Shown here piece by piece: positions 1 through 64,000 of a stretch of 64,000 nucleotides of DNA. The stretch comes from Candidatus Latescibacterota bacterium (GTDB taxonomy: Bacteria > Latescibacterota > UBA2968 > GCA-2709665). The notes beneath the pieces are model-generated. The model saw nothing but the letters and a program-made list of their open reading frames with translations, was not told the origin of the DNA and did not search any database. Made by a program: the position numbers and the translations under genes. Positions within the stretch are counted from its first letter, which is position 1. Each line of letters starts with the position of its first letter. The DNA lies in contig OZ220733.1 in the NCBI GenBank assembly GCA_965116875.1, positions 1,024,001 through 1,088,000 on the forward strand, written 5' to 3'.

Positions 1-1
1 T

Positions 2-2134
2 TACCCACGAGCGCTTCGATGATCCGAATCCCGCGGCGAAAGACTCCCGATAGCTGAAATAATGTCCCACGTTGAAATGCCACGGCCGGGTTGCATCTCC
101 GAAGTCACGGTAGACGTCGTCTTCAAAATTGAATCCTGTACCTGATACAGGAAACATGGACCGGTCGCTTCGGATTGGATCCGATCTCCGATCGGTACGT
201 CCGCTGAAACGAAGGCTGGTGTTGACGCTGAGGCTGCGCAGGCGCGGGTGATACAGGTCCAGACGTCCCAACGCGTCGTAGAACGTGTGGCCCATGTTGA
301 GTCGAACGTCGATCCGCCGGGCGGGCTTTATCGAGGCTGAGGTACGCAGATCGCGCCATCGACGCGTCGGATTGGCGTCGAAATCGTATCCCGTTGAGAA
401 ACTGGCCGTTGCGAGTGTGGATCGTCGTTCTTTTCCGTCCACTTCAGTTTTGATTTCGAGTGTGTTGTTGAGTCGCATGGTAAGGGTACGTCTGGGATCG
501 TTCCAGTCCCGCCGGCCCTGGAAGCCGAGGGTTGCGCCATCAACCCGTGCGGTCTGGTAGTACCTGAGGTCGAACTGGGGCTGAAACCGGTGGCGGAACC
601 CTCTCAGCCGTCCAATCTGCGGCCTGAAGATACCATATAGCGAGGTGCCGGCGGCCAGGCTGGCGTTGTAAGACTCCCGGCGCGTCCGTGTGTCCGCGTT
701 CGGGCGCGAGGAGCTCTGACTGACGTTGAACCGTTGTGTGAGATCCAGCCACCCGAAGGGCTTGTGCTGGCTGCTGGCTCCCAACCTGGCATTGAACGAC
801 AGATTGTGCGTGTTGTCGTCCGCGTCCTCATTGCGCGTGAAGGCATTCGTCAGACCCGCGGAAGCGTCGTAATAGAAGGCGTGGTACCAGAGGGCGTCCC
901 GGTTTGATTCGGGCTGACCGAAAATGCGACGCCTGCCCTGACGGAACGAGAGGCGGGGGAACCCCTGAAACCGGTTCTGGTTCTTATCGAGGTCCCTGTA
1001 GTAGTTAAGGTTGATATCCATGCTTCGCCTGGCTTCCGACCAGCGCTTGTCCATGGAAAAAGACGACCGGAGTTGCCGGTTCAGGTACCGATAGAGGTTG
1101 CTGGAATTGTGGAGGTCGAAGTTGGAACTGTTCGTGAAGTCCCCTCTGGCCCTCATATTGAGCGTCGGGTTCAGCCGGTGTTGGTGGTGGAAGTTCAATC
1201 GCCAGGCCCGGCGTGAATCGCCCGACGGCTGTCGCCCGCGTTCAAAGGACAGATTCATATATCCGCTGAGTCGTCTCCGCACCGCGTAGTCGATCCCTGC
1301 ATCAATGAGAAAACCGTTGCGTTCCCGAAGGGCCGTCTTCAACGTGGCATCCCAGTAGTCGCTGGGCGCCCAGTAATAACCGATGTTGTTAATGTTTATG
1401 CCGTCGCGGCTGTTGCTGCCGATCCGGGGTGTCAGAATCCCGGAGCGCCTGCCTTGCGTGAGCGGAAACACGTAGTACGGGAGCCACATCAGCGGGACGG
1501 GACCCACTCGAAACGTAACGGACCGGGCGATGGCCTTGTCATCCTGAACCACCTTCAGCGCGCGACACACGAAGTCGTAGTGGGTGTGGTCCCTGTCGCA
1601 CGAGGACATGGAGATCGCAAGGGCGTGAAGTTCGTGCTGCCGATCCAGGAGAATCTTCTCGCCTCTGTAATAACGCCTGCCGTGACGCGCCCGGCCGCCC
1701 TTCACGCGGCCGCGCCCGGTTTCCAGGTTGTAAACCATTGACGAGCCTGTGAATCGCTCGGTACCGCGGACGAACTCGGGCACGCCAATGGTCTTCCTTC
1801 CGGTGGAGTCCGGCAGCCCCTCGGCTTCCAGCCTCTTTGCCTTCCGGTGGAGGACAATTCGTCCGGCGCGCAGCTCGACGTCCTTATACGTGAGGACGAC
1901 GTTACCCGTGAAAACGACGCGTCCTGCTGCGATATCATCCTCGACCCGGTCGGCCGCGTACTCATAGAGCAGGGAGTCCTGCGCCGACGTATCTCGCCGG
2001 ACGGTAAGCGGACCGGGCTCCATTCGCGCAATGGCCGAATCGACCTGGAACAGCAACAGGAATAAGAGCGGGCCGGAAAACCGGCGGTACGCCCTCCAGA
2101 TTGCAGTTGCCGGCTTTGAGTGTCTCAAGTTCAT
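2..2134 (-). CDS. lptD: LPS-assembly outer membrane protein LptD-like (3' end runs off the window edge)
   Basis: Manual translation, absent from the ORF track because there is no stop in the window. ATG at 2134: MNLRHSKP...LLFLLLFQ (signal-like), an OstA-like segment (GNVVLTYKDVELRAGRI, MVYNLETGRG), SSCDRDHTHYDF, VPLMWLPYYVFP..GRRSGILTPRIG and NIGYYWAPSDYWDA, then beta-strand-rich sequence. Confidence 0.8.
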   Translation of the reverse strand, partial: MNLRHSKPATAIWRAYRRFSGPLLFLLLFQVDSAIARMEPGPLTVRRDTSAQDSLLYEYAADRVEDDIAAGRVVFTGNVVLTYKDVELRAGRIVLHRKAKRLEAEGLPDSTGRKTIGVPEFVRGTERFTGSSMVYNLETGRGRVKGGRARHGRRYYRGEKILLDRQHELHALAISMSSCDRDHTHYDFVCRALKVVQDDKAIARSVTFRVGPVPLMWLPYYVFPLTQGRRSGILTPRIGSNSRDGININNIGYYWAPSDYWDATLKTALRERNGFLIDAGIDYAVRRRLSGYMNLSFERGRQPSGDSRRAWRLNFHHQHRLNPTLNMRARGDFTNSSNFDLHNSSNLYRYLNRQLRSSFSMDKRWSEARRSMDINLNYYRDLDKNQNRFQGFPRLSFRQGRRRIFGQPESNRDALWYHAFYYDASAGLTNAFTRNEDADDNTHNLSFNARLGASSQHKPFGWLDLTQRFNVSQSSSRPNADTRTRRESYNASLAAGTSLYGIFRPQIGRLRGFRHRFQPQFDLRYYQTARVDGATLGFQGRRDWNDPRRTLTMRLNNTLEIKTEVDGKERRSTLATASFSTGYDFDANPTRRWRDLRTSASIKPARRIDVRLNMGHTFYDALGRLDLYHPRLRSLSVNTSLRFSGRTDRRSDPIRSDRSMFPVSGTGFNFEDDVYRDFGDATRPWHFNVGHYFSYRESFAAGFGSSKRSWV

Positions 2135-2315
2135 ATTCTCGGGCCGCGGTCTGTATCCTGAATTGGCGGGGAGGAGTCCGGGCGCGTAAAACACCTGCCA
2201 ATCTGCGGAAGGATCGTTGCACGTCCTGTTTGGGCCGCGAAGAACCGTCTTCGAAATCACGATTCGTACCGCGTCTCGTCCGCACGCTCCAGCGTTCCGC
2301 AAGAGACGATTGCAG

Positions 2316-2345
2316 TTGACTTTTCCGTGTTTTTCGCGTTACTTT
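2316..2345 (+). promoter_or_regulatory. sigma70-like promoter upstream of tRNA-Leu
   Basis: TTGACT-N18-TACTTT about 25 nt before the tRNA. Confidence 0.5.
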
Positions 2346-2369
2346 TAGGGTTAACTCATTACCAATATT

Positions 2370-2455
2370 GCGGAAGTGGTGGAATTGGCAGACACGTCAG
2401 ATTTAGGATCTGGTGGGCATTGCCCGTGGGGGTTCGAGTCCCCCCTTCCGCACCA
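2370..2455 (+). tRNA. tRNA-Leu (TAG)
   Basis: GCGGAAG/CTTCCGC acceptor stem, D-arm GGAATTGGCAGAC, anticodon arm TCAGA-TTTAGGA-TCTGG, long variable arm, GGTTCGAGTCC T-loop, encoded CCA. Confidence 0.97.
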
Positions 2456-2490
2456 CTGTTGAAGCCGGACGGCGGGCTCCGACGATTCGG

Positions 2491-2530
2491 GCCGTGCGTT
2501 GCTGTGTTTCTGGCGCACGGCTTTTCTTTT
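2491..2530 (+). terminator. probable intrinsic terminator after the tRNA
   Basis: GCCGTGCG/CGCACGGC stem followed by TTTTCTTTT; the loop is long (15 nt). Confidence 0.5.
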
Positions 2531-2638
2531 GTACAGGAAACAGACGGCGCTGCCGGCTGTCGGTTGCGTAATGAATATTCCGTTTTTCGGAAAGTGAGTC
2601 AAGCCGAATTCTGAAAACATGAACCCCACGGAGGGACC

Positions 2639-3925
2639 ATGGATCAGCTTGCGTTCCTGACCGAGGAGAGTATCCGGGAGATCCGGCGCCGGTTTGGCAC
2701 GCCTGTTTTCGTCTATGACCAGGAAACGTTGGAGGCTCGTGCCAGGGAGGTCCTGGATTTCCCGAATGCGTACGGATTGACCGCCCGATACGCGATGAAG
2801 GCCCTGCCAACGGCGGCGGTCGTGAGAATACTGAACCGGGCGGGCATGCACATCGATGCCAGCAGCGGATATGAAGTGGAACGCGCCATCCGGTCCGGCG
2901 TCTCTCCGGATCAGATCCAGCTCACCACACAGCGTACGCCCCGGAATCTGGAGTTCCTGGTGAGGCAGGGAGTCATCTTCAACGCCTGTTCGCTGCAGCA
3001 GCTGAGGCACTACGGCGAACTGTTTCCGGGCCGTTCCGTAACGGTACGAATCAACCCGGGTCTTGGATCCGGGCACAGCAAAAAGACCAACGTGGGCGGC
3101 CCGTCCGCCAGTTTCGGGATCTGGCACGAACATCTGGACGAAGTACTCGCCATCGCCCGGGACTGCAATCTGAAGATTTCGAGTATGCATACCCACATCG
3201 GTTCGGGCAGCGATCCCGAGGTCTGGGAGCACTGCGCGATGATTTCCCTGCGCATCGCTGCACAATTGCCGGAAGTGGAGGTGCTGAGCCTTGGGGGCGG
3301 GTTTAAGGTGGGGCGTATGACAGGGGAGACGTCTACCGACCTGAATCGGATCGGAATGCACGTAATTGAAGCGTTCCGGGCCTTTCGGGCCGAACATGGG
3401 CGCAGACTCAGGCTGGAGGTCGAACCCGGCACCTTTCTGGTGGCCAACGCGGGGGCGCTGGTCTGTTCGGTCATCGACAGCGTCGATACAGGCAGGAACG
3501 GGTTCGAATTCCTGAAAGCAGACGCGGGAATGACCGAGCTGTTGCGCATCAGCCTCTATGGCGCACAGCACCCCATTGTGACCGTGCCCGCGCAGCCGGA
3601 GACACGGCAACTGAGGGAATATCTGGTTGCGGGCCACTGCTGTGAGAGCGGAGACGTGCTGACACCGGCGCCGGGAGATCCGGAAGGATTGCAGCCCCGG
3701 CTTCTTGCCGAGGCGAGGACGGGCGATCTGCTGGCGGTGGGCGGGTCCGGCGCGTACTGTTCCGGCATGGCATCAAAGAACTATAACTCGTTTCCGGAAG
3801 CCGCCGAGGTGCTGCAGGCCCCGGATGGCACGCTGCACCTGATCAGGAAACGGCAGACACTGGACCAGATCACGGCGAACGAAGTGATTCCGGACTTCCT
3901 TGATACCGGTTTAAACCCGCACTAA
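2639..3925 (+). CDS. lysA: diaminopimelate decarboxylase
   Basis: FGTPVFVYD, YAMKA (PLP lysine), HTHIGSG, LGGGF, EPG, GHCCESGD, GAYC and NYNS motifs. Confidence 0.9.
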   Translation: MDQLAFLTEESIREIRRRFGTPVFVYDQETLEARAREVLDFPNAYGLTARYAMKALPTAAVVRILNRAGMHIDASSGYEVERAIRSGVSPDQIQLTTQRTPRNLEFLVRQGVIFNACSLQQLRHYGELFPGRSVTVRINPGLGSGHSKKTNVGGPSASFGIWHEHLDEVLAIARDCNLKISSMHTHIGSGSDPEVWEHCAMISLRIAAQLPEVEVLSLGGGFKVGRMTGETSTDLNRIGMHVIEAFRAFRAEHGRRLRLEVEPGTFLVANAGALVCSVIDSVDTGRNGFEFLKADAGMTELLRISLYGAQHPIVTVPAQPETRQLREYLVAGHCCESGDVLTPAPGDPEGLQPRLLAEARTGDLLAVGGSGAYCSGMASKNYNSFPEAAEVLQAPDGTLHLIRKRQTLDQITANEVIPDFLDTGLNPH

Positions 3926-5781
3926 TCAGATACCTGATAGCTGTAGAGGTGGGACCCGCTTCCAAAGTATATCCGGCCGTCCAGGATGTCGCCACCCGGT
4001 CCTACGGGTACGGGCGATTCAGCCGGCATCCGTATTTCGTGCGTATCGGGTTCCACGATGGCGATACCCTTCGTGAAGAGGATGAAAATGGCGCCGTCCG
4101 GCGCGGTAACAAAAACCCTTGGGCCCTGCTGTGACGTCGTGGGCCCGAATTCGGCGTCGAGTTCCCGCTGGTGGACCACCTGTCTGTCGCCGGGATCGAA
4201 GACGAAAAAGCGCCTGCGGTCGGCGATCCCGTACACGACGCCGCTCGGGCCAGGGCACATATCGGTATACCCCTGGACGCCGGGGAAGACGGCCGCGTGC
4301 CAATCGAGCCGTTTCGTTTCCATATCCATAATATAGAGCTCCGCTTCGTCGGCCTTCTGTTCGCCGCCGGTGCCCGCACTGGTCGTCGTGCCGCCCAGCA
4401 GCCCGCCACCGGGCAGGGGAACCAGGCTCATGGTGGACTGGTCTGGCAGGACGTCGGTATGTTCCAGCAGCGTATGTTCACGGGTCTGCCTGTCCCAGAA
4501 CAGCAGCCCGCCGCCGGTAAGCCCGTACCCGGGGGTGCCGGCGAGCACGACGGTTCTTCCGTCCGGATGGGCAAGCAGCATGTGAGGGCGGTTGATGACC
4601 TCGTGGCATTCGTATAGCAGTTCCGGGTTGCAGCCCGCCTTGTCACGCTCGGTGCGCACCCACGGCTGCGCCGGGTCCCACTCCTCCAGGAGACCGTGTG
4701 TATATGCGCCGATGAAGAACATGTCGCCTTCTCTGGCGACGGTATTCCACTGTCCCAGCGCCGGACGGTTGATCCAGCTGCCGGTTTCCGGGTTGAAGCT
4801 GAAGAAGTGCATGGGGAATGCGGTTCCGCCGCAGATGGTATTGTCCGGAGCGGTGGCCACCCCCATGATGTGGGCGCCTTCGCTGGAGTAGTCGAAGGAC
4901 ACTTCGCGGGTCTCGCCGGTTCCGGGGTCCGCAACGGCCAGCGTGCGTTCCACGAGGCTGCACGAGACCATGCGTTTGCCGTCGGGAAAATCCGTGTGGA
5001 ACAGCCCCTGGCTGCCGGCAATGAAGGGTTTCTCACTTCTGTTTTCAATCTCTCCGATATCCGTCCGGTTTCCGCGATACAACTCCAACCAACCGTCCTC
5101 CGAACCGCCGCTGGTGTGCCCGTACACCTTCCCGTTCAGGTCGCGGTACACGGACGCATGGGCCTGGGTTCGTTCGCCTTCCGCCAGAAGCGGTTCCGCA
5201 CTTCCGCTCTCGGGGTCCAGGGAGATAATCTGACTGGCCGTGCTGCCGATGCCGAAATAGATCCAGCCGGTATCGTCAGCGGCGATTGCCCGGGGATACT
5301 GACGCCAGTTCTGGTCGTAGAGGTTTCCGTAGTCGCGAAACTCGCCGGTACCGGGGTGGTAGGATGCGACCGCACTGTTCGGATACGTTCCCGACCAGAT
5401 GCGTCCGTCGTCGTCCTCGGTCATGCTCATGGCCATCTGCGGCACGGTCTTGTGGAAGAACGTGAACGCGCGCTTCCCGGGGTCGAATTCGACGAAGTGG
5501 CTGTTGAAGTGCGTGTAATATCTGTTTTGGCTGGACAGGATGGCGGCAAACGGGCCGTCTCCGCCCGGCGGATAGGGCATGGGGAATTCGTCGGCCATAC
5601 CGGTTTCGGCGTCGATCATCAGCAGCGCGTATCCGCCCCGGTGGTCGTAAAGCCAGATCAGGACCACGTTGCGGCCCTCGCCGTCCACGGCAACGGTTGT
5701 ACCGCGATGGTTGCTGACGGGCGTGGCGACGCCGTGATGAAAGAAACCGTTACCCATCGCTTCGGTATTGGAACCAGACAT
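3922..5781 (-). CDS. uncharacterised beta-propeller repeat protein
   Basis: Recurrent DGxIW/YxGT-type blades (DDDGRIWSGTYP, PDNTICGGT, PDGRTVVLAGTPGYG). Start moved to ATG 5781, which follows GGAGG. Confidence 0.65.
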   Translation of the reverse strand: MSGSNTEAMGNGFFHHGVATPVSNHRGTTVAVDGEGRNVVLIWLYDHRGGYALLMIDAETGMADEFPMPYPPGGDGPFAAILSSQNRYYTHFNSHFVEFDPGKRAFTFFHKTVPQMAMSMTEDDDGRIWSGTYPNSAVASYHPGTGEFRDYGNLYDQNWRQYPRAIAADDTGWIYFGIGSTASQIISLDPESGSAEPLLAEGERTQAHASVYRDLNGKVYGHTSGGSEDGWLELYRGNRTDIGEIENRSEKPFIAGSQGLFHTDFPDGKRMVSCSLVERTLAVADPGTGETREVSFDYSSEGAHIMGVATAPDNTICGGTAFPMHFFSFNPETGSWINRPALGQWNTVAREGDMFFIGAYTHGLLEEWDPAQPWVRTERDKAGCNPELLYECHEVINRPHMLLAHPDGRTVVLAGTPGYGLTGGGLLFWDRQTREHTLLEHTDVLPDQSTMSLVPLPGGGLLGGTTTSAGTGGEQKADEAELYIMDMETKRLDWHAAVFPGVQGYTDMCPGPSGVVYGIADRRRFFVFDPGDRQVVHQRELDAEFGPTTSQQGPRVFVTAPDGAIFILFTKGIAIVEPDTHEIRMPAESPVPVGPGGDILDGRIYFGSGSHLYSYQVSD

Positions 5782-5987
5782 GGGATTGCCTCCGTTGGGT
5801 TTTCCTGCAGGATTCCGGAGCGGTTGGACCACGCGGGCGGTATTGTCCGATCCGACTGAATATAACATCCGGAACGCGACGGAAAAACCGGTTTTCGACG
5901 AGGATTCCCAATGTCCCGGACGGATGTCCAGGCGCATGTATCGGGATTCACGGGGGGAAAAGAAGAGAGGCCTGCAACAGCGGTCCT

Positions 5988-7442
5988 TCAGGCGCCGCAA
6001 GCCGGCAGGTTCCTGACGGAAACGACTCTGGCGGAGGAATCGCGGACGCGGGGAATGGACCGGATTTGCGTGAGCGCGAGTGTAAATGCGGCTTCCGGAT
6101 CGACGGCCGCCAGGAGCCCGCAGGCGTAGAGAATGTGTCTTCGATCCAGCATCAACCGCGACCTTCCCGGATTCAGCGAGAATGGATCGCGGGAATCCGC
6201 GAGGGCCATTTCGAGGATTTCTTCCGGCCGTTCCGACACGGTCAGAGCACCTCCCGTACCCACGACGGCGTTGACGTCGGACAGGTCTTTGCCGCGCTGC
6301 ACAACGACCGGCCCGTTGGCCGAACGGACGGCTTCAACCGTACCGGTATGCCGGCCAACGGCAATGCGAACCGCCGCGCGGGCAAGGGCGTGGTCGACCT
6401 TCCTCCCTTCGATATCGTCCTGCAGCCGTGCCGGGCACGCGTCGAGCGCGCCCACGTTTGATTTCACCCTGGCGACGGGCAGACCGGAGTCGGAGGCGAC
6501 GGCCTTCAGGCCCGCGGCTTCCAGCAACGACGTTGCATTTCGCCGCAGTCCCAGGTCCCCCTCTACCGTCCGCTTTGCGCGGGGTTCGGGAAACGGGTCG
6601 GCCGAAACGCTGCCCAGTGTGGATTCCCCCGTGCAAATGGAGTGGACGTCCGTCGTTGCGCCGCCGACGTCGACCGCCACAAGCGTCCCTGCCCCGGGGC
6701 GCCGACCGTCGCCGTCCGCCAGGAGCCGCGCGCCTTCCAGGACGGCGGCGGGGGTGGGCATCAGAACCAGATCGAACATTCCACGGGCGCGATCAATCCC
6801 TTTCACCCTGGCGATTCGATCGATGAAGACGCGCCGGATTTCATCGCGGGCGGGCTCAACGTTCAGCACGCCGTATGACGGCATTACGTTTTCGGTTACC
6901 AGAACCGGCTTGCCCGCGGCCTTGAGTACGCCGCTGATCCTGTCGGAGGCGGACCGGTTTCCCGCAACCACGACCGGACAACGGATCGGAAGATCTGCCA
7001 GCGTCCTCGCATTGGCGACGATTGCCTCGCTGTTTCCACCGTCCGTACCGCCGGCAAGCAGAATGATATCCGGATCGAGGCGCAGGATCCTGTGGGCGTT
7101 CTCGCGGGTCAGTTCATGCGCGAACGTGTCGATCAGCCTGGCCCCCGCGCCCAGCGCTGCCCGGCGCGCCGCCTCGGCTGTCAATTCGCGAACCAGGCCG
7201 ACGGTAACCAGCCGGAGACCGCCTGCCGCGCTGCTGCAGGCCAATCTGTAGCGGAAGCGCGTCTTTTCACCCAGGAACCGGTGCAGGGCATCCAGCGCTT
7301 CGGTAAATCCCATCGCAACGTCGGTCTCCGCCGTGGAACACGCTTCACTGGCCGCCAGAAGTCGACCGCGCCTCAGGTCGACGGCCCTCAGTTTGGTACA
7401 GATACTTCCGAAATCGATGAGCAGTGCAACCGGCGCACTCAT
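5988..7442 (-). CDS. glmL: glutamate/methylaspartate mutase accessory protein GlmL (MutL)
   Basis: IDFGS..TK, ACSSAAGGL, ILLAGGTDGGN, MPTPAAV, DVGGATTDVHS and KRTVEGDLG motifs; ATGA overlap with the glmS-like gene. Confidence 0.85.
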   Translation of the reverse strand: MSAPVALLIDFGSICTKLRAVDLRRGRLLAASEACSTAETDVAMGFTEALDALHRFLGEKTRFRYRLACSSAAGGLRLVTVGLVRELTAEAARRAALGAGARLIDTFAHELTRENAHRILRLDPDIILLAGGTDGGNSEAIVANARTLADLPIRCPVVVAGNRSASDRISGVLKAAGKPVLVTENVMPSYGVLNVEPARDEIRRVFIDRIARVKGIDRARGMFDLVLMPTPAAVLEGARLLADGDGRRPGAGTLVAVDVGGATTDVHSICTGESTLGSVSADPFPEPRAKRTVEGDLGLRRNATSLLEAAGLKAVASDSGLPVARVKSNVGALDACPARLQDDIEGRKVDHALARAAVRIAVGRHTGTVEAVRSANGPVVVQRGKDLSDVNAVVGTGGALTVSERPEEILEMALADSRDPFSLNPGRSRLMLDRRHILYACGLLAAVDPEAAFTLALTQIRSIPRVRDSSARVVSVRNLPACGA

Positions 7443-7879
7443 GGATGGCCCGTGTGAAATCCGCTGGCGCGCGCCAGGAGGTCGCATTCGAGCGCGGAGA
7501 CGATGTCGTCCGTACCCGTACCGGAAGGAAAAGCCCTGTCGAATCCCGTATTCAGGACTCGTTTTTCCGCGGCGCGCCAGTCCTCTGTACTGTCATCCGG
7601 GTTACCGATGAAATAGACCGGAATCTCTCCCATACCCGCTTCGATACAAATCTCACGGAAGCCGCGACAGTCGAGTTCGCCGCGTCCGTGCAACGAGTAA
7701 ACGAGGATGCCTTGTGCATTGGTTTCGACAGCCGCATTGACGAAATCAGCGGGGGGAGAATAGGAGGCGAGGGACACGACGTTGTATCCCATTGCTTCCA
7801 GGGCGTGGCAAGGAATCCGCGTATCCGCTGTCTGGCGGTCCAATCCTATCGCCGCGGCAACAAGCGTCTTCGAAATCAT
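7439..7879 (-). CDS. glutamate mutase S-subunit-like B12-binding domain, degenerate
   Basis: FVNAAVETNA, SLHGRGELDCRGFRE and GFDRAFPSGT match GlmS, but the DxHxxG motif reads DRQTAD. Confidence 0.7.
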   Translation of the reverse strand: MISKTLVAAAIGLDRQTADTRIPCHALEAMGYNVVSLASYSPPADFVNAAVETNAQGILVYSLHGRGELDCRGFREICIEAGMGEIPVYFIGNPDDSTEDWRAAEKRVLNTGFDRAFPSGTGTDDIVSALECDLLARASGFHTGHP

Positions 7880-7942
7880 GGACTGCAACGGACGCTTCAA
7901 GTCGTCTCCACGCGAAGCCGGATCAGCCCGCAGGCGGGCGCG

Positions 7943-9139
7943 TTATCCGTGTGACCGCGCCTGCTGACGCACGATGCGGCTCAGATGGGCGAGGCGGACC
8001 CGCCCAACCTGGGGGTATACGGGCAGGAACAGGAGTTGCGGTCCAAGCGTCATTGCGGAGGTTGGCACCTGGCCCGGCAGATTCCGATCGGGCTCGACCA
8101 CGCATAAGGACGGTGGCCACAGATGTGCGTCAAGGCCTGAATCCCAGAGCCGGCGGCACAGGTCTGCCGCGTTGCCGACCCTGACGACGAAGAGCCAGTA
8201 GGAGTGATCCGCGCGTTGACCCGGGTAGCAGAGTTCCGGAACGCTGCGAAGAAATGCCAGGGCTTCCGGCCGGCAGCCCGTGGGTCTGCGGGCGCTGGAA
8301 TGCAGACGCCGCGACAGCAGGTCCAGGAGGGCGCTGCAGGGCTGGCGGCGGATTTTCCCGAGCAGTTCCAGTCCTCTGAAACCGCGTGTCGCGCGGTATC
8401 CCACGGCATCGTGCGACCTGCCCAACAGGCGGCACGCGGCGCATAGAAGGGTATACGGCCCCGGCCTGTTGAGCAGCAGAACGACGCCGTACTTTGCCAG
8501 ACGCAGGAAGAACCACCCCTTGCTCTGCACGGGATAGCGGCTATGCAGCCGTCTGATTCCGTCTCGAAAGACGGGATCGCCCACAAAGAGAAGACCGCCG
8601 CCCAACGCGGTATTGTACTTGATTGGCCCGAAACTGAACATGCGTACGTCGCTGTCCGGATGACCCGTGAAGCCGTCACCCCAATGCGCCTGTGCGCAGT
8701 CTTCAAACAGCAAGAGACCGTGCATTCTGGCGAAGCGAACCAGTGGTTCCATCGGGATTCGGGCGCCGAACAGGTGGGTCGCCAGAAGCGCGACCGTTCT
8801 GGACGTCAGGCCGCTGTTGAGGCTGTCCGGATCGGGCTCGAGCGTTAGTGGATCCAAATCGACCGGAATGGGCACGAGCCCGTGGCTCCGGATGATTTCG
8901 AGTATGTCGGGAATGGTGATGGCGGACACCAGAATGTGCGAACCGAGGGGAAACCGGGCTTCCCGGAGACAGGCATCGAAGCCGCTGCGAAGCGAAAGAA
9001 AGAAAATGGCCTCGTCATGGTCTCCAGTACTCTCCCGGCAGGCGGCATGGCCTTCCGCGGGCCGGTCGCCGGAGAGGCATCGGCGCATGCCGAAGAGGAG
9101 ATCGCGCCAGCCGATATCGAGTCTTTTTCGAGGAATCAT
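7943..9139 (-). CDS. DegT/DnrJ/EryC1/StrS-family PLP aminotransferase
   Basis: THLFG, FEDCAQAH and FSFGPIKYNTALGGG motifs. Probable start MIPRKRLD at 9139, but the frame is open to 9412. Confidence 0.8.
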   Translation of the reverse strand: MIPRKRLDIGWRDLLFGMRRCLSGDRPAEGHAACRESTGDHDEAIFFLSLRSGFDACLREARFPLGSHILVSAITIPDILEIIRSHGLVPIPVDLDPLTLEPDPDSLNSGLTSRTVALLATHLFGARIPMEPLVRFARMHGLLLFEDCAQAHWGDGFTGHPDSDVRMFSFGPIKYNTALGGGLLFVGDPVFRDGIRRLHSRYPVQSKGWFFLRLAKYGVVLLLNRPGPYTLLCAACRLLGRSHDAVGYRATRGFRGLELLGKIRRQPCSALLDLLSRRLHSSARRPTGCRPEALAFLRSVPELCYPGQRADHSYWLFVVRVGNAADLCRRLWDSGLDAHLWPPSLCVVEPDRNLPGQVPTSAMTLGPQLLFLPVYPQVGRVRLAHLSRIVRQQARSHG

Positions 9140-9292
9140 TGCCGATTCACACTTTCGCCGGCGCGGACGGCCGTGGTGAAGCCGTATGGAGGAACTGATT
9201 CCGCATCTGGCGAGCCTATCGTGGGATCGGGCCCGACCTTCCGGGCTCGAAGAATCCCGTTTCCTCAACGTCCGTGAACCTGCATCACGATT

Positions 9293-9412
9293 TCCTCCAT
9301 GATACCCATTTGCCGTTGCATCCTGCAACACATTCGTTGGCTTTGGTATTGCGATGCGGGAATGCCGAAGGGCGGCGGCAGCGACGCGGGAAGATTGATG
9401 GGTAGCGGGCAT
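9293..9412 (-). other. possible fifth double-glycine leader, in frame with the aminotransferase
   Basis: GAGGAG precedes ATG 9412 with a short spacer. The first 40 aa end IPKPTNVLQDATANGYHGG, the same [IL]P-x5-L-x9-GG spacing as the four precursors. Confidence 0.35.
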
Positions 9413-9492
9413 GTCTCCTCAGACCTCATCTCTTCTATGGAACAGAATCGTATACGATGGTTCTGGCGGAAATTCTCTTTCGAATCTCACGA

Positions 9493-10347
9493 TCAGACAG
9501 GCTCCCGTTCATCAGGCGCCTCGGCCCGCTCAGGATCAGCGCAGGGTTCGAGCGGCATCCCGTCGCGATTTGCCATCTGATTGAACCACCGCAAACCGAC
9601 CAGTGCCAGGACGATACCGCAGGCAAACAGCCACCAGGGAAGAAACTCCACAATATGCCAATCCCCGATGGGTCGGATCATTTCATAACGGACAGATATC
9701 AATGAGAGAGAATTGCTCAGCGCGTGACCGAATAGCGCGGGCATCAAAGAACCCGTCCGTACGACCCACCACGCAAATACGAGCCCCAGTATCAAAGATC
9801 CGGAAAACTGCCATGGATTCATATGCATCGCGGCGAACAGTACTGCAGACCACAAAATGGCGCGCCGGCGGGTACCGTGGGCTAACAGCCCGCCCAGAAT
9901 AACGCCTCTGCAGAGGACCTCCTCGGTAAGCGGCGCTTGAATCGCGAGAACGTAAAACGCGAGACCAAATGGTGTTTTGCTCCCCATTAGATCAATGAAT
10001 ATGGCGAGTATTTCTTCGGGGATTGGAATCAGGTATTGGACGAAAGTTGCAATGTTGGTCACGACAAGGCCCAAACCCGCAATGGAAACGGAAAGTGGCA
10101 GGTACATTTTCCACGGCACTGTCCTGAAAAGCAGGATGTCGGACCAGGGCCGACCGGATCGACGTTGCGCGTATAACACGATCAGAGCGAAGACGGGGAG
10201 GTTTAGAATCCATCCCAGGTAATCGAAGATTCGTGTCTCCTTGCCGGACGCGGCACCGAGGAAATGAAGCACCAACCCCAATGCTTGCGTTGCCACCACA
10301 AGCAAGACCACCAGCCAAACGGACTGCTTCAGATTCGGATACGCCAT
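9493..10347 (-). CDS. CPBP (CAAX/Abi) intramembrane glutamic protease
   Basis: EEVLCRG, FAAMH and HALSN motifs; multiple hydrophobic segments; N-terminus MAYPNLKQS shared with the paralogs. Confidence 0.9.
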   Translation of the reverse strand: MAYPNLKQSVWLVVLLVVATQALGLVLHFLGAASGKETRIFDYLGWILNLPVFALIVLYAQRRSGRPWSDILLFRTVPWKMYLPLSVSIAGLGLVVTNIATFVQYLIPIPEEILAIFIDLMGSKTPFGLAFYVLAIQAPLTEEVLCRGVILGGLLAHGTRRRAILWSAVLFAAMHMNPWQFSGSLILGLVFAWWVVRTGSLMPALFGHALSNSLSLISVRYEMIRPIGDWHIVEFLPWWLFACGIVLALVGLRWFNQMANRDGMPLEPCADPERAEAPDEREPV

Positions 10348-10467
10348 GTGATTCCTTCCCCCTGGGCGATCTGATGATCGGACGTTCAATCAACCGTACA
10401 TCCGTGGAGTTGAGCCCCCTATTCCACGCCGATACAGACTACACCCTTATGTTTACTGTAAAGCCGG

Positions 10468-11316
10468 TTATGACGGAAGGGGGCGCCTTTGGACATGCTC
10501 CGTGCCTGCGTTTGTTTCGACCTGCCCGCCTCTGCTTCCCGCCGCTTTCTTGAACCACCACAGTCCGATCAGGGCAAGGGAGACGCCGCAAACGTGCAGC
10601 CACCACGGAAGCAGCGTCCCGACGCTGATATGGTCTCTGGGTCCGAAAACCCCCAGATGTGCGGCCGTCACGATCAGGAAATTGTTCAGCGCGTGTCCCG
10701 CGATCGCCGGAAGCAGAGAGCCGGTCTGGACGACCCACAATGCGAATACGAGCCCCAATATCAGAGCGGTCGGATATTGCCATGGGTTCAGGTGCGATAC
10801 GGCGAACAGCAGTGACGACCAGACGATCGCACGGCTCCGCGTTCGGTTGGCAAGAAGGCCCCCCAGTATAACCCCCCTGAAGAAGACTTCCTTCGCAAGA
10901 GGCGCCTGTACCACCATGGCGTAAAACGTGAACGCGTACGGCGTCTCCCGCCGCGCCGTTCCCCCGAACAAATTCCGGACGTTTTCGGACACCGGAATCA
11001 GTTGCCGGAACAGGTTTCCCAGGTCCGAGCCTACAATTGCGACTCCAACAATACACACGCCGAGCGGCAGGTAGAGGCGCCACGAAACCGGATTGAGGAG
11101 CAGGATGTCGGACCACGTCCGGTCGGTTCGGCGGTACGCGTACATGACCGACAAAATGAAACCGGCCAATATCATAAACTGAATTACGTAGGGACTCTTG
11201 AGCAAGGACCGGTCTAGAATGGCGCCAAGAATGCCAAACGGCAGTGCCACCACAAGGGAGAACAGGAAGAACAGCACGACCAGCCACACGGACTGCCTCA
11301 GATTCGGATACGGCAT
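10468..11316 (-). CDS. CPBP intramembrane protease paralog with altered motif 1
   Basis: KEVFFRG instead of EExxxR, plus FAVSH and HALNN. Start MPYPNLRQS follows GGGAGG. Confidence 0.85.
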   Translation of the reverse strand: MPYPNLRQSVWLVVLFFLFSLVVALPFGILGAILDRSLLKSPYVIQFMILAGFILSVMYAYRRTDRTWSDILLLNPVSWRLYLPLGVCIVGVAIVGSDLGNLFRQLIPVSENVRNLFGGTARRETPYAFTFYAMVVQAPLAKEVFFRGVILGGLLANRTRSRAIVWSSLLFAVSHLNPWQYPTALILGLVFALWVVQTGSLLPAIAGHALNNFLIVTAAHLGVFGPRDHISVGTLLPWWLHVCGVSLALIGLWWFKKAAGSRGGQVETNAGTEHVQRRPLPS

Positions 11317-11825
11317 GTAATCCCTCCCGTATTGAATCGTTTGGACGACAGTACATCCGGAGACCCGCATTCCGGCGCCCGCCGCGATTTCGTTGTGCTC
11401 ATGACTTCGGCAAATCCTGCCACAATCGCAATCAGTGTCCTGCTGATTTGCCGCGCAATCCAGGTCAATACGCAAAATACGAGCCAAACTCGAACCAACG
11501 AATAACCCGATGTATATACGGGACTTAATTGAGATCGCGCGGCGAGTTGGAAAGTAGCGGACGTGTAGCAAAATGCGCCTGACCGCCCTATGGAGAGTTC
11601 CTCCCCCGCAAACGGAAGCACGATATTGGTTTATTCCTGCGGTGTTTTTGGACGCGAAGCGAACGGTCTGTCTGCAAATGACGTATTCTGCGTCGCATGG
11701 CGCGTTTTGCGACATCTGGCGACGGCCGAATGTGCGCGACGTCGTCCACCGAAGGCAACTGCCTGACCCGGCGTTGGAGTGCGCCGGCACACGATGGATG
11801 TTGAGGAGGACCATCAGGGAAGGGC

Positions 11826-12040
11826 ACAAAAAATCCCGCTCCATCCCTTGCCGTTCAGTGATGCGCACCTTAGCGGCACCCCGGTTAAAGGGTGCCGGGC
11901 AGTGTCACCACTCACGCAGCTTTTAGGATGCGGGAAGGTCCTACGTATTCACCGGGGACAAGGGAGCTACCCCTGCCCCTGAATGTCGGCTATTGTATTC
12001 GGTAGGCTACCCGACATACGGGTACTGCCCGAGTGGTGAC
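11826..12040 (-). ncRNA. candidate structured non-coding RNA or leader, family unassigned
   Basis: Multiple nested and alternative complementary segments directly downstream of a sigma70-like promoter, ending at a U6 tract (see findings). Confidence 0.5.
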
Positions 12041-12046
12041 AAACCA

Positions 12047-12075
12047 AATATAGTTTCCGCTTTCGTGAATGACAA
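12047..12075 (-). promoter_or_regulatory. sigma70-like promoter
   Basis: TTGTCA-N17-TATATT on the minus strand. Confidence 0.6.
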
Positions 12076-12264
12076 GGGCTAATTTGCGTCTTCAAAAAAT
12101 CTACGAGACCTGCGAGGCGCGATGTCGTGTGCCCGTCGGAAGCCGGTACATTGCAATGGTCGCCGGCTGCGGCGAAATACGCGAACCGGAGAACTGAAGT
12201 CGTGCCAGAATTGCTGATTGGCCGGTACTGGTGCATCGTGGCGGCACCAGCCTCCGTCTCGCGT

Positions 12265-13083
12265 CTACTCCCGGTTCTTCTTCGCGGTTTCCCAGATCGG
12301 GTAGTGGATTTCCGCCCGCTGATACTCACTCTGCAGCCACTGGCTGAACAGCGTATCGCGGATCTCGTTTGATACGCGATCGTCAAGGATTGCCGGAAAG
12401 TTCCGCTGCAGCATATACAACGCAAAACCGCCCGATGCCTTTTCGGGTCCGAAGACTTCACCCGGTGCGGCGGCGAAGAGGCGCGCCGCAATCCCCCTGG
12501 GCAACTGCCCGCGTCGGACTCGCCCGACAAAACCGCCGGACGGACCCGTGCGTTCATCCTGTGAGAATTCGCGGGCCATTCTGCAAAAATCAGCGCCTTC
12601 TTCTCTGGCCTGAAGCCCGATTTCGTCCATCACGCCCTTGTCACGGTGGAAAATCCAGCAGACTTCCGCCTCGTCGAAATCCAGCTTGTGTTGCGCGAAA
12701 TAGGGTTCGATCCTTCCGTCCACGACCTTGTCGGACAACGCGCGCTCCAACCGTTTCACCTGGGCGTCTTCCGCGACGTCCGCCAGGGTAATGCCCCGGG
12801 ACCGGAGCCACGCTTCTGTGTCTTCAACCCGTTCCAGCCGATGTCTATAGCGCCAGTCGTCCACGTCGCGCTGGATGTCTTCCGGCTTCACGCGGATGCC
12901 TTCCCGGACTGCAAGCTGGCGCACCAGTTCTCTGCGCGCGAATTCACCGAAGAAATCGAGTTTGTCGGCGACCCCCAGTTCACGGACGACCTGACTCAGC
13001 GACACGCCGGCGCCATTGACCTGGACGAGCGTGGTTTCCCGGGACGGAGTTGGGTTCCCGCCTTCCGCGCGAGGACTCATCAC
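12265..13083 (-). CDS. PpiC/parvulin-type peptidyl-prolyl isomerase associated with type I secretion
   Basis: F..MAREFSQD..TGPSGGFVG and PGEVFGP rotamase motifs; helical N-domain, no signal peptide; overlaps the HlyD stop. Confidence 0.8.
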   Translation of the reverse strand: MMSPRAEGGNPTPSRETTLVQVNGAGVSLSQVVRELGVADKLDFFGEFARRELVRQLAVREGIRVKPEDIQRDVDDWRYRHRLERVEDTEAWLRSRGITLADVAEDAQVKRLERALSDKVVDGRIEPYFAQHKLDFDEAEVCWIFHRDKGVMDEIGLQAREEGADFCRMAREFSQDERTGPSGGFVGRVRRGQLPRGIAARLFAAAPGEVFGPEKASGGFALYMLQRNFPAILDDRVSNEIRDTLFSQWLQSEYQRAEIHYPIWETAKKNRE

Positions 13084-14480
13084 GAGTCCTCCGGCTGAGC
13101 CGTCACCGCCCTGATGGCGTCGTACGTTGCTGATTCATAAAGCCTCCGCAGAGGACTCAGAAGCATCAGCAGGACGGATTGGCGGTCCGTCATGATCTCA
13201 GCGGTACCTTTCATGCCGAACAGGAGCGGCTTCTCCCGCCCCTTTACGTCCACGGTGGTTTCTTCCAATTCAACGACACCCCTGAAAACCGGTCCGACCG
13301 TCTCATCGATGACGGCATCCGGCGAGATCTGTTTGAGCCACCCGCGTTTGATTCCGAAATCCTGGAACGCGAAGGCGTCGTATTTCAGTTTCACGATCTG
13401 ACCCGGTTTCAGCATGCCCACGTCCTTGTTCAATACCGTGAGTTCGGCGACGATCGGGGCGGACGCCGGCGCTACCGAAACCAGCGCCTGCCCCTTGCTG
13501 ACGACCTGTCCGAGCGCATTCACCTCCACCCGCGTCACAATGCCGGATTCCGGCGCCAGTATGAGGTCAGACTCCGCTTCCAGCCGGCGGTCGACGCGTT
13601 TGCGCGCCTGTTCCAGTCTCAATCGCGCATTTTCGTACGCGTGTTTCATCTGTGACGCCTCGCGGCCATGCGCGATTCGCGTCTCCAGAATCTGACGCTT
13701 GAGGTCCTGGACGGCCGTCTCGTTCCTGTAGATTTCCGACATTCGTCCCGGAAGCGCCGCGAGTGCGCTCAGGTACCGTACACGCGCCTGATTGATATCC
13801 ACCCGGCTGATCAGTTTTCTCTGGAACAGCATCTTCTGCTGAAGATAGTCCTGCTTCAAATGATCGATTTCCGCCTGCCTGAAGCCGATCTGCGCCTGCA
13901 GTTCCGCCTCGGAATCGTTCCTTCCGGATCCTTCGGCATCACCCGCATCGTCATGGTAATCCCTGAGGGCGTTCTGATGCGCCGCCATGAACCGCTGCAG
14001 AACAGCCAGTCTCTTTTCGAGCGACGCGATCGTCTCCCGGTTCAATTCAGACTTCCGGGGCAAAACCTGATTGAAGTCGTACCCGGCCTGCTGATACGCC
14101 ATTTCCGCCTGTTCCAGTTCTCGAAGGTCTCCCCATGTTTCCCACGACTTCAGCTTGAACAGCAACTGGCCTTCTTCGATCCGATCGCCCTCGCTGACAC
14201 CGATGTGCTCGATCTCGCCGCCGCGACGCGCCTGCAACGTCTTCACCTTACCCAGGGGCACAAGTTGAAACGGCGCCGACGCCACAACGTCCACCTTGCC
14301 CCACCACGCCCAGACCACCGCGATCCCGACAAACAGAAGCACGACGTAGAGCAGCGCCCGCCCCCAGAACGGCCTCAGCGAACCGAAAAACGCCTGCATC
14401 TCCTCCGAGGCGTGCTCCCGCGCGGGCAGATGCATCGGTGACGACGCTCCCGACGATTCCGATTGTTGCGGTTCCGCCAT
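13080..14480 (-). CDS. HlyD-family secretion adaptor
   Basis: N-terminal TM, coiled coil, ILAPESGIV, KYDAFAFQDFG, ISPDA and GMKGTAEI. Confidence 0.9.
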   Translation of the reverse strand: MAEPQQSESSGASSPMHLPAREHASEEMQAFFGSLRPFWGRALLYVVLLFVGIAVVWAWWGKVDVVASAPFQLVPLGKVKTLQARRGGEIEHIGVSEGDRIEEGQLLFKLKSWETWGDLRELEQAEMAYQQAGYDFNQVLPRKSELNRETIASLEKRLAVLQRFMAAHQNALRDYHDDAGDAEGSGRNDSEAELQAQIGFRQAEIDHLKQDYLQQKMLFQRKLISRVDINQARVRYLSALAALPGRMSEIYRNETAVQDLKRQILETRIAHGREASQMKHAYENARLRLEQARKRVDRRLEAESDLILAPESGIVTRVEVNALGQVVSKGQALVSVAPASAPIVAELTVLNKDVGMLKPGQIVKLKYDAFAFQDFGIKRGWLKQISPDAVIDETVGPVFRGVVELEETTVDVKGREKPLLFGMKGTAEIMTDRQSVLLMLLSPLRRLYESATYDAIRAVTAQPEDS

Positions 14481-14507
14481 CCGATCGGCTCCTCGTCAAC
14501 CCCAGGT

Positions 14508-17500
14508 TCATGTCAATTGCAACTGCTGGCTGCACATGTGATAGTAGAGACCCCGGCGAAGCATCAGTTCTTCGTGCGTGCCGGTGTCGAGAATATGGCC
14601 CTTTTCCATTACGAGAATCGTGTCCGCGTCCCTCACCGTGCTCAGGCGATGGGCGATTACCAGGGACGTGCGGTTTTCCAGGAATAGCGCCAGATTGGAC
14701 TGGATGGCGGCCTCCGAGTCCGTATCCAGCGCATTTGTCGCTTCGTCGAAAATTAGGATTCCCGGATCGCGATACAACGCGCGCGCGATCGCGACCCGTT
14801 GGCGCTGCCCGCCGGACAATCCGATTCCCTGTTCGCCCACCTTCGTCTCGTATCCCAGGGGCATCTCGTTTACGAAGTCGTGGACACATGCCAATTTCGC
14901 AACTTCCAGGAGGCGGTCCATATTCGCGTCCGATTCTCCAACCGCGATGTTCTCGGCAATGGTTCCGCTGAAGAGAAAGGAGTCCTGCATGACCATGCCC
15001 ACCTGGCGGCGCAGCCAGTGAGGGTCGAAGTCGCGCACGTCCATCTCGTCCAGCAGCACACGGCCTTCCGTGGGATCGAAGAGGCGGGGCACGAGCTTGA
15101 CGAGCGTGGTCTTTCCGGCGCCGCTGCGTCCCACGATGGCGACCTTGTGTCCGGGCTTCAGTTCCAGGTCGATGTTGTTCAACACGTAGGGTTCATCGGT
15201 TCCGACGCCGTACCTGAAGAACACGTTCTCGAAGACCAGACGTCCTTCAACCTGCTTCAGTCTCAGGCCGTGTCCGCTCTGGCGCGCACTCTCCATCTTC
15301 GAGTCATAGACGTCATTCAGCCGGTCCAGGGCGACCCGGGCCTCCTGAACCTCGGGCCACACGCCGATCAAACCCATAATGGGGCCCATCACGTTGCCGA
15401 TGAGGGCGTTGAACGCCATCAATTGACCGACCGACAACTCACCGGCGATAACCAGGGAAGCGCCATACCACAGAATCACCGTGGAACTCAGCAGATTGAT
15501 CATGCTTCCGCCCGCGCCGAACAGCATCTCCATTTTCAATCGTCGGAATCCGATCTGGATTTCCCGGGTAAACTTGCCCTCCCACTGCCATCTCGTTACC
15601 CGTTCGACCGCTTCGGCTTTCACAACGTCGATCCCGTGCAGCGAATCGATCAGGACGGAGGACTGTTCAGCGCGGGCGAGAAATGCCCGCTGGCTGAAGG
15701 ACTTCAGGATCGGGGTATAGATCAGCGTCAGCCCGACGGAGAGCGGCACGAAGATCAACATCACGAGCGTCAACTCCCAGTTGTAGTAGAACATCAGTCC
15801 GAGATAGACGAACAACATGATAAAATCGAGTATCGCCGAAATGGTCGTGTCGGTGAACAGCCGCTGGATCGTCGCGTTTTCCTTGAATCGTGTGGTCAGA
15901 TCGCCGGTGCGGCGCAACGCGAAGAAGCGCATGGACAGGCCCAGCAGATGGCGGTAGAACCGGGACAGCATGGTGAGGCTCAGCCTGGCGCTGATATATC
16001 CGATCAGATACGCGCGCAGCGTCGAGGTACCCATCTGGAAGAGCGCGACGACGACCATACCCGCCAGCATCAGGTTCAAAAGGTCCTCGTCGTGATGCAC
16101 CAGCACCTGATCGACGATCGTCTGCGTGAAGACCGGCGAGGCGAGGCCGAACAGGCTGAGTACCAGGGACGCCAGCAGGACCTCGACCAGAATGGCCGTA
16201 TAGGGCTTTATCAGCGGCAAGAAACGCTTGAAGGAAGACCTTGAGGGTTCGTTCTCCGCCACCTGATCCGTGTATTCCAGGAGCAACGCCATATTGGTCC
16301 AGCTCTTCTCGAACTCCCCCCGCGCCATCCTGCGAACGCCCAAGCCGGGATCCGCGATTCTCACGTCTTTCCTGTTGATCTCGTACAATACCACGAAGTG
16401 ATTGCCTTCCCAGTGCAGAATCGCCGGAAGTCCGGTCCTCATCAGCGCTTCATAACCCGTGCGCACGCCCCGGGTGACGAATCCCAGCGTCTCCGCCGCC
16501 TCGGCCAATGCCGCCATAGATGTACCTTCCCGCGACACGTTGCACATATCGCGCAGCCGGTTCAACCCGATCGGCATCTTGTAATACTTGCAGATCATCC
16601 CCAGACACGCTGCCCCGCAGTCGGACTGATCGTGCTGCTTCAGGAACGGAAAACGAAAGGACGTCGATGTTCTGTGTTGCGCTTCAGACGTCCCGGTATT
16701 CGGGACGTCGTTTGTGGCGCCATTCGCCGCAACGGCGTTGTTCACCGCCGCCGTTTCCGCGTGGACGTGAATTCCGTCCGATTCAATCTCGCGGGACAGC
16801 GACCTTTCCGATCCAGGTTCCTGGTACAACCGGCTGGCTTTCTCTCTCAAGGGGGTTAATGCAAGGATCGATTGATTCAGGCCTTCCAGGTCGGGCTTTT
16901 CCAAAAGGTAGATAACGCTATTGACCCGGCTTCGGATCGTCCGTGACTCGCCACCTGAAGAGTCTGTCTCTTCGAAAAAATCCCCCGCGTCCAGAGAATG
17001 CGTGCTTCCGTCCTTGAGAATCACGTCCAACCCGCCGCTGCCCACCACGCAGAAACGCCCGCTCGAATGACCTGATTGCGTGAACGACGCGCCCTCGGCG
17101 ACCTCCTCTCGCTTCAGACGTTGGAACAACTCCCGCATCTCATCTCCGGAAACGGAGCCCTTCAGAAACCTCGTGAAATCCCGATACGCGATATTCGCAA
17201 CCTGATCCTGCAGATGGGCCCCCAGCTCCGGCTCTTTCTTCAATACGTTGAAGAAATCATCCTGCGTCACCCTCAGCACCACGGTGTCCTCCGCGGCTCG
17301 CACCGCAGCCCGATGGCCCTGCTCCGTCAACAGCGCCCCCTCGCCAAAGTGGTCGCCGGCGTACAAGAAGCCCGCGGTTTCAGGCTGGGCATTCGTATTC
17401 CGTTTGATCACTCGCAGCCGGCCGGATTCTACCAGGTAGAACGCATCGCCAGGCGCGCCCTGTTCAATGACAACCTCTCCGAAGCGAAACCGCACGGATT

Positions 17501-17543
17501 CCGGCTGATTCGACGACTGAGAAAAGTAGCTGAAGACGTCCAT
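14508..17543 (-). CDS. peptidase C39-containing ABC exporter with two N-terminal cNMP-binding-like domains
   Basis: QGAPGDAFYLVESG..GDHFGE (cNMP); QHDQSDCGAAC, HWEGNHFVV and IADP (intact Cys-His-Asp); GRSGAGKT and LSGGQRQR. Confidence 0.92.
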   Translation of the reverse strand: MDVFSYFSQSSNQPESVRFRFGEVVIEQGAPGDAFYLVESGRLRVIKRNTNAQPETAGFLYAGDHFGEGALLTEQGHRAAVRAAEDTVVLRVTQDDFFNVLKKEPELGAHLQDQVANIAYRDFTRFLKGSVSGDEMRELFQRLKREEVAEGASFTQSGHSSGRFCVVGSGGLDVILKDGSTHSLDAGDFFEETDSSGGESRTIRSRVNSVIYLLEKPDLEGLNQSILALTPLREKASRLYQEPGSERSLSREIESDGIHVHAETAAVNNAVAANGATNDVPNTGTSEAQHRTSTSFRFPFLKQHDQSDCGAACLGMICKYYKMPIGLNRLRDMCNVSREGTSMAALAEAAETLGFVTRGVRTGYEALMRTGLPAILHWEGNHFVVLYEINRKDVRIADPGLGVRRMARGEFEKSWTNMALLLEYTDQVAENEPSRSSFKRFLPLIKPYTAILVEVLLASLVLSLFGLASPVFTQTIVDQVLVHHDEDLLNLMLAGMVVVALFQMGTSTLRAYLIGYISARLSLTMLSRFYRHLLGLSMRFFALRRTGDLTTRFKENATIQRLFTDTTISAILDFIMLFVYLGLMFYYNWELTLVMLIFVPLSVGLTLIYTPILKSFSQRAFLARAEQSSVLIDSLHGIDVVKAEAVERVTRWQWEGKFTREIQIGFRRLKMEMLFGAGGSMINLLSSTVILWYGASLVIAGELSVGQLMAFNALIGNVMGPIMGLIGVWPEVQEARVALDRLNDVYDSKMESARQSGHGLRLKQVEGRLVFENVFFRYGVGTDEPYVLNNIDLELKPGHKVAIVGRSGAGKTTLVKLVPRLFDPTEGRVLLDEMDVRDFDPHWLRRQVGMVMQDSFLFSGTIAENIAVGESDANMDRLLEVAKLACVHDFVNEMPLGYETKVGEQGIGLSGGQRQRVAIARALYRDPGILIFDEATNALDTDSEAAIQSNLALFLENRTSLVIAHRLSTVRDADTILVMEKGHILDTGTHEELMLRRGLYYHMCSQQLQLT

Positions 17544-17733
17544 GGTTTCGTTCCGGTTTATGGCGGAATTATTCCATTGTCAGGTTGTAGACCCGTGTCC
17601 GACGAGACGCGGTTCGCTAATCATCGATGATGCTTCCGGTCGGGACCGCCAGGCTTTTAGTCGCGGACGGGTAGTCCCGGATCTTGCCCCGAATTGTCAT
17701 CTGCGGGCAACAAACACGTCTATTTTATCGGTA

Positions 17734-17753
17734 ATATACTATATATAGTATAT
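17734..17753. promoter_or_regulatory. perfect 20-bp palindrome, candidate operator
   Basis: ATATACTATATATAGTATAT in an AT-rich patch about 190 bp upstream of the exporter. Confidence 0.55.
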
Positions 17754-17841
17754 ACAGTCGCATTCGTGCCCGAGTGTTATCCCGAAGAGAGTCCCCCTGA
17801 CCGATGTGACTGCGGCCAAGGCATGAGCAACCGTTCAGTCC

Positions 17842-18063
17842 CTACACTGCGTCCGACACGGCATCCGAGGGAAGGGCCAGGCCCTCGGAAACACGTTGCT
17901 CGTTCTGCGGAACCCGGGCAAACCAGCACAGTCCAAGTGCAGCAAGAGCTACCCCCGATGCACTCCACCACCAGGGATTGAACGCAACTTCGTTAAGGTC
18001 TCCTGAAATGTCCTGATGTCGCGTGTAAAAGTGCAGAATAATCGTGGCGATGAGGTTGTTTAG
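17842..18063 (-). pseudogene. C-terminal remnant of a fourth CPBP protease
   Basis: Manual translation LNNLIATIILHF...DLNEVAFNPWWWSASGVALAALGLCWF...stop aligns with LNNFIGVTTLHF...DFNVVVFNPWWWTGGGVLLAALGLWWF of 19733..20587; the 5' part is missing. Confidence 0.8.
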
Positions 18064-18698
18064 TACGTTCCGGCATGATCTTTCCTGGAATCATTTCGGA
18101 TCGTTAAGCTACTTCGCTCCGGCGGAGATTGCCCTTCCGGCCAGACAAAGCAACCAATTTCCGATGGGTGATCCTGAACCCACAGGTCGACGGGGAAATT
18201 CCGGATCTTGAAATCAATCAAGACATCCCCCGCACATGCAGAAAAACTTAAACTGAAGAGCAAAAGTGTCCATAAAGACGGGTACAACAGAAGGAAGAGA
18301 CCGGCAACCGGCACTGTGACCGCGAGAGGCAACAGCAGCAATCTACGAAAAGCGCCAATCCTCATCGGGCTCGAGCAATGACAATAGGCAACAAGCCATT
18401 TCAAATTGAATCCGAAACGAATCGAACTGAATGGCGCCTTGCCCCAAAGCAATGCGGCCAGGGCATGCAACGCTTCGTGGCCAACCGCCAGCAAGACGAG
18501 ACTTCCCAGAAACACCCACAGATTGAAATTGGCCGCCCGGAGGTCGACATTCCATCCGGACAAGCACCAGTGCACCACAAGGACTGCGTTGACCGCAACA
18601 AAAAACATCACGAGCGAAAGAACAAACATCGCAAGCGCGCCTGTGCGGATCGTGAGGATCTCCTGGGAATCTTTATTCATGATCTCTTGTGAACACAT
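18060..18698 (-). CDS. DUF3267-like putative membrane zinc peptidase
   Basis: HEALH, YCHC, AGD and QDHPSEIG motifs; several TM segments. Confidence 0.8.
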   Translation of the reverse strand: MCSQEIMNKDSQEILTIRTGALAMFVLSLVMFFVAVNAVLVVHWCLSGWNVDLRAANFNLWVFLGSLVLLAVGHEALHALAALLWGKAPFSSIRFGFNLKWLVAYCHCSSPMRIGAFRRLLLLPLAVTVPVAGLFLLLYPSLWTLLLFSLSFSACAGDVLIDFKIRNFPVDLWVQDHPSEIGCFVWPEGQSPPERSSLTIRNDSRKDHAGTY

Positions 18699-18821
18699 TT
18701 CGATTATTCAAGCCGGCGCAATGTATCGTGGAGCTACAAATATCGAACGTCCTTTGGAAGTCATCGATGTTCGTTTAATGCGCCTGCCGGATCCACCTGT
18801 CGCGGGTTCGCATACGAACGT

Positions 18822-19634
18822 CTAGCGTGCGGGCGTCTCCCCTGCGGGAAACATGGTGAAACCCACCTCTGACGAATGATCCTGAATCCAACTGTCATTG
18901 TCATATCTGCGAGCCTTTGAATAAACCATGACATCTCCCGCGCCTCCGGCAAACGTGGCACTCAACAGGAAAAGCGACCAGAGCGCGGGGTCCCACAGCA
19001 GCACCAATACCGCAATCGGCGTGGTTACGATCATCGGCAAGACTGCGAATACCCGGAAAGCGCTTAGTGTCATCGGTTTGTCAGCGTGGCAATATAAGGC
19101 CATTAATCGTGTGTTGATCCCAAAGTGCAGTGACCTGAATGGTATTTTTCCCCACGCCATCGCGGCAAGACCGTGAAGCGCTTCGTGTGCAATATAGATA
19201 GCGAGAAGGAGTCCTACGAATTTGATGAATCCTCCGAACGATAGTCGTAAATCAAGATCCCACGAAGAAAAGAATCCAACCAACAGGATTGTCATTGCGG
19301 CAAGACAGAACATTAGGGCCGACAATGCGTGTACTTCCTCTTTATCGAATATCACTTCATGAGATTTCAGGCCAACACCGCCGTTGGTGTGTTCGGTATC
19401 CGGCTTTAGCAGTCCACAGACTGCGGACACCATTCCCGCTGCAGTTTCATAGAACTTTCTTCGGAAGATTATAAATGAGATTGCCTGAACAACCAGGACC
19501 GCCATCAGGACCGCAAGACCGATTTGAATGACGTATCTGAGAATCAGCAAGACAGGCGCAACGGAAAATAACACGTACGCTATGGCAGCGAGAACCCAAC
19601 CTCTCCACGTTCGTGTGTGGAGGATGTCGGTCAT
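18822..19634 (-). CDS. DUF3267-like putative membrane zinc peptidase with two extra N-terminal TM helices
   Basis: HEALH, YCHAD, GAGD and QDHSSEVG; AAGGAGG precedes ATG 19634. Confidence 0.8.
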   Translation of the reverse strand: MTDILHTRTWRGWVLAAIAYVLFSVAPVLLILRYVIQIGLAVLMAVLVVQAISFIIFRRKFYETAAGMVSAVCGLLKPDTEHTNGGVGLKSHEVIFDKEEVHALSALMFCLAAMTILLVGFFSSWDLDLRLSFGGFIKFVGLLLAIYIAHEALHGLAAMAWGKIPFRSLHFGINTRLMALYCHADKPMTLSAFRVFAVLPMIVTTPIAVLVLLWDPALWSLFLLSATFAGGAGDVMVYSKARRYDNDSWIQDHSSEVGFTMFPAGETPAR

Positions 19635-19732
19635 CCGGGACCTCCTTTTCGCATGAATGCCCCTTATCTGAGGGGCAGGAACCTGTATTGTAATTTGTTC
19701 GCGGCGTAATTTCAAGAACCGTCGAACAACGG

Positions 19733-20587
19733 CTATTCACCTTCTCCTGGCGTATCTGTTGTCACAATCGCATCGGGGTCGGCTGATTGAGTACCGGTCG
19801 AAATCTGGTGAAACCACCAGAGTCCAAGCGCAGCCAATAACACGCCACCACCTGTCCACCACCACGGATTGAAGACCACGACATTGAAATCTTCTGCTAC
19901 TATGAAATATGGTATTTCGAAGTGCAAAGTCGTGACGCCGATGAAATTGTTCAATGCGTGACCGAAAAGTGCGGGCCACAAAGATCCCGTCCGGAAATAC
20001 CACCAGGCGAATACGAACCCGTACAAGAGGGCCGGAGGAAACTGCCACGGGTTCAGATGCCCCACGCCGAAGAGAAGCGCCGACCAGGCCATGGCCCTGT
20101 TCCCGGAATAGCGGACCAGCAGACCGCCGAATATCACACCTCTGTATAGAAACTCTTCGACGGACGGCGCGACAAACACGGCCCGAAAAACAGCTGAGGA
20201 ATAAGATGTCTTGCGCCCGAACTCCGAATTGAAAACGTCCTGGACGAAATCAGGCATAGGAACCAAGTGAATCACCACTTTATCCAATTCAAACAGAACC
20301 ATCCCGAGACCGACGACCGAGATTGCCACACATGGCCACACACGCGAATCGAAGTTCGTGTTCAGCAATAGTGATGCGTCTCTCCAAGTTCGATCCGTGC
20401 AACGGAAAACGTAGTGCAAGAAGAAAAAGTACACCGCCAGAATTAATATCCCTGTCAAGAGGTTTTCGTGTCGAAAACTCTCGCCGAGGATGGTTTGTAC
20501 AGCGTAGATGATTAATCCCAAAACCGATTGTGTTAACCAGAACAAAACCACCAACCAGATCGACTGCCTAAGGTTTGGATACGTCAT
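19733..20587 (-). CDS. CPBP intramembrane protease
   Basis: EEFLYRG, FGVGH and HALNN; N-terminus MTYPNLRQS. Confidence 0.9.
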   Translation of the reverse strand: MTYPNLRQSIWLVVLFWLTQSVLGLIIYAVQTILGESFRHENLLTGILILAVYFFFLHYVFRCTDRTWRDASLLLNTNFDSRVWPCVAISVVGLGMVLFELDKVVIHLVPMPDFVQDVFNSEFGRKTSYSSAVFRAVFVAPSVEEFLYRGVIFGGLLVRYSGNRAMAWSALLFGVGHLNPWQFPPALLYGFVFAWWYFRTGSLWPALFGHALNNFIGVTTLHFEIPYFIVAEDFNVVVFNPWWWTGGGVLLAALGLWWFHQISTGTQSADPDAIVTTDTPGEGE

Positions 20588-20680
20588 CGAACTCTCGCTA
20601 GTATTTTTTCGTTTAGCTGATCGTCGTCCGCACGTTCAAACATGTCACCTCCCGGTTCCATTCTATAGTGTCAGGCTGTC

Positions 20681-21301
20681 TCAATCTGGCGGGCATTGTC
20701 CTTCCGGCCAGATCAAACACCCAGGTTCAGATGGGTGATCCTGTACCATGGTATCCGTTCCAAATCGGCGCAACTTCAGAAATATCATGATATCTCCAGA
20801 ACACACACAGACTGTTGCACTGAAAAGCAATAGAGACCAGATGGTAGGATCCAGCGAAAATAACAGACCGGCAGCCGGTGTCGTTACGATCAATGGAAAG
20901 AGAATAACGATTCGTTGAACGCGCATTGCCAATGCCTTATCCACATGACAATAGAAGACCAACCACTTCCAATTGGCACCGAATCGAATTGAGCTGAATG
21001 GCACCTTGCCCCATTGCAGTGCTGCAATGGCGTGCAATGCCTCGTGAACTGCAATAAGCAAGACAAGACTTACGAGAAATATCCACCTATCTATGTCTTC
21101 CACGCGAAGCTGAATCTTCGTATGCAACAAATGTGCCCCAAGAAGGCAGAAATTGAACGCCCCAAAAAACAAGATTAATCCAATAATGATCGCATTGACT
21201 TTGCTCACACGGATTTCGTTGACCTCCTTGCCCTTCTCGTTGGTCTCCTGGAGAGCCGCTGCGTACACTTCTTTTACTGCCGACATCGGAGTCTCCATCA
21301 T
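20681..21301 (-). CDS. DUF3267-like putative membrane zinc peptidase
   Basis: HEALH, YCHVD, SGD and QDHPSEPG motifs. Confidence 0.8.
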   Translation of the reverse strand: MMETPMSAVKEVYAAALQETNEKGKEVNEIRVSKVNAIIIGLILFFGAFNFCLLGAHLLHTKIQLRVEDIDRWIFLVSLVLLIAVHEALHAIAALQWGKVPFSSIRFGANWKWLVFYCHVDKALAMRVQRIVILFPLIVTTPAAGLLFSLDPTIWSLLLFSATVCVCSGDIMIFLKLRRFGTDTMVQDHPSEPGCLIWPEGQCPPD

Positions 21302-21411
21302 TGCTATTGGTATGCAGCCGGACCGACGGGCAATCGGTTTGAGGTTTCCTCATCCTTCTTTCTTCGACACACTCAGGATAGACCCAATGAAAAGCCTGCC
21401 CGACAGTCCGT

Positions 21412-21455
21412 GGGTCTGGTTTCCACTAAATGCGTCTTCAGTGGAAACCAGACCC
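21412..21455. terminator. perfect 16-bp stem-loop between the precursor genes and the protease genes
   Basis: GGGTCTGGTTTCCACT-N12-AGTGGAAACCAGACCC with no U-tract. Confidence 0.55.
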
Positions 21456-21501
21456 GTCACTTTGTGATTTGCAACAACTCACCACTATGAACGAATCGGA
21501 C

Positions 21502-21801
21502 TTACAGATTCGACAGGCCGTCAGCCATTTTACTTGCCCATTGATCGAAAGTATCCGATACGAAATTTACGCCATCCATAATCCTATCGCCGTACCAGCA
21601 GACAGATTCAACGATATCCTGGGGCTTTGTCGCTGCTACGACAACGAGTCCGCCCACAATCGCCCAGATGACGGGATGTCCTCCCGAGACTTGGGCCATG
21701 GTATGCTCATTTACGGTTTCTTGTCTTGTCGGCAATGCCGGACAGGAGATGAGTTCGCTCTTTGTATCGGTTGCCCACGGAAAAGCCAATGCATGCGTCA
21801 T
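21502..21801 (-). CDS. double-glycine leader precursor peptide 4 (58-aa core HPVIWAIVGG...)
   Basis: RBS AGGAGG; leader ends LPTRQETVNEHTMAQVSGG. Confidence 0.8.
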   Translation of the reverse strand: MTHALAFPWATDTKSELISCPALPTRQETVNEHTMAQVSGGHPVIWAIVGGLVVVAATKPQDIVESVCWYGDRIMDGVNFVSDTFDQWASKMADGLSNL

Positions 21802-22095
21802 GATTTCCTCCTGGAGAGTTAATTTAATTTCCGCGATTATTGCCTTTCCTGCGTGTCTTGCTTCGCCGAAAGGTTGATGGTTTTCTGGATTTCGGCTGAG
21901 ACGATTACATTGTATCTCGCCCCGATGTAACCCGCTCTATCGTTTTTTCACGTCTTTTTTCGACTACTTAAGTTGAGCGCTGGATTTCCTCGCATTGAAG
22001 TCGCCACCGGACTTCTATCAACCTGTCGAAACTTCAACAATGGTGACTGTGGAATTCGTTAGATCGAATTGCCACTCGTGGTGGCGTGACAAGGA

Positions 22096-22302
22096 TTAAG
22101 GCAGGTCATCAAGGCAGTATTGGTAGAGTTCGGCTATTTCGTCGGCGAAAACATAAGCCAACAGCGCGGGAAGAACAACCGCTGGAAATATCCCTCCCTG
22201 AGTGTTCGTCGCCTCACGACCCACAAGTTCGGTTTCCCGTCCTGGCAGTTGAGCAAAAGCTACGGAATGGTGAGTTGGGGCTACCAGAATTCGATCTCTC
22301 AT
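22096..22302 (-). CDS. double-glycine leader precursor peptide 3 (31-aa core IFPAVVLPALL...)
   Basis: RBS AAAGGAGGT; leader ends LPGRETELVGREATNTQGG. Confidence 0.8.
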   Translation of the reverse strand: MRDRILVAPTHHSVAFAQLPGRETELVGREATNTQGGIFPAVVLPALLAYVFADEIAELYQYCLDDLP

Positions 22303-22473
22303 TTTGCCACCTCCTTTCTACAAGACTCCCGGTGATACGCAGGGGAGTCTCGAGATGCGTGGTATATTGAAGAGATGCCCAACGAATGCGCGGAGCAATC
22401 GGAAGTTCGTGTTCGAGGCTTCGACCGCGAAGGCCACTGTCGCGAACAGCGTTACGGCTGGTTGTCCCGAGCG

Positions 22474-22674
22474 TCAACTTCCGTCTTCTAGGTAATCCCT
22501 GATGGCTTCTGCAATTAACAGAGCAAGAACGGGTACGATTGGTCCTTTTCCAATAGGGGAAATACCCCCCGATGCATGAATCATCTCACCGTACGCAAGG
22601 CCGGTTTCCCGCCCGGGGAGATGGCCGCAGATTACAGCAGCTTGCGTTGGAGTCGATTGAACTTGGTCTGTCAT
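22474..22674 (-). CDS. double-glycine leader precursor peptide 2 (29-aa core ISPIGKGPIV...)
   Basis: RBS AAAGGA; leader ends LPGRETGLAYGEMIHASGG. Confidence 0.8.
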   Translation of the reverse strand: MTDQVQSTPTQAAVICGHLPGRETGLAYGEMIHASGGISPIGKGPIVPVLALLIAEAIRDYLEDGS

Positions 22675-22758
22675 TTCGTCACGTCCTTTCTGTTCTACAT
22701 CTTTGATGTATTGGTGGGTTTCGCAATCGCAATAGCTGCTCGAATTTCTCCCTGACAG

Positions 22759-22962
22759 TTACAGCACGGGACCGGCCGCGCCTGTTTCCGGCAGATTCGT
22801 GCCTATGTCTATCCCGAACAAATTCCTCAGGATATCCCGCCAACGTATGGCTCCGCCGGAGATCTGCGCGGTCTGCACGGCGGTCAAGTCCTCCGTCTTA
22901 ACCGGCAACCTCGCCGGATTCTTCAACGTGCCCACCGTGCTTGATTCGAATCGTTTGTTCAT
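22759..22962 (-). CDS. double-glycine leader precursor peptide 1 (30-aa core AIRWRDILRN...)
   Basis: RBS AAAGGAGGTGA before ATG 22962; leader ends LPVKTEDLTAVQTAQISGG. Confidence 0.8.
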   Translation of the reverse strand: MNKRFESSTVGTLKNPARLPVKTEDLTAVQTAQISGGAIRWRDILRNLFGIDIGTNLPETGAAGPVL

Positions 22963-23688
22963 GTCTATCACCTCCTTTCGTAAACATCCCAGCGACAACC
23001 GATCATTGCCGTTTCCTGACAAACCGTGTGCCGCTGCGCGTCGCTGAAATGTCCTGATTTACGAAGCGTTCCGATTGCCGTTTCGGGTTCCCGCCACACC
23101 TCACTCTCGGGCGGCTTCGGTTGCGAATCATCGGAAGCATCGTGCTGCGTGTGACGTGTGCGTTACGCGCCTCCGTCGACGCATTGGACTCGCAATGATT
23201 GTGCCAATCGCGATGGCCCGGGACCTAACTGTCTGGTATGCAAAAGAGAAGGGTTCGCCGGCTTGTCGGCAGGCCGCCGGTGGATGTCCGGTTCCTGAAC
23301 GATGTGTTCCATTCTGCGTCACCCGGATGAAATCATGTTGCATCTTGCACCGCTCCGGACCGGAGCAGAAGCGCGGCCGCATGAAAAAACACCGGTGAAA
23401 AGAGCCACCGGTGTCTGTTGATCCGTCAATTCAGATTGGGTGCTGTCAGCCCATGCGCGGCGGGCGTGGTCGCGGGACCGCGTGACCACGCTACCGTGCT
23501 ACACGCGGAAACTGCCCGCTTGAGACCTCCCGTTCCTGTTGCCGAGTGGGGCGGATATCGTTAAACTTGGAGGGTGCTGCCGCTGTTAAAGGCAGGGAAA
23601 CGCAGGCCCTATGGGTTTTTTGGGACTCCAGCATCTTCTGGCGTATCCCGGAGCGTGTCGACCTACCACCCGCCGCTCATCGAATTCC

Positions 23689-24132
23689 ATGCGTCTAATC
23701 GGAAAATTGCTTTCTCCAACCTTCGCCAAATTCGCGCTCACGGGCCTGGGCGGCGTGGTTGTGAATCTCGTTTCGTTTCAACTGATGCTCACGTCCGGTG
23801 TGCACGCGCTGCTGGCGTCGCCGATCGCGATCGAACTGTCCATCATCTCCAATTTTCTGCTCAACAACTGGTGGACGTTCGGCAGTCGCGAACTGGCCGG
23901 AAAAAGGCGGGTTCGCGGGCTTAAGTATCATCTTGTATCGCTCGTTTCGCTGATGTTGAGTTACGGCACGTTCGTCCTGCTTTCCGTGCTGTACGCGGAT
24001 GTGCCGCTGGTGATCCTGCAGGGCTGCGCGATCGCACCGGCCGGTGTGCTGAACTATTCCGTCAATTCTCTCTGGACGTTTCGCGAGTCGACTCCGGAGG
24101 GATCGGATGACGCCCGGGACGGTTCCGGATGA
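23689..24132 (+). CDS. GtrA-family membrane protein
   Basis: KFALTG..GVVVN, SNFLLNNWWTF and NYSVNSLWTF motifs. Confidence 0.85.
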   Translation: MRLIGKLLSPTFAKFALTGLGGVVVNLVSFQLMLTSGVHALLASPIAIELSIISNFLLNNWWTFGSRELAGKRRVRGLKYHLVSLVSLMLSYGTFVLLSVLYADVPLVILQGCAIAPAGVLNYSVNSLWTFRESTPEGSDDARDGSG

Positions 24133-26177
24133 TGCGCGCGCACGCCAGGCGCGGATCGCTTAAACCGTTCCGAGATGGCGCGGCTCTGGTTTCTTCTGTC
24201 CTGGCGCCGCTGGTCCTCTACGTACTCACGATGCCGCGCACCGTCGTGTTGGAGGACGACGGGTTGTTTCTGATGGCCGGCGCGCACCTGGGGGTCGCCC
24301 ATCCTCCGGGATATCCGCTCTATACGCTGATCGTCTACCTCTTCACGCTGTTGCCCTTTGGAAGCGTCGCCTTCCTCGGCCATCTTTCCAGCGCGACGCT
24401 GGGCGCGCTCGCGTGCGGATGTGTCTACGTCTGCGGCCGTCTGATCGGCGCCTCGTCCCTTCCCGCCCTGACGGCCTCCCTCCTGTTTGCCGCGTCGGAG
24501 CATTTCTGGTCTCAGGCCATCGTCACCGAGGTCTACACGCTCAATGCGCTGTTTTTCTTCGGCGTCTACGCGCTGATGCTGTACGGCGTCCGCCACCCTC
24601 ACCACACCGGTATCTGGATTGGCGCGGCCGCGACCTGCGGATTGAGCCTGGCCAATCACGTGCCTTTGACGGTGCTGTCAGCGCCGGGACTCGTGCTGCT
24701 GCTCCTTACCGTTCGGCGGAAGGTATACAGTAAGCTTCCGTTGCTCCTCGCCATTCTCGCCTGCAGCGCTGTATTGCCGTATGCCTGGATGGTCTGGCGG
24801 TCTCACCAGGACATTCTAATCAACTTCTACGGTTCGATCGATTCCCTGAAGGAGTTCTGGTTCTACTTCAGCCGGCAGGGGTACGTCGAAGTGGATTTCA
24901 GCCCCAGCGCCGGATGGATTGACCGTTTCAGGTTCATGCAGTGGCTCGGAAACGAATTCCTGTGGCAATTGACGCTGCCCGGATTCGCGCTGTCGGTGCT
25001 TGGCCTGGTGTTTCTGTTTCGCAAGCAGCAGACCGTTATTGCGGGATCGGGACTGCTGGTCTTCCTTACAAACAGCATTGTGTTGATCATCCTGCTGCGC
25101 TTCGATTTCGACTATTTCCAGGCGGCGGTCTTTCGACCCTACTCACTCTTGTGTTACGGCATTCAGGCACTATGGTTGGGCATAGGATTGCAGACTGTCT
25201 ACAACTGGCTGGTGAAGAAATACAAAGACAGAACGCCCCACGGCACCAGTGTCAAAATCGGCGTGGCAGCGCTGGCCGGCGTTGGACTGGTCTCGTGGTC
25301 GGTCCACTCCCACTGGAAGCCAAACGACAGAGCGGAAGACGACTTCGCCGAGCGGTACGTTGAAATGCAGTTGGACTTATTGCCGGAAGAAGCTGTCCTG
25401 TTCGTCTTCGGAGATCCGACCGGCCCTATCGGCTATTATCGATACGTCGAAAACCGCCGACCGGACGTCACACTATACAATCTGCAGGGTCTCGTATATG
25501 GCAAACGCCTGTTCAACCCGTTCATGTCGGCAAAAAAAAAGAACGAGGTCCTCGAACGGTTTATCGATTCGAACGAACGGGCGATCTTCTTCCCGCTGGA
25601 CGTCGATACCTATCCCAACCGCAAACTGCGCATTTACGGCTTTCTCATGGAAGCAGCAAGGAGCGGCAAACCGGGGACGATAGAGTTGAAGCGCCATCCC
25701 CCCGGCGAGGAATTCTTCGAACAGCTCATCAACCGGAGTCCCACCGATCGCTGGGAGCGGGTTCGCCGAAACGAATTGTTATTCCATTACGGGCGATATC
25801 TGGGACTCGTCTATTTTGCGAAGAATCCGATGTTCGAAAAAATCCAGGAACCGTTCCGGCTCGCCCACGGCAGTTGTGCAAGCCTTCTGGGTATGGCCTC
25901 GGTCGTGCTGGATAACGGAGACGACTCACACTGGGAGCAGGTCGCTGAGTGGTTGACCAGGGCGGAGACGCTCAAGCATGAAGCGCTCCAGAAGAAGACC
26001 CTCGCGGAGCTATACTATCAGAAGGGTAGGCTGCTTCAGAATCAGGGCCGGACGAACGCCGCCGTCGTGTCCTTCAGAAAGTCACGAGATGCATATCCCC
26101 ATTCCGAGAACAAGGCGTTAAAGGCCCTCGATCGATACAGGATCGATTTCAAACGCATCAAACAACCACGACGATAG
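24129..26177 (+). CDS. DUF2723/TMEM260-like GT-C glycosyltransferase with C-terminal TPR-like region
   Basis: LGVAHPPGYPLY, WSQA..TEVYTL and LANH motifs; overlaps the GtrA stop. Confidence 0.8.
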   Translation: MMRAHARRGSLKPFRDGAALVSSVLAPLVLYVLTMPRTVVLEDDGLFLMAGAHLGVAHPPGYPLYTLIVYLFTLLPFGSVAFLGHLSSATLGALACGCVYVCGRLIGASSLPALTASLLFAASEHFWSQAIVTEVYTLNALFFFGVYALMLYGVRHPHHTGIWIGAAATCGLSLANHVPLTVLSAPGLVLLLLTVRRKVYSKLPLLLAILACSAVLPYAWMVWRSHQDILINFYGSIDSLKEFWFYFSRQGYVEVDFSPSAGWIDRFRFMQWLGNEFLWQLTLPGFALSVLGLVFLFRKQQTVIAGSGLLVFLTNSIVLIILLRFDFDYFQAAVFRPYSLLCYGIQALWLGIGLQTVYNWLVKKYKDRTPHGTSVKIGVAALAGVGLVSWSVHSHWKPNDRAEDDFAERYVEMQLDLLPEEAVLFVFGDPTGPIGYYRYVENRRPDVTLYNLQGLVYGKRLFNPFMSAKKKNEVLERFIDSNERAIFFPLDVDTYPNRKLRIYGFLMEAARSGKPGTIELKRHPPGEEFFEQLINRSPTDRWERVRRNELLFHYGRYLGLVYFAKNPMFEKIQEPFRLAHGSCASLLGMASVVLDNGDDSHWEQVAEWLTRAETLKHEALQKKTLAELYYQKGRLLQNQGRTNAAVVSFRKSRDAYPHSENKALKALDRYRIDFKRIKQPRR

Positions 26178-26344
26178 GTCTTCAAGAAAGGCTCAACCCT
26201 TTGCCGAAAGATTCGATTGCATATGTTTCGATCCCTGACCACCTGAATGCAGAATCGCGGAAGCGTTGCTGTTTCATAACCAGGGATTCCAGGGATTTCG
26301 CCAATCCGTCCATTGAACCTCTTTTATTCACAAAAACCCAAACG

Positions 26345-26393
26345 AACATGGATAAACAGGATAGACAGGATAAAAGCCAAAACCGAACAGGAT
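26345..26393 (+). repeat. short tandem ACAGGAT repeats (9-nt period)
   Basis: AACATGGAT AAACAGGAT AGACAGGAT ... GAACAGGAT in intergenic DNA. Confidence 0.5.
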
Positions 26394-26735
26394 GAGAAAC
26401 CAGGAGCAGGACAAATGCTCACTCTTCCGTGCAAGAATAATCGACGCCTACCTCTGCAAACTGCGCGACATCACACCGAACAACCAGATTCCGCATTTCT
26501 TCAGGTGCTGTCGTAAAAAAACCTCGCGGTATTTATCGAAATACAACCGGTTATACAACAGAACCGCCGGTCTTTGTGAACAATCCAGGTGAAGACGAAC
26601 TGACCTCTCACAATTGCCGGCTGCTGACGAAATTCGCCGATGGCGTGGGATATGTCCGGCGAGAGTAGCAGTAGTTGCGGTTTCACCACCGGATTGAAGG
26701 TTGATCCAATACAGGAGAATACGCCGCAGTACTTC

Positions 26736-27149
26736 TCAGGGGTGAATCCCTTCCAACTCCGGCAGAAGCCGGACGCTCTCCTGCTCATTGGGGTCGGTGC
26801 GGGCGATGACGGCGATGCAGGGTTCGGTCTGGCTGGCATTGTAGGGAAGGTGGGGGACGCCGGGCGGGATGTAGACAAAATCGCCGCTGTCAACGTGCAC
26901 GTGCTCCTCCAGGTTCTCACCGTACCACATTCCGGACTTGCCGCTGATGACGTAGACGGCGCTCTCGTGGCCTTCGTGCAGGTGGGGCCTGGAGCGTTCG
27001 CCCGATGGGATGGTCAGCAGGTGCATGCTGAGACCGCGAGAGCCGGTATTTTCGGCCGTGACGCCCTTACGATAGGTAAAGGCCTGCTTGCCGGTGAAGA
27101 CGTCCTGCGAGCGAATCAACTTGCATGTCCGAGCGGTTGGCGACGGCAT
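26736..27149 (-). CDS. cupin domain protein
   Basis: HLHEGHES and GDFVYIPPGVPH cupin motifs. Confidence 0.88.
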   Translation of the reverse strand: MPSPTARTCKLIRSQDVFTGKQAFTYRKGVTAENTGSRGLSMHLLTIPSGERSRPHLHEGHESAVYVISGKSGMWYGENLEEHVHVDSGDFVYIPPGVPHLPYNASQTEPCIAVIARTDPNEQESVRLLPELEGIHP

Positions 27150-27167
27150 TATCCATCTCTCCGGGAT

Positions 27168-27986
27168 TTAACGACATTGTTGGTTTGATTGCCCACGGGT
27201 TGCGCGTTTACAAAGACACTGCTTCTTCACGGCCCGGCAACAGAAGACCGGCCAGTAAAACTCGAAATCGTCGTCATCCGCACGACGTATTCCGAACGCG
27301 CTTCTGACTTCCCGCGGCGCGGCGGCGAAGTCCCGATACAAACCCTCCAGCCTCGCCGCAGGCGTCCCAGACCTCTCGACCCACTCACGAAACGTCATAT
27401 CCACCCGCGTGTCCGCGGTATGGGTTATTTCGAAGCCCGCGTCGGTCACGTCCCTGCGCCATGCCCGTGGCGTCGGCGCCGTCATGTGCGTCGGATCCCG
27501 CTCCACTTCCACCCGGTGATGCCAGGCCGCAACGTCCGGTTCTTCCGACGTCGTCGTGTCGCACAGAAGAAAGACGCCCCCTGGCTTCAACACGCGGTGG
27601 ACCTCCGAAAGAAACCTCCCGACGTCCTGAAAATGGTGCGGCGCCGTCCTGCAGGTGACCAGGTCGATCGATGCGTCCGGATACGAAATATCACACGCAT
27701 CGACAATCTCGAAGCGTACGTTTTCAAAACCCCGCTCTTCAGCGATCTTGCGGGCCTGGTCCAGCATCCCCGCCGCGATGTCCGATGCCACGATTGTGTC
27801 ACAAAACCCGGCAACCGCGAATGCCGTGAATCCGGGACCGGTTGCGATATCCAGACCGAGGGCGTAGCGTTCGAGAGACGCCCACGCCGTAAGGATGCGC
27901 AGGCTTTCTCCCGATGCGTGCGCCTCGCTCACGGCATATCTGGCCGCCTGGCGATTAAACTGCTCTCCGGCAGAATTCAATCTCAT
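27168..27986 (-). CDS. class I SAM-dependent methyltransferase
   Basis: LDIATGPG, DLVTCRTAPHHF and RVLKPGG motifs. Confidence 0.88.
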   Translation of the reverse strand: MRLNSAGEQFNRQAARYAVSEAHASGESLRILTAWASLERYALGLDIATGPGFTAFAVAGFCDTIVASDIAAGMLDQARKIAEERGFENVRFEIVDACDISYPDASIDLVTCRTAPHHFQDVGRFLSEVHRVLKPGGVFLLCDTTTSEEPDVAAWHHRVEVERDPTHMTAPTPRAWRRDVTDAGFEITHTADTRVDMTFREWVERSGTPAARLEGLYRDFAAAPREVRSAFGIRRADDDDFEFYWPVFCCRAVKKQCLCKRATRGQSNQQCR

Positions 27987-28085
27987 GCCCGCAGTTTTAA
28001 CGTCATCCTCAAGTCAATTGCCAGTAATCCGGCACGGTCGACGCGAATCCGCTGGTAATGCGCATAAGCGAAGGGAGTCGACGCG

Positions 28086-28844
28086 CTACCTCACGGGTTC
28101 GGAGTACCACCCGTTCCAGGCCCGTTTCCATCGCCGGAACAGTGCGATAAATAACGGGTTCGTCCAGACCATGATCTTCCAGACCGGCCACTTGTCAAAG
28201 CGCCGGCAGGAAGGCTGAACCCGCGGTTCCCGGATAAATCTGACCCTACTGCCCGTTGACCTTGCCAGCCTGTTCAGCGTCCAGTAGAAGTCGACGTCCT
28301 CGCCTATCCAGACGTTCTCGTCGTAGCCGCCTGTCTGCTCAAAGATGCACCTTCGACAGAATTGGGCAGCCCCTTGAACCATCCCCATGGCGCGACCAAA
28401 GACCCGCCAGGCGCCAAGATAGAGCCGTACGGCGAGGCGTCGAGGTCGATAGTCTACGTCCACGCCACCTCCGATGCACTGTGGATCGCCCATCGCCAGG
28501 TGTATGGTATGGAGCAGATCGTTCGGAACGATGACGTCGGCGTCGATAAAGACCAACACATCCCCCGCCCCATGACGCGCTCCCGTGTTGCGCGCGCGGG
28601 AGATGCCCTGCACCGGCTCGAAAACAACCGTCGCCCCGCTGGCACGTGCAATGTCGGCGGTTCCATCCACGCTGTTGTTGTCCACGACGATCGTCTCGAC
28701 GCACGCGTTCGACCCCGTGGTCAGCAGTTCCGCCGCGGCACGGATCGAGTCCAGAGTCGCGGCGAGATACGCCTCTTCATTGAAGGCGGGAACGATGACC
28801 GTGAACTGCAGACTGGAATCCGTCGGACCATTGTCGATCGTCAT
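28086..28844 (-). CDS. family 2 glycosyltransferase
   Basis: IVPAFNEE, VVDNNSVD, FIDAD and GGYDE..GED motifs. Confidence 0.9.
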   Translation of the reverse strand: MTIDNGPTDSSLQFTVIVPAFNEEAYLAATLDSIRAAAELLTTGSNACVETIVVDNNSVDGTADIARASGATVVFEPVQGISRARNTGARHGAGDVLVFIDADVIVPNDLLHTIHLAMGDPQCIGGGVDVDYRPRRLAVRLYLGAWRVFGRAMGMVQGAAQFCRRCIFEQTGGYDENVWIGEDVDFYWTLNRLARSTGSRVRFIREPRVQPSCRRFDKWPVWKIMVWTNPLFIALFRRWKRAWNGWYSEPVR

Positions 28845-28895
28845 TCCTCCGCAAATTTGACGCGGTCCCTTCAGGCGATTAACACGTGTATCCTC

Positions 28896-30032
28896 TCACG
28901 GTCCCCCCAGAACCTTACGCAACCGCTCGCCGACGACCTCCAGGTCCTCGTCCGTCAACGTGGGCACCGACACGTGGAGCGCGTCTCCGTAATCCCCCAG
29001 CACAATGCTCGGCCGGCCCTCCTTCAGTTCGTCCAGGACCTGCGACGGGGATTTTCCGAGGTCCTTCTCGTCAAAACGGATCCGCAGACCGCTGCCGAGA
29101 CCTCGTTTTTCCGTCACGTGTTCGATTTGGATGTATGGAATTCCTTCCAATAGACGGCAGAGTTCGTCAGCCTTGCGCCGGTGATCGGCGAACCGCGCCT
29201 CGTGGTCCATTTCAAACCATTCCTTCAGCGCGGCCGTCACGGCAATCACTTCCTGGCGGTCCACCTTCAGGGGACGGCCCACCGTTCGCCGTTCCTCGGT
29301 TTCGAACCCGATAAAGCCCTGCACGAAAGCCGCGTCCACCAGGTCCTTCCGCCCGCACATGATCCCCGTGGAGTTGCACGCGCCGAAATATTTCGCGCCG
29401 TACCCCACCACGTCCGCGCCCATCCGGGGGTACCGGCACATGACGTCCAGCGGGAATACCTGCGAAGCCGCGTCCACGATCACCGCAACGCCGCGGCCCC
29501 TCGCGATGGCCATGGCGTCTTCCAGCGGGACAACGCCCGACCCGCCGCCCGGGGCGACGTACAGCAGGCCGGCCGTGCGATCGGTCATCGCCGCCTCCAA
29601 CTGGCTCGCGCTCGTGCCGTCCCCGCCTCCCACCTCCACCAGCTTTCCGCCGTACACCGTCACGCAGCGCTCGTACTTGTACCGCTGCCTGGACTGAATC
29701 AGAAACTCGTCGCGCATCCCGGTTGTGTCGGGCAGTCGTTCCATCCTGCCGCGGTCGTTTCCAGTCATGCACGCGGCCGACCCCAGCGCCAGCACGGACG
29801 CGCATCCGGGCGTGACCAGCGCCGCCTCCGCCCCCAGCATCCCGGCGATCACTTCGCCGGAACGCTTCAGCAGTTCCTTCATATCGGCAAAATACCGGTT
29901 CGCGTCCTGCATCGCCCGGAGCACCCCGGGAGACAGCCGCGACCCACCCAGCACCGTCTGGCTTCCCATCGCGTTGATTACGGGGTTCACGCCCAGGTCT
30001 TCGTAGATCCGTCGTCCACTCTCGCTGTCCAT
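28896..30032 (-). CDS. SelA-like PLP-dependent enzyme (short SelA-related/DgaE-like type)
   Basis: VINAMGSQTVLGGS, IVDAA, YGAKYFG and GRPLKVDRQE; shorter than canonical SelA. Confidence 0.75.
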   Translation of the reverse strand: MDSESGRRIYEDLGVNPVINAMGSQTVLGGSRLSPGVLRAMQDANRYFADMKELLKRSGEVIAGMLGAEAALVTPGCASVLALGSAACMTGNDRGRMERLPDTTGMRDEFLIQSRQRYKYERCVTVYGGKLVEVGGGDGTSASQLEAAMTDRTAGLLYVAPGGGSGVVPLEDAMAIARGRGVAVIVDAASQVFPLDVMCRYPRMGADVVGYGAKYFGACNSTGIMCGRKDLVDAAFVQGFIGFETEERRTVGRPLKVDRQEVIAVTAALKEWFEMDHEARFADHRRKADELCRLLEGIPYIQIEHVTEKRGLGSGLRIRFDEKDLGKSPSQVLDELKEGRPSIVLGDYGDALHVSVPTLTDEDLEVVGERLRKVLGGP

Positions 30033-30085
30033 ATGCGCCTCATCGCAGGGAAATGATCCGGCAACTGAAACGATCGCGCCTTCCT

Positions 30086-30149
30086 TAACAGCCCGTTGAA
30101 AAAGCCCATCCGGCCTCGCCTGCAGAGCGACTTTCTCAACGGACTGTTA
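30086..30149. mobile_element. miniature inverted-repeat element remnant
   Basis: 19-bp terminal inverted repeats TAACAGCCCGTTGAAAAAG / CTTTCTCAACGGACTGTTA with 2 mismatches. Confidence 0.55.
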
Positions 30150-30216
30150 TTTACCGCCACCGCAGACAAGATAGCTTTCCTGGATTCGCCGATCAATTCC
30201 TTTCTGTGCGCGAAAG

Positions 30217-30247
30217 AAAACAGGGCGACCACAAGGGTCGCCCTTAC
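30217..30247 (-). repeat. GTAG-type REP-like palindrome, copy 1
   Basis: AGGGCGACC-ACAA-GGGTCGCCCTTAC, also present at about 32560 and 36320. Confidence 0.7.
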
Positions 30248-30378
30248 CATCCTGAATCCCCGGGAGGGCTCCGCCAGACCGGACTGCGGATTCAGTTGAT
30301 TCTTCAGTTGGCCTCAGTACAACCGTGCCCCTCGATCGTTTGCCCGGTGACGAAACCATCGGTTGACGTCGAGGAAAT

Positions 30379-32433
30379 TCAATTGTCCTTACCAAAACCT
30401 GGAATACCGGATTCGAAAAGATATGCGATTTTCGCAAACACGGCCCGATTACCCGGCCTGCCATTCACGAATACAAAGTAAATGTGGCTCTCCGGTGTGA
30501 ATTCGTAATCGAAAATGGCATTGAAACTGAGGGACGTTTCATCCCGTAGTCGTTCTTCAATGCGTTCAATATAGATGAGCCAACCAACCCTTCGAGTCAG
30601 CTGGTAGTTGCCGCGTAGCCGGAATACATTCGTTTTGCGAATTGCATCCCACGAAAGATAGCCAAGAGTGACATCCAAAGTTGTTTTTTCCAAAACGTTG
30701 AGACCTGCGGAGAAACTGGAATATCGGCTGATTTGCCCCCGTCGAAGCCCGATTCGACCAAATGTGCTCAGGTGCCACCGCTGTGCCGCGTAATTGACCT
30801 CTGAACCAAGAAACCTGGTATCGAAGAGTTGACCGACTTCGCGCAGTGCGCCGAAACCACCGAACGTCACGAAATCGATCCGGCCAATTTCGACATTGAA
30901 CCTGAGCTCGTTACGCCGTTCGCTCAGCAGCTTATCCGCGTTGGTTTGGTATGCGTGGTACATTTCAGCCGTCAATGACCGCACGAGCCGGGTCTCCGGC
31001 AGTCCGTAACTGTATCTTGCCCTGGCACGCTTGCGGTGGAACGCGTCATCTTCAAGTCCAATCTCGTTGGGACGAAAGCCGTCCTGGATTTCTTCAACCC
31101 CGACCTGGGCCATCCAACCTCTGTGCACCCAGGTCAGTTCGTGATGGTAAGCGCTATGGGTCCGGCCGCCGATGGAATTGACGGCAAATTGGGACGAAGC
31201 CGTCAGGTCTCTGCCAAATCCGAATCGACCATTGAGAGACAGAAGCAGCACATCCCTGTCTTCCTGGTGTTTCCGGACACCCATGAACCCAACGACCGTC
31301 CGCTCGCCAACGTCCCAGTTGACACGACTGGCCAGGAGATTCGCCTGCTTCTTGCGATCTCCATCGTATCGGTCTATCATCTTTCCGTACGTGTTGATTA
31401 TTGCGACATTCGCTGCGCCAAATCTGCCAGCCACTTTCGTCCCGATATCGATTTCCTGAACTCGGCGGGTATAGTACAGATTCAGCGGTAACGTGAACAG
31501 TTCCGCGCCTTCCCGAAAAAATGGTCTGCGTTCCGGTAGTGAGAGCTCCCGGTCGCTGGCAATGTTGATTTGGGTGGGGTCACTTTCCAACTGGGAAAAG
31601 TCCGGGTTGAATGTCACATTCGAGGTAAGGTGCGTCGAGACCGGTACAATAAAGTCCAGGCCTCCTTCGTAATCGTCCTGGCGGTCTTCAATCGTACGAT
31701 AGGCGGCGTAGGGAAGAATGCCGATTTTCGGTTCAAACCGAATCTCGCCAAGATTCAATCCGGTCAAATCGCCGAACTCGGATACACGGCCGAAAAATGC
31801 AGAAGGCGCCCAGGAATAGGATTGACCGCTTATCGGATGCGTCCTCCAGAAGTTGATTCCCCATGTCGAATTGTGCGGATCGAACCGGAGTACCCGAAAC
31901 GGGATCGAGAATTCGGCGGTCCACCCATGACGGTGTTTTCGTACCTTCGATTCCCATATTGCATCCCAACTCATGTCGAAAACACTCTCATTGCTTATGC
32001 GTTCGTCCATCTGTGTGCCAAGTGTATTTGTTGCGAAAACGTAACAGTTGCGACGGTCTCGATAGGTATCCACCATCACCTCTACGCAGTCGTTTTGCCA
32101 GATCCGGGAATCGCGACGGGTCATTGTTTCCCGCAGATTCCCCATATCCGGTTCTTCACAGTAGATGCCTATATAGAGCGCCTCTTCGTCGTACAATATC
32201 CTGACTTCCGTTTTCAGCCGCGACGGGTGAATACTGCCCTCCTTTACACGGAAGAAGCCGGTCGCAATCCGTGCTTGTTGCCATACGGGATCGGAAAGCT
32301 CGCCATCGATTACGGGTGCGGTTTTCACCCTGACGGCTTGAGCGACGCGGGTCCGGTGCTGATCCTCGGCGCCCAAGGATACGGGCATCAGCAACGTCGC
32401 GACGACACTACAGATGTGTAAACGCTTTTTCAT
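30379..32433 (-). CDS. CBM9-like plus DUF5916 outer-membrane protein
   Basis: Signal peptide, PVIDGELSDPVW, WTAEFSIPF, NPDFSQLESD and PERRPFFREG motifs. Confidence 0.8.
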   Translation of the reverse strand: MKKRLHICSVVATLLMPVSLGAEDQHRTRVAQAVRVKTAPVIDGELSDPVWQQARIATGFFRVKEGSIHPSRLKTEVRILYDEEALYIGIYCEEPDMGNLRETMTRRDSRIWQNDCVEVMVDTYRDRRNCYVFATNTLGTQMDERISNESVFDMSWDAIWESKVRKHRHGWTAEFSIPFRVLRFDPHNSTWGINFWRTHPISGQSYSWAPSAFFGRVSEFGDLTGLNLGEIRFEPKIGILPYAAYRTIEDRQDDYEGGLDFIVPVSTHLTSNVTFNPDFSQLESDPTQINIASDRELSLPERRPFFREGAELFTLPLNLYYTRRVQEIDIGTKVAGRFGAANVAIINTYGKMIDRYDGDRKKQANLLASRVNWDVGERTVVGFMGVRKHQEDRDVLLLSLNGRFGFGRDLTASSQFAVNSIGGRTHSAYHHELTWVHRGWMAQVGVEEIQDGFRPNEIGLEDDAFHRKRARARYSYGLPETRLVRSLTAEMYHAYQTNADKLLSERRNELRFNVEIGRIDFVTFGGFGALREVGQLFDTRFLGSEVNYAAQRWHLSTFGRIGLRRGQISRYSSFSAGLNVLEKTTLDVTLGYLSWDAIRKTNVFRLRGNYQLTRRVGWLIYIERIEERLRDETSLSFNAIFDYEFTPESHIYFVFVNGRPGNRAVFAKIAYLFESGIPGFGKDN

Positions 32434-32494
32434 CGTGAGAACCGATTCAATCGCATTATCCTCCAAATGAACGACTGTAAGGGATACCTATCGG

Positions 32495-32587
32495 CCGATC
32501 CTCCGCACTTACACCCTTCAGGATGCACTCCGGAAGGCCCTTCAAAACGCACGATAAAACAGGGCGACCACAAGGGTCGCCCCTACG
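32495..32587 (+). repeat. 93-bp direct repeat containing the REP-like palindrome (left copy)
   Basis: Near-identical to 36255..36347. Confidence 0.85.
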
Positions 32588-32624
32588 ATTTACTGGTAAG
32601 CCGATCTCTGTAGATGTGAATTCC

Positions 32625-34454
32625 TCATCCGCGAACTGATGCGCTCAATTCTCCGTGCCACAGCTTTTGCATCTCGTTGCAGCTTTTGAGCAGCACGTCC
32701 AATGTTCCCTCGGCGTCAACTCGTCCATCCTTGAGGACGATGATATTGTCCGCGCGCCTCAAGGCGGCTCGGCGGTGCGATACAACGAGATACGTGCTGA
32801 CGACACGTCCGGGGGGGGTCATTTCCGTCTGTCCAAATACACGACGCCACAATGTCTGCTCCGTCTCCACGTCGAGGGCACTGGAAAGATCGTCGAATAC
32901 AACCAGTTCAGGTTCACGGACCAGCGCCCGCGCCGCCGCCGTTCTTAGTACCTGACCGCCGGAAAGTTTCACGCCCCTCGGACCGATCCTTGTATCCAGT
33001 CCGTCGGCAAGCATCTCCAGATCGTCTTCCATTGCCGCTTTCCGTATTGACGCAGGCAGGTCGACGCGCTCTGGGGGCAGGCCCATGAGGATATTGTCCT
33101 GTAGCGTGTCGCTGAAGAGCCTTGGGACCTGCGGCGTATAGGCGCAACGCGGCGGCACGAAGAACGATGCCGGATCCGAAACCCGTTCGCCGTTCCAGTA
33201 TATGTCTCCGCCATCCCTGGGAAGAAAACCCAACAGAGACTCCAGAAGCGTCGTCTTTCCGGACCCGATTCGTCCTGTGATGACCGTTACCGTCCCGGCT
33301 TCCAGTCGCAGGTCTATCCCGTCAATTCCCCGACCCGTTTCCGAATGAATGAAGCTCAAGCCTCCGACCTCCAGTGTTTGCAAACGGTCGGTGCTCTCTT
33401 TTTCGATGAATGGCACGGCGGGCAAGTCACCCCGCAGGTAAACCGTACCGGGACGGACGAGCGATTCCCGTGAAATCCCGGGCAAGAGTTCAAGAAGTCG
33501 CTCTATGGAAACGTCAGCCTGCTTGAGCGCGGCCAGCAAGGCTCCCAGGCGTTCTGCAAATGCCAATACCGTGATCTCGCCCAGGGCGATGTAACTGACA
33601 AACAGTGCGAAGTCACCAACGGTAAAGTCCCCCGCGCGCATCAGTTCAGCGGCGAATATCAGGATTACGCCGGTCGCCAGGTTGATTGTCGTCGAGTTAA
33701 TCGATGCCAGCAGCCGGTTGAAAAGGCGTTCCCGGATAACCGCTCTGCGCCGTGCTTCGTTGAGCCTTTCGACGTGCTGGACGGTGTTTGCCTCGCTGTT
33801 TGAAGCCTTGACCGCCAATACCGCCCCGAAGAGGTCACCAAGAAAACCGCTGACACGGCCCGTCGTCCTCCGGCTCTCGTGTCGAAATGACTGAATGCGC
33901 CTGCCCATTCCGTTCGCAAGGAGTACGATGGCGATCATCGGTATGAATGCCAGAAACGTGATATAGGGATTGACACTCAACAGTACCGCAAATGCAAAAA
34001 CTGCAGCCGCGGCGTGTCCGATCAGGGCCAGGAAAATCATTAACGGCGCAATCGCTCCGTCGATATCGTCGTCCAGACGATTGACGATTTCTCCCGGACC
34101 ATGTTCAGCACGGCCATCCGAGGCCTGCAGGAGACGATTGAACAGATTCCCACGGATGAGTGTTTTGAGTTTGCCTTCGAAATACGCGTAGTTCGCGGCG
34201 TATCCCTGCTCGAAAATCTGTACGGTCAATCGAGTCGCAAGAAAGAGAATAACCAGGACCGAGATGCCGAAGCGGACATCACCTTCCCCTGCCAACGCGT
34301 CGAAGAATGCACGGAGGATCAGACCGACGATCAGCGGGAAACCGTAATACCCCAAGGAAAGGAGGATACCGAGAAAAAACAGCCAGGGGCTGATCCCGAT
34401 CAGCCTTCGGAAATAGCGTGATCTTCCTTTGTTACTTTCGACAAAGCGGTTCAT
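32625..34454 (-). CDS. ABC exporter, fused permease/ATPase (heterodimer subunit 2)
   Basis: TM domain, GRIGSGKT, LSGGQ and VFDD motifs. Confidence 0.9.
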   Translation of the reverse strand: MNRFVESNKGRSRYFRRLIGISPWLFFLGILLSLGYYGFPLIVGLILRAFFDALAGEGDVRFGISVLVILFLATRLTVQIFEQGYAANYAYFEGKLKTLIRGNLFNRLLQASDGRAEHGPGEIVNRLDDDIDGAIAPLMIFLALIGHAAAAVFAFAVLLSVNPYITFLAFIPMIAIVLLANGMGRRIQSFRHESRRTTGRVSGFLGDLFGAVLAVKASNSEANTVQHVERLNEARRRAVIRERLFNRLLASINSTTINLATGVILIFAAELMRAGDFTVGDFALFVSYIALGEITVLAFAERLGALLAALKQADVSIERLLELLPGISRESLVRPGTVYLRGDLPAVPFIEKESTDRLQTLEVGGLSFIHSETGRGIDGIDLRLEAGTVTVITGRIGSGKTTLLESLLGFLPRDGGDIYWNGERVSDPASFFVPPRCAYTPQVPRLFSDTLQDNILMGLPPERVDLPASIRKAAMEDDLEMLADGLDTRIGPRGVKLSGGQVLRTAAARALVREPELVVFDDLSSALDVETEQTLWRRVFGQTEMTPPGRVVSTYLVVSHRRAALRRADNIIVLKDGRVDAEGTLDVLLKSCNEMQKLWHGELSASVRG

Positions 34455-36211
34455 CGCAGAACCCCTTCCAACCCCGTACGCAACAGACCGGAGAAGATGG
34501 AATCGGGATTCTTCACCAGATTCGCGTAAGTACCATGTTCTTTCATCCGTCCTTCTTCGAGAATCATGATTTCGTCGGCACGATATACTGTCGAAAGACG
34601 ATGTGCGATGACAATCGCGGTCCGATTCCGGAGGAGGGCGTCCATCGCGCGTTGCATGCGTCGTTCGGTAGCCGCATCCAGACGCGACGACGCTTCGTCC
34701 AGAATCAGCAAACCGGGGTCCCTCAGGAAAACCCTTGCAAACGCCACCAACTGCGCCTCGCCCGCGGAAAGTCCGCTCCCACCCGGCGGCATCTGCGAAT
34801 CGAGACCCAGGGGAAGCGACGCGTACCAGGGGCCAAGTCCCACAACGCGGAGCGCGTCTATAACGCGATTATCCCCAATGGATCCATCAAAAAGCGTCAG
34901 GTTATCCCGGACCGACGCCTGAAACAGCTGTACGTCCTGCGTGACCAATCCAACGTGTGCGCGGAGGTTGGACAACCGCGGTTCCCGAATGTCCGTACCG
35001 CTCAGGCGGATCGAACCGCCGCAGGCGTCGCAGAGCCGGAACAGCAGACGGGAAAGCGTGGTCTTTCCGCTCCCTGTGCGTCCCAGCAGACCAAGCACTT
35101 TTCCAGGTTCCAGTCGGAACGTGAGATCTTGCAGTACCGGTTTTTCTGGCTGGTAGGAAAAGCAAAGGTTCCGACACTCGACTGAAAGCGGTCCCGGCGA
35201 AAGAATCGCTCCGGGGCCGTCACGAATCTCAGGTCTGACCGTCGTGAGTTCTTCGACGCGCTGGATTCCGACCCGTATGCTCTGAAACGCTTCTACCTGC
35301 CTTTGAATCCTGTTCAGCGGTGTGTGCAGCATCTGGAGATAGTGGATCAGGAGATAGACGGTTCCGATCGTAATGACGTCCACCCGGTACAGGTATGCGC
35401 CATATGCCATTGCCGACGCAAAACCAGTTGCAAAGACGATATTCGAGATTGACCACCCCACGTCGGTGATGACATCGGCTTTGAACGCGGTTGCGAATGC
35501 TCTCCTTACAACCACATGGAAACGTCGCATCGTAAATGCGATTGCGCCGCTGGCCCGGATGTCTCTGAGGCCGGAAAGACGTTCCTCAAGAAAACCGGAC
35601 AGTTCCGCGCTGGCCTGCCGCTCGGCGTGCCAGAATGGCACCGAGATCATTTGCGCGCGAATGTGGACCGTCAGATAGACCGCCACAAAAGCTGCGAGAA
35701 TTGCACCAAGCCGCCAGTCTTCGAACATGAGGACGATCAATACGCCAAGTGACAGCATGAGGCCACCAACCAGTTCAATGACGAAATCCGAGAAGAAGGC
35801 GGCGAGCCGACCCACGTCGCCATCAACGCGTTCAATCAGTTCACCAGGCGTACGGCTGTGGTGAAACGACATATCCAGGCTCAGGATATGACCCGTCAGA
35901 TTGGACCGAAGACGGTTTGTTGCGCGCCAGCTCACGTCGCTGCAGACGTAGCTCGCGAAGGCAGACACGGCCTGGTGAACCAGCCCCACGCCGATGAACA
36001 GCAGGCCCGCGCGGGTAAGTTGCCGCAGCGATCCTCCCTCTGTTGCCGTATCGATGAAAAAACGCATAATCAACGGGTTGGCCAGCTGCAGACCAATTCC
36101 GCCGAACAACATCAGCGCCATCGCCAGAACCCGTGGCCACTGTGGCTTGAGGTAGCAGATCAACAATGTGAAATATCGGTTTCGTCGTCTCTTCATCACT
36201 GATCTTTGCAT
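34451..36211 (-). CDS. ABC exporter, fused permease/ATPase (heterodimer subunit 1)
   Basis: TM domain, GRTGSGKT, LSAGEAQ and LDEA motifs; ATGA overlap with the next gene. Confidence 0.9.
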   Translation of the reverse strand: MQRSVMKRRRNRYFTLLICYLKPQWPRVLAMALMLFGGIGLQLANPLIMRFFIDTATEGGSLRQLTRAGLLFIGVGLVHQAVSAFASYVCSDVSWRATNRLRSNLTGHILSLDMSFHHSRTPGELIERVDGDVGRLAAFFSDFVIELVGGLMLSLGVLIVLMFEDWRLGAILAAFVAVYLTVHIRAQMISVPFWHAERQASAELSGFLEERLSGLRDIRASGAIAFTMRRFHVVVRRAFATAFKADVITDVGWSISNIVFATGFASAMAYGAYLYRVDVITIGTVYLLIHYLQMLHTPLNRIQRQVEAFQSIRVGIQRVEELTTVRPEIRDGPGAILSPGPLSVECRNLCFSYQPEKPVLQDLTFRLEPGKVLGLLGRTGSGKTTLSRLLFRLCDACGGSIRLSGTDIREPRLSNLRAHVGLVTQDVQLFQASVRDNLTLFDGSIGDNRVIDALRVVGLGPWYASLPLGLDSQMPPGGSGLSAGEAQLVAFARVFLRDPGLLILDEASSRLDAATERRMQRAMDALLRNRTAIVIAHRLSTVYRADEIMILEEGRMKEHGTYANLVKNPDSIFSGLLRTGLEGVLR

Positions 36212-36254
36212 TCCATCGTCGAATCATGCTGTTTAGTACCGCGAAGAAATTCAA

Positions 36255-36347
36255 CCGATCCTTCGAATTTACACCCATCAGGATGCACTCCGGAAGGCCC
36301 TTCAAAACGCACAATAAAACAGGGCGACCACAAGGGTCGCCCCTACG
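36255..36347 (+). repeat. 93-bp direct repeat containing the REP-like palindrome (right copy)
   Basis: Near-identical to 32495..32587. Confidence 0.85.
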
Positions 36348-36502
36348 CCTTCGTCGGAATGCGGCCCGGCGGCATTGCGCGGTACATCGGCGCACTCCCG
36401 GAGGAAACCATGTCAATCCTGTAAGGCAGGAAAATTGGGGATCCCTTGCCCGATGCGCTCGGCGGAATCCCCTGACTTTTCCGGTCTTCGATTTCCTAAT
36501 CG

Positions 36503-37612
36503 CTACAACCGCGGCCGGCTGCCCGTCCCGTACCCCACGAGTTCCACGTATCCCTGCCCCATCCGCTTCCCGTCAGGACCCGTGATTTCCACGGCGCCCT
36601 CCCAGTAGAACATCGACCTGATCAATGCGCTTCGATTCTCCTGGTCCGCCATCACGGGCCGGATCGACATCCGCAGGTCCTCGCCGGGAAGTGCGACCTC
36701 CCATTGCGAGGGATACACGGCATCCGTCTCCGGGCTCCTCCAGGTCTCCTTTGCACGAATGGAAAATGATTCCGGCGCCAGGTATCTGGCCTGCCCCGCC
36801 GCAGAGACGATCGTACCGCGCGCGAAGTCCGCGGCGCCCGTGGTATCCCGCAACACGTACAGCATCACCTCGCGGCCGTCATCGAGTTGCAGGCTGAACC
36901 AGTCCCACCCCGCCTGGTGGGCTTCGAGCTGGTTCGACCCGAACTCCTTGTCCATCCAGCTCTTTCCCGTTACCGTCAGCCGCTCGCCGTTCAGCCGGAT
37001 CTCGCCCGTTGTGGCAAGGCGCGTAAAGCTGTAATACTGGCTGGCCGCGGCCTCATCCTTCCCTTTCCTGCTGAATCCGTTCGGCCCCTGGAAGACCATC
37101 GGCTTGTCGGGCCGGGTCGATAACGAGAATCCCATGCGCCGCCGGCTGTCGGTCATCGAGAAATCGAACCCGGAACCGCTCCAGCGCAGCGTCCAAAGCG
37201 CGTCGGTACCCGCCGGGGCCCGGCTCCAGGCGATCAGCGTATCGGGGTACTCGCCAATCCCGCCGAGTAGGGGCGTGATCCGGTAGATCACCTCGCTGAA
37301 GAGATGGCGCTGCGACTCGATATCGCCAATGGCCGCGTGGCCCATGATCAGGTTTCCGGTCGCCCAATCCGACGCCAGCGTGGGACGCCGCGGCAACATC
37401 CCGATCCGGAAGAACGTGAACTGGTATCCGAAGCGCCGTCCGTCCTCCGACGTCAGATGTCCCGTAAAATACCACCACTCCGTCTTGTAACCGTGACGCG
37501 CCCAGTGGTCGTGCGGGAAGGACCACGCATAGTCCGGGCGTGCGGTCTTCCACTCCCCGGCGCCGGCCGCGGGGGCGAGGGCGAGCAGACAAAAAGCGAG
37601 CGCAACCCGCAT
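36503..37612 (-). CDS. AttH/CrtC-like lipocalin-fold secreted protein
   Basis: Signal peptide, FPHDH..TEWWYFTG, WMDKEF, GWDWFSLQL, YWEG and GYVELVGY motifs. Confidence 0.85.
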   Translation of the reverse strand: MRVALAFCLLALAPAAGAGEWKTARPDYAWSFPHDHWARHGYKTEWWYFTGHLTSEDGRRFGYQFTFFRIGMLPRRPTLASDWATGNLIMGHAAIGDIESQRHLFSEVIYRITPLLGGIGEYPDTLIAWSRAPAGTDALWTLRWSGSGFDFSMTDSRRRMGFSLSTRPDKPMVFQGPNGFSRKGKDEAAASQYYSFTRLATTGEIRLNGERLTVTGKSWMDKEFGSNQLEAHQAGWDWFSLQLDDGREVMLYVLRDTTGAADFARGTIVSAAGQARYLAPESFSIRAKETWRSPETDAVYPSQWEVALPGEDLRMSIRPVMADQENRSALIRSMFYWEGAVEITGPDGKRMGQGYVELVGYGTGSRPRL

Positions 37613-37733
37613 TCTGTAATCCCAGCGGCGATCGCGCTCCGTTCTCATGGTCGATTTCACGATTCCTCGTATCGCCACAATGCGATCAACGATGGAACCG
37701 GAAAAACGACCAACAGAGTCGAATCCATTTCGG

Positions 37734-39191
37734 TCATCCGGATTTCACCTGTTCTATCGCCGCGAACCCCTCACGCCCCTGACGGAAGAGCTCCCGGACG
37801 TCATCGCGTTGCCGGTCGGTATTGTACCGGCCCCAGGTATCGATCCATTTCAGCGAGTCTTCGATTCCGTCCAGAAAAAACCTGGCGGATTCGTTTCGTT
37901 CGGTGGGGGGACGGCCGCACGAGAAATAGACCGGGCTGCTGTGGGCGTAGATGGACTGACCGAAGCTGTCGCGTCCATCGCCCCAGAGCCTTGCGGCGAT
38001 CCAACCGTCGCGGTCGACCTCCACGCGGTGGCGGATGGCGCCCTCGCGTTTGCCTTCGGCATTGTTCTCTGCGTGAATGACGCGGCCGTTCATCACGACT
38101 TCCACGCGATGGACGGGATAGAAGGAATTGAAACCGGACTCGATATCGAGCGCGCCGCCGTTGGGTAACTGGACCGTGGAACCCATCGGCCGGTCGTTGA
38201 CGCTCAGATCGATGGCGGGTCCATTGGTGATGAAGGTGTTGCCCGCCTTCATGCCGGCGATCCAGCTTTCGTAGGAAAACGCGTCGCTGGTGTTGACATA
38301 CACACGGTTGTTGGAGCAGACGAACCAGTCCGTGCCGGTGGATGCGGGCAGGCGGATGCCGCAGTTGAGGAGTTTGTACCAGAGATCGTACTCGGGGTCC
38401 ATCCAGAAGGGATCGAACAGGTTGAAGGCATCCAGCTTGCCCAGCACCGCCGCAACCGGCGCCTCCATGCCCCGGCCGTTGTGGCACCAGATGACGATAC
38501 CGCCCTGGTCGCGCGCTTCGTCGCAGCAGAAGCAGAGCGGAGGATAGTCGGGGTCGAACTGGGCGGTGAGGATATGGCCGCGGCTCACGGGCTGGACGAG
38601 GTTGCGGATGTTGAGAAACATCACGTGTCCGTACCCGAAACCCCAGGGGGAGTTTTCGCCGTAGTGGCGGTTCTCTTCCCCGATGTCCAGGACGTGATGC
38701 GCGGTGGTGAAGTCATTCATCACGCCGATGGGATATTTGTTGCTGGCGTAGGGGAGCTGCCTTCTGTCCAGGACGCTGACGACGGTCACGTTGTAGCCTT
38801 CGACGCTGCAGTCGATGGCCAGCCGGTCGTCCGGCCGGGTCTCCTTCTCATCGTAGTGGATGTGGGTGTTGCCCGGATACCAGTTGTTTTCCTGCGGGAA
38901 GTACCATCGGTTGAGCCTGATCTCGACGTCTTTCGCGCCGTGTTCGGGCATGTCCACCACCGTACGTGACGGCTCGAATTCGGTCCCCCGCTCCACCAGT
39001 ACGTCGGTGCGCCCGCGGCCCCCCCGGACCTCGAAGGAACCGTCGCAGAAGAAGAACGGCGTACCGGGACCCCGCTTCAACACGGCCTCCCGCGGATGGG
39101 TAAACCGGCCGTCGGAGGTCAGCACGTGGACCTTGGCGTCGATCTGCTCGCCGGTCGCGCCGTCGACAATATGCCCTCGCAGGATGCCCAT
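37734..39191 (-). CDS. CehA/McbA-family PHP-like metallohydrolase
   Basis: GNTHIH, GEE..GH, WCH, WYKLLNCG..ASTGTD and TFITNGP motifs. Confidence 0.75.
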   Translation of the reverse strand: MGILRGHIVDGATGEQIDAKVHVLTSDGRFTHPREAVLKRGPGTPFFFCDGSFEVRGGRGRTDVLVERGTEFEPSRTVVDMPEHGAKDVEIRLNRWYFPQENNWYPGNTHIHYDEKETRPDDRLAIDCSVEGYNVTVVSVLDRRQLPYASNKYPIGVMNDFTTAHHVLDIGEENRHYGENSPWGFGYGHVMFLNIRNLVQPVSRGHILTAQFDPDYPPLCFCCDEARDQGGIVIWCHNGRGMEAPVAAVLGKLDAFNLFDPFWMDPEYDLWYKLLNCGIRLPASTGTDWFVCSNNRVYVNTSDAFSYESWIAGMKAGNTFITNGPAIDLSVNDRPMGSTVQLPNGGALDIESGFNSFYPVHRVEVVMNGRVIHAENNAEGKREGAIRHRVEVDRDGWIAARLWGDGRDSFGQSIYAHSSPVYFSCGRPPTERNESARFFLDGIEDSLKWIDTWGRYNTDRQRDDVRELFRQGREGFAAIEQVKSG

Positions 39192-39315
39192 ATAAAACTC
39201 CGGGATAATCGTTTCAAGTCACAAGCGGAGCGACTGAGACAGGCGAACCTTCGCCCCGGCTCCCTTTTCTGCGACGAGAGGGCGAAGTACGCCAGCATAT
39301 CGCATGCACACCAAC

Positions 39316-40476
39316 CTAACTGCCAAAGGCCCGGGCGAAAACCAGAAAGTCGCCAAAGCCGATGGCGCCGTCTCCGTCCAGATCATACCCCGCATCATAC
39401 CCGGCATCGCCTTGATTCAGGCCGAAGTTCGAGGCGAACTGCAGAAAGTCGGCGAAGTCAACCGTGCCGTTGCCATCGAAGTCCGCACTGGCGGTTTGAG
39501 GATTGATGCGCGGCGCCAGATTCCAGAGCACAATCGTACTGTCCTGACTCCCACTTGCGAGGATCCTACCGTCCGGAGAGAACCGCACGTTGTAAACGGG
39601 CCCGGTATGCCCTCGTAATGTGTCCGCCTCCCTTCCACCGGCCACGTCCCACAATCGAACCGTATGGTCTTCACTTCCGCTGGCGATGGTACTACCGTCC
39701 GGTGAGAACGTCACGGAAAAGACATCCCCGGTATGCCCACGTAACGTGGCCATACTCCGACCCCTGGCCACATCCCATAGTCGAATCGTTTCGTCTGCGC
39801 TGGCACTGGCGAGAATACTTCCGTCCGGCGAGAATGTCACCTCCGAAATCCAATCCTCGTGGCCCCAGAACGTGGCATTCTGCGAACCCCTGCCCACGTC
39901 CCACAGCCGAATCACACCGTCACCACCTCCACTGGCCAGTGTCCTCCCGTCAGGTGAGAACGACACGGAATAAAGATTCATAGCCTGCGCTCGCAATATG
40001 GCTTTCTCCTGACCGCCGGCCACATCCCACAACAGAATGTCCACATAACAGACTGCGAGTGTACTTCCATCCGGTGAGAACGACAAGGAGAGACTACCCA
40101 TTGTATATTGCTGCAGCGACGCCTTCACGCGAAGGCTGACTACATCCCAAAATCGAACGAATCCGTCGGCACTGGCCAGGGTTTTTCCATCCGGCGAGAA
40201 CGACAAGGAGCCTACAAGCCCCGCGTGACCCGTCAGCCTTGCCTTCTCCCGTGGCTTGACCATGTCCCACAATCGAATCGTAGCGTCCGCGCTCCCGCTG
40301 GCGAGTGTTGCCCCATCCGTTGAGAACGACAAGGAAACAACCGAACCCCTATGCCCTCGCAGTGTAGCACCGCGTTCGGGCAAACTGATGGGATGATTCT
40401 CTTGAGCGAGGCTGTTCTGCACCAGAAGGACGCTGACAAACAGTAGGGCAAAGGCAAATCCATAGCTCTTATTCAT
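39316..40476 (-). CDS. secreted WD40-repeat protein with C-terminal twin EF-hand/dockerin-like domain
   Basis: Signal peptide, seven FSPDG..LAS..LWD repeats, DFDGNGTVDFADF...DLDGDGAIGFGDF tail. Confidence 0.9.
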   Translation of the reverse strand: MNKSYGFAFALLFVSVLLVQNSLAQENHPISLPERGATLRGHRGSVVSLSFSTDGATLASGSADATIRLWDMVKPREKARLTGHAGLVGSLSFSPDGKTLASADGFVRFWDVVSLRVKASLQQYTMGSLSLSFSPDGSTLAVCYVDILLWDVAGGQEKAILRAQAMNLYSVSFSPDGRTLASGGGDGVIRLWDVGRGSQNATFWGHEDWISEVTFSPDGSILASASADETIRLWDVARGRSMATLRGHTGDVFSVTFSPDGSTIASGSEDHTVRLWDVAGGREADTLRGHTGPVYNVRFSPDGRILASGSQDSTIVLWNLAPRINPQTASADFDGNGTVDFADFLQFASNFGLNQGDAGYDAGYDLDGDGAIGFGDFLVFARAFGS

Positions 40477-40539
40477 CGGACATCCCTCTAGCTCGACACT
40501 GGCGGATGAGTCCGCCTTGACGGAGTATTGCGCGCCCGG

Positions 40540-41694
40540 CTAGCTGCCAAACGCTTTCGCAAAGATCAGAAAATCATCGAATGCAATTGCGCCGTCGCCG
40601 TCTATATCATATCCAGTGTAGTAACCGACATCGCCAAAACTCAGCCCGAAATGCGCGGCAAACTGCACGAAGTCCGCGAAGTCGACGGCGCCGTTTCCAT
40701 CGAAGTCCGGACTGGCGGGCTGAGGCGTGATATGCGGAGACATATTCCACAGGACAATCGATCCGTCCCTACCCGCACTGGCGAGAATCCTCCCGTCCGG
40801 CGAGAACAACACGGAAGCAACCCAACCCGTATGCCCACGGAGTGTGGCCTTCTCTTTTCCCATGGCCAGATCCCACAGTCGAACCGTATCGCCACCGCTG
40901 GCCAGAGTACTCCCATCGGGTGAGAACGATAAGGACGAAACCGAGCCCTTATCCGTTTGTAGTGTTGCCTTCTTCCGTCCGGTGGCAACATCCCGCAATC
41001 GAATCGCACCGTCTCTGCCGTTACTGGCGAGAATCCTCCCGTCCGGCGAGAAAGACACGGAATTAACCGAACCCGCATTATCCCAGAACGTTGCTACCGG
41101 CTTACCCGTGTCCGCGTCCCACAATCGAACCGTCGTGTCGTTGCCTCCGCTGGCAAGCATTCGCCCGTCAGGCGAAAACGCCACGGTAAAAGCACTGGGC
41201 GAATGACCTCGCAGGCTGGGCTTCTCACGGCGGCTGGCTACGTCCCACCAATGAATGTCTCCAAGGCAGGCGGCGAGCGTGCTTCCATCCGGCGAGAACG
41301 TCAAATCAGAAAAAGCCCTCATATGCCCCTCCAGCGGCGCCTTCTCCTGACCGCTGGCCACATCCCACAATCGGACGTTTTCATTGCTGCTGGCCAGGGT
41401 CTTCCCATCCGGTGAAAACGCCACGGAATTGACAAGCCCCGGGTGCCCCGTCAGTCTGGCCTTCTCCCGAAGGGCGACCACATCCCACAATCGGATCGTC
41501 GCGTCATTGCTCCCACTGGCAAGCGTTTGCCCATCAGGCGAAAACGACAAGGACGAAACCCCTGAGGTGTGTCCTCGCAGAGTGACGCGGCCTTCGTCCA
41601 AACTGACGGGATTGTTTCCTTGAGCGAAGCTGTTCTGCGACAACAGGACGAAGACAAAGAGGACGGCAAGATCTAAACTGTAGCTCTTTTTCAT
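40540..41694 (-). CDS. secreted WD40-repeat protein with twin EF-hand/dockerin-like domain (tandem paralog)
   Basis: Same architecture; start MKKSYSL at 41694. Confidence 0.9.
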   Translation of the reverse strand: MKKSYSLDLAVLFVFVLLSQNSFAQGNNPVSLDEGRVTLRGHTSGVSSLSFSPDGQTLASGSNDATIRLWDVVALREKARLTGHPGLVNSVAFSPDGKTLASSNENVRLWDVASGQEKAPLEGHMRAFSDLTFSPDGSTLAACLGDIHWWDVASRREKPSLRGHSPSAFTVAFSPDGRMLASGGNDTTVRLWDADTGKPVATFWDNAGSVNSVSFSPDGRILASNGRDGAIRLRDVATGRKKATLQTDKGSVSSLSFSPDGSTLASGGDTVRLWDLAMGKEKATLRGHTGWVASVLFSPDGRILASAGRDGSIVLWNMSPHITPQPASPDFDGNGAVDFADFVQFAAHFGLSFGDVGYYTGYDIDGDGAIAFDDFLIFAKAFGS

Positions 41695-41870
41695 AGGATA
41701 CCCCTTTCTTTTGCAGAAAGGAAACAGTCGCGATTTCTCTGAGTCCGCGTTCACCTGGCAAGCGCGCGAACGACAGCTTTCGGTTCGTGGTCGATAACGG
41801 TCAGGAGGACACGGGCTGCCCGATCCGGAACGCGACGACCCCTTGCAGATCCGCTTTCCGGTCTGATTCA

Positions 41871-43142
41871 TCAGCCTTCGTCCTTCGCCTCTCCCGTCGC
41901 TTCCCGGTATTCGGCGATCCGCTTTTCGGCTTCTTCTTCGGTATAGGATCCGATAACTGCGCCGCTGTGTTCCGGAAGCTCGTAGGATGCCGTCTTGCCG
42001 ACGTGGGGCGTCAACTTTTCCCGCAGGTCGTTTGCCGTCTCGTGGTACATCCCGTCCAGAATGGAATCCATCTCCTCCATCGTCAATCCGCCGCCGAAGA
42101 TCGCCCCGCTCACGTCGGTCTCTTCGCCGATGGACTGCGTCATGCGCTCCTCGAATGAATCCGGGTAATCCACGTGGCTTCTTACACCCTGGAACTGCGC
42201 ATCGGCGAGGTCCGCACCCTGGAGATGCGCGCCCACGATGAAGGCACCCTGCAGATGCGTTCGGCCCAGCGTTGCGCCGCGCAGCATCGAGCGGGCAAGG
42301 TCGGCGCCCTGCAGGTTCGCCCGGGACAGGCTCGCGGCGTCGAGTCGCGCCCCCACCAGGTCCGCGCCCTGAAGCCTCGCCCACGAGAGTCCGGCCACCT
42401 GAAGGTGCGCCCACGACAGGTCCGCGCCCTGCAGTTGCGCCCCGACCAGGTCCGCACCCTGAAGCCTCGACTCCGCAAGATTGGCGCCGCACAGGTACCC
42501 GGCACAGAGCGTCGCTCCGTTCAACCAGCTTCCCTGAAGGTCGATGCGAAGCCCCTGGCAGATACCGCGAGGGGAGGTGAAGAGCAGGTTAAGCAGGCTC
42601 TGTACCTCCTCCGACGGATTCGACCTGTACCTTCTCCGATAGGTGTCCTGTTCCGTGGCGCGGCGGATATGCGAGCAGAGAATGTCCAGCACTGGCTGTC
42701 GTAACGATTCGGTTTCCTGCGCGAGGTGGAAGAGTTCGTAGGCGCCGCCCAGGCGGACCGCAACGGACTCGTGCCCCAGGTGTTCGACGCCGTAGTGCAG
42801 GCGTTGATGCCTCAGTCCGTGTTCGGCGTCACGGCTCGCGCGTGCCTGCTCCGCCGTGGCCCGGGCCTGCTCGACAGCCGCGTCGGCCTGTGCTTTCGCA
42901 ACCGCGTCCATCGCTCTGGAGCGTTTGTAGGCCATCAGGGCGTTCAGAGCAACCAGGACGCCGGCAGCGCCGATCCCCAGGAACTTGAGCGTATCGGCTT
43001 TCTGGTGCATGCCCAGAACCGAAGACATGGAATACGCGGCCCCGGGTACGAACAGGAAGCACACGAATGCCCCCAGTGCAAGCACAAACAGGGCGATCAG
43101 CACGGTCTGCAGAACCAGGAAAAGATTCATCGAGTCCTCCAT
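41871..43142 (-). CDS. membrane-anchored pentapeptide repeat protein
   Basis: Two N-terminal TMs, VRLGGAYEL, and repeated LQGADL units. Confidence 0.85.
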   Translation of the reverse strand: MEDSMNLFLVLQTVLIALFVLALGAFVCFLFVPGAAYSMSSVLGMHQKADTLKFLGIGAAGVLVALNALMAYKRSRAMDAVAKAQADAAVEQARATAEQARASRDAEHGLRHQRLHYGVEHLGHESVAVRLGGAYELFHLAQETESLRQPVLDILCSHIRRATEQDTYRRRYRSNPSEEVQSLLNLLFTSPRGICQGLRIDLQGSWLNGATLCAGYLCGANLAESRLQGADLVGAQLQGADLSWAHLQVAGLSWARLQGADLVGARLDAASLSRANLQGADLARSMLRGATLGRTHLQGAFIVGAHLQGADLADAQFQGVRSHVDYPDSFEERMTQSIGEETDVSGAIFGGGLTMEEMDSILDGMYHETANDLREKLTPHVGKTASYELPEHSGAVIGSYTEEEAEKRIAEYREATGEAKDEG

Positions 43143-43293
43143 GTATAGTGGCGGTTTTCAGCATTGGGATCAGCTGTTGTCGCGCGCCCCTGGATATGTC
43201 GGGCGCAGCCGCGCATGGCGACTGTATCGGGCAATTGGAAATATCCAGCCTGATGCCGCCATTGGCAAACAAAATTCGCGGCACCGCCCTGCT

Positions 43294-45825
43294 TCACGCC
43301 ATCAGATCGTCCCGGCCCAGTTCGGTAGCCGGCGTTCGGCTGGCGCGCGCCGCGGGGTAGAGGCTTGCCAGCAATGCCGCGCCGAGTATGGCGGCCACCT
43401 GCCGGAGAACGGATCCCCAGGGCCAATAGACCTGTATGGTCCATCCGAAATACGCCCGGTTGATCTCGAAGACAAGTATCCCCGCAAGCAGCACGCCTCC
43501 CAGAAGCCCAAGCCCCGTTCCCAGCAGTCCGAAACCCATGCCCTGGCCCAGAAACAGACGGAAGACCTGGCCGCGCTTCGCACCGACCGCGCGATACAAC
43601 GCCAGTTCGGTCACCTGCTCCCGTACGAGAACAAGAAGCATCAGCATGACGCCGCAAACGGCAATCAGCAGACTCATCCCCTGCAGAATCCGCGTGACCA
43701 GAAACGTCTGATCGAAAATCCGGAACACCTCGTCCCTGAGCCGTCGATTGCTGCGAATCTGGAGCGGCGCATCCGAATACTGCGCTTTCAGATGTTCGAT
43801 CACCGTGTCCGCCTCCCAACCTGGCTGGAGGAAAAGCGCCGCCCCGTTGACCGGCCCGGGTCCGAAGGTGGCCTCCAGTGTCTTCAGGTCCATGACAACC
43901 GCGCCGCCGCTCGTATGGTAGTCGTAGTACACACCCGCCACGGTAAACCGGACCTCGCCGTCCGGGCCGGAAACCGCGATTTCGTCACCGGACCACGTAT
44001 CGGTCCCGCGGGCAAGCGTCTCTCCCACAAGAACCGCGGACTCCTCTCGCACCCGTCGAAACGCCTCATCCACGTTTCCGTCTAGCAGCGGAAAACGTAC
44101 CTCGCCTCCGGGAAGCGCCATGTCCACCCCGGCCAGTCCGATCTGACGATCGCCGGACCAGCCCGGGAAGCCGCGGAGCCGGTCCACCATCGCCACGCCC
44201 GGATGACGCGCCAGGTCCTCAACCAGTTCGTCATCCAGGGTACCCTCGTTTCCGCGCCCCCGCCAGGAAGCGGGCGAAATGTACACATCCGCGCGGACCG
44301 ACGCGTTGACCCAGACTTCCATTGTCCGCCGGAAACTTCCAACCATCAGCGTGATGCCCACCAGCATGCTGACCGCTATGGCCAGAGACGCCACCGCGAA
44401 CGACGTCGTCCGGATACGAACAGCCAATGACCTCAGGCTGTAACCCGGCCCGAATCCCCTGACGCGCACGCGGCCGCAAACCTGGCTGATCGCGAATGGC
44501 GCGCACAGCGGAAGACCGATGAGGAGCGCCACGCAAAGGACGAACCCGGCCGGTTTCCATTCCCTGCCCCACCCGAGGTACCAGACGCCAGCCGCCGCAA
44601 TGATGCCCACTCCGGCGAATAACAGCCGCAGTACCAGCGGACCCGTCCGCTCCTGAAGCGGAACTGCCGAAAGCAGGGCCCGGGTATCCCGCCGGCTCAT
44701 GTCCAGCGCTGGCGCCAGGGCGCCCGCCAGGGCGCCCCCCATCCCGATCGCCACACCCAGCCCATAAAGCCATCCCGGCAGCCTGAGGGATGAGATTTCC
44801 TCCAGCAGGTAGAGATTGGTGAGCGTCGCGCTAACGACCTCCAGGTTCACCTCGGCGGCCCAGTACCCCAACGGCAGGCCCAGCAGCACCCCCACCGCCC
44901 CCAGAAGCGCCACTTCCCCCAGTATCAGCGCAAGGACCTGAGCCCGCGTGGCGCCCAGCGAGCGCAGAAGTCCGAACTCCGTCCGCCGCCGTATCAACCC
45001 CGCCTGCGTGCTGCTGTATACCAGGAACAGTCCGACGAACAGGCTGATCAGGCTCATCGCCGAAAGATTCAGCCTGAATGCCGAAAGCAGACCCTCCGCC
45101 TGCTCCGACCGCTGGCCGGGCGTTGCCACGCGCACTCCGGGGCCGAGCCTTTCCTGCAATCGCCTTCGGACGCCTGCGGGGTCCGCGCCCCCGGCGACCC
45201 GCACGTCAATCTGATGAAGCTGGCCCTTCCGCCCCAGCAGCGCCTGCGCTTGCGCGATGTCCATAACCACCAGTTTCCGGCTGGCTACCGGGCTCAGCGC
45301 CTGGAAGTCCACCAGCGCCCCCACGCGCAGACGCACCTGCCGAACCCCGCTTTGCACTTCGAACGTGTCGCCCACGGACCAGCCGAGCCGCTCAGCCAGT
45401 GCCGGCGTTACCGCGCTCCAACCGTCTCCTGCGAGCGCGGCGGAGATATCGCCGGGGTCGCGCTGCCACGGGATCCGCATCGGCGTAAAGAAGTCGACCC
45501 CCAGCACCTCGAGAAAGAACCTCTCCCTGCCCGCCAGCGCCACGTCCATCCGGTACAACGGCCAGGCCGACGCCACACCCTCCACGGACAGCACTTTGGG
45601 GTACGACCGTTCCGAAAACGCCGGCGTTCTTCCCAGCACGCTCAGGTCCGCCTCCCCGCTTACCGCCCGTACGGTCCCCTCGAACGCGGCCAGCGCGTTG
45701 AAATTCACAATCTGAATGGAGAGTACCGAAGCAACGCCAAGCGCCACGCCGAAAACGGTCAGAAAATAGAGGCTGCCTCCCGCGCGAAGCTGGGCGCCGA
45801 GAGATTTCGCGAAATAGCGGGTCAC
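43294..45825 (-). CDS. FtsX-like double-domain ABC permease (AttF/G-like)
   Basis: GVALGVA, MDIAQAQ, FRLNLSAMS, FDQTF and INRAYFGW motifs. Confidence 0.85.
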   Translation of the reverse strand: MTRYFAKSLGAQLRAGGSLYFLTVFGVALGVASVLSIQIVNFNALAAFEGTVRAVSGEADLSVLGRTPAFSERSYPKVLSVEGVASAWPLYRMDVALAGRERFFLEVLGVDFFTPMRIPWQRDPGDISAALAGDGWSAVTPALAERLGWSVGDTFEVQSGVRQVRLRVGALVDFQALSPVASRKLVVMDIAQAQALLGRKGQLHQIDVRVAGGADPAGVRRRLQERLGPGVRVATPGQRSEQAEGLLSAFRLNLSAMSLISLFVGLFLVYSSTQAGLIRRRTEFGLLRSLGATRAQVLALILGEVALLGAVGVLLGLPLGYWAAEVNLEVVSATLTNLYLLEEISSLRLPGWLYGLGVAIGMGGALAGALAPALDMSRRDTRALLSAVPLQERTGPLVLRLLFAGVGIIAAAGVWYLGWGREWKPAGFVLCVALLIGLPLCAPFAISQVCGRVRVRGFGPGYSLRSLAVRIRTTSFAVASLAIAVSMLVGITLMVGSFRRTMEVWVNASVRADVYISPASWRGRGNEGTLDDELVEDLARHPGVAMVDRLRGFPGWSGDRQIGLAGVDMALPGGEVRFPLLDGNVDEAFRRVREESAVLVGETLARGTDTWSGDEIAVSGPDGEVRFTVAGVYYDYHTSGGAVVMDLKTLEATFGPGPVNGAALFLQPGWEADTVIEHLKAQYSDAPLQIRSNRRLRDEVFRIFDQTFLVTRILQGMSLLIAVCGVMLMLLVLVREQVTELALYRAVGAKRGQVFRLFLGQGMGFGLLGTGLGLLGGVLLAGILVFEINRAYFGWTIQVYWPWGSVLRQVAAILGAALLASLYPAARASRTPATELGRDDLMA

Positions 45826-46538
45826 GCGGTCGTCCGCGGCCGGGGCGTATGGCTCAGCTCTCCGCTGTGCAGTTCCCAGACCTCATCGGCAAGCGTGGCG
45901 AACTCCCGGCTGTGGGTTACGTATACCAGCGTCGCACCCTCGTGATCAACCAGTTCCGTCATCAGTTCCATCACCCGCCGTCCGTTATCGTCGTCCAGGT
46001 TGCCCGTTGGTTCGTCCGCCAGCAGCAAACCGGGGCGCCGCAACAACGCCCGGCAGATGGCCACCCGCTGCTGTTCTCCGCCCGACAGCTTCTGCACCGG
46101 GTCCCCCGCGCGGTCGCCCAGGTCCACGCGTTCCAGGAGTTCCATGGCCCGGGGGCGGTACAGCCGCGGCTTTTCCCCCGCGATCATCGCGGGCAACGCG
46201 ACGTTGTCCGCGACCGGCAGGTGCGGCATCAGATAGAAAAACTGAAAAATGAGTCCGACCTCGTCGCGGCGCAGTTTCGTTCGAGCTTCTTCCGGCAGCG
46301 CGCTCAGGTCCCGTTCGCCCACCCTCACCGTCCCTCCGGTGGGAACGTCAATGCCGGCCGCAAGGTGCAGAAGGGTGGACTTCCCGCTTCCGCTGCGTCC
46401 GACAATCGCCACCTTCCGGGCTGGCTCGACGACAAACGACACGCCACGCAGCGCGTAACGAGATCCGGCTCCCGCATCGTAAACCTTCGAAACGTCTTCA
46501 AACGAGAGCGCGTGCGCCGTTGCGAACTCTTCATTCAT
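45822..46538 (-). CDS. ABC transporter ATP-binding protein (LolD/AttE-like)
   Basis: [17 protein letters not shown] and ADEPTGNLD motifs. Confidence 0.9.
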
Positions 46539-46689
46539 CCGGGTGTTACCGCCGTGAAGCGCGAAGGACGGCCGCAGCCGTGCCGGCGCTGGAGATTACA
46601 GATGGATTGAGGTTGCGATTCCGGTTGTTTTCCCGTATCTATTTCAGCACGGATCGCGATACCCAGGAACCTCAGGTGAGGAACTTGAT

Positions 46690-47745
46690 TTGCCGTTCAT
46701 CAGGAAAAAACACACGCTCACAAGCCTGGCACGGACCTGCGGGTGAGCGGCCAAAGTCAGTCCGGTCGGACTGAAGAAGCTTCTGGACGGCCTGCCTCAA
46801 AACGCCGATCCGAATCTGATGGTGGGATTTCAGTCCAGCGACGACGCCGGCGTATACCGATTGGACGATGAGACCGCCCTCGTGCTCACGGCGGACTTCA
46901 TCACGCCTCCGGTGGACGATCCGTACGTTTTCGGACAGATCGGCGCGGCCAACGCCCTCAGCGACGTCTACGCCATGGGCGGTCGGCCGATCGCGTGCCT
47001 GAACCTGATTGGATTCCCGTCCCGTCGCCTCGGGCCGGAGGTCCTGGAGGGGATCGTAGAGGGCGCCCTCAGCAAAATCACGGAAGCCGGCGCCGTGCTG
47101 GCGGGCGGGCACACCACCGACGATGAGGAACCCAAATTCGGCCTGTCCGTAACCGGTGTCGTACACCCCCGAAAATACTGGCACAACGCGGGAGCCCGTC
47201 CGGGCGACCTGCTCATCCTGACCAAACCCATCGGCAGCGGCGTACTCTTCAACGCCAATCTGAAAGGATTGGTCTCGGACAAGGCGATGCAGGAATGCCT
47301 GAATACGACAACCGCCCTCAACAGGACCGCGGCGGACGTCATGGCCGGGTTCAACGTACACGCGGCCACCGACGTGACCGGTTTCGGCCTGGCCGGCCAT
47401 GCCCTCGAAATCGCGAGGGGTTCCGGGCTGACCCTGGAAATCTCCACGGCGGACGTTCCGGTGATGCCGGAAGCCCTGGAAATGTACGGAAAGGGCGTTG
47501 GCACCGGCGCAAACGCAGCCAACAGGGAACTCATCCGGGACGCGACCCGCTTTGACGCCGTCCTCCCCGATCGCCACGACGAGATATTCGTCGATCCCCA
47601 GACCAGCGGCGGTCTGCTGGTCTCGGTCCCTCCCGACCAGGGCAGGAGCCTCCTGGCAGGCCTGCACGACGCCGGAGAGGGAGCAGCGCGAATCATCGGC
47701 GCCGCGAAGCCCCTGGACGGGAGCGCACAGATCATCTTTGCATAA
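46690..47745 (+). CDS. selD: selenide, water dikinase, selenocysteine-containing
   Basis: SDDAGV, DFITP, ANALSDVYAMGG, TDVTGFGL and DPQTSGGLL motifs. The frame extends upstream through TGA 46744-46746 (LTSLARTCG-U-AAKVSP) to a TTG after GAGGA. Confidence 0.9.
46757..46774 (+). promoter_or_regulatory. bacterial SECIS hairpin
   Basis: TCAGTCC-GGTC-GGACTGA; the loop starts 17 nt after the in-frame TGA and begins with G. Confidence 0.8.
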
Positions 47746-47802
47746 GTGTCCTGCCCCGAAAACACCTCACCAACCGGGACATCCGTGTCCGGGACAGAAC
47801 GC
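47746..47802. mobile_element. internally deleted copy of the GTGTCCTGTCCC-ended miniature element
   Basis: GTGTCCTGCCCCGAAAA ... CGGGACAGAACGC fills the gap between the convergent selD and trmB stops. Confidence 0.5.
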
Positions 47803-48821
47803 TATCGGCCCACCGCGCTTTCCGCCACGCTCAACCCCGGACAGAGCTTCAGTACCATCTCTCCCACCCTGCCCACAGCCTGCTTCACGCCCCAGGTGGG
47901 CCGCGGCTGTCCGATCGGGGACAGTTTGATCAGCACCCGGTTTCCGGTGCGCGCCAGAACCAGGATGCCGAAATGCTGGGAGAATGCGCCTTCCCGGACC
48001 ATCGTCTCCACCAGACAGTCCCCGTTCCGGTCGGTGTAGAGTCCCACCAGTTTGATCACCACCGTCACGCCGTGATGGTCCGTCCGCCAGGAACTCGTGT
48101 CGAATTCCGCCGGCAGCCGCGCACGGTCGTACTTCCCTTTCAGCAGCATATTCGGCATCGGTCCAACCTTCTCAACGGTTTTCGCCCCGGCGCCGCCGGC
48201 TTCGCGCAACCAGACAAAATAGTGGACGGGCACGCCGGCGTCCAGGGCCTTGCGTTCATACTTGGTGGGCTTCCTGCCCTGCAAATGGGGCACCCACGGA
48301 GACGGAAAGCCGGATCGCAGGAGCGGCTGCGCCTCCAGGATCCCGGAAATCCACGACGCGTATTCCCCGTGGTCGGTCGCCACGGTCACCGTCCCGTCCG
48401 GCGTCAGTCGCTCCGCGAGCACCCGGACGAATGCCGGCTGGATCAGGCGCCTGCCGTGATGGCGCTCCTTGGGCCAGGGATCCGGAAAGTTGACGTAGAC
48501 CCGTGTGACGCTCTCCACCGAAAAGAGGCGTTCCAGCACAAAATCCGCCCCTCCGTGGACCACCCACACGTTCCCGGGTCCGCTTCGCTCCAACCGCCTG
48601 AACAGCCGCTGAACCGACACCCACGATCGTTCGATCCCGACGAAATTCATCTCCGGATGCGCAAGGGCCCGGTCCACCAGAAACTCGCCCGTGCCGAAGC
48701 CGATTTCAACAACCAGCGGGCCCGGACGGCCGAAGACCGTCCCCCAATCAGGCGGCCAGTCCACTCGTGTCCAGGGGACCATGTAACTCAGGATGGCTTC
48801 GCTCAGCGGCCTGGCAGCCAT
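47802..48821 (-). CDS. trmB: tRNA (guanine-N7)-methyltransferase with C-terminal extension
   Basis: EIGFGTG, NFPDPWPKERH, ATD and TKYERK motifs. Confidence 0.9.
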   Translation of the reverse strand: MAARPLSEAILSYMVPWTRVDWPPDWGTVFGRPGPLVVEIGFGTGEFLVDRALAHPEMNFVGIERSWVSVQRLFRRLERSGPGNVWVVHGGADFVLERLFSVESVTRVYVNFPDPWPKERHHGRRLIQPAFVRVLAERLTPDGTVTVATDHGEYASWISGILEAQPLLRSGFPSPWVPHLQGRKPTKYERKALDAGVPVHYFVWLREAGGAGAKTVEKVGPMPNMLLKGKYDRARLPAEFDTSSWRTDHHGVTVVIKLVGLYTDRNGDCLVETMVREGAFSQHFGILVLARTGNRVLIKLSPIGQPRPTWGVKQAVGRVGEMVLKLCPGLSVAESAVGR

Positions 48822-48886
48822 GGCATCGCTCCGGTTGGCAGAAACCCTTCAAGGATACAGGCCTGGCCGCCCATCAGCAGCGCTTG

Positions 48887-49049
48887 GTGTCCTGTCCCAA
48901 AAATTCCTCACCATTCGACCGACGATTCATCCCGTCTCGCTACGTTCCCCTCGCTCGCCGACCATACGCAGGGCGCCTGCGCTCGGGCGCCTTGCGAGCC
49001 GGGCGACTCGGCTGTCGAATTCAGGCAACTTATTTTCGGGACAGAACAC
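48887..49049. mobile_element. 163-bp MITE-like element
   Basis: Terminal inverted repeats GTGTCCTGTCCCAAAAAT / ATTTTCGGGACAGAACAC, with further internal inverted repeats (ATTCGAC/GTCGAAT). Confidence 0.65.
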
Positions 49050-49208
49050 TGGACTCTGGAACTGAATATCGTGGAAAGGGCTTTGGGTATCGGGCTTTGG
49101 TTCAAAGTCTCCTCCAAAAAGCAGGAATACATCCCAGAGTTTCTGCGACTCGACGAAACGCTCAGCGGGGGAACGAGCGTACCAATCCCTGAGTTCACCT
49201 TCGTACAT
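49050..49208 (-). pseudogene. small hypothetical gene plus the start of a second gene, both cut by the MITE
   Basis: MYEGELRDWYARSPAERFVESQKLW...PDTQSPF overlaps a GGAGGAG-preceded TTG (49105) encoding LNQSPIPKALSTIF; both frames run into the element. Confidence 0.45.
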
Positions 49209-49568
49209 TGGTTCGCGTTCCTGAAATCATCAATTGGCGCGGACCAGGTGAATTCCGAAAGAGGGCGGTCCGGACTCCCGCACATGGGAGCAGAATCGCC
49301 GCCCCGTTGAATGTAGGGGATATGGGAAGCCGAATCAAGAGGCAGGTTCCGCCAACGCCAACGCCGCGAAAAACCATTGACATCGGAATCCCTGCAATGC
49401 ATGTTTTGTTCGTCGTGGACTATTTGAGTAGAAGATGAATAAAATCAACCAGATAAGGGATTTATCCGGTCTCGCCGACGCCAGAGGCCGGCGGGCACGT
49501 ATGGCCGATCGCGATGACGCCGGGCGGCAGATTCCGAAGGGCAATGGGCTTCCAGAGGAGGGTTTGCG

Positions 49569-50207
49569 ATGAACGTATTGATCCTGTCGGGTGCAAATCA
49601 CGGCTTTGATCAGAGCGCCGGAATGATCCATGGGTTTCTGGAGGACCAGTCCGAACTGTCCGTGCAGCTGAGCACGGACAAGGACCTGCTGGCAGGCGGG
49701 ATGGACCCTTACGACGTCTGCGTGTTCGGAACGGGGTTCACGCGTACCGCCAGGCGGGAGGACGGTTCGATTGCCCGCGAACCGGACCTGACGCCCGCGC
49801 AGGAGGACGGTCTCTTCGGGTTCGTCGGCGGCGGCAAGGGGCTGGTGGGGATACACGGATCGGCATGGTGGATCGGCGGGCCGGCGGTGGACCTCCTGGG
49901 CGGGCACGCCAACTGGCACCCGCCCGGGTTGACGTTCAGCGTACGGGTGGAAGACGCGGACCATCCCGTGATGGAAGGCATCGAGGATTTCGAGGTGGAC
50001 GACGAGATTTACATTTCGGCGTATGAACCTCAACTGCGGATTCTCGCGTCCGCGCAATGGCATGGCGGGACGTTTCCCGTCGCGTGGGTGAAGGAGTACG
50101 GATCGGGCCGGGTCTTCTACACGGCGCTCGGCCACGGTCCCGGGACGTTCGCGAGGCCCCCGGTACAGGCCATGCTCTGCCAGGGCGTGCGCTGGGCCGC
50201 GGGTTGA
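49569..50207 (+). CDS. ThuA-like domain protein
   Basis: GKGLVGIH, HP..DE.Y and GRVFYTALGH motifs. Confidence 0.85.
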   Translation: MNVLILSGANHGFDQSAGMIHGFLEDQSELSVQLSTDKDLLAGGMDPYDVCVFGTGFTRTARREDGSIAREPDLTPAQEDGLFGFVGGGKGLVGIHGSAWWIGGPAVDLLGGHANWHPPGLTFSVRVEDADHPVMEGIEDFEVDDEIYISAYEPQLRILASAQWHGGTFPVAWVKEYGSGRVFYTALGHGPGTFARPPVQAMLCQGVRWAAG

Positions 50208-50330
50208 ACGTCACACACTGAGGACCACATTTCGAGGGCTCAATAGCCCGTCGCGCGGCGCGGCCGTTTATTATTCGAGCCGGATAAGGCGCCGGTTTGG
50301 CGCCGGGTTTCGACTCAAGGAGGAACCGAG

Positions 50331-51116
<786 letters not shown>

Positions 51117-51121
51117 CCGAT

Positions 51122-51895
51122 CTATATCGCCAGCTGATGCGCCCGGGTGAAGCAGCGGCGGCGGACGACGTGCACCACGAACACGGAGCCGATGGCAGTG
51201 GCGGCGACGATCATCAGCATCACGATGATCTGATATTTGATGGCGGTCATCGGATCGGAGCCGGCCAGGATCTGACCCGTCATCATCCCGGGCAAAGACA
51301 CCAGGCCGACGGTCATCAGGGCGTTGATGGAGGGTATCATGCCGGCCTTCACCACGTCGCGGAGAATGGCGGCCGTGGCTTCCTGGTAGGTGGCCCCCAG
51401 ACAGAGGGCGAGTTCGATCCGATCCCGCTGATTGCGCAGGTCGGAGAAGAGGCGTTCCAGGGCGATCGTGACCGCGTTCATGGAGTTGCCGACAATCATG
51501 CCGCCCAGGGGGATGAAGTACTGCGGCGTGTACCAGGGCTTGACCTGAACGATGACTGCCGTTACCAGGATGGACACGGTGGTGTAGCTCGCTACCATCG
51601 AAATGAAGGTGGGCATGAAATAGGCCACCTCCTTTTCCTGTACCCGGCCGCGAATGGCGTGAGCGGCCCAGAAGACCATCCAGACGAAGAGGATCAGAAT
51701 CAGGAACGGGTCGTTGATCTGGAAGATGTACTTGAGAACGTAGCCCACGAGGAAGAGCTGCGCGAAGGTGCGCACCGTGCCCCACGCGAGGTCCCTTTCC
51801 AGGTTGAGCCGGAAGACAACCGAACCGGTTCCCGCGATCAGAACGAAAATGAGACACAGAAGCAGTTGCACGGGCGTGATCTCGATCAGGTTCAA
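51122..51895 (-). CDS. fetB: iron export ABC permease FetB (YbbM/UPF0014)
   Basis: RTFAQL, IPLGGMIVGNSM and GLVSLPGMMTGQILAG motifs; TTG start after AGGAGG. Confidence 0.85.
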   Translation of the reverse strand: MNLIEITPVQLLLCLIFVLIAGTGSVVFRLNLERDLAWGTVRTFAQLFLVGYVLKYIFQINDPFLILILFVWMVFWAAHAIRGRVQEKEVAYFMPTFISMVASYTTVSILVTAVIVQVKPWYTPQYFIPLGGMIVGNSMNAVTIALERLFSDLRNQRDRIELALCLGATYQEATAAILRDVVKAGMIPSINALMTVGLVSLPGMMTGQILAGSDPMTAIKYQIIVMLMIVAATAIGSVFVVHVVRRRCFTRAHQLAI

Positions 51896-52554
51896 GCGGA
51901 GACCTCCTGAAGACCGCCGTCGAGCCGGTAACGCCGGGCCGTGACACGAACCGGTATGAAGTCCAGGTGCGTCACCTGGACAATACCGATGTTCTGTTCG
52001 AGCGCGAGGCGTTCCAGCCATGATTCGACCACGGATCTGGACTCGGGGTCGAGGGCGGAAGTGGGTTCGTCGCAAAGGAGAAAACGGGGTTCGGACAGCA
52101 GCGTGCGAATCAGCGCGATCCGCTGTTTCTGTCCGACGGAAAGCGTCTCCGCGTCGTCGTCCAGATCCACGTCCTGAAGCAGGAAATCATCCAGGAGGGC
52201 GCTGAGCCGGTCATCGTCCGGCGGTTGTCGTTCACGTGCGGCTTTGAACGTGAACGACATGGTCAGGTTGGCACGCACGTTGCCACCGGCCATCGCGGGC
52301 GTCTGCTGGACGTAACCGATCATTCGCCGCAACTCCGTGACGTTGTGGCGAGTCACGGGTTCGCCGTCAAGCAGGATGTCGCCCGTTGAGGGTTCCTGCA
52401 GCCGGTTGGGCAACCTGAGGAAGCTGGATTTTCCGCTTCCCGACGGACCGTGGATGAGTACGAAATCGCCGCTGTCAACGGTGAGGTTCACACGTTGAAA
52501 CAGCGGTTTTTTTGTACCGTACTGAAGCGAAAGGTTTTTGATCTCGAGGCGCAT
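51892..52554 (-). CDS. ABC ATP-binding protein FetA-like
   Basis: GPSGSGKS, LSVGQKQR and DEPTSALD motifs; overlaps the fetB start. Confidence 0.8.
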   Translation of the reverse strand: MRLEIKNLSLQYGTKKPLFQRVNLTVDSGDFVLIHGPSGSGKSSFLRLPNRLQEPSTGDILLDGEPVTRHNVTELRRMIGYVQQTPAMAGGNVRANLTMSFTFKAARERQPPDDDRLSALLDDFLLQDVDLDDDAETLSVGQKQRIALIRTLLSEPRFLLCDEPTSALDPESRSVVESWLERLALEQNIGIVQVTHLDFIPVRVTARRYRLDGGLQEVSA

Positions 52555-52577
52555 GGCTGCCTGAAGAGCGCGAACGG

Positions 52578-53963
52578 TTACACGTGCTTGAAGATTTCCA
52601 GCACGTCGATGATGCTCAGGCCCGTGTGATATCCGGGGTCCGCATCCGCGGTGGCGGGAATGACGGGCACGACCCGGCCGGATTCGTCTCGGGTCTGATA
52701 GGCCATCAGATGGAGGTCCGGACGAACGAAGTGCCTTGTGAAGGCGTTGTGGCACGCGCTGAATATACCGAGGGCGCTCTGTCGCTGTGCCGTGGACCGG
52801 GCGATCGAAAAGCAATACGTGGCGGCGCGCATCGTTTCGGGCAGGTTCCACCACGGCATGTCGGTATTGGCGGGTGCGCGGGAAACCAGGTCGACAGCCT
52901 TGCAGATGCCGCCGGGACCGGGCTGGAAACCCCCCGCGAACGTATGCGCGAGCAGCGCGGGCATATGCGCTTCCACGCCGGCGATTTCCTTCAGTTGTCC
53001 GGGTTCCGCCAGTGCGTTTTCTCTGACGGCGGAGGTGAATTTCAGCGTAAGTCCGATAAATTCGAGGACGTGGCCCGGATCGGAGAGGATCTTTCCGTCC
53101 TCCTCGAAAGGCGCGCCGTCGTCGTCCACGGCTTCCCAGAAATCGTACTCCCTGAGACGCGGGACCCGCCCGTTCAGATTGACGTAGGTCTTCATTTCGC
53201 GGCGGATGAGGCGCAGGCCCATTGCCACGCTGTCGGGAACGCGGTGTTCGGCCAGCATGGCCGCGGCGCCGATCTGAATCATGTACGCGCCGTGGGGATG
53301 GCGGCCGGGCCGGGGCGCCGTGGGGTTCCCGGGGTCCAGCGAAATCTGGTCGGTTACGAAACGCCCCCCGTGAATTGCGTCGTCCACGCGGCGGCAATAC
53401 GCCATGGCTTCCGCTTCGGCATCCTCCAATTCGAGGGTTCTCGCCGCGGCAACCATGCCCTTGGCGCCGAAGAGGTCGCTGAACCCGTAGCTCGTTTCCC
53501 CCGTGAGCTCCATCGCCCGGATCCCGCCTTCCTCGTCCAGCGTGAACGGGTCTCCCTCAGGGGTCATGAAAAAGGAAAGCCGGCCGGCGTTCCGGGCCCG
53601 GATTTCACGAAGCGCCTCGAGTACCTCGGCCGCGATGCGCTCCAGACGCTGCCGCAGTTCCGGCGCCAGGCCGTGGCGGCGCATCCACCGACAGTGCCCT
53701 GCCAGGGATTCGAGACCGCGCCCCTGAATCCAGCCGTAGACCGCGTTCGCCCCCCGAACGGGATCGCCACGCGGGAAGTCCTCCCCGGTGATGAGGTCCA
53801 GTTTGGTATCGATGAAAGGATAGTCCGGGGCGCGTTCATACCGGTCCGCAATGGCGGCCATCACCGCAAGCAGCATGGCGCGGTAGTCAGGCAGAACGGA
53901 CCCGACGTCGAGGGGCGAGGGACGTTCCGGGAGGAGGTTTCCCCGGTATACGAAATCGGGCAT
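52578..53963 (-). CDS. AGE/N-acylglucosamine 2-epimerase-like protein
   Basis: WIQGRG, PGHVLEF, WWNLPETMRA and DPGYH resemble AGE-family (alpha/alpha)6 motifs. Confidence 0.6.
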   Translation of the reverse strand: MPDFVYRGNLLPERPSPLDVGSVLPDYRAMLLAVMAAIADRYERAPDYPFIDTKLDLITGEDFPRGDPVRGANAVYGWIQGRGLESLAGHCRWMRRHGLAPELRQRLERIAAEVLEALREIRARNAGRLSFFMTPEGDPFTLDEEGGIRAMELTGETSYGFSDLFGAKGMVAAARTLELEDAEAEAMAYCRRVDDAIHGGRFVTDQISLDPGNPTAPRPGRHPHGAYMIQIGAAAMLAEHRVPDSVAMGLRLIRREMKTYVNLNGRVPRLREYDFWEAVDDDGAPFEEDGKILSDPGHVLEFIGLTLKFTSAVRENALAEPGQLKEIAGVEAHMPALLAHTFAGGFQPGPGGICKAVDLVSRAPANTDMPWWNLPETMRAATYCFSIARSTAQRQSALGIFSACHNAFTRHFVRPDLHLMAYQTRDESGRVVPVIPATADADPGYHTGLSIIDVLEIFKHV

Positions 53964-54069
53964 GTCGGCGGCTCCCGGGATGCGACCCCTTCATTGCTAT
54001 CTGAATCGGGGCGCAGCGCCCGCCTGGCTCGGATGCGTTCTGGCTTCAACCGGGCGCTGCGGGGCAACG

Positions 54070-54906
54070 CTACGACCAGACGTAGACCTCGCCGTCGTCG
54101 TTCGACCAGCCGATGAAGACGGCCAGGACGATTCTGGGGTCGGTTCCTTCGACCGCGGGGACCTCGTGGATGCAGCGCGTGTTGAAGAAGTAGAGATCGC
54201 CCGGTTCGAGTTCGACGCGGCAGCGTTCGACGTTGTTCAGCCGGGCGTACTCGTGAAAGGCATCCGCGGCGATATGGGATTCGACGTCTTCCGTCCACAG
54301 GCACCGGTGCAGGATGGCCTGGGTTGCCGGACCGGCCTGGGCGGCGTTCTGGAAGCAGACGACGCCGGCGAACTGGTGCTCGAACCGGGAGACCTCGTAA
54401 TCGAAGCGCTTTTCGCGCAGCGTGACGTGATCGATATGCGGCCGGTAGGTGTGGTGGGTGTAGTGGATGCGGAAAATGGCCGAACCGTAGAGCCGGCCGT
54501 CGGGTTCGCGGGCCGTCATCACCCGTTTGCCGGCGGCCAGGGCGCTGAGGCTGTCATAGATGACGTCGACCGGGTTGTCGAAGCCATCGAAGAGGTGTCC
54601 GAACAGGTCGTGGGTACGGACGGCGTCTTCGAAAAACCCCCGCTGGTCGTCACCCCTGTTTCCAAGGCTGGTGCCGACGTCGATTCGAGTGCGGGCGTCG
54701 TCGGAGTCGGTCTCAGCCGGGTCCCGCATCAGGCCGCGGTGAATGAAGCGACGGATCAGGCCCCTGCAATGGTCGGGATTGTAGGACCGCCGCAGAAGGA
54801 TGGCCGGTATCTCCGCCGTAGAAAGGGCGTGGAGCGGATTTGCGTACCTCGCGTTCACGGTTTCCAGGTCCGGACCGACCGGCAGCCAGGAATCGGCGGC
54901 GGGCAT
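54070..54906 (-). CDS. 2OG-Fe(II) oxygenase-like protein
   Basis: HID ... PGDLYFFN..IHEV......R facial-triad pattern. Confidence 0.6.
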   Translation of the reverse strand: MPAADSWLPVGPDLETVNARYANPLHALSTAEIPAILLRRSYNPDHCRGLIRRFIHRGLMRDPAETDSDDARTRIDVGTSLGNRGDDQRGFFEDAVRTHDLFGHLFDGFDNPVDVIYDSLSALAAGKRVMTAREPDGRLYGSAIFRIHYTHHTYRPHIDHVTLREKRFDYEVSRFEHQFAGVVCFQNAAQAGPATQAILHRCLWTEDVESHIAADAFHEYARLNNVERCRVELEPGDLYFFNTRCIHEVPAVEGTDPRIVLAVFIGWSNDDGEVYVWS

Positions 54907-55089
54907 ATCGGTTTCCTCCCAGAAGCTGTGTTGAAATTCACGGTGCGTTCCCGAGCGCGAGCGAAAAGGTGGCGGTCGAGGCGGGAAAATCCGCCCATAT
55001 TTGTCTATACGGGTGGATTTGACCAACGCGGACCGACGCATTTGCAGCCGCGCGAAGACCGCCGGGAATTTTAATACAGCTTCTTGACG

Positions 55090-55584
55090 TCAGGCCAGGT
55101 CTTTGAATTCGATGTGCAGGTATTCCCGGTATCCGGTGAGCCTGCGGTAGACGACCCCGGCGCTGTCGAACATACGTTTCGAAGCTCGAACGGAATCGGT
55201 CTCCGCGTATTTATCGGCCAGAAAGATGACTTCCCGGATGCCCGATTGAATGATGACCTTCGCGCACTCGTTGCATGGAAAGTGGGTCACGTAGATTGTG
55301 CAGTTGTAGAGGTTGGTGTCGATCTTGTTCAGGATCGCGTTGAGTTCGGCGTGGCAGATGTACGGATACTTGGTGTTTAGAAAGTCGCCCTCTCTTGCCC
55401 ACGGATATTCGTCGTCCGAGCAGCCGATGGGCAGGCCGTTATATCCGATTCCCACGATTTTCTTCTTCTCGTTGACGATACACGCGCCGACGCGGGTATT
55501 GGGGTCCTTGCTCCTCATGGCGGAAAGCAGCGCGACGCCCATGAAATATTCATCCCACGAGAGATAGTCTTCGCGTTTGTTCAT
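55090..55584 (-). CDS. dCMP deaminase
   Basis: SKDPNTRVGA, HAELNAI and PCNEC motifs. Confidence 0.93.
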   Translation of the reverse strand: MNKREDYLSWDEYFMGVALLSAMRSKDPNTRVGACIVNEKKKIVGIGYNGLPIGCSDDEYPWAREGDFLNTKYPYICHAELNAILNKIDTNLYNCTIYVTHFPCNECAKVIIQSGIREVIFLADKYAETDSVRASKRMFDSAGVVYRRLTGYREYLHIEFKDLA

Positions 55585-55704
55585 TTTTAACCAGGTAAGT
55601 TGCCGGAGTGATGGAAACGCGCGGGCAAGGAAGAATCCGGACCGGGGCCTGCAAAGACAATATGCTCTTCAATGACGACATCCGCAACCGTTTCTTTGGC
55701 TCCG

Positions 55705-55739
55705 GTGTCCTGTCCCGGTAATTCCTCACGATTCGACCG
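55705..55739 (+). mobile_element. isolated left end of the GTGTCCTGTCCC element
   Basis: GTGTCCTGTCCCGGTAATTCCTCACGATTCGACCG matches the start of the element at 48887. Confidence 0.6.
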
Positions 55740-55744
55740 CGGGT

Positions 55745-56836
55745 TCAGGGCATCGCCGCCGCTTCCGGACCGACCCGCAGCAATCTGAGGCCGGCATATG
55801 CTTTGGCCTGAACGCCGCCAACGCCGACCGCCAGTTTCACGTGATTGAGTCCCTTGTGAAGGACATACGCACCTTCGTTACCGAATACCCGTTCCAGCCC
55901 GGGGAAGGAGCGCAAGCCATTCCCCTTTGCCGGCAGACAGAGTTCACGCGCCTCCATACGTTCCAGAACCGGCAGCCACGTCCTGACGCCCGTACTGAGC
56001 CAATCCCCCACCGGCCAGCGGCCCTTCCTTTCGCTTCGCGGAAACATCTCAAGTCCCAGACGCGGCCGCAAACCGCGAGCCGAAGCGTCGAAACAGGGTC
56101 GGAAGTATGGAAATACGTCCCGCCATTCATCAAGGGTCTTCATCGCATTTCGCACCGAACCGGGCCAACCGGAGCGCTCCAGGAAAACGGGCATTTCCTC
56201 CGGCCTGACGCCGTTGACAATCACACGCACGGCCCTGAAGGAGCGGCCGGGCATCGCTCCCACGTGATCCAGCCGCCCCCCCGGCGGGAGAGCGTTGACG
56301 ACACGTTCCACGACACGGCGCTCAACGGCGTCATCGTTCCATCCCACCGCGTTCGTCAACTCTGCAACCGCGTCTCCAGGAGAACAGACCTCTGAACCCT
56401 CCGGCGAAGGAGCGGGACGCAACCCGAGAAACAGGCCGGGATCCGGCGATGCTTCCGACTCGACTCCGGCGACGTCGTATTCGAGCATGATATCGTTATA
56501 CCTGGCGCTCACGGCAAATCCGGCCGGCGTCCGGGTTTCCGCAATCTCCGAGAGGAATCTTCCCAGCGCGGCTGCCGCGGAATCCTGCTGGGCCGTCTTT
56601 CCACGATCGACGAAGTGCCCGGGCAATCCCGGATGGCCCGGAAGCACGCGCACAGAGAAGTCGGCCGCGGGCGCGGGGTCGCCCAGCGCAAATTCGAAGA
56701 ATACCCTGTACAGGACCGGCCACCCGGGAAGTTCGCCGACCCCGCGAACCAGACGGTCCCATTCGGGACCGTCTACAAGCTCCCGTGGAATGAAACGGCG
56801 CGATTCCGGTGAAATCAGCCTGAGGGACCCGGACAT
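55745..56836 (-). CDS. hypothetical protein, candidate RiPP maturase (ABBA-prenyltransferase-like motifs)
   Basis: Directly downstream of the NHLP precursor; motifs FEFAL, MLEYD, GAMPGR..VR, GWPG, RLGLE and NHVK...AKAY; GAAGGAG RBS. Confidence 0.55.
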   Translation of the reverse strand: MSGSLRLISPESRRFIPRELVDGPEWDRLVRGVGELPGWPVLYRVFFEFALGDPAPAADFSVRVLPGHPGLPGHFVDRGKTAQQDSAAAALGRFLSEIAETRTPAGFAVSARYNDIMLEYDVAGVESEASPDPGLFLGLRPAPSPEGSEVCSPGDAVAELTNAVGWNDDAVERRVVERVVNALPPGGRLDHVGAMPGRSFRAVRVIVNGVRPEEMPVFLERSGWPGSVRNAMKTLDEWRDVFPYFRPCFDASARGLRPRLGLEMFPRSERKGRWPVGDWLSTGVRTWLPVLERMEARELCLPAKGNGLRSFPGLERVFGNEGAYVLHKGLNHVKLAVGVGGVQAKAYAGLRLLRVGPEAAAMP

Positions 56837-56954
56837 CGTCAACTCCTTCGTCGTACCGCTACATTCGAATCCTCATGCCATTGCAGGCGGGAGGACGCTG
56901 CCCGCGCCCGTTCGGACCGGAACGGACGCCGGCAGGGTTCGCGTCGGACGTACA

Positions 56955-56987
56955 GAAAAAACCGGCGTCGCCCGAAGGCGGCGCCGG
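56955..56987 (-). terminator. intrinsic terminator after the NHLP precursor
   Basis: CCGGCGCCGCC-TTCG-GGCGACGCCGG followed by TTTTTT. Confidence 0.75.
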
Positions 56988-57059
56988 GAAGATGAATCGT
57001 AGCGCCTGGTGGAATTCCTGATCCCGCCGCCTGATTTCACGGCGAATCTCCGTGAACGA

Positions 57060-57374
57060 TCACGGACCCCCCAACGGCACGTGGTATTCGTCGTGATGAT
57101 CATGACCCCATTCACAGTTCTCCGCGCCCCCGCCGCCAACGACCGCCGCCAACTCGTCCTCGCTCATCGCCTCCGGTCCGGTTCTCAGCGGGAGAACCAG
57201 GTGCGCGGTAGACAGGTTGTCTTCGTGGACTTCAACCGCGAAATTTTCCGGAATCTTAACGCCGAGCTCTTTTTCTATCGAGCCCCTGGGATCTTTCAGC
57301 AGACCGGCGCGAAACTCCGCGTCAAACGACGCTTTGAATACGACGTGTTCCTGCATTTCCTTCATGGTCTTCAT
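57060..57374 (-). CDS. NHLP (nitrile hydratase-like leader) RiPP precursor
   Basis: KA..DAEFRAGLLKDP, V.VHED...HLVLP and MSEDELAAVVGG leader; core GGAENCEWGHDHHDEYHVPLGGP; AGGAGG RBS. Confidence 0.92.
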   Translation of the reverse strand: MKTMKEMQEHVVFKASFDAEFRAGLLKDPRGSIEKELGVKIPENFAVEVHEDNLSTAHLVLPLRTGPEAMSEDELAAVVGGGGAENCEWGHDHHDEYHVPLGGP

Positions 57375-57510
57375 CGTAGCCCTCCTATCCTGACGTGGTG
57401 GAATAAAGTGAACTTTTCGTGATACTCGATATAAATATCGTCTTAATCGTGATTTAATGGATCTATATCGATAATAAAAATGACCTTTTCGTGATAATAG
57501 CCACAACGCA

Positions 57511-57538
57511 AATATAACGAAGTTCTGTTGAATGTCAA
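57511..57538 (-). promoter_or_regulatory. sigma70-like promoter of the NHLP precursor
   Basis: TTGACA-N16-TATATT followed by an AT-rich leader. Confidence 0.6.
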
Positions 57539-57588
57539 CCCCGGCGCCGGGACTCCCGGGAGGGCGCGGGGGCAGGTCCCTTTGCGAC

Positions 57589-60531
57589 TCAGGCGCTCGC
57601 CGACTGAACCGTCTGACGCCGCGCGAGACCGGCAAAGACCCCATTGCGCTCGATCAACTGCCGGTAGCTGCCGCTTTCCACGATACGCCCGGCGTCCAGC
57701 ACGAAGATTCTGTCAACGTCGCGGATCGTACTCAGCCGATGGGCAATGACGACACGAGTCACCCCCAGACCCTTCAGGGACGATTGTACCACCGCCTGCG
57801 CCCGGTTGTCCAGGGCGCTGGTGGCCTCGTCGAAAAGCAGAATGCGCGGCTTCCGGGCGAATGCGCGTGCGATCAGCAACCGCTGCTTCTGTCCTGCCGA
57901 AAGACCCACGCCGCCTTCCGGAAGGATCGTATGCATTCCCATCGGCATCGCCCGTATATCTTCTTCGAGCGCAGCCGCCTTGGCGGCAGCCCACGCCTCT
58001 TCATCGCTCAACGGAGACATCCCGGCGATATTCTCGAATATATTCCCCGCGACGATCTGGCCGTTCTGAAGGACGACGCCCAACTGCCTGCGGAGGGCCG
58101 TCAGGTCCAGGCTGGACAGGTCGTGCCCGTCCAGAAACACCGTCCCTGACTCCGGACGTTCAAAACCGAGCAACAGGCGGTAGACGGTTGATTTTCCGCA
58201 GCCGGAGGGTCCCACGAACGCGACGTAGTCGCCCTGCCGGATTCGAAACGATACGCTGTCGATCGCCTTTGACGCTTCCGGACCGTATCGAAAGTTCACG
58301 CTTGAGAATTCCAGTTCGCCCTTTATGTCCGAAAGCTCGATGCGTCCGTACGCGGTCTCGGGCGTCGCATTGAAGATCGGTCGTACGCGTTCGAGAAGCG
58401 GGATCACGGCGATTGCGGTTGCCGCGGCGGAGGTGAGGGCAAACACTGCGGCGGTGAGCTGGCCGAACGCGGCATTGAAGGATAGAAAACCCGCCAGGTC
58501 GAACGTGGATCCTCTGGGATCCAGGATGGCGTGCTGCACCGACTCGAAGATGACGATAAGCGCCAGCGGATGGAACATGCCGACAACGACGTATTGCGCC
58601 GCGGTCCACTTCAGCGCGGAGAAGGCGGCCCGCTTCTGTTCGGCGAAACGCCGGGCCCAGCGCGCCAGCGCGAAGGTCTCGGAATTGGCGACCCGAAGCT
58701 TGGCAAGGCCGGTGATCAGTTGAAATACGAACCCGTTGATCGCTCCCTGAATGCGAAATACGTCCCGATAATGACGAAGCTGCCCCCGAGCCAGAAACCA
58801 TGCCGCACCCACCAGGACGAACAGCATCAGGCAGACGTACAGAGCGAGCGACCGGCTGTAGTAGAAGAGCAATGCGAGGTTGAATACGGAAAAGATGCCG
58901 CCCATGGCGGCGCCCACGGCCGCGAAGGAGATGATGCGCCTGATCTCGCTGATTCCGTTCGCGCGGTTTTCAAGGTCCCCCACCGTGTAGTCGCGAAAAA
59001 ACGGTGCGCGAAGCGCAATCAGCCGGCTCCAGATGGCGGACTGGAGGCGCTCGTCGACGCGACCCTCGATCCTCAGCAGGGCGATTCCGCGCACAATCTC
59101 GAAGACTGCGTTCCCGAAAGCAGCCAGTATCAGCGCGATCAGTGCGACAGACCACAGCGAGATTTCTGCCCGGGGAATGATGCGGACGAGCAACTCACCG
59201 GTAAGTATCGGCGTCAGGAGTGACACCATCCCGCCCAGGATGCCCACCAATAACACCGTACGAAGATCCTCCCCGCGGCGATGCAATGAGAATCGAAGTA
59301 CGGACCCGCCCGACTCGATGCGGTTGGGCAGTGGCGCGTAGAAAGCCAGACCGCCCGGGGCGATGCCCGCCGCGTTGCTTTCGGTGACCACGAGAGATGT
59401 ACCCGTGACCGGATCGATCGCCCGGTACGCGCCGCGGTTGTCGGAAAGAAGCGCGAGCGGCCGGTCCGCGCCGTCTTCTCCCGCGGTGAAACCCACCAGG
59501 GAAGGGCCGTCACGCCGCCACCATCCCGGCTCCAGCGAAATCCATCGCGTCCGGATCCCCGACCTGCGGGCAATCCCCTCCACAGCCTCCACGGACGTCT
59601 GTGCTTCCCCGGACTTCGAGGGAATCTCCAGCGAGGCCCCGCAGGAAGAAGCCACGATGGCTGCCGCCGCCTGAAGAGGCGTTCCGTCGCTGCCGGCGGC
59701 GATCGCGCTGTCGCCGGGCCCCGCCAGAATCCTCTCAAATCCGCCGAGCGCCCGCGTAACCGATGTTCTCCTGACTTCGTGGGCGTTGCGGCGGCGGACC
59801 TGCAGGTTCTCGGCAGACTCAGACTCGGCAAGAATGGCGAATTCCAGGATTCGTGCGCTGAAACCCTCAAACGCTTCCCAGAACCGGTCCGTGAGAAGGG
59901 CCGTTGGCGTATAGAATGCGGACACCGTCGCGTCGGCGTCGATCTGCATCCATGTTCGCTCTGTAACCGGCACGAGCGGACCGCCCGCCGCCACGGCCAG
60001 GGCTTCACGGCCTGCAAGGCGCATCGGCGCATCGGCGCCGACCCAGATGACGTCCATGTGCTGGGCGCTGAGCATGCTGCCGGCCGCATAGGAAACGTCC
60101 GGCTCCGCCTCCAGCAACCGCGCACCCCGGGGCGGCGGCCGATCCCGAACCACGAATTCCGAGATCCGGGAAATCCATTCGTCGATCCAGCTGGTCGCGG
60201 CAAGATCGAAGTCGTCCGTAGCGACGCCGTCCCGCTCTCCCCGGACGATGACCGCGTCGAGAGACGGTACGGCGAGGAATCCGAATGTGCGATGAGGCTG
60301 ATCCGGATGCCTGACCGTGTCTGCGCCAAAGGCCATTTCTCCGGCCGGAACACGGGCGACGAAGTTCCGGCGGCCCGCGGCTTCGCTGTCTTCGAGTTCG
60401 ACCGCGAATACGTCCAGATATCCCCGTTCAACGAAGTAGACGACGGCCGTGTCGTCCATCGGGAACGGCCGGTGAGCGCCGGTTTCGATCCGGACGCCGC
60501 GTATGCGTTCGATGAGCGGCGTTTCAGGCAT
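57589..60531 (-). CDS. NHLM/NHLP export ABC transporter permease/ATPase subunit
   Basis: WWRRDGPSL N-domain, TM domain, GPSGCGKST and DEATSALDN motifs. Confidence 0.9.
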   Translation of the reverse strand: MPETPLIERIRGVRIETGAHRPFPMDDTAVVYFVERGYLDVFAVELEDSEAAGRRNFVARVPAGEMAFGADTVRHPDQPHRTFGFLAVPSLDAVIVRGERDGVATDDFDLAATSWIDEWISRISEFVVRDRPPPRGARLLEAEPDVSYAAGSMLSAQHMDVIWVGADAPMRLAGREALAVAAGGPLVPVTERTWMQIDADATVSAFYTPTALLTDRFWEAFEGFSARILEFAILAESESAENLQVRRRNAHEVRRTSVTRALGGFERILAGPGDSAIAAGSDGTPLQAAAAIVASSCGASLEIPSKSGEAQTSVEAVEGIARRSGIRTRWISLEPGWWRRDGPSLVGFTAGEDGADRPLALLSDNRGAYRAIDPVTGTSLVVTESNAAGIAPGGLAFYAPLPNRIESGGSVLRFSLHRRGEDLRTVLLVGILGGMVSLLTPILTGELLVRIIPRAEISLWSVALIALILAAFGNAVFEIVRGIALLRIEGRVDERLQSAIWSRLIALRAPFFRDYTVGDLENRANGISEIRRIISFAAVGAAMGGIFSVFNLALLFYYSRSLALYVCLMLFVLVGAAWFLARGQLRHYRDVFRIQGAINGFVFQLITGLAKLRVANSETFALARWARRFAEQKRAAFSALKWTAAQYVVVGMFHPLALIVIFESVQHAILDPRGSTFDLAGFLSFNAAFGQLTAAVFALTSAAATAIAVIPLLERVRPIFNATPETAYGRIELSDIKGELEFSSVNFRYGPEASKAIDSVSFRIRQGDYVAFVGPSGCGKSTVYRLLLGFERPESGTVFLDGHDLSSLDLTALRRQLGVVLQNGQIVAGNIFENIAGMSPLSDEEAWAAAKAAALEEDIRAMPMGMHTILPEGGVGLSAGQKQRLLIARAFARKPRILLFDEATSALDNRAQAVVQSSLKGLGVTRVVIAHRLSTIRDVDRIFVLDAGRIVESGSYRQLIERNGVFAGLARRQTVQSASA

Positions 60532-60535
60532 GATG

Positions 60536-62755
60536 TCAGTCCGACATGACCAGGGTCCTGTAAAGGCCCTCTTCCGCGATCAGGCTGTCGTGGGTGCCGC
60601 GCTGGACGATGCGGCCCCGGTCGAGGACGACGATCTGGTCCGCGTCCCGGATGGTACTCAGCCTGTGGGCAATGATGAGGCATGAACATCCGCGGCGTCG
60701 AAGCCGGTCGTCGATCTCGACCTCGGTAATCGGATCCAGCGCCGCGGTGGCCTCGTCGAGCACCAGTACGGCGGGATTCCTCACAAGCGCACGCGCGATT
60801 TCCAGGCGCTGCCGCTGACCGCCGCTGAAATTGCGCCCTCCCTCGCTGACGGGGGAATCGTATTTCATGGGCCTTGCAGAGACGACGTCATGGATTGCGG
60901 CATCCCTGAGCGCCTGTACCACGTCACGTTCTTCAATATCGGGATCCCACAACGAGACGTTTTCCCGCACGCTGGCCTCGAACAGTACGACCTCCTGGTC
61001 CACGTAGGATACGATTTCGGCGAAACGGGAGGGAGGGATGTCCTCGAATTCCTGCCCGTCGATGCGCACGGTTCCGGACCAGGGCGTCAGCAGACCGCAA
61101 ACGATCCTCGCGACAGTCGACTTTCCGCTTCCCGACGCGCCTACCAGCGCCACGCGGCGGCCCGGCCCGATGGTAAGACTGAAATCCTCGATGAGGGGCG
61201 GATCCGTGGCACTGTAGCCGAACGTCACACCTTCGAGATCGACGAACCCTCGGGGCGGGGGTGCGTCCGGTACAGGCTCTGCCGTATGGATGCCCCTGAG
61301 CGTTCGCTCGTCGGGGGCGTAGTTCAGAACGTCGTCGAGCCGACCGATATCAGCCCTGATCATCTGCAGACTGGCGCCGAACCGAACCAGACCTTCAACA
61401 GGTCGAGAAAAACTCAGCGTGAGACTCTGAAAGGCGATCAGTCCGCCGATGGATAGCGCCCCGTCGAGGATACGAATTCCTCCGTATCCCAGGACGATGA
61501 TGGACGTGAGCGCCGAGAGGAGAACGGGCGCGACATTGGCGATGGTTGAAACGGTGTCGAGGCTCTGCTGGGCGCGAAGCGCATTGGCGTGGATTCCGGA
61601 CCATCGGGCGAAGAAATCGTCCTCTGTACCGTTGGCCTTGAACGTCTCGATGATCCGGATGCCGTTTATGGAGGCGCCGGCAACCCTGCCCCTTTCTTTG
61701 AGAAGCCTCCGGTTGGCGTTGTCGCGGGCGCGCGCCGCCAAATGCAGCACGATCAGATTTATGGCGACCATCGCCAACGCCATCAACGTGAGCGGAACGT
61801 CGTACGAAACCATGACCAGTGCATAGAACACCATCGTGAATACGTTTATCGCATTGACGGCCAATTCGCCGGAAAGCAACCGCGCGACGGTGTCATTCGA
61901 CGCCACGCGGCTGGCGATGTCACCGGCGTAGCGCTGGCTGAAGAACAACATCGGCAACGTTGCGACGTGCCAGAAAAAGCGCACGGTCGAAATAACGGAC
62001 AGCTTGGTCTCCATCCTTGCCAGGAGGATACGCTGCAGCCAGGTCAGCGCGCCCTGGACAACGGCCGCGAAGGCCAGTCCAATCAGCATCGGAGACACCC
62101 AGGCGCTGTTCTGCCCGATCAGTACGTCGTCGATGAATACCTTGATCAGGGTCGGGACGGCCACGCCGGGCACAACGAGAGCCAGGGTCGCCAGCGCCGC
62201 GAACGCAAACGGACTCCCCGCGTCGCCAAAGCGGGCGTGCAGTCGCCGAATCAGATTGGGCCGCGGTCCCCCCGGACTGAACCCGGACGAGGGCGCGAAA
62301 CCGAAGCAGACGCCCGCGAAGCCCTCGACGAACTCCTGCATCGTGATCCTTCGAGGGCCTTCGCCGGGATCGTTGATATAGACTCTGTCGCCCTTGATCC
62401 CTTCGAGAACGACAAAATGGTTGAACTCCCAGAAGACCACCATGGGAAACGGAACGTCGAACAATTGCTCGTGCTGACTGCGGAAACCCCGGGCGATGAG
62501 GCCGTATTCCCGGGCCGCTTTCAACATATTGGCGGCATTGGCGCCGTCCCTGGAGACGCCGCAGCGTACCCGCAGCGCTTCGAGGGGCACCCATCGTCCG
62601 TGATAGGCGAGAATGATGCCAAGACATGCGGCGGCGCACTCCGTGGTCTCCATCTGCAGGATCGTCGGCGTCCTGAAACGTCCGCCCCGATCGGACCGCA
62701 GGTTCGGACGCAGATCGGCGTGGCGGTCTAATGACTCAGTTTTTCTTTGATCCAT
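60536..62755 (-). CDS. NHLM/NHLP export ABC transporter, C39 peptidase/permease/ATPase subunit
   Basis: TPTILQMETTECAAAC, CGVSRDG, WEFNHFVV, INDP and FSGGQRQR motifs. Confidence 0.92.
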   Translation of the reverse strand: MDQRKTESLDRHADLRPNLRSDRGGRFRTPTILQMETTECAAACLGIILAYHGRWVPLEALRVRCGVSRDGANAANMLKAAREYGLIARGFRSQHEQLFDVPFPMVVFWEFNHFVVLEGIKGDRVYINDPGEGPRRITMQEFVEGFAGVCFGFAPSSGFSPGGPRPNLIRRLHARFGDAGSPFAFAALATLALVVPGVAVPTLIKVFIDDVLIGQNSAWVSPMLIGLAFAAVVQGALTWLQRILLARMETKLSVISTVRFFWHVATLPMLFFSQRYAGDIASRVASNDTVARLLSGELAVNAINVFTMVFYALVMVSYDVPLTLMALAMVAINLIVLHLAARARDNANRRLLKERGRVAGASINGIRIIETFKANGTEDDFFARWSGIHANALRAQQSLDTVSTIANVAPVLLSALTSIIVLGYGGIRILDGALSIGGLIAFQSLTLSFSRPVEGLVRFGASLQMIRADIGRLDDVLNYAPDERTLRGIHTAEPVPDAPPPRGFVDLEGVTFGYSATDPPLIEDFSLTIGPGRRVALVGASGSGKSTVARIVCGLLTPWSGTVRIDGQEFEDIPPSRFAEIVSYVDQEVVLFEASVRENVSLWDPDIEERDVVQALRDAAIHDVVSARPMKYDSPVSEGGRNFSGGQRQRLEIARALVRNPAVLVLDEATAALDPITEVEIDDRLRRRGCSCLIIAHRLSTIRDADQIVVLDRGRIVQRGTHDSLIAEEGLYRTLVMSD

Positions 62756-63975
62756 GGCAGAACAAGCGCGGCCGGCGATTGGGTGGACGCCCGGATTTCG
62801 ACGGTTGCAAGCGTTCCGGGAGTGATTTCAAGATGAGTGGCTTGCGGCGACGTCCACGCGAAGCCGCTCCGTGTCGTCGCATCCGGCGTGAGCGCGATTC
62901 GCGCCGGATATGGCGGACCGGATGCGGAGAAGGTCCCGGCAAGCTCCTGGTTCCGGAGTACGGCGACCATGCCGTTCAGGCTCGCCGGAAACTCGGACAC
63001 GTACTCTACGGTTCCGATCATGGAGCCGTATTCCTCGCGTCGGACGGTGGCCGGCGTTACGAGAACGGACATGCCCTCCTTGACGCTCTTGCCATCCAGC
63101 GCGGAGACGTACGAGAGCACGTCCAGGCCTTCTCCGCCGGTCTCAATGCTCAATACGGACTCTCCAGGGCCGAGCGTCACGCCAATCTGCGCCTTGATCT
63201 CGATGATCCTCCCGGAGACCGGAGCGCGAATTCGCCAGGTCTCGATGGTCACCCTGAGTTCGCTGACGTCCATCTCGGCTTTCAGGAGTTCGCCTTTGGC
63301 GTGAGAGAGCCGGGAATTGATGCCGCTCCGTCGCCGGACGTCGTCCTCGTCGAGTGCGTCCCGCCGGCGCAGCACTTCGAACAGATTCTGCTGCAGGACG
63401 CTCAGCGCCTGTTCGCTTCGCTCCACGGCCGTCCGATCGATCATCCGCTGCGCGAACAGTTTCCGGTCTTCCTGAAGGCGCATGCCGGCTTTTTCTTTCA
63501 GCTCGCGGTTTATGCGTTCCATCTCGTCCAGCCGGTCCCGCTGCCTGGCGAGGTTCTCCGCCGCGAGCCTGTTCTCCTCATTGGTTTCGGTGATGCGATC
63601 CCTGAGTTCCTCCTTGTGCTCGGCCACGAGCGCGACGGCGCTCTTCAGCCGTTCACTCGTCTCCGCGTCGAAGATCTCAGCCACCACGTCGCCTTCCTGA
63701 ACCTGCTGTCCGACGGCGACCGCGATTCGCGTCAGTCTGCCGCCGCCCGGAGACGCCGCGTCGAATACCATGCCCTTGCGACTCAGAAAAATGCCCTCGG
63801 CTTCCACGTAGATGGAAATCTCGCCCCAGAACCCCCACGCCACGACAGCGCCGGTCAGCGCCAGGAGGACGCAGAGCCACAGCCATGTCATCGGCGTTGT
63901 CACGTTCAGCGCGCGGTCCAGGTGTTCGGGGGTCCGCAGGCGATCAAGCGCCTTGTTTCGATCGGATTCGTTCAT
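62728..63975 (-). CDS. NHLM/NHLP secretion protein (HlyD family)
   Basis: ALDRLRTPEHLD, TM, coiled coil, VRREEYG and FAWTS motifs. Confidence 0.9.
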   Translation of the reverse strand: MNESDRNKALDRLRTPEHLDRALNVTTPMTWLWLCVLLALTGAVVAWGFWGEISIYVEAEGIFLSRKGMVFDAASPGGGRLTRIAVAVGQQVQEGDVVAEIFDAETSERLKSAVALVAEHKEELRDRITETNEENRLAAENLARQRDRLDEMERINRELKEKAGMRLQEDRKLFAQRMIDRTAVERSEQALSVLQQNLFEVLRRRDALDEDDVRRRSGINSRLSHAKGELLKAEMDVSELRVTIETWRIRAPVSGRIIEIKAQIGVTLGPGESVLSIETGGEGLDVLSYVSALDGKSVKEGMSVLVTPATVRREEYGSMIGTVEYVSEFPASLNGMVAVLRNQELAGTFSASGPPYPARIALTPDATTRSGFAWTSPQATHLEITPGTLATVEIRASTQSPAALVLPWIKEKLSH

Positions 63976-64000
63976 GTCTGAGAAGGATGGTAAACCGGAA

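Follow-up and report, generated by a model that had tools for sequence, protein, structure and literature searches.

The genome of a Candidatus Latescibacterota bacterium (contig OZ220733.1) carries a real and conserved gene cluster that, judged from comparative sequence analysis, directs the synthesis and export of several small, unmodified peptides. Each membrane-seeking peptide is accompanied by an intramembrane-protease gene of its own, most likely as a toxin/self-protection pair used in competition between relatives. The cluster lies in a window of 64,000 nucleotides, the whole stretch of DNA analysed here, and all of its genes are on the minus strand. Read 5' to 3', it comprises four precursor genes, a hairpin, three DUF3267 and three CPBP genes, a CPBP remnant, a palindromic box and a cNMP-C39 ABC/HlyD/PpiC exporter, with two of the CPBP genes (Cb and Cc) located beyond the exporter. 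An initial annotation had proposed this order and strand and had read the locus as a double-glycine system that makes several unmodified peptides and has its own exporter; every gene it listed was found, confirming its observation, and its interpretation is partly supported, the parts that hold being the unmodified, exported peptide system and the tie between proteases and peptides. In agreement with it, a scan of the ORFs between 5988 and 26177 revealed no lanthionine, YcaO or radical-SAM enzymes, nor any ATP-grasp domain. The G+C content of the variable segment is 0.49–0.51, versus 0.57–0.64 on either side.

The four precursors share a leader in which Leu-Pro is invariant at −18/−17 and Gly-Gly at −2/−1. 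This leader fits the double-glycine type, its GG at −2/−1 being accompanied by Leu/Val at −12, Glu/Gln at −8 and, at −4, a residue that is either small or hydrophobic, and a GGAGG-type ribosome-binding site is positioned 5–9 nt 5' of each ATG. P1 (22759..22962; 67 aa), the first gene of the operon, has a leader ending in QISGG and an amphipathic core of 30 aa, type P1a. The core of P2 (22474..22674; 66 aa; leader end ASGG) has an acidic tail after a short hydrophobic stretch, and P2-like genes are present at 12 of the genus's 14 other loci. P3 (22096..22302; 68 aa; leader end TQGG) likewise has a hydrophobic stretch and then an acidic tail. The core of P4 (21502..21801; 99 aa; leader end VSGG), the T-type precursor, consists of an N-terminal hydrophobic helix of 15–17 residues and a conserved soluble part ending in DGLSNL; its nearest ESM-Atlas clusters are Bacillota “bacteriocin” ones, whose scores of 0.83–0.88, under the 0.9 mark, make them a lead only. 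Conservation of the small ORFs as proteins elsewhere was found for 22 proteins (E ≤ 0.01) among 162 candidates, including 13 of the P1 type and 3 of the P3 type, and differences between species fall mostly at third codon positions (293/239/427 at positions 1/2/3 for P1a; 189/178/367 for the P2 leader). The observation thus goes far beyond chance.

The exporter is encoded by three genes. The ABC protein (14508..17543; 1011 aa) contains a cNMP domain (PF00027, residues 17–103), a C39 peptidase (PF03412, residues 298–424; 132.6 bits) with its Cys (SDCGAAC), His (NHFVVL) and Asp (ADPG) all present, and ABC_membrane and ABC_tran domains. A tandem cNMP-cNMP arrangement, as first annotated, was half confirmed, since Pfam detects a single cNMP domain while residues 125–297, a beta-barrel-like segment, yielded only a weak Cupin_2 match (E 0.0057) when scanned alone. 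The ABC gene is followed by that of a HlyD-type periplasmic adaptor (13080..14480; 466 aa) with an N-terminal membrane anchor (TIGR01843, 210.3 bits; cut-off 208.65) and by that of a PpiC/PrsA-like parvulin or rotamase (12265..13083; 272 aa), with a 4-nt overlap between its start and the HlyD stop. The parvulin matched PrsA and SurA chains and scored 94.4 bits against TIGR04500, below the cut-off of 180; inspection by eye revealed no signal peptide or membrane segment. A PpiC-type gene adjoins HlyD at every locus with an intact exporter.

Two families of intramembrane proteases are represented. Three ORFs match DUF3267/PF11667, of the site-2-protease clan, at 58.2, 58.1 and 51.0 bits (cut-off 27.1), and all three contain HEALH. 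They encode Da (20681..21301; 206 aa), the partner of P4, Db (18822..19715; 297 aa), a long form with an additional hydrophobic N-terminal region, and Dc (18060..18698; 212 aa), whose gene is not directly preceded by a precursor gene of its own. The CPBP proteins Ca (19733..20587; 284 aa), Cb (10468..11322; 284 aa) and Cc (9493..10389; 298 aa) match PF02517 at 67–74 bits (cut-off 22.4). The EExxxR, FxxxH and HxxxN motifs are intact in Ca and Cc, while the first Glu of EExxxR in Cb is replaced by Lys (KE), a variant conserved in the genus. The ORF containing Cb (10468–11868) is over-long; the likeliest start codon of Cb is the ATG at 11322, preceded by a GGAGGG site. Cc probably starts 14 codons later than the coordinates given, at M-A-Y-P-N-L. 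The annotated CPBP remnant was recovered as a pseudogene fragment encoding the C-terminal ~65 aa (17866..18060). The same fragment is present in L033 and L034, and a full-length CPBP gene occupies its place in L038, L039 and L043.

A P1 profile search of 168 genomes of the phylum, the survey that the initial annotation had recommended, came out in its favor: 26 genomes matched, with P1 present in 14/14 of the same genus, in 11/21 of a second genus and in none of the other genera, and all 24 DUF3267 matches of the genus lay within 5 kb of P1. The cluster occupies the same chromosomal site, flanked by GtrA/TMEM260-like and DegT genes, in each of the other 14 species in the genus, and a related form is present in the second genus, which belongs to the same taxonomic order; counts across the 15 species of one genus are not independent, because kin share gene order by descent. 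Each locus comprises one to four leader-peptide genes, then a stem-loop, zero to five intramembrane-protease genes and the three-gene exporter. The exporter is conserved (ABC identity 78–92% across the genus and 72–74% in the second genus), while the peptide/protease segment is hypervariable and replaced cassette by cassette between species. In L034 a DUF3267 gene is frameshifted, in G081 the ABC gene is interrupted, and in G054 the exporter is destroyed, with the region from ABC residue ~344 to PpiC residue ~106 swapped for ~13 kb and the peptides and proteases intact. Together with the CPBP remnant, these losses represent decay typical of such loci.

The hairpin and palindrome of the original description were both located. 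The stem-loop (21412..21455, minus strand; 19-bp stem, 6-nt loop) lies ~50 nt past the P4 stop, and a stem of 10–19 bp follows the last precursor in all 14 genus loci examined, its sequence varying with the precursor type; placed between the precursor genes and those downstream, it likely serves as an attenuator or for processing. The palindrome (~17734..17753), perfect, AT-rich and 20 nt long, precedes the ABC start by about 210 nt. None is expected by chance in the window, four sites with up to 2 mismatches exist genome-wide versus none for a reversed control, and the box, a conserved element of operator-like character, aligns in 14/15 genus loci at 1–3 copies each. The structured RNA candidate (11872..12049, minus strand; ~178 nt) is real, displaying strong covariation and its own sigma-70-like promoter (12047–12075, TTGTCA-17-TATATT), but the family to which it belongs is multi-copy and lacks specificity for the peptide locus, and the RNA probably plays no functional part in the system.

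The proposed tie between proteases and peptides was borne out. Within the source genome, 3/3 DUF3267 genes, 3/5 CPBP domains and 4/4 leader-type peptides reside in the locus, and pairing is type-specific. The T-type peptide gene is directly followed by a DUF3267 gene in 10 of 10 cases from distinct genomes, Cys-tailed peptides co-occur with the long DUF3267 in 6/6, and behind the Gly-rich microcin-like peptides there is, in 3/3, a small membrane protein of ~90 aa with two helices. L048 contains three copies of a P1-like precursor with a CPBP gene 0.6–0.7 kb downstream of each, the gap after the first being filled by a second leader-bearing ORF. The T-type peptides of L033, L036 and L045 are 69–77% identical to that of the source and their partner DUF3267 proteins 71–74%; in L038 the ABC protein is 87% identical, the T-type peptide only 42% and its partner 48%. 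Peptide and protease are thus swapped jointly as cassettes, decoupled from the exporter. If the CPBP and DUF3267 proteins were instead general membrane-protein housekeeping enzymes beside non-functional small ORFs, neither the conservation of those ORFs with its excess of third-position changes, nor the confinement of the DUF3267 genes of 15 genomes to the peptide locus, nor specific peptide-protease adjacency in two genera would be expected; in L110, from a genus of another family, a GG-leader peptide gene likewise lies directly upstream of a DUF3267 gene. Such an explanation is strongly disfavored and, in our estimate, very improbable.

We give an even chance to a model where the locus is an arsenal of class II (unmodified) bacteriocins or microcin-like peptides in a Gram-negative Latescibacterota genus, with the protease partners providing immunity. 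The C39 domain would cut the precursors after Gly-Gly, and ABC-HlyD would export the cores together with an outer-membrane channel encoded elsewhere, gated by the cNMP domain. Lacking a signal peptide, the parvulin would stay in the cytoplasm and serve the precursors as a chaperone or partner protein, perhaps via the invariant Leu-Pro of the leader. The adjacent intramembrane proteases would cut their cognate peptide once it is in the inner membrane, protecting the cell, and species would therefore keep “orphan” protease genes against the peptides of their relatives. Consistent with this, protease or partner genes equal or outnumber non-P1 precursors in 14/15 genus loci by manual tally, and Db is an orphan in the source genome, the long DUF3267 accompanying Cys-tailed precursors in other species. 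Several observations count against this model: most pore-forming bacteriocins are cationic, whereas the charge of these cores ranges from neutral to strongly acidic; P1 has no adjoining partner gene, and its two core alleles did not match downstream CPBP types by eye; and neither an outer-membrane channel gene nor a regulator gene was found within the locus.

The characterized relatives of these proteases also point away from immunity. TmcP, a DUF3267/PF11667 protein and the sole characterized one, processes a transmembrane-helix bacteriocin (TMcin), as demonstrated in 2026: it is described to strip the leader from the membrane-integrated precursor TmcA and to require HExxH and a distal Asp, and is a maturation protease rather than an immunity protein (PMC13712780). 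Both motifs are kept across the loci, HExxH in every intact DUF3267 copy and the His, Glu, His and distal Asp invariantly in 24 sequences, a conservation that also speaks for the immunity model. The Da model (pLDDT 86.9), with four predicted helices around an S2P-like core, has site-2 proteases as four of its top six structural matches, including the best ones (SpoIVFB, Z 7.1; RseP, 6.7; mjS2P, 5.8; a further one, 5.7). The main rival is TMcin-like biosynthesis, where hydrophobic precursors (P4, perhaps P2 and P3) insert in the producer's inner membrane, the cognate DUF3267 (or CPBP) protein trims or releases them, and the ABC protein extracts and exports them. The comparison across loci, where any peptide gene encoding a membrane-spanning helix has its own DUF3267 gene directly behind it, agrees with such a route, and the small two-helix proteins beside some precursors could be TmcE-like escorts instead of immunity proteins. 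However, with double-glycine leaders and an intact C39 domain, a second leader protease is not needed; proteases outnumber precursors, and seven loci have the long DUF3267 but lack the matching peptide type, odd for a maturation enzyme; and the G056 genome, which encodes a Gly-rich precursor and a small two-helix protein, is devoid of DUF3267 genes. The hallmark disulfide between two conserved Cys and the DsbA-like TmcD, compared by published description (PMC13712780), are not seen here. We regard maturation inside the membrane as possible but on the unlikely side.

P1 raises another question, since it is universal in the genus, first in the operon and partnerless, and its position holds two alternative cores, as in pherotypes; L041 has the other core although its ABC protein is 92% identical. 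The exported peptides might thus be pheromones or kin-recognition cues, processed (as proposed for MroQ and SilX) or sensed by the CPBP/DUF3267 proteins, with the cNMP domain tying export to cell state. The acidic, non-cationic cores, the palindromic box upstream of the exporter and the MroQ-type NCBIfam matches of the CPBP proteins, weak at 22.7–34.8 bits and far below the cut-off of 270, lean the same way. Still, none of 20 loci contained or adjoined a gene for a histidine kinase, a response regulator or any other receptor, and an arms race accounts better for as many as four distinct peptides, five proteases and fast cassette turnover. Cores that are Gly-rich and microcin-like, or that bear a helix, are moreover typical of membrane-active peptides. 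Precedent for a signaling role comes from SilX, a CAAX protease of a bacteriocin locus reported not to be an immunity factor, which also weighs against immunity here: its deletion abolishes bacteriocin activity, addition of the mature signal peptide SilCR restores it, and its authors inferred that it takes part in exporting and processing SilCR (PMC9298176). Signaling in place of killing nevertheless appears doubtful.

The immunity reading has parallels elsewhere. In pneumococcal blp loci, CAAX/CPBP genes are the standard putative immunity genes, a surplus of immunity genes is likewise reported, and blpA is full-length in only 0.249 of pneumococci (PMC4860687). The CAAX/Abi genes of blp and pln loci are a precedent for the CPBP genes here, and the overall build resembles pneumococcal blp or Lactobacillus pln loci, made from different parts. 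For the exporter, precedent is found in cyanobacterial bacteriocin cluster groups I, II and VI, described as carrying a CAP_ED-C39 ABC, HlyD and SurA/rotamase “long type” module (PMC3140520). The initial view that the combination had no named relatives was thus overstated as regards the exporter, CPBP and DUF3267 components, as far as these sources describe them (PMC3140520, PMC4860687, PMC13712780). Each part has a precedent; combined, in a Gram-negative candidate phylum, they make a new version of a type of locus already known.

Positions 9493–22962 of the window are occupied by genes lying exclusively on the minus strand, and the order and orientation given for them in the initial annotation (four precursors, a hairpin, a protease array, a palindrome, an exporter, a structured RNA and two CPBP genes) were borne out. 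The cluster opens with four small ORFs, P1 (67 aa), P2 (66 aa), P3 (68 aa) and P4 (99 aa), each preceded by a GGAGG-like ribosome-binding site. Alignment of the four peptides revealed a common leader of 37–41 residues with an invariant Leu-Pro at −18/−17, located in an N-terminal leader extension specific to this family, and an invariant Gly-Gly at −2/−1. By inspection of these leaders and their relatives, position −12 is occupied by Leu or Val, −8 by Glu, Gln or (in P4) Thr, −7 by Met, Ala or Thr, and −4 by Ile, Val, Ala or Thr. The double-glycine leader consensus, as set out in PMC3140520, calls for a hydrophobic residue at each of −4, −7 and −12 together with Glu at −8, a pattern that the predicted leaders of P1–P4 match. 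Gly-Gly is kept in most of the relatives retrieved with a leader profile, a few members from a second genus (another family of the same order) ending in ..IDG or ..VAG, and an NCBIfam and Pfam scan of P1–P4 returned no family and no NHLP or Nif11 match. A stem-loop with a 19-bp stem lies 3' of P4 and is followed by the DUF3267 protease gene Da, the CPBP protease gene Ca, the DUF3267 genes Db and Dc, a 65-aa C-terminal CPBP remnant and a perfect 20-nt AT-rich palindrome (approximately 17734–17753). The exporter genes encode a C39 ABC protein (14508–17543), an HlyD protein (13080–14480) and a PpiC-type parvulin (12265–13083); about 940 nt of non-coding DNA containing the structured RNA separate them from the CPBP genes Cb and Cc, which end the cluster. 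The ORFs scanned from 5988 to 26177 include no lanthionine, YcaO, radical-SAM or ATP-grasp enzyme, in agreement with what had been reported for the first three of these classes.

The small ORFs proved to be conserved, as would be expected of genuine precursors. A profile of the four peptides matched 22 proteins at E ≤ 0.01 among 162 candidates (5.8 billion proteins), comprising 13 of the P1 type, five of the P4 type, three of the P3 type and P2 itself, with members in other genomes. In P1, conservation of the cores equals or exceeds that of the N-terminal leader half. In ungapped comparisons, differences at codon positions 1, 2 and 3 numbered 293, 239 and 427 among seven genes carrying P1a, one of two alternative P1 cores, and 189, 178 and 367 among seven P2 leaders; genes with the other core, P1b, some of which differ in length by one codon, were left out of these counts. 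The P1 profile was then searched in one genome per species of the phylum (168 genomes, titled Latescibacterota in their records and Gemmatimonadota by some submitters) and matched 26, including its own; all 14 other species of the genus and 11 of the 21 species of the second genus were among these, and no match was found in the other 47 genera. From 14 and a further six genomes, the 20 kb around the P1 match were taken and mapped by tblastn and with profiles made from the window proteins. All 14 genus loci lie between a GtrA/TMEM260-like gene and DegT and share a common plan of one to four precursors, the hairpin, an array of one to five DUF3267/CPBP genes, ABC-HlyD-PpiC and one to three further CPBP genes. 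The hairpin was present 3' of the last precursor in 14 of the 14 genus loci examined, its sequence tracking the precursor type, while the middle peptide/protease segment varies by species and in the window has a G+C content of 0.49–0.51, against 0.57–0.64 around it. By these comparisons the locus is judged real, coherent and conserved. A contig search with a DUF3267 alignment and one very specific peptide pattern returned 17 loci, all in the same phylum, a result with no bearing on other phyla.

The ABC protein (1011 aa) combines a single clear cNMP-binding domain with an intact C39 peptidase, a membrane domain and an ATPase domain, with Pfam scores of 132.6 bits for PF03412, 183.5 for PF00664 and 117.1 for PF00005. 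The Cys, His and Asp motifs of the C39 domain are present in the translation, and the protein, having C39 catalytic residues together with transmembrane and ATPase domains, is by its architecture a peptidase-containing ABC transporter (PCAT). Two tandem cNMP domains had been proposed at its N terminus; the first was recovered (PF00027, 89.8 bits at residues 17–103), but the second was not, since that segment scanned alone gave only Cupin_2 (E 0.0057). In NCBIfam the protein scored 579.5 bits against TIGR03796 (NHLP bacteriocin ABC1; cut-off 853.3) and 506.4 against TIGR01193 (bacteriocin_ABC; cut-off 523.85), and it is related to both, but is not a member by NCBI thresholds. Its identity to other copies is 78–92% within the genus and 72–74% in the second genus. 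The HlyD protein exceeds the TIGR01843 cut-off, the parvulin matches PF00639 (41.6 bits), and the four precursors lie 4 kb upstream of these exporter genes. The start of the parvulin, which is PrsA/SurA-like and by eye devoid of a signal peptide, overlaps the HlyD stop; over residues 15–260 it scores 94.4 bits against TIGR04500 (PpiC-related putative peptide maturation system protein), whose cut-off is 180, and it is best described from its sequence as a relative rather than a member of that family. A separate second peptide-export set is found at 57063–62755 of the window (minus strand), consisting of a possible NHLP-type precursor (an ORF called at 194 aa that includes a nitrile-hydratase-alpha-like segment) and two ABC proteins, one of 980 aa that lacks a peptidase domain and one of 739 aa with a C39 domain; in gene content it resembles the NHLP three-gene transport system.

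Two non-coding elements accompany the exporter genes. Alignment of loci L033–L046 showed that the palindrome upstream of the ABC gene belongs to an AT-rich palindromic box with a consensus near (A/C)ATACTATATATAGTAT(G/A)T, conserved in 14 of 15 genus loci in one to three tandem copies. Three other genomic sites at one or two mismatches lie beside unrelated-looking ORFs, and no regulator gene is found in the locus. The structured RNA, of about 178 nt, occupies 11872–12049 (minus strand) with a σ70-like promoter, also conserved, just upstream at 12047–12075. Its folding z-score is −4.81, and nucleotide identity is 89–95% in 12 of the 14 other loci. Of 53 genomes of the order searched with a covariance model, 36 contain the RNA, at one to nine copies each (a single copy in this one), and a locus-linked copy is present in 14 of 15 genus genomes. 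Among 20 diverse copies, 25 of 57 pairs have changed on both sides and 93.8% of cells pair, against 34–49% with partners slid, none of 500 shuffles reaching the observed values; these figures come from an alignment fitted to the model, and such fitting favours the structure. In 13 of 14 further copies examined on ORF maps, a same-strand ORF follows, the closest beginning some 30–350 nt downstream; the ORFs differ greatly in kind from copy to copy, and the RNA often has a transposase, from one of four families, close upstream. The RNA matches no named family in Rfam 15, the only hit being a sub-threshold one to RF02221 (sRNA-Xcc1; 26.1 bits against a gathering score of 53), which spans the full model, 1–87, but requires insertions of 32 and 22 nt. 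The RNA candidate of the initial annotation is thus upheld as a real element by fold and covariation and is not specific to the peptide system, given its many copies across the order and the varied ORFs downstream of them. It may serve as a mobile cassette supplying a 5' leader or a promoter, or it may be tied to a mobile unit.

Da, Db and Dc score 58.2, 58.1 and 51.0 bits against PF11667 (DUF3267, intramembrane metalloproteases of the site-2-protease clan), above the gathering score of 27.1. HExxH is found in every intact DUF3267 copy, and H86, E87, H90 and D170 are invariant in 24 sequences. A structural model of Da (pLDDT 86.9, pTM 0.79) was compared by VIA-align, which returned SpoIVFB at Z 7.1 (rmsd 3.2, 108 aligned), RseP at Z 6.7, mjS2P at Z 5.8 and Aquifex RseP at Z 5.7; site-2 proteases thus make up four of the top six matches, all of them below Z 8, in the range of frequent chance matches for helical models. 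A Foldseek search of the Da model against the PDB gave nothing at E ≤ 0.001. The CPBP genes score 67.3–74.0 bits against PF02517 (CPBP/Abi glutamic intramembrane proteases; cut-off 22.4), and the EExxxR, FxxxH and HxxxN motifs are complete in Ca and Cc. The retention of catalytic residues makes the locus proteases look active. In Cb (10468–11322, minus strand), the first CPBP gene after the RNA, Lys-Glu replaces the Glu-Glu of the catalytic EExxxR, a change common to its orthologues in five other loci (L033, L035, L039, L043 and L045); Cb could be an inactive paralogue or one of altered specificity.

Peptides and proteases are tightly linked. In this genome, three of three DUF3267 domains, three of five CPBP domains and all four leader-type peptides fall inside the locus, the two outside CPBP domains residing in ORFs of more than 1100 aa. 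The leader-profile search and DUF3267 co-occurrence check proposed with the initial annotation gave a positive outcome: P1 occurs in 26 of the 168 genomes, and all 24 DUF3267 matches in the genus lie within 5 kb of P1. Across the phylum, PF11667 was found in 41 of 168 genomes, comprising 13 of 14 in the genus (G056 lacks it), 14 of 21 in the second genus and 13 genomes of nine further genera. Two second-genus loci, L049 and L050, at first appeared to be without proteases; this was wrong, and DUF3267/CPBP genes were found near both, as a DUF3267 and CPBP pair about 4.3 kb upstream of the precursors in genome G086 and as a CPBP fragment at the locus edge with a DUF3267 match 5 kb upstream in G082.

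Sorting the precursors by core revealed which types have a fixed neighbour. The P1 cores, P1a and P1b, alternate at the same position with no adjoining partner, and no correspondence between P1 core alleles and downstream CPBP types was visible by eye in the identities; for P2/P3-like peptides, a short hydrophobic stretch followed by an acidic tail, no fixed partner was seen. The P4-like or T-type core opens with a 15–19-residue hydrophobic helix and has a short DUF3267 as the next gene in 10 of 10 distinct genomes, seven from the genus and three from the second genus. Cys-tailed precursors (a helix with a C-terminal Cys and Lys/Arg run) occur with a long DUF3267 of the Db type in six of six loci, directly adjoining in four, and Gly/Ala-rich, microcin-like precursors are followed in three of three genomes by a two-helix protein of about 90–100 aa. 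Locus L048 carries three P1-like precursor copies, each with a CPBP gene 0.6–0.7 kb downstream, a second leader-bearing ORF filling the gap after the first copy. In L110, which belongs to a genus in a different family, the gene immediately upstream of a DUF3267 gene is an ORF combining a textbook ..LSREMMRGIAGG leader with a hydrophobic core. Relative to the window, the ABC protein of L038 is 87% identical, its T-type peptide 42% and the partner DUF3267 48%; in L033, L036 and L045 the T-type peptide is 69–77% and the partner 71–74% identical. The ABC protein of L041 is 92% identical, yet the locus carries the other P1 core. Judged by such identities, peptide and partner protease move together, apart from the exporter.

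Some precursors of L034, L037, L040, L041, L042, L046 and L051 have Cys-rich tails followed by Lys/Arg, including a run of seven Cys in one L051 precursor. No modifying enzyme was seen near the Cys-tailed precursors, and the tails hint at metal binding, disulfides or lipidation. In the second genus, L048 (10297–13071) and L051 carry the same two extra genes, which separate the CPBP array from the ABC gene; one encodes a secreted 289-aa protein with an HExxH..H motif and the other a 355-aa lipoprotein-like protein, by appearance a candidate tail-specific (S41) peptidase.

A tally of 15 loci showed that protease/partner genes between the precursors and the ABC gene equal or outnumber the non-P1 precursors in 14, the exception being L034, with one intact and one frameshifted protease gene for two precursors. 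Seven loci, that of the window among them, have the Db type but no Cys-tailed precursor, and the CPBP remnant of the window recurs in L033 and L034, a whole gene standing at that place in L038, L039 and L043. Exporters also decay. In G054 (L036, L117), everything from ABC residue ~344 through PpiC residue ~106 has given way to some 13 kb of foreign ORFs, which lie on the opposite strand and encode several large proteins; the ABC protein is frameshifted at residue ~177 and ends at ~343, and PpiC resumes from residue 107, while the four precursors, the proteases and the RNA are kept. The ABC gene of G081 (L047/L061) is frameshifted around residue 102 and broken by a 1.26-kb interruption around residue 776; in the same genome, a pair of nearly identical repeats, each about 830 bp long, stands between the precursors and the DUF3267 gene.

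This surplus, these orphans and this decay parallel, by analogy, the pneumococcal blp locus. The blp and pln loci likewise place a conserved C39 ABC transporter and accessory protein beside a hypervariable region of GG-leader peptides and membrane proteins; according to PMC4860687, CAAX proteases are counted among the putative blp immunity genes, which outnumber the bacteriocin genes, and the transporter is often disrupted, full-length blpA occurring in 0.249 of genomes. The blp/pln systems differ in their Gram-positive hosts, two-component and pheromone regulation and cationic peptides, and they are without the HlyD/TolC-type route, parvulin, cNMP domain and DUF3267; the window locus has HlyD, parvulin, cNMP domain and DUF3267, and no kinase or regulator gene was found in it. 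Abi proteins are reportedly, from work of Kjos et al. in 2010, proteins that function in self-immunity. That the locus proteases are immunity factors is the reading we prefer, at roughly even chances. They might instead serve signalling: SilX, a CAAX protease, does not act in immunity, and its authors infer a part in processing of the SilCR signal peptide (PMC9298176). We regard a signalling role here as improbable.

The nearest precedent for a peptide paired with DUF3267 is the TMcin system (TmcA/TmcP/TmcE/TmcBC/TmcD) of Staphylococcus and other Gram-positives, in which, as described in PMC13712780, a ribosomal peptide bearing a transmembrane helix lies beside a four-helix PF11667 protease of the site-2-protease clan and an ABC exporter. 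In TMcin, TmcP removes the leader and the transporter has no C39 domain, whereas the window locus has GG leaders and a C39 exporter; the description of TMcin, with a conserved disulfide (two Cys) and a two-helix escort protein, TmcE, with which TmcP works, also sets it apart (PMC13712780). The window locus further departs from it in having several DUF3267 paralogues per locus (some of them orphans), CPBP genes alongside and a Gram-negative host. TMcin biosynthesis is said to be the subject of a preprint as well. TmcP, the only characterised DUF3267 protein, matures a membrane-integrated bacteriocin precursor (PMC13712780), and the proteases of the locus could likewise be maturation enzymes. 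We consider this rather unlikely and favour immunity because the leaders already have a dedicated peptidase, because the proteases exceed the peptides in number and orphans occur, because a small non-enzymatic membrane protein fills the same slot after Gly-rich peptides, and because an exporter-less species retains its proteases. Immunity is nevertheless held no higher than an even call, given the maturation role of TmcP, the SilX case and the acidic peptide cores, all of which count against it.

The exporter has its closest counterpart in cyanobacteria. Bacteriocin groups I, II and VI, as presented by Wang, Fewer and Sivonen (2011; PMC3140520), combine a long-type, HetC-like C39 ABC transporter bearing an N-terminal CAP_ED/cNMP domain with HlyD and a rotamase ('SurA'), and in groups I and II double-glycine precursors, often acidic, lie beside the exporter. 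The window locus has the group I/II cluster architecture, a second CAP_ED copy being undetected. It differs in its Latescibacterota host, in another leader family and in the arrays of two intramembrane-protease families within the peptide segment; 'CAAX' and 'Abi' are absent from the main text of PMC3140520 and DUF3267 is unreported there, although its Tables S2/S3 might list CPBP-like neighbours. As for the parvulin, the account in PMC13097080 places MirC (TIGR04500, PpiC-type, without a secretion signal) beside a peptidase ABC protein in the rosaritide graspetide cluster and describes it as a required partner or chaperone that serves the graspetide synthetase MirB and co-purifies with it. 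The window parvulin falls below the TIGR04500 cut-off, and the locus holds no ATP-grasp synthetase to pair with. Class II microcins such as microcin V (CvaC/Cvi/CvaA/CvaB) are small, unmodified GG-leader peptides of Gram-negative bacteria with a C39 ABC and HlyD-type exporter and a dedicated membrane immunity gene beside the peptide gene. The Gly/Ala-rich cores of L044, L047 and L059, with the small two-helix protein downstream, are the most microcin-like; the window locus differs in that its partners are proteases rather than small immunity proteins, in that its exporter also has a cNMP domain and a parvulin, and in the number of peptides, which reaches four in a locus. The combination of GG leaders, a C39 exporter and paired DUF3267/CPBP arrays in a Gram-negative candidate phylum was not found described in literature searches limited to DUF3267, TIGR04500 and bacteriocins, and among the papers found for DUF3267 only the TMcin work treats function. 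The initial impression of a combination outside any named class was overstated: the exporter, the variable region and the DUF3267 link each have a precedent.

Anatomy, conservation and peptide–protease pairing, documented here from sequence, can be set beside a model of how the locus might work. The hairpin would allow the precursors to be made in excess over the downstream genes, the parvulin may act on them in the cytoplasm, and the C39 domain would cut them after Gly-Gly. The organism has LptD and is therefore diderm; ABC-HlyD, with an outer-membrane channel encoded elsewhere, would export the cores, a step that the cNMP domain may gate, while the intramembrane proteases would protect the producer cell. 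A more specific proposal, which we offer tentatively and think somewhat unlikely in all its parts, is that each DUF3267 or CPBP protein is a sequence-matched immunity factor cutting one helix-bearing toxin type in the inner membrane, that peptide and protease evolve and travel as two-gene cassettes, that orphans are a resistance stockpile against relatives and that the exporter parvulin reads the leader Leu-Pro.

If true, this would constitute proteolytic immunity to membrane-inserting bacteriocins in Gram-negative bacteria and give DUF3267 a second role besides TmcP-type maturation. The relation of CAAX proteins to small membrane immunity proteins is called unclear in the discussion of blp in PMC4860687, and a first function for DUF3267 came only in 2026. 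The locus offers natural matched peptide–protease pairs in many allelic forms, namely two T-type pairs, the Cys-tailed type with a long DUF3267 and repeated precursor/CPBP units. Partner swaps would therefore allow a direct test of specificity and mechanism, and with them of the role of intramembrane proteases in bacteriocin loci. The cyanobacterial CAP_ED-C39/HlyD/rotamase exporter is extended to another phylum, with a defined cargo, and an uncultured candidate phylum appears to carry a fast-evolving peptide arsenal comparable to the streptococcal ones.

Follow-up and report, generated by a model that had tools for sequence, protein, structure and literature searches.

The window, a 64,000-nt stretch of a Candidatus Latescibacterota genome (contig OZ220733.1), carried in the 11826..12075 region of its minus strand a folded RNA of ~205 bases with its own promoter. 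This RNA was probably (at roughly 60%) a representative of a new family of riboswitch-like leaders (attenuators) that act in cis and have a putative effector. It belonged to a multi-copy family of sponge-associated Latescibacterota that was previously undescribed.

Promoter, transcription, and proposed sensor domain

The promoter and the sensor domain of the window copy were composed of the following features:

12070..12075, minus strand: -35 hexamer TTGTCA (promoter scoring of the sequence and family-wide -35/-10 pairs)
12047..12052, minus strand: -10 hexamer TATATT, 17-nt spacer, predicted start ~12041
12025..12040, minus strand: P1 5' arm (GUCACCACUCG.GCAG), pairing with 11919-11904
12007..12015, minus strand: 5' strand GUCGGGUAG of pseudoknot P1', pairing with 11902-11894
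12002..12006, minus strand: P3 5' strand CCUAC, pairing with 11944-11940
11991..12001, minus strand: invariant internal-loop strand CGAAUACAAUA (column conservation, 58 copies)
11987..11990, minus strand: P4 5' strand GCCG, pairing with 11954-11951
11955..11979, minus strand: P5 hairpin GGGGCAGGGG-UAGCU-CCCUUGUCCC (covariation)
11945..11954, minus strand: P4 3' strand CGGU plus conserved loop strand GAAUAC (covariation and conservation)
11940..11944, minus strand: P3 3' strand GUAGG (covariation)
11904..11919, minus strand: P1 3' arm (CUGCGUGAGUGGUGAC), the putative switching strand, common to both folds (covariation and alternative-fold computations)
11894..11902, minus strand: 3' strand CUGCCCGGC of pseudoknot P1' (covariation with 12015-12007)
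11874..11897, minus strand: 3' hairpin CGGCACCC-loop-GGGUGCCG, overlapping the pseudoknot strand by 4 nt

The promoter TTGTCA-N17-TATATT, claimed in an earlier note made from the letters of this DNA, was confirmed at 12075-12047(-): it scored 10/12 and was the sole promoter-like site within 11200-12400, shuffles of which gave a mean of 0.5 such sites. A -35/-10 pair scoring at least 9/12 was found in 37/81 family copies vs 23/1414 control positions; the -10 hexamer ended 5-6 nt ahead of model position 1 in most of the 81 copies, and the distance from promoter to first stem (P1) was fixed across the family.

The RNA occurred in RNA libraries and was expressed. A 211-nt contig of a sponge metatranscriptome covered 11833-12035 only (at least 99% identity) and stopped at the U6 tract, contigs being unable to prove RNA ends; a copy from a relative was present in a second RNA study, and a DNA run had reads through both ends of the contig-covered segment.

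Folding of the 220-nt RNA gave -93.9 kcal/mol vs -79.1 +/- 4.95 for 200 shuffles (z = -2.99), and 0/200 shuffles folded as well, as the earlier note would have it for a structured RNA. Because RNAalifold on the MAFFT alignment recovered P1 and fragments only, a structure drawn up manually on the window copy was used and tested by pair counts. Compensatory changes were found in 33/34 modelled pairs across 81 distinct homologues, with 93.2% paired vs 72.8% in shuffles; these covariation counts rest on an alignment fitted to the model, and related copies are not independent in them or in the family counts. The individual helices in these 81 copies displayed the following profiles: (i) P1, composed of the outer stem plus GCAG/CUGC, with 15/15 pairs changed on both sides and 96.9% of cells paired; (ii) P3 (CCUAC/GUAGG), 99.3% paired, with 4/5 pairs covarying; (iii) P4 (GCCG/CGGU), with 4/4 pairs covarying; and (iv) P5 (GGGGCAGGGG/CCCUUGUCCC), 83.1% paired, with 10/10 pairs covarying. 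The claimed 10-bp outer stem was in place, GUCACCACUC at 12040-12031 being the exact complement of GAGUGGUGAC at 11913-11904. Columns A43, A44, T45, A46, A48, A49, and A51 were invariant in 58 copies. P5 was absent from L095, the second copy of the window genome.

The best-supported tertiary element was the long-range pseudoknot 12015-12007/11902-11894, which the earlier note had missed. GUCGGGUAG/CUGCCCGGC was 98.5% paired in the 81 distinct copies vs 90.5% in shuffles, with 5/9 pairs changed on both sides and 45 double-changed cells vs 9.2 expected, a number reached by 0/500 shuffles; this helix lies outside the covariance model. The 3' hairpin CGGCACCC/GGGUGCCG, proposed earlier, was borne out in the MAFFT alignment (84% paired and 5/8 pairs changed on both sides), while the CUAAGG reported after it had no conservation beyond the genus in an alignment judged by eye. 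The nested pairs proposed for the rod fared unevenly: GCAG/CUGC, CCUAC/GUAGG, and GGGGCAGGGG/CCCUUGUCCC were upheld by the above covariation, CGGG/CCCG (GUCGGG with UUCCCGC) was weakly supported (86.5% paired vs 83.2% in shuffles), and AUUCA/UGAAU was at the control level (34.2% vs 33.3%). Two proposed competing pairings likewise matched their shuffles, namely GGGCAGU/ACUGCCC (62.1% vs 61.1%) and AUGUCGG/CCGACAU (66.8% vs 65.9%); together with AUUCA/UGAAU, they were unsupported chance pairings specific to the window. A further candidate, hairpin ACCCG/CGGGU plus the 4-bp hairpin CGCA/UGCG, was rejected, as it had no gain over shuffles (85.3% vs 84.4%).

Alternative folds and the putative expression platform

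Three further features, overlapping or following the sensor domain, made up the putative expression platform:

11926..11936, minus strand: segment B UUCCCGCAUCC, which forms the 5' side of the terminator stem, with GUCGGG as alternative partner (pairing energy)
11857..11863, minus strand: anti-P1 strand CAUCACU, a near-copy of the 5' arm (minimum-energy fold)
11828..11847, minus strand: terminator 3' arm GGGAUGGAGCGGGA plus U6 at 11833-11828 (pairing and minimum-energy fold)

The P1 3' arm had two partners, 12040-12025 or a copy of the 5' arm located downstream, the latter also missed in the earlier note. When the full transcript was folded to minimum energy, anti-P1 CAUCACU paired with AGUGGUG of the 3' arm. 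In 52/79 copies, the strand that paired best with the P1 3' arm lay at +19 to +40 and mirrored the copy's own 5' arm; dG was <= -12 in 47 of these 52, or 59% of the 79 copies vs 23% for unrelated arm/downstream pairs, a count cleaner than per-copy z-scores, which were unreliable in the same-genus group with few unrelated comparators. The downstream strand differed from the 5' arm at 159 positions, 80 of which still paired with the 3' arm, in a duplex optimisation that favours pairing. The 5' arm, the 3' arm, and the downstream copy formed a set of three strands that co-varied.

Segment B was the best partner of the strand ahead of the U tract (-15 to -21 kcal/mol) and paired with 11847-11834 when the whole transcript was folded to minimum energy; its covariation with 12015-12007 was weak. 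The pairing of UCCCGC with GCGGGA ahead of the U tract, one of the competing pairings of the earlier note, held up: it was the best pre-U partner in 10/13 same-genus copies and was contained in that minimum-energy fold. The terminator stem was long-range, with a loop holding the pseudoknot strand and the 3' hairpin, and hence a simple terminator scan misses this terminator. The window copy had two exclusive folds of near-equal computed energy: (i) the terminator fold, which the full 220-nt window transcript adopted at minimum energy (-94.3), and (ii) the sensor fold (-93.9, computed on a 220-nt stretch displaced 4 nt upstream).

A terminator platform, defined by a pairing energy of <= -15 kcal/mol between the 14 nt ahead of a tract of at least five U and either segment B or the P1 3' arm, was found in 17/59 copies from five sequence subgroups, the window copy included. 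The anti-P1 strand reached the Shine-Dalgarno (SD) sequence or the start codon in many copies, and complementarity of the translation-start region to the linker was in modest excess (-15.4 kcal/mol for the own linker vs -13.1 for foreign ones). The copies of L025 and L097 are examples of the SD type. These computations supported mutually exclusive terminator or SD-sequestering platforms in the family. Of the features of a riboswitch, a covarying structured domain and, by computation, mutually exclusive pairings in the expression platform were both found.

The proposed mechanism would run as follows. A sigma-70-type promoter would start transcription 1-2 nt ahead of a ~150-nt sensor domain, in which P1 is the long outer stem, P3, the invariant internal loop, P4, and P5 make up a hairpin arm, and the 9 bp of the pseudoknot dock the 3' tail onto the strand immediately 5' of P3. 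Beyond this core, a small hairpin is followed by the strand repeating the RNA's own P1 5' arm. Capture of the P1 3' arm by the repeat strand would give a single long alternative hairpin ending either in a U tract as intrinsic terminator (11847-11828 in the window copy) or in the SD sequence and start codon of whichever gene comes next. The gene would be read as long as the sensor fold is kept; if the alternative hairpin wins, transcription would stop or the ribosome site would be hidden. This balance is presumed to be tipped by an effector, which could be a small molecule, an ion, or a protein; it would act by stabilising the pseudoknot, and its binding would turn the genes on. The length of P1 speaks against a switch: ~15 bp is far above the ligand-gated P1 of typical riboswitches, and the sensor fold may consequently form by default.

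Relation to known RNA families

The Rfam scan of 11000-13000 at E <= 10 gave only a sub-threshold match to sRNA-Xcc1 (RF02221), with no match to any ribozyme, 6S, SRP, tmRNA, RNase P, T-box, or cobalamin family, in agreement with the failure of the earlier note to match the last five. At gathering scores, the whole window had tRNA-Leu only, and ARAGORN found one tRNA and no tmRNA. The sRNA-Xcc1 match of the window copy (26.1 bits at 11886-12015) was the only one at E <= 10 across the whole 5.45-Mb genome; L023 matched at 29.7 bits, and 7 of 8 other loci scanned had no match. These scores of 26-30 bits compared with a gathering cut-off of 53 bits.

The sRNA-Xcc1 alignment was modular: (i) its closing 9-bp helix aligned to the pseudoknot GUCGGGUAG/CUGCCCGGC; (ii) its first hairpin aligned to P3/P4, both having AAUACAAUA and GAAUA as loop words; (iii) its AUACAAuA aligned to the invariant internal-loop strand 11991..12001; and (iv) its 3' CACCCUUU likewise aligned to the window RNA. 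By cmscan, the 9-bp helix and the hairpin with the AUACAAuA/GAAu loop of RF02221 were located at 12015-11945 and 11902-11894. The alignment required 32- and 22-nt insertions, and the second sRNA-Xcc1 hairpin (positions ~52-70) was unformed here, that stretch being occupied by segment B and the P1 3' arm. Compared to sRNA-Xcc1, the Latescibacterota family had in addition the 15-bp outer stem with a 5' extension, P5, the 3' hairpin, and the anti-P1 platform, and it differed in phylum and gene context. Judged from these sequence alignments, sRNA-Xcc1 is possibly homologous to the Latescibacterota family. A preprint (10.1101/2025.06.18.660453) places sRNA-Xcc1 upstream of symE in Xanthomonas integron cassettes, which fits a leader position. 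Among the papers listed on sRNA-Xcc1, on Latescibacter riboswitches, and on non-coding RNA and eukaryotic-like proteins of sponge symbionts, no title or abstract opening concerned the present family.

The pseudoknot, the many copies, and the invariant unpaired nucleotides would also suit a self-cleaving ribozyme, HDV-like as the earlier note had loosely suggested or of a new class. The HDV-like resemblance failed, with no Rfam ribozyme family at E <= 10 and with the metatranscriptome contig unbroken across the whole domain (11833-12035); the logic of the expression platform, moreover, works without cleavage, and a ribozyme was considered very improbable.

Pseudoknotted riboswitches with terminator or SD-sequestering platforms include ZTP/pfl, preQ1, SAM-II, and c-di-GMP-II. 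The present family resembled them in a putative 5'-UTR position behind a promoter of its own, in covarying stems that surround invariant loop nucleotides, in a 3' tail that docks to form a pseudoknot, and in predicted transcriptional and translational platforms within one family, and it resembled second-messenger riboswitches in having many copies per genome ahead of unrelated genes. In contrast to these riboswitches, it had an unusually long P1 (~15 bp), no match to an Rfam riboswitch model, and downstream genes that nearly all coded for secreted/envelope or eukaryote-like repeat proteins, with none for metabolism or transport. With intrinsic-terminator attenuators it shared a U6-U8 tract after a stem whose 5' strand also serves an upstream alternative structure, but differed from them in its long-range terminator stem.

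Family distribution and downstream genes

The earlier note had pointed to a search for homologs, and a conserved family was recovered: the covariance model matched in 62/151 genomes sampled from the phylum (E <= 1e-3), with up to 13 matches per genome and roughly 200 matches in all. Exact-pattern loci numbered 59 among 185,579 species genomes, and 51 of them were labelled Latescibacterota or Latescibacteria. BLAST found no second copy in the window genome, while the covariance model recovered one, diverged. Two of the exact-pattern hits were labelled Poribacteria, and in their phylum matches were confined to those same 2/81 genomes; the three matches began within ~1,100 bases of a contig end, two of the contigs were 2.3 and 1.8 kb, and these matches were probably binning strays. 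Viral contigs had 0 matches to a 28-letter pattern.

The multi-copy state of the family would also be expected of a small mobile or recombination DNA element (MITE-like inverted repeats plus direct repeat, or a cassette site) with no RNA device: the arms are inverted repeats, a direct repeat of the 5' arm lies downstream, one genome had four identical copies inside a repeat with an IS1-type transposase, and sRNA-Xcc1 sits in integron cassettes according to the above preprint. However, the arms varied between copies and stayed complementary, while a transposase site would keep its sequence; 80/159 downstream-strand differences still paired with the 3' arm (with the optimiser favouring pairing), the promoter stood at a fixed distance, viral contigs lacked the pattern, and 13 same-genus copies were syntenic, leaving such an element with a very small chance of being the explanation.

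Two genes followed the window copy:

10468..11316, minus strand: first downstream gene, CPBP/Rce1-like intramembrane protease (PF02517, E 5.9e-19)
9493..10347, minus strand: second CPBP/Rce1-like gene (PF02517, E 1.5e-18)

Pfam matches of the window-copy neighbours comprised PpiC, HlyD, C39-ABC, and CPBP. Family-wide, the downstream genes mostly coded for lipoproteins or signal-peptide, ankyrin, WD40, LRR, dockerin, or collagen-like proteins; transporter or biosynthetic genes were absent from the neighbouring genes, which therefore gave no ligand hint. SD-preceded starts peaked at +40 to +59 nt after the core (27/76 first ORFs), and, among 28 starts at +35 to +60, the N-terminus was hydrophobic in 20 and a lipobox-like motif was present in 11. 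A naive count of ORFs within 150 nt separated the two sides weakly (58/81 vs 35/81 on the divergent-side control).

The heterogeneity of these downstream genes, a long and stable P1, a near-consensus promoter at fixed distance, and clustered copies (two each in L064 and L023) are all compatible with a constitutive promoter plus 5'UTR module acting on mRNA stability or translation, which would have spread with paralogous secreted-protein genes and would not switch. Such a module leaves unexplained the conserved pseudoknot and invariant internal loop, the terminators made from sensor strands, and the downstream strand's tracking of the P1 arm, and it was judged improbable.

The earlier note had proposed a switchable cis-leader for the two CPBP genes or an independent ncRNA. 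The kind of RNA was supported by promoter, covariation, RNA libraries, and platforms; the link to the CPBP genes is putative, given the U6 terminator, the contig end, and 510 nt from the U tract to the first CPBP start. That spacer contained conserved blocks, among them a possible separate promoter, and the distance of the next gene past the terminator together with this promoter may count against a cis-leader at this locus, where the RNA evidence was of the short form only. The same spacer would suit a stand-alone trans-acting small RNA of ~205 nt with its own terminator, to which the downstream genes would be mere neighbours. This alternative also drew on the RNA contig confined to 11833-12035 and ending at the U tract, on the sole Rfam likeness being to an RNA that bears the name of a trans-acting sRNA, and on a subgroup of five copies (L044, L045, L075, L085, and L093) with an ordinary strong terminator 110-140 nt downstream, without sensor overlap and with no ORF nearby. 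Terminated riboswitch leaders likewise accumulate as short RNAs, and the contig therefore does not discriminate cis from trans, roles that can coexist. Against the trans-acting reading stood the clustering of start codons at +40 to +59 and an anti-P1 strand that entered the SD sequence or start codon in many copies and tracked each copy's own P1; it was considered unlikely, though the least so of the alternatives to a cis-acting leader. Were it no more than a plain sRNA, the RNA would nevertheless represent a new expressed family absent from Rfam 15.

Under the preferred reading of a cis-acting leader, the family may be an orphan riboswitch of an uncultured phylum and may recast sRNA-Xcc1 as a cis-acting leader; if an effector exists, the compact 150-nt domain would be of use for biochemistry and as a genetic part. 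Sponge symbionts probably deal with their host by means of secreted lipoproteins and eukaryote-like repeat proteins. No regulator of such proteins is known, and the only paper listed for non-coding RNA together with eukaryotic-like proteins in sponge symbionts was on cyanophage infection in a sponge symbiont. A pseudoknotted leader with its own promoter was shared by dozens of such genes per lineage, which makes these genes a candidate regulon with a concrete, testable sensor. A more specific reading was put forward only tentatively: the family might be a new riboswitch class, whose pseudoknotted aptamer would sense a second messenger or host signal and switch on the secreted lipoproteins and eukaryote-like proteins of sponge-symbiont Latescibacterota, with sRNA-Xcc1 as its minimal relative. 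The eukaryote-like repertoire named for this class comprised ankyrin, WD40, LRR, dockerin, collagen-like, and leishmanolysin-like proteins.

Promoter and transcript of the window RNA

The RNA was encoded on the minus strand of the window, between an operon-like gene row and two CPBP/Rce1-like protease genes:

12265-17543, minus: gene row upstream of the RNA, on its strand: exporter with cyclic-nucleotide (cNMP)-binding (N-terminal), C39-peptidase, and ABC domains, then HlyD gene, then PpiC-type rotamase gene (12265-13083)
12075-12070, minus: -35 hexamer TTGTCA, sigma-70-like, 17-nt spacer to -10
12052-12047, minus: -10 hexamer TATATT, 6 bases before GUCACCACUC
12040-12031 and 11913-11904, minus: outer-stem (P1) strands GUCACCACUC and GAGUGGUGAC, exact complements
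12015-12007, minus: pseudoknot (P1') strand GUCGGGUAG, directly 5′ of stem P3
11936-11926, minus: segment B, UUCCCGCAUCC
11902-11894, minus: pseudoknot strand CUGCCCGGC, directly 3′ of P1
11863-11857, minus: anti-P1 strand CAUCACU, near-copy of the P1 5′ arm
11316-10468, minus: first CPBP/Rce1-like gene
10347-9493, minus: second CPBP/Rce1-like gene

The gene row looked like a putative peptide-export system, possibly linked to the RNA and the CPBP genes. A tRNA-Leu gene at 2370-2455 (+) was the only Rfam gathering-level match within the window.

The earlier note had claimed a promoter-driven, highly structured RNA: its promoter TTGTCA-N17-TATATT was present and was the sole sigma-70-like site within 11200-12400 (score 10/12; shuffle mean 0.5), its outer stem was exactly complementary, and the 220-nt RNA folded at -93.9 kcal/mol, a value equaled by none of 200 dinucleotide shuffles (-79.1 +/- 4.95; z = -2.99). 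Among homologues (see below), a -35/-10 pair scoring at least 9/12 lay within 50 nt upstream of 37/81 distinct copies, versus 23/1414 random control positions; the -10 end sat 5-6 nt before model position 1 in most copies, and thus the RNA would start at the foot of P1.

Evidence of transcription came from assembled contigs, the ends of which cannot prove RNA ends: (i) a 211-nt sponge metatranscriptome contig spanned only 11833-12035 (identity at least 99%), with one end on the leading U of U6 (11833-11828) and the other within the P1 5′ arm; and (ii) a 209-nt contig (depth 17) from a second metatranscriptome study matched 11881-12033 at 95-99% and then diverged, and thus represented a copy from a relative. 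A DNA run crossed both RNA borders (11654-12105). Taken together, these data hinted that an RNA of roughly 205 nt exists as a discrete transcript.

RNA family and pseudoknotted fold

The window RNA was a member of a family, and a chance hairpin was dismissed. When 40 relatives were searched by BLAST, 13/14 same-genus genomes contained nearly full-length matches (85-94% identity), and in other genera the central ~170 nt was matched at 70-83%, often in several copies per genome. A 28-letter core pattern occurred at 59 loci among 185,579 species (one genome per species), labeled Latescibacterota/Latescibacteria (51), Gemmatimonadota (5, sponge bins), Poribacteria (2), and 'uncultured bacterium' (1). 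Covariance model R1 (145 positions and 34 pairs, from 58 copies) matched 62/151 genomes sampled across the phylum (E <= 1e-3), in 11/46 genera and with a maximum of 13 matches per genome; by family, the matching genomes were 16/18 (f1), 19/30 (f2), 25/64 (f3), and 1/1 (f7), and 0/37 in ten further families. In the phylum of the Poribacteria-labeled loci, 2/81 genomes matched, the same two; these matches lay near contig ends, two of them on 2.3- and 1.8-kb contigs, and thus were probably binning strays. The viral contigs searched gave no match. Beyond the window, its genome harbored a second, diverged copy without stem P5 [G000:C1:4573720-4573830 (+), i.e., L095:1501-1611; 57.8 bits].

The claimed structure was largely borne out by covariation.

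Pairing in 84 model-aligned matches (81 distinct), a model-fitted alignment that favours modelled stems
All modelled stems: 93.2% paired (shuffled, 72.8%; partners slid 1-3 columns, 32-46%); 33/34 pairs changed on both sides
P1, both parts: 96.9%; 15/15
P3: 99.3%; 4/5
P4: 96.3%; 4/4
P5: 83.1%; 10/10
Pseudoknot P1', outside the model: 98.5% (shuffled, 90.5%; slid, 21-51%); 5/9

An independent MAFFT alignment agreed (90.8% paired versus 79.7%; 30/43 pairs changed on both sides). P1 and the 12015-12007/11902-11894 helix crossed each other, and thus the fold was a pseudoknot. This helix, absent from the model and from the earlier note, was the most telling structural element: it had 45 double-changed cells versus 9.2 expected (reached by 0/500 shuffles), and one of its pairs occurred across copies as AU (40), GC (12), GU (10), CG (8), and UG (8), never unpaired. 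The P3-P4 internal loop, CGAAUACAAUA opposite GAAUAC, was invariant or almost so. The 3′ hairpin CGGCACCC/GGGUGCCG, sharing four bases with the pseudoknot strand, also covaried (84% paired; 5/8 pairs changed on both sides), and GUCGGG with UUCCCGC was weakly supported (86.5% versus 83.2% shuffled). Three pairings in the earlier note, GGGCAGU/ACUGCCC, AUUCA/UGAAU, and AUGUCGG/CCGACAU, did no better than shuffles. ACCCG/CGGGU and CGCA/UGCG were tried and rejected (85.3% versus 84.4% shuffled).

No family in Rfam 15 fitted the window RNA; the single response was sRNA-Xcc1 (RF02221), at 26.1 bits against a cut-off of 53 bits, the sole match of this model at E <= 10 across the 5.45-Mb genome. The model scored 29.7 bits (same cut-off) on L023, another locus of the family, and gave no match in 7/8 other loci. 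The sRNA-Xcc1 closing helix aligned to the pseudoknot, and its loop (AAUACAAUA plus GAAUA) and CACCCUUU tail were likewise aligned, but its second hairpin was unformed in the window RNA. The alignment pointed to a shared core motif without membership, and possibly to distant homology. In integron cassettes of Xanthomonas, sRNA-Xcc1 is described as preceding symE (10.1101/2025.06.18.660453), and the Rfam 15 paper names RF02221 among the families improved by R-scape (PMC11701678). Among the papers listed by full-text literature searches, none dealt with the present RNA family, as judged by titles and abstract starts.

Alternative folds and predicted expression platforms

By computation and contigs, the RNA had a promoter and a pseudoknotted sensor domain and appeared to accumulate as a short RNA. 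The minimum-energy fold of the whole window transcript to the U tract (-94.3) differed from the sensor fold (-93.9, computed for a 220-nt segment lying 4 nt farther upstream): segment B paired with GGGAUGGAGCGGGA (11847-11834), the anti-P1 strand paired with the P1 3′ arm, and the 3′ hairpin lay at the tip, with U6 next. The sensor fold and this long hairpin were near-equal in energy and mutually exclusive.

Terminator-type platforms (a run of five or more U within 100 nt, the 14 nt before it pairing with segment B or the P1 3′ arm at <= -15 kcal/mol) were found in 17/59 copies: (i) with segment B as partner in 10 same-genus copies and at the family loci L019, L024, L031, and L064 (nine perfect pairs in L064) and (ii) with the P1 3′ arm as partner at L028, L058, and L090. 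Two more same-genus copies had an ambiguous partner. When the strand pairing best with the P1 3′ arm was sought from +18 to +120 past the conserved core, it lay at +19 to +40, immediately after the 3′ hairpin, in 52/79 copies, 47 of them with dG <= -12 (59%, versus 23% in a control of 983 pairings between P1 3′ arms and unrelated downstream regions). This downstream strand mirrored each copy's own 5′ arm (GUCAACCAUC giving CGUCAACCAUC, and GCCAUCACCACAGCAG giving CGCCACCAUUUACAGCAGA), and thus three strands change together. Such copying could be a mere DNA direct repeat, but 80/159 positions departing from the 5′ arm still paired with the 3′ arm (an optimiser-biased count), which argues for RNA-level selection. 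In many copies the anti-P1 strand ran on as CACRCAGG or CGGAGG into a Shine-Dalgarno (SD) sequence, and the first SD-preceded ORF starts peaked at +40 to +59 (27/76; adjacent 20-nt bins, 9 and 9).

The P1 3′ arm is common to the sensor fold and the modelled alternative 3′ hairpin, the latter running into a predicted terminator or ribosome site, and these platforms were the main argument for reading the RNA as a switch, i.e., a candidate structured cis-regulatory leader or riboswitch. An effector would shift the balance between the two folds; since P1 is long and made first, the effector would probably act at the step where the 3′ tail docks to form the pseudoknot; this docking would compete with the 3′ hairpin nucleating strand invasion and may keep the genes on. 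The nearest functional kind is that of pseudoknotted riboswitches with transcriptional and translational platforms, to which the family may be likened. The observation in the earlier note held up and was extended, and its interpretation, a switchable cis-leader or an independent ncRNA, was partly supported; the RNA may still act in trans.

Downstream genes and possibly mobilised copies

CPBP proteases followed the window copy and 12 same-genus orthologues, about 190-510 nt past the terminator. The 510-nt spacer from the U tract to the first CPBP gene [11317-11827 (-)] contained blocks conserved in same-genus orthologues, of which TTGCTACACGTCCGC ... TATATACAT may be a separate promoter; the spacer was shorter by about 400 nt in two orthologues (L012 and L013). 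At the second copy (L095), an ORF starting 176 nt downstream encoded a 373-aa protein that had a dockerin match and a hydrophobic N-terminus.

Pfam matches of downstream proteins (36, with three window neighbours alongside, then 12 more with two repeats), by locus
Ankyrin repeats: L036, L068
WD40: L019, L078, L086
LRR: L113
Dockerin: L090, L095, L096
Collagen repeat (E 3e-9): L100; G-X-Y ORF starting 50 nt after the RNA [L100:1696-1845 (+)]
Leishmanolysin-like peptidase: L098; L097, slightly below cut-off
OMP beta-barrel: L029
DUF7424: L053
DUF1232: L050
tRNA_anti-like: L034
MunI restriction enzyme: L026
IS1595 transposase: L065

At E <= 0.01, 18 of the first 36 proteins had no Pfam family, and transporter or biosynthetic genes were absent from the matches. 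A crude heuristic, not SignalP, applied to the 28 ORFs with starts between +35 and +60 scored the N-terminus as strongly hydrophobic in 20 and picked up a lipobox-like motif in 11. The gene set was thus mostly exported, envelope, and eukaryote-like proteins.

Four identical RNA copies in a single relative's genome (L015 to L018) lay inside a longer repeat that also encoded an IS1-type transposase and a 210-aa ORF product with a hydrophobic N-terminus and without a Pfam family; this repeat appeared to be a mobilised leader-plus-gene module. Tandem or clustered copies [L064:1409-1556 and 1895-2037 (-); L023:213-358 and 3999-4142 (+)], spaced by about 340 nt to 3.6 kb, suggested local duplication of leader-gene units. 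At L054, L057, L070, and L088, similarity to the family was confined to the 5′ half, up to the P5 region, with divergence beyond it; these half copies may be decayed or rearranged. A group II intron [L020:5450-6208 (+); D1-D4, 102 bits; domain V-VI, 46.9 bits] was located ~1.3 kb downstream of one RNA copy in a relative.
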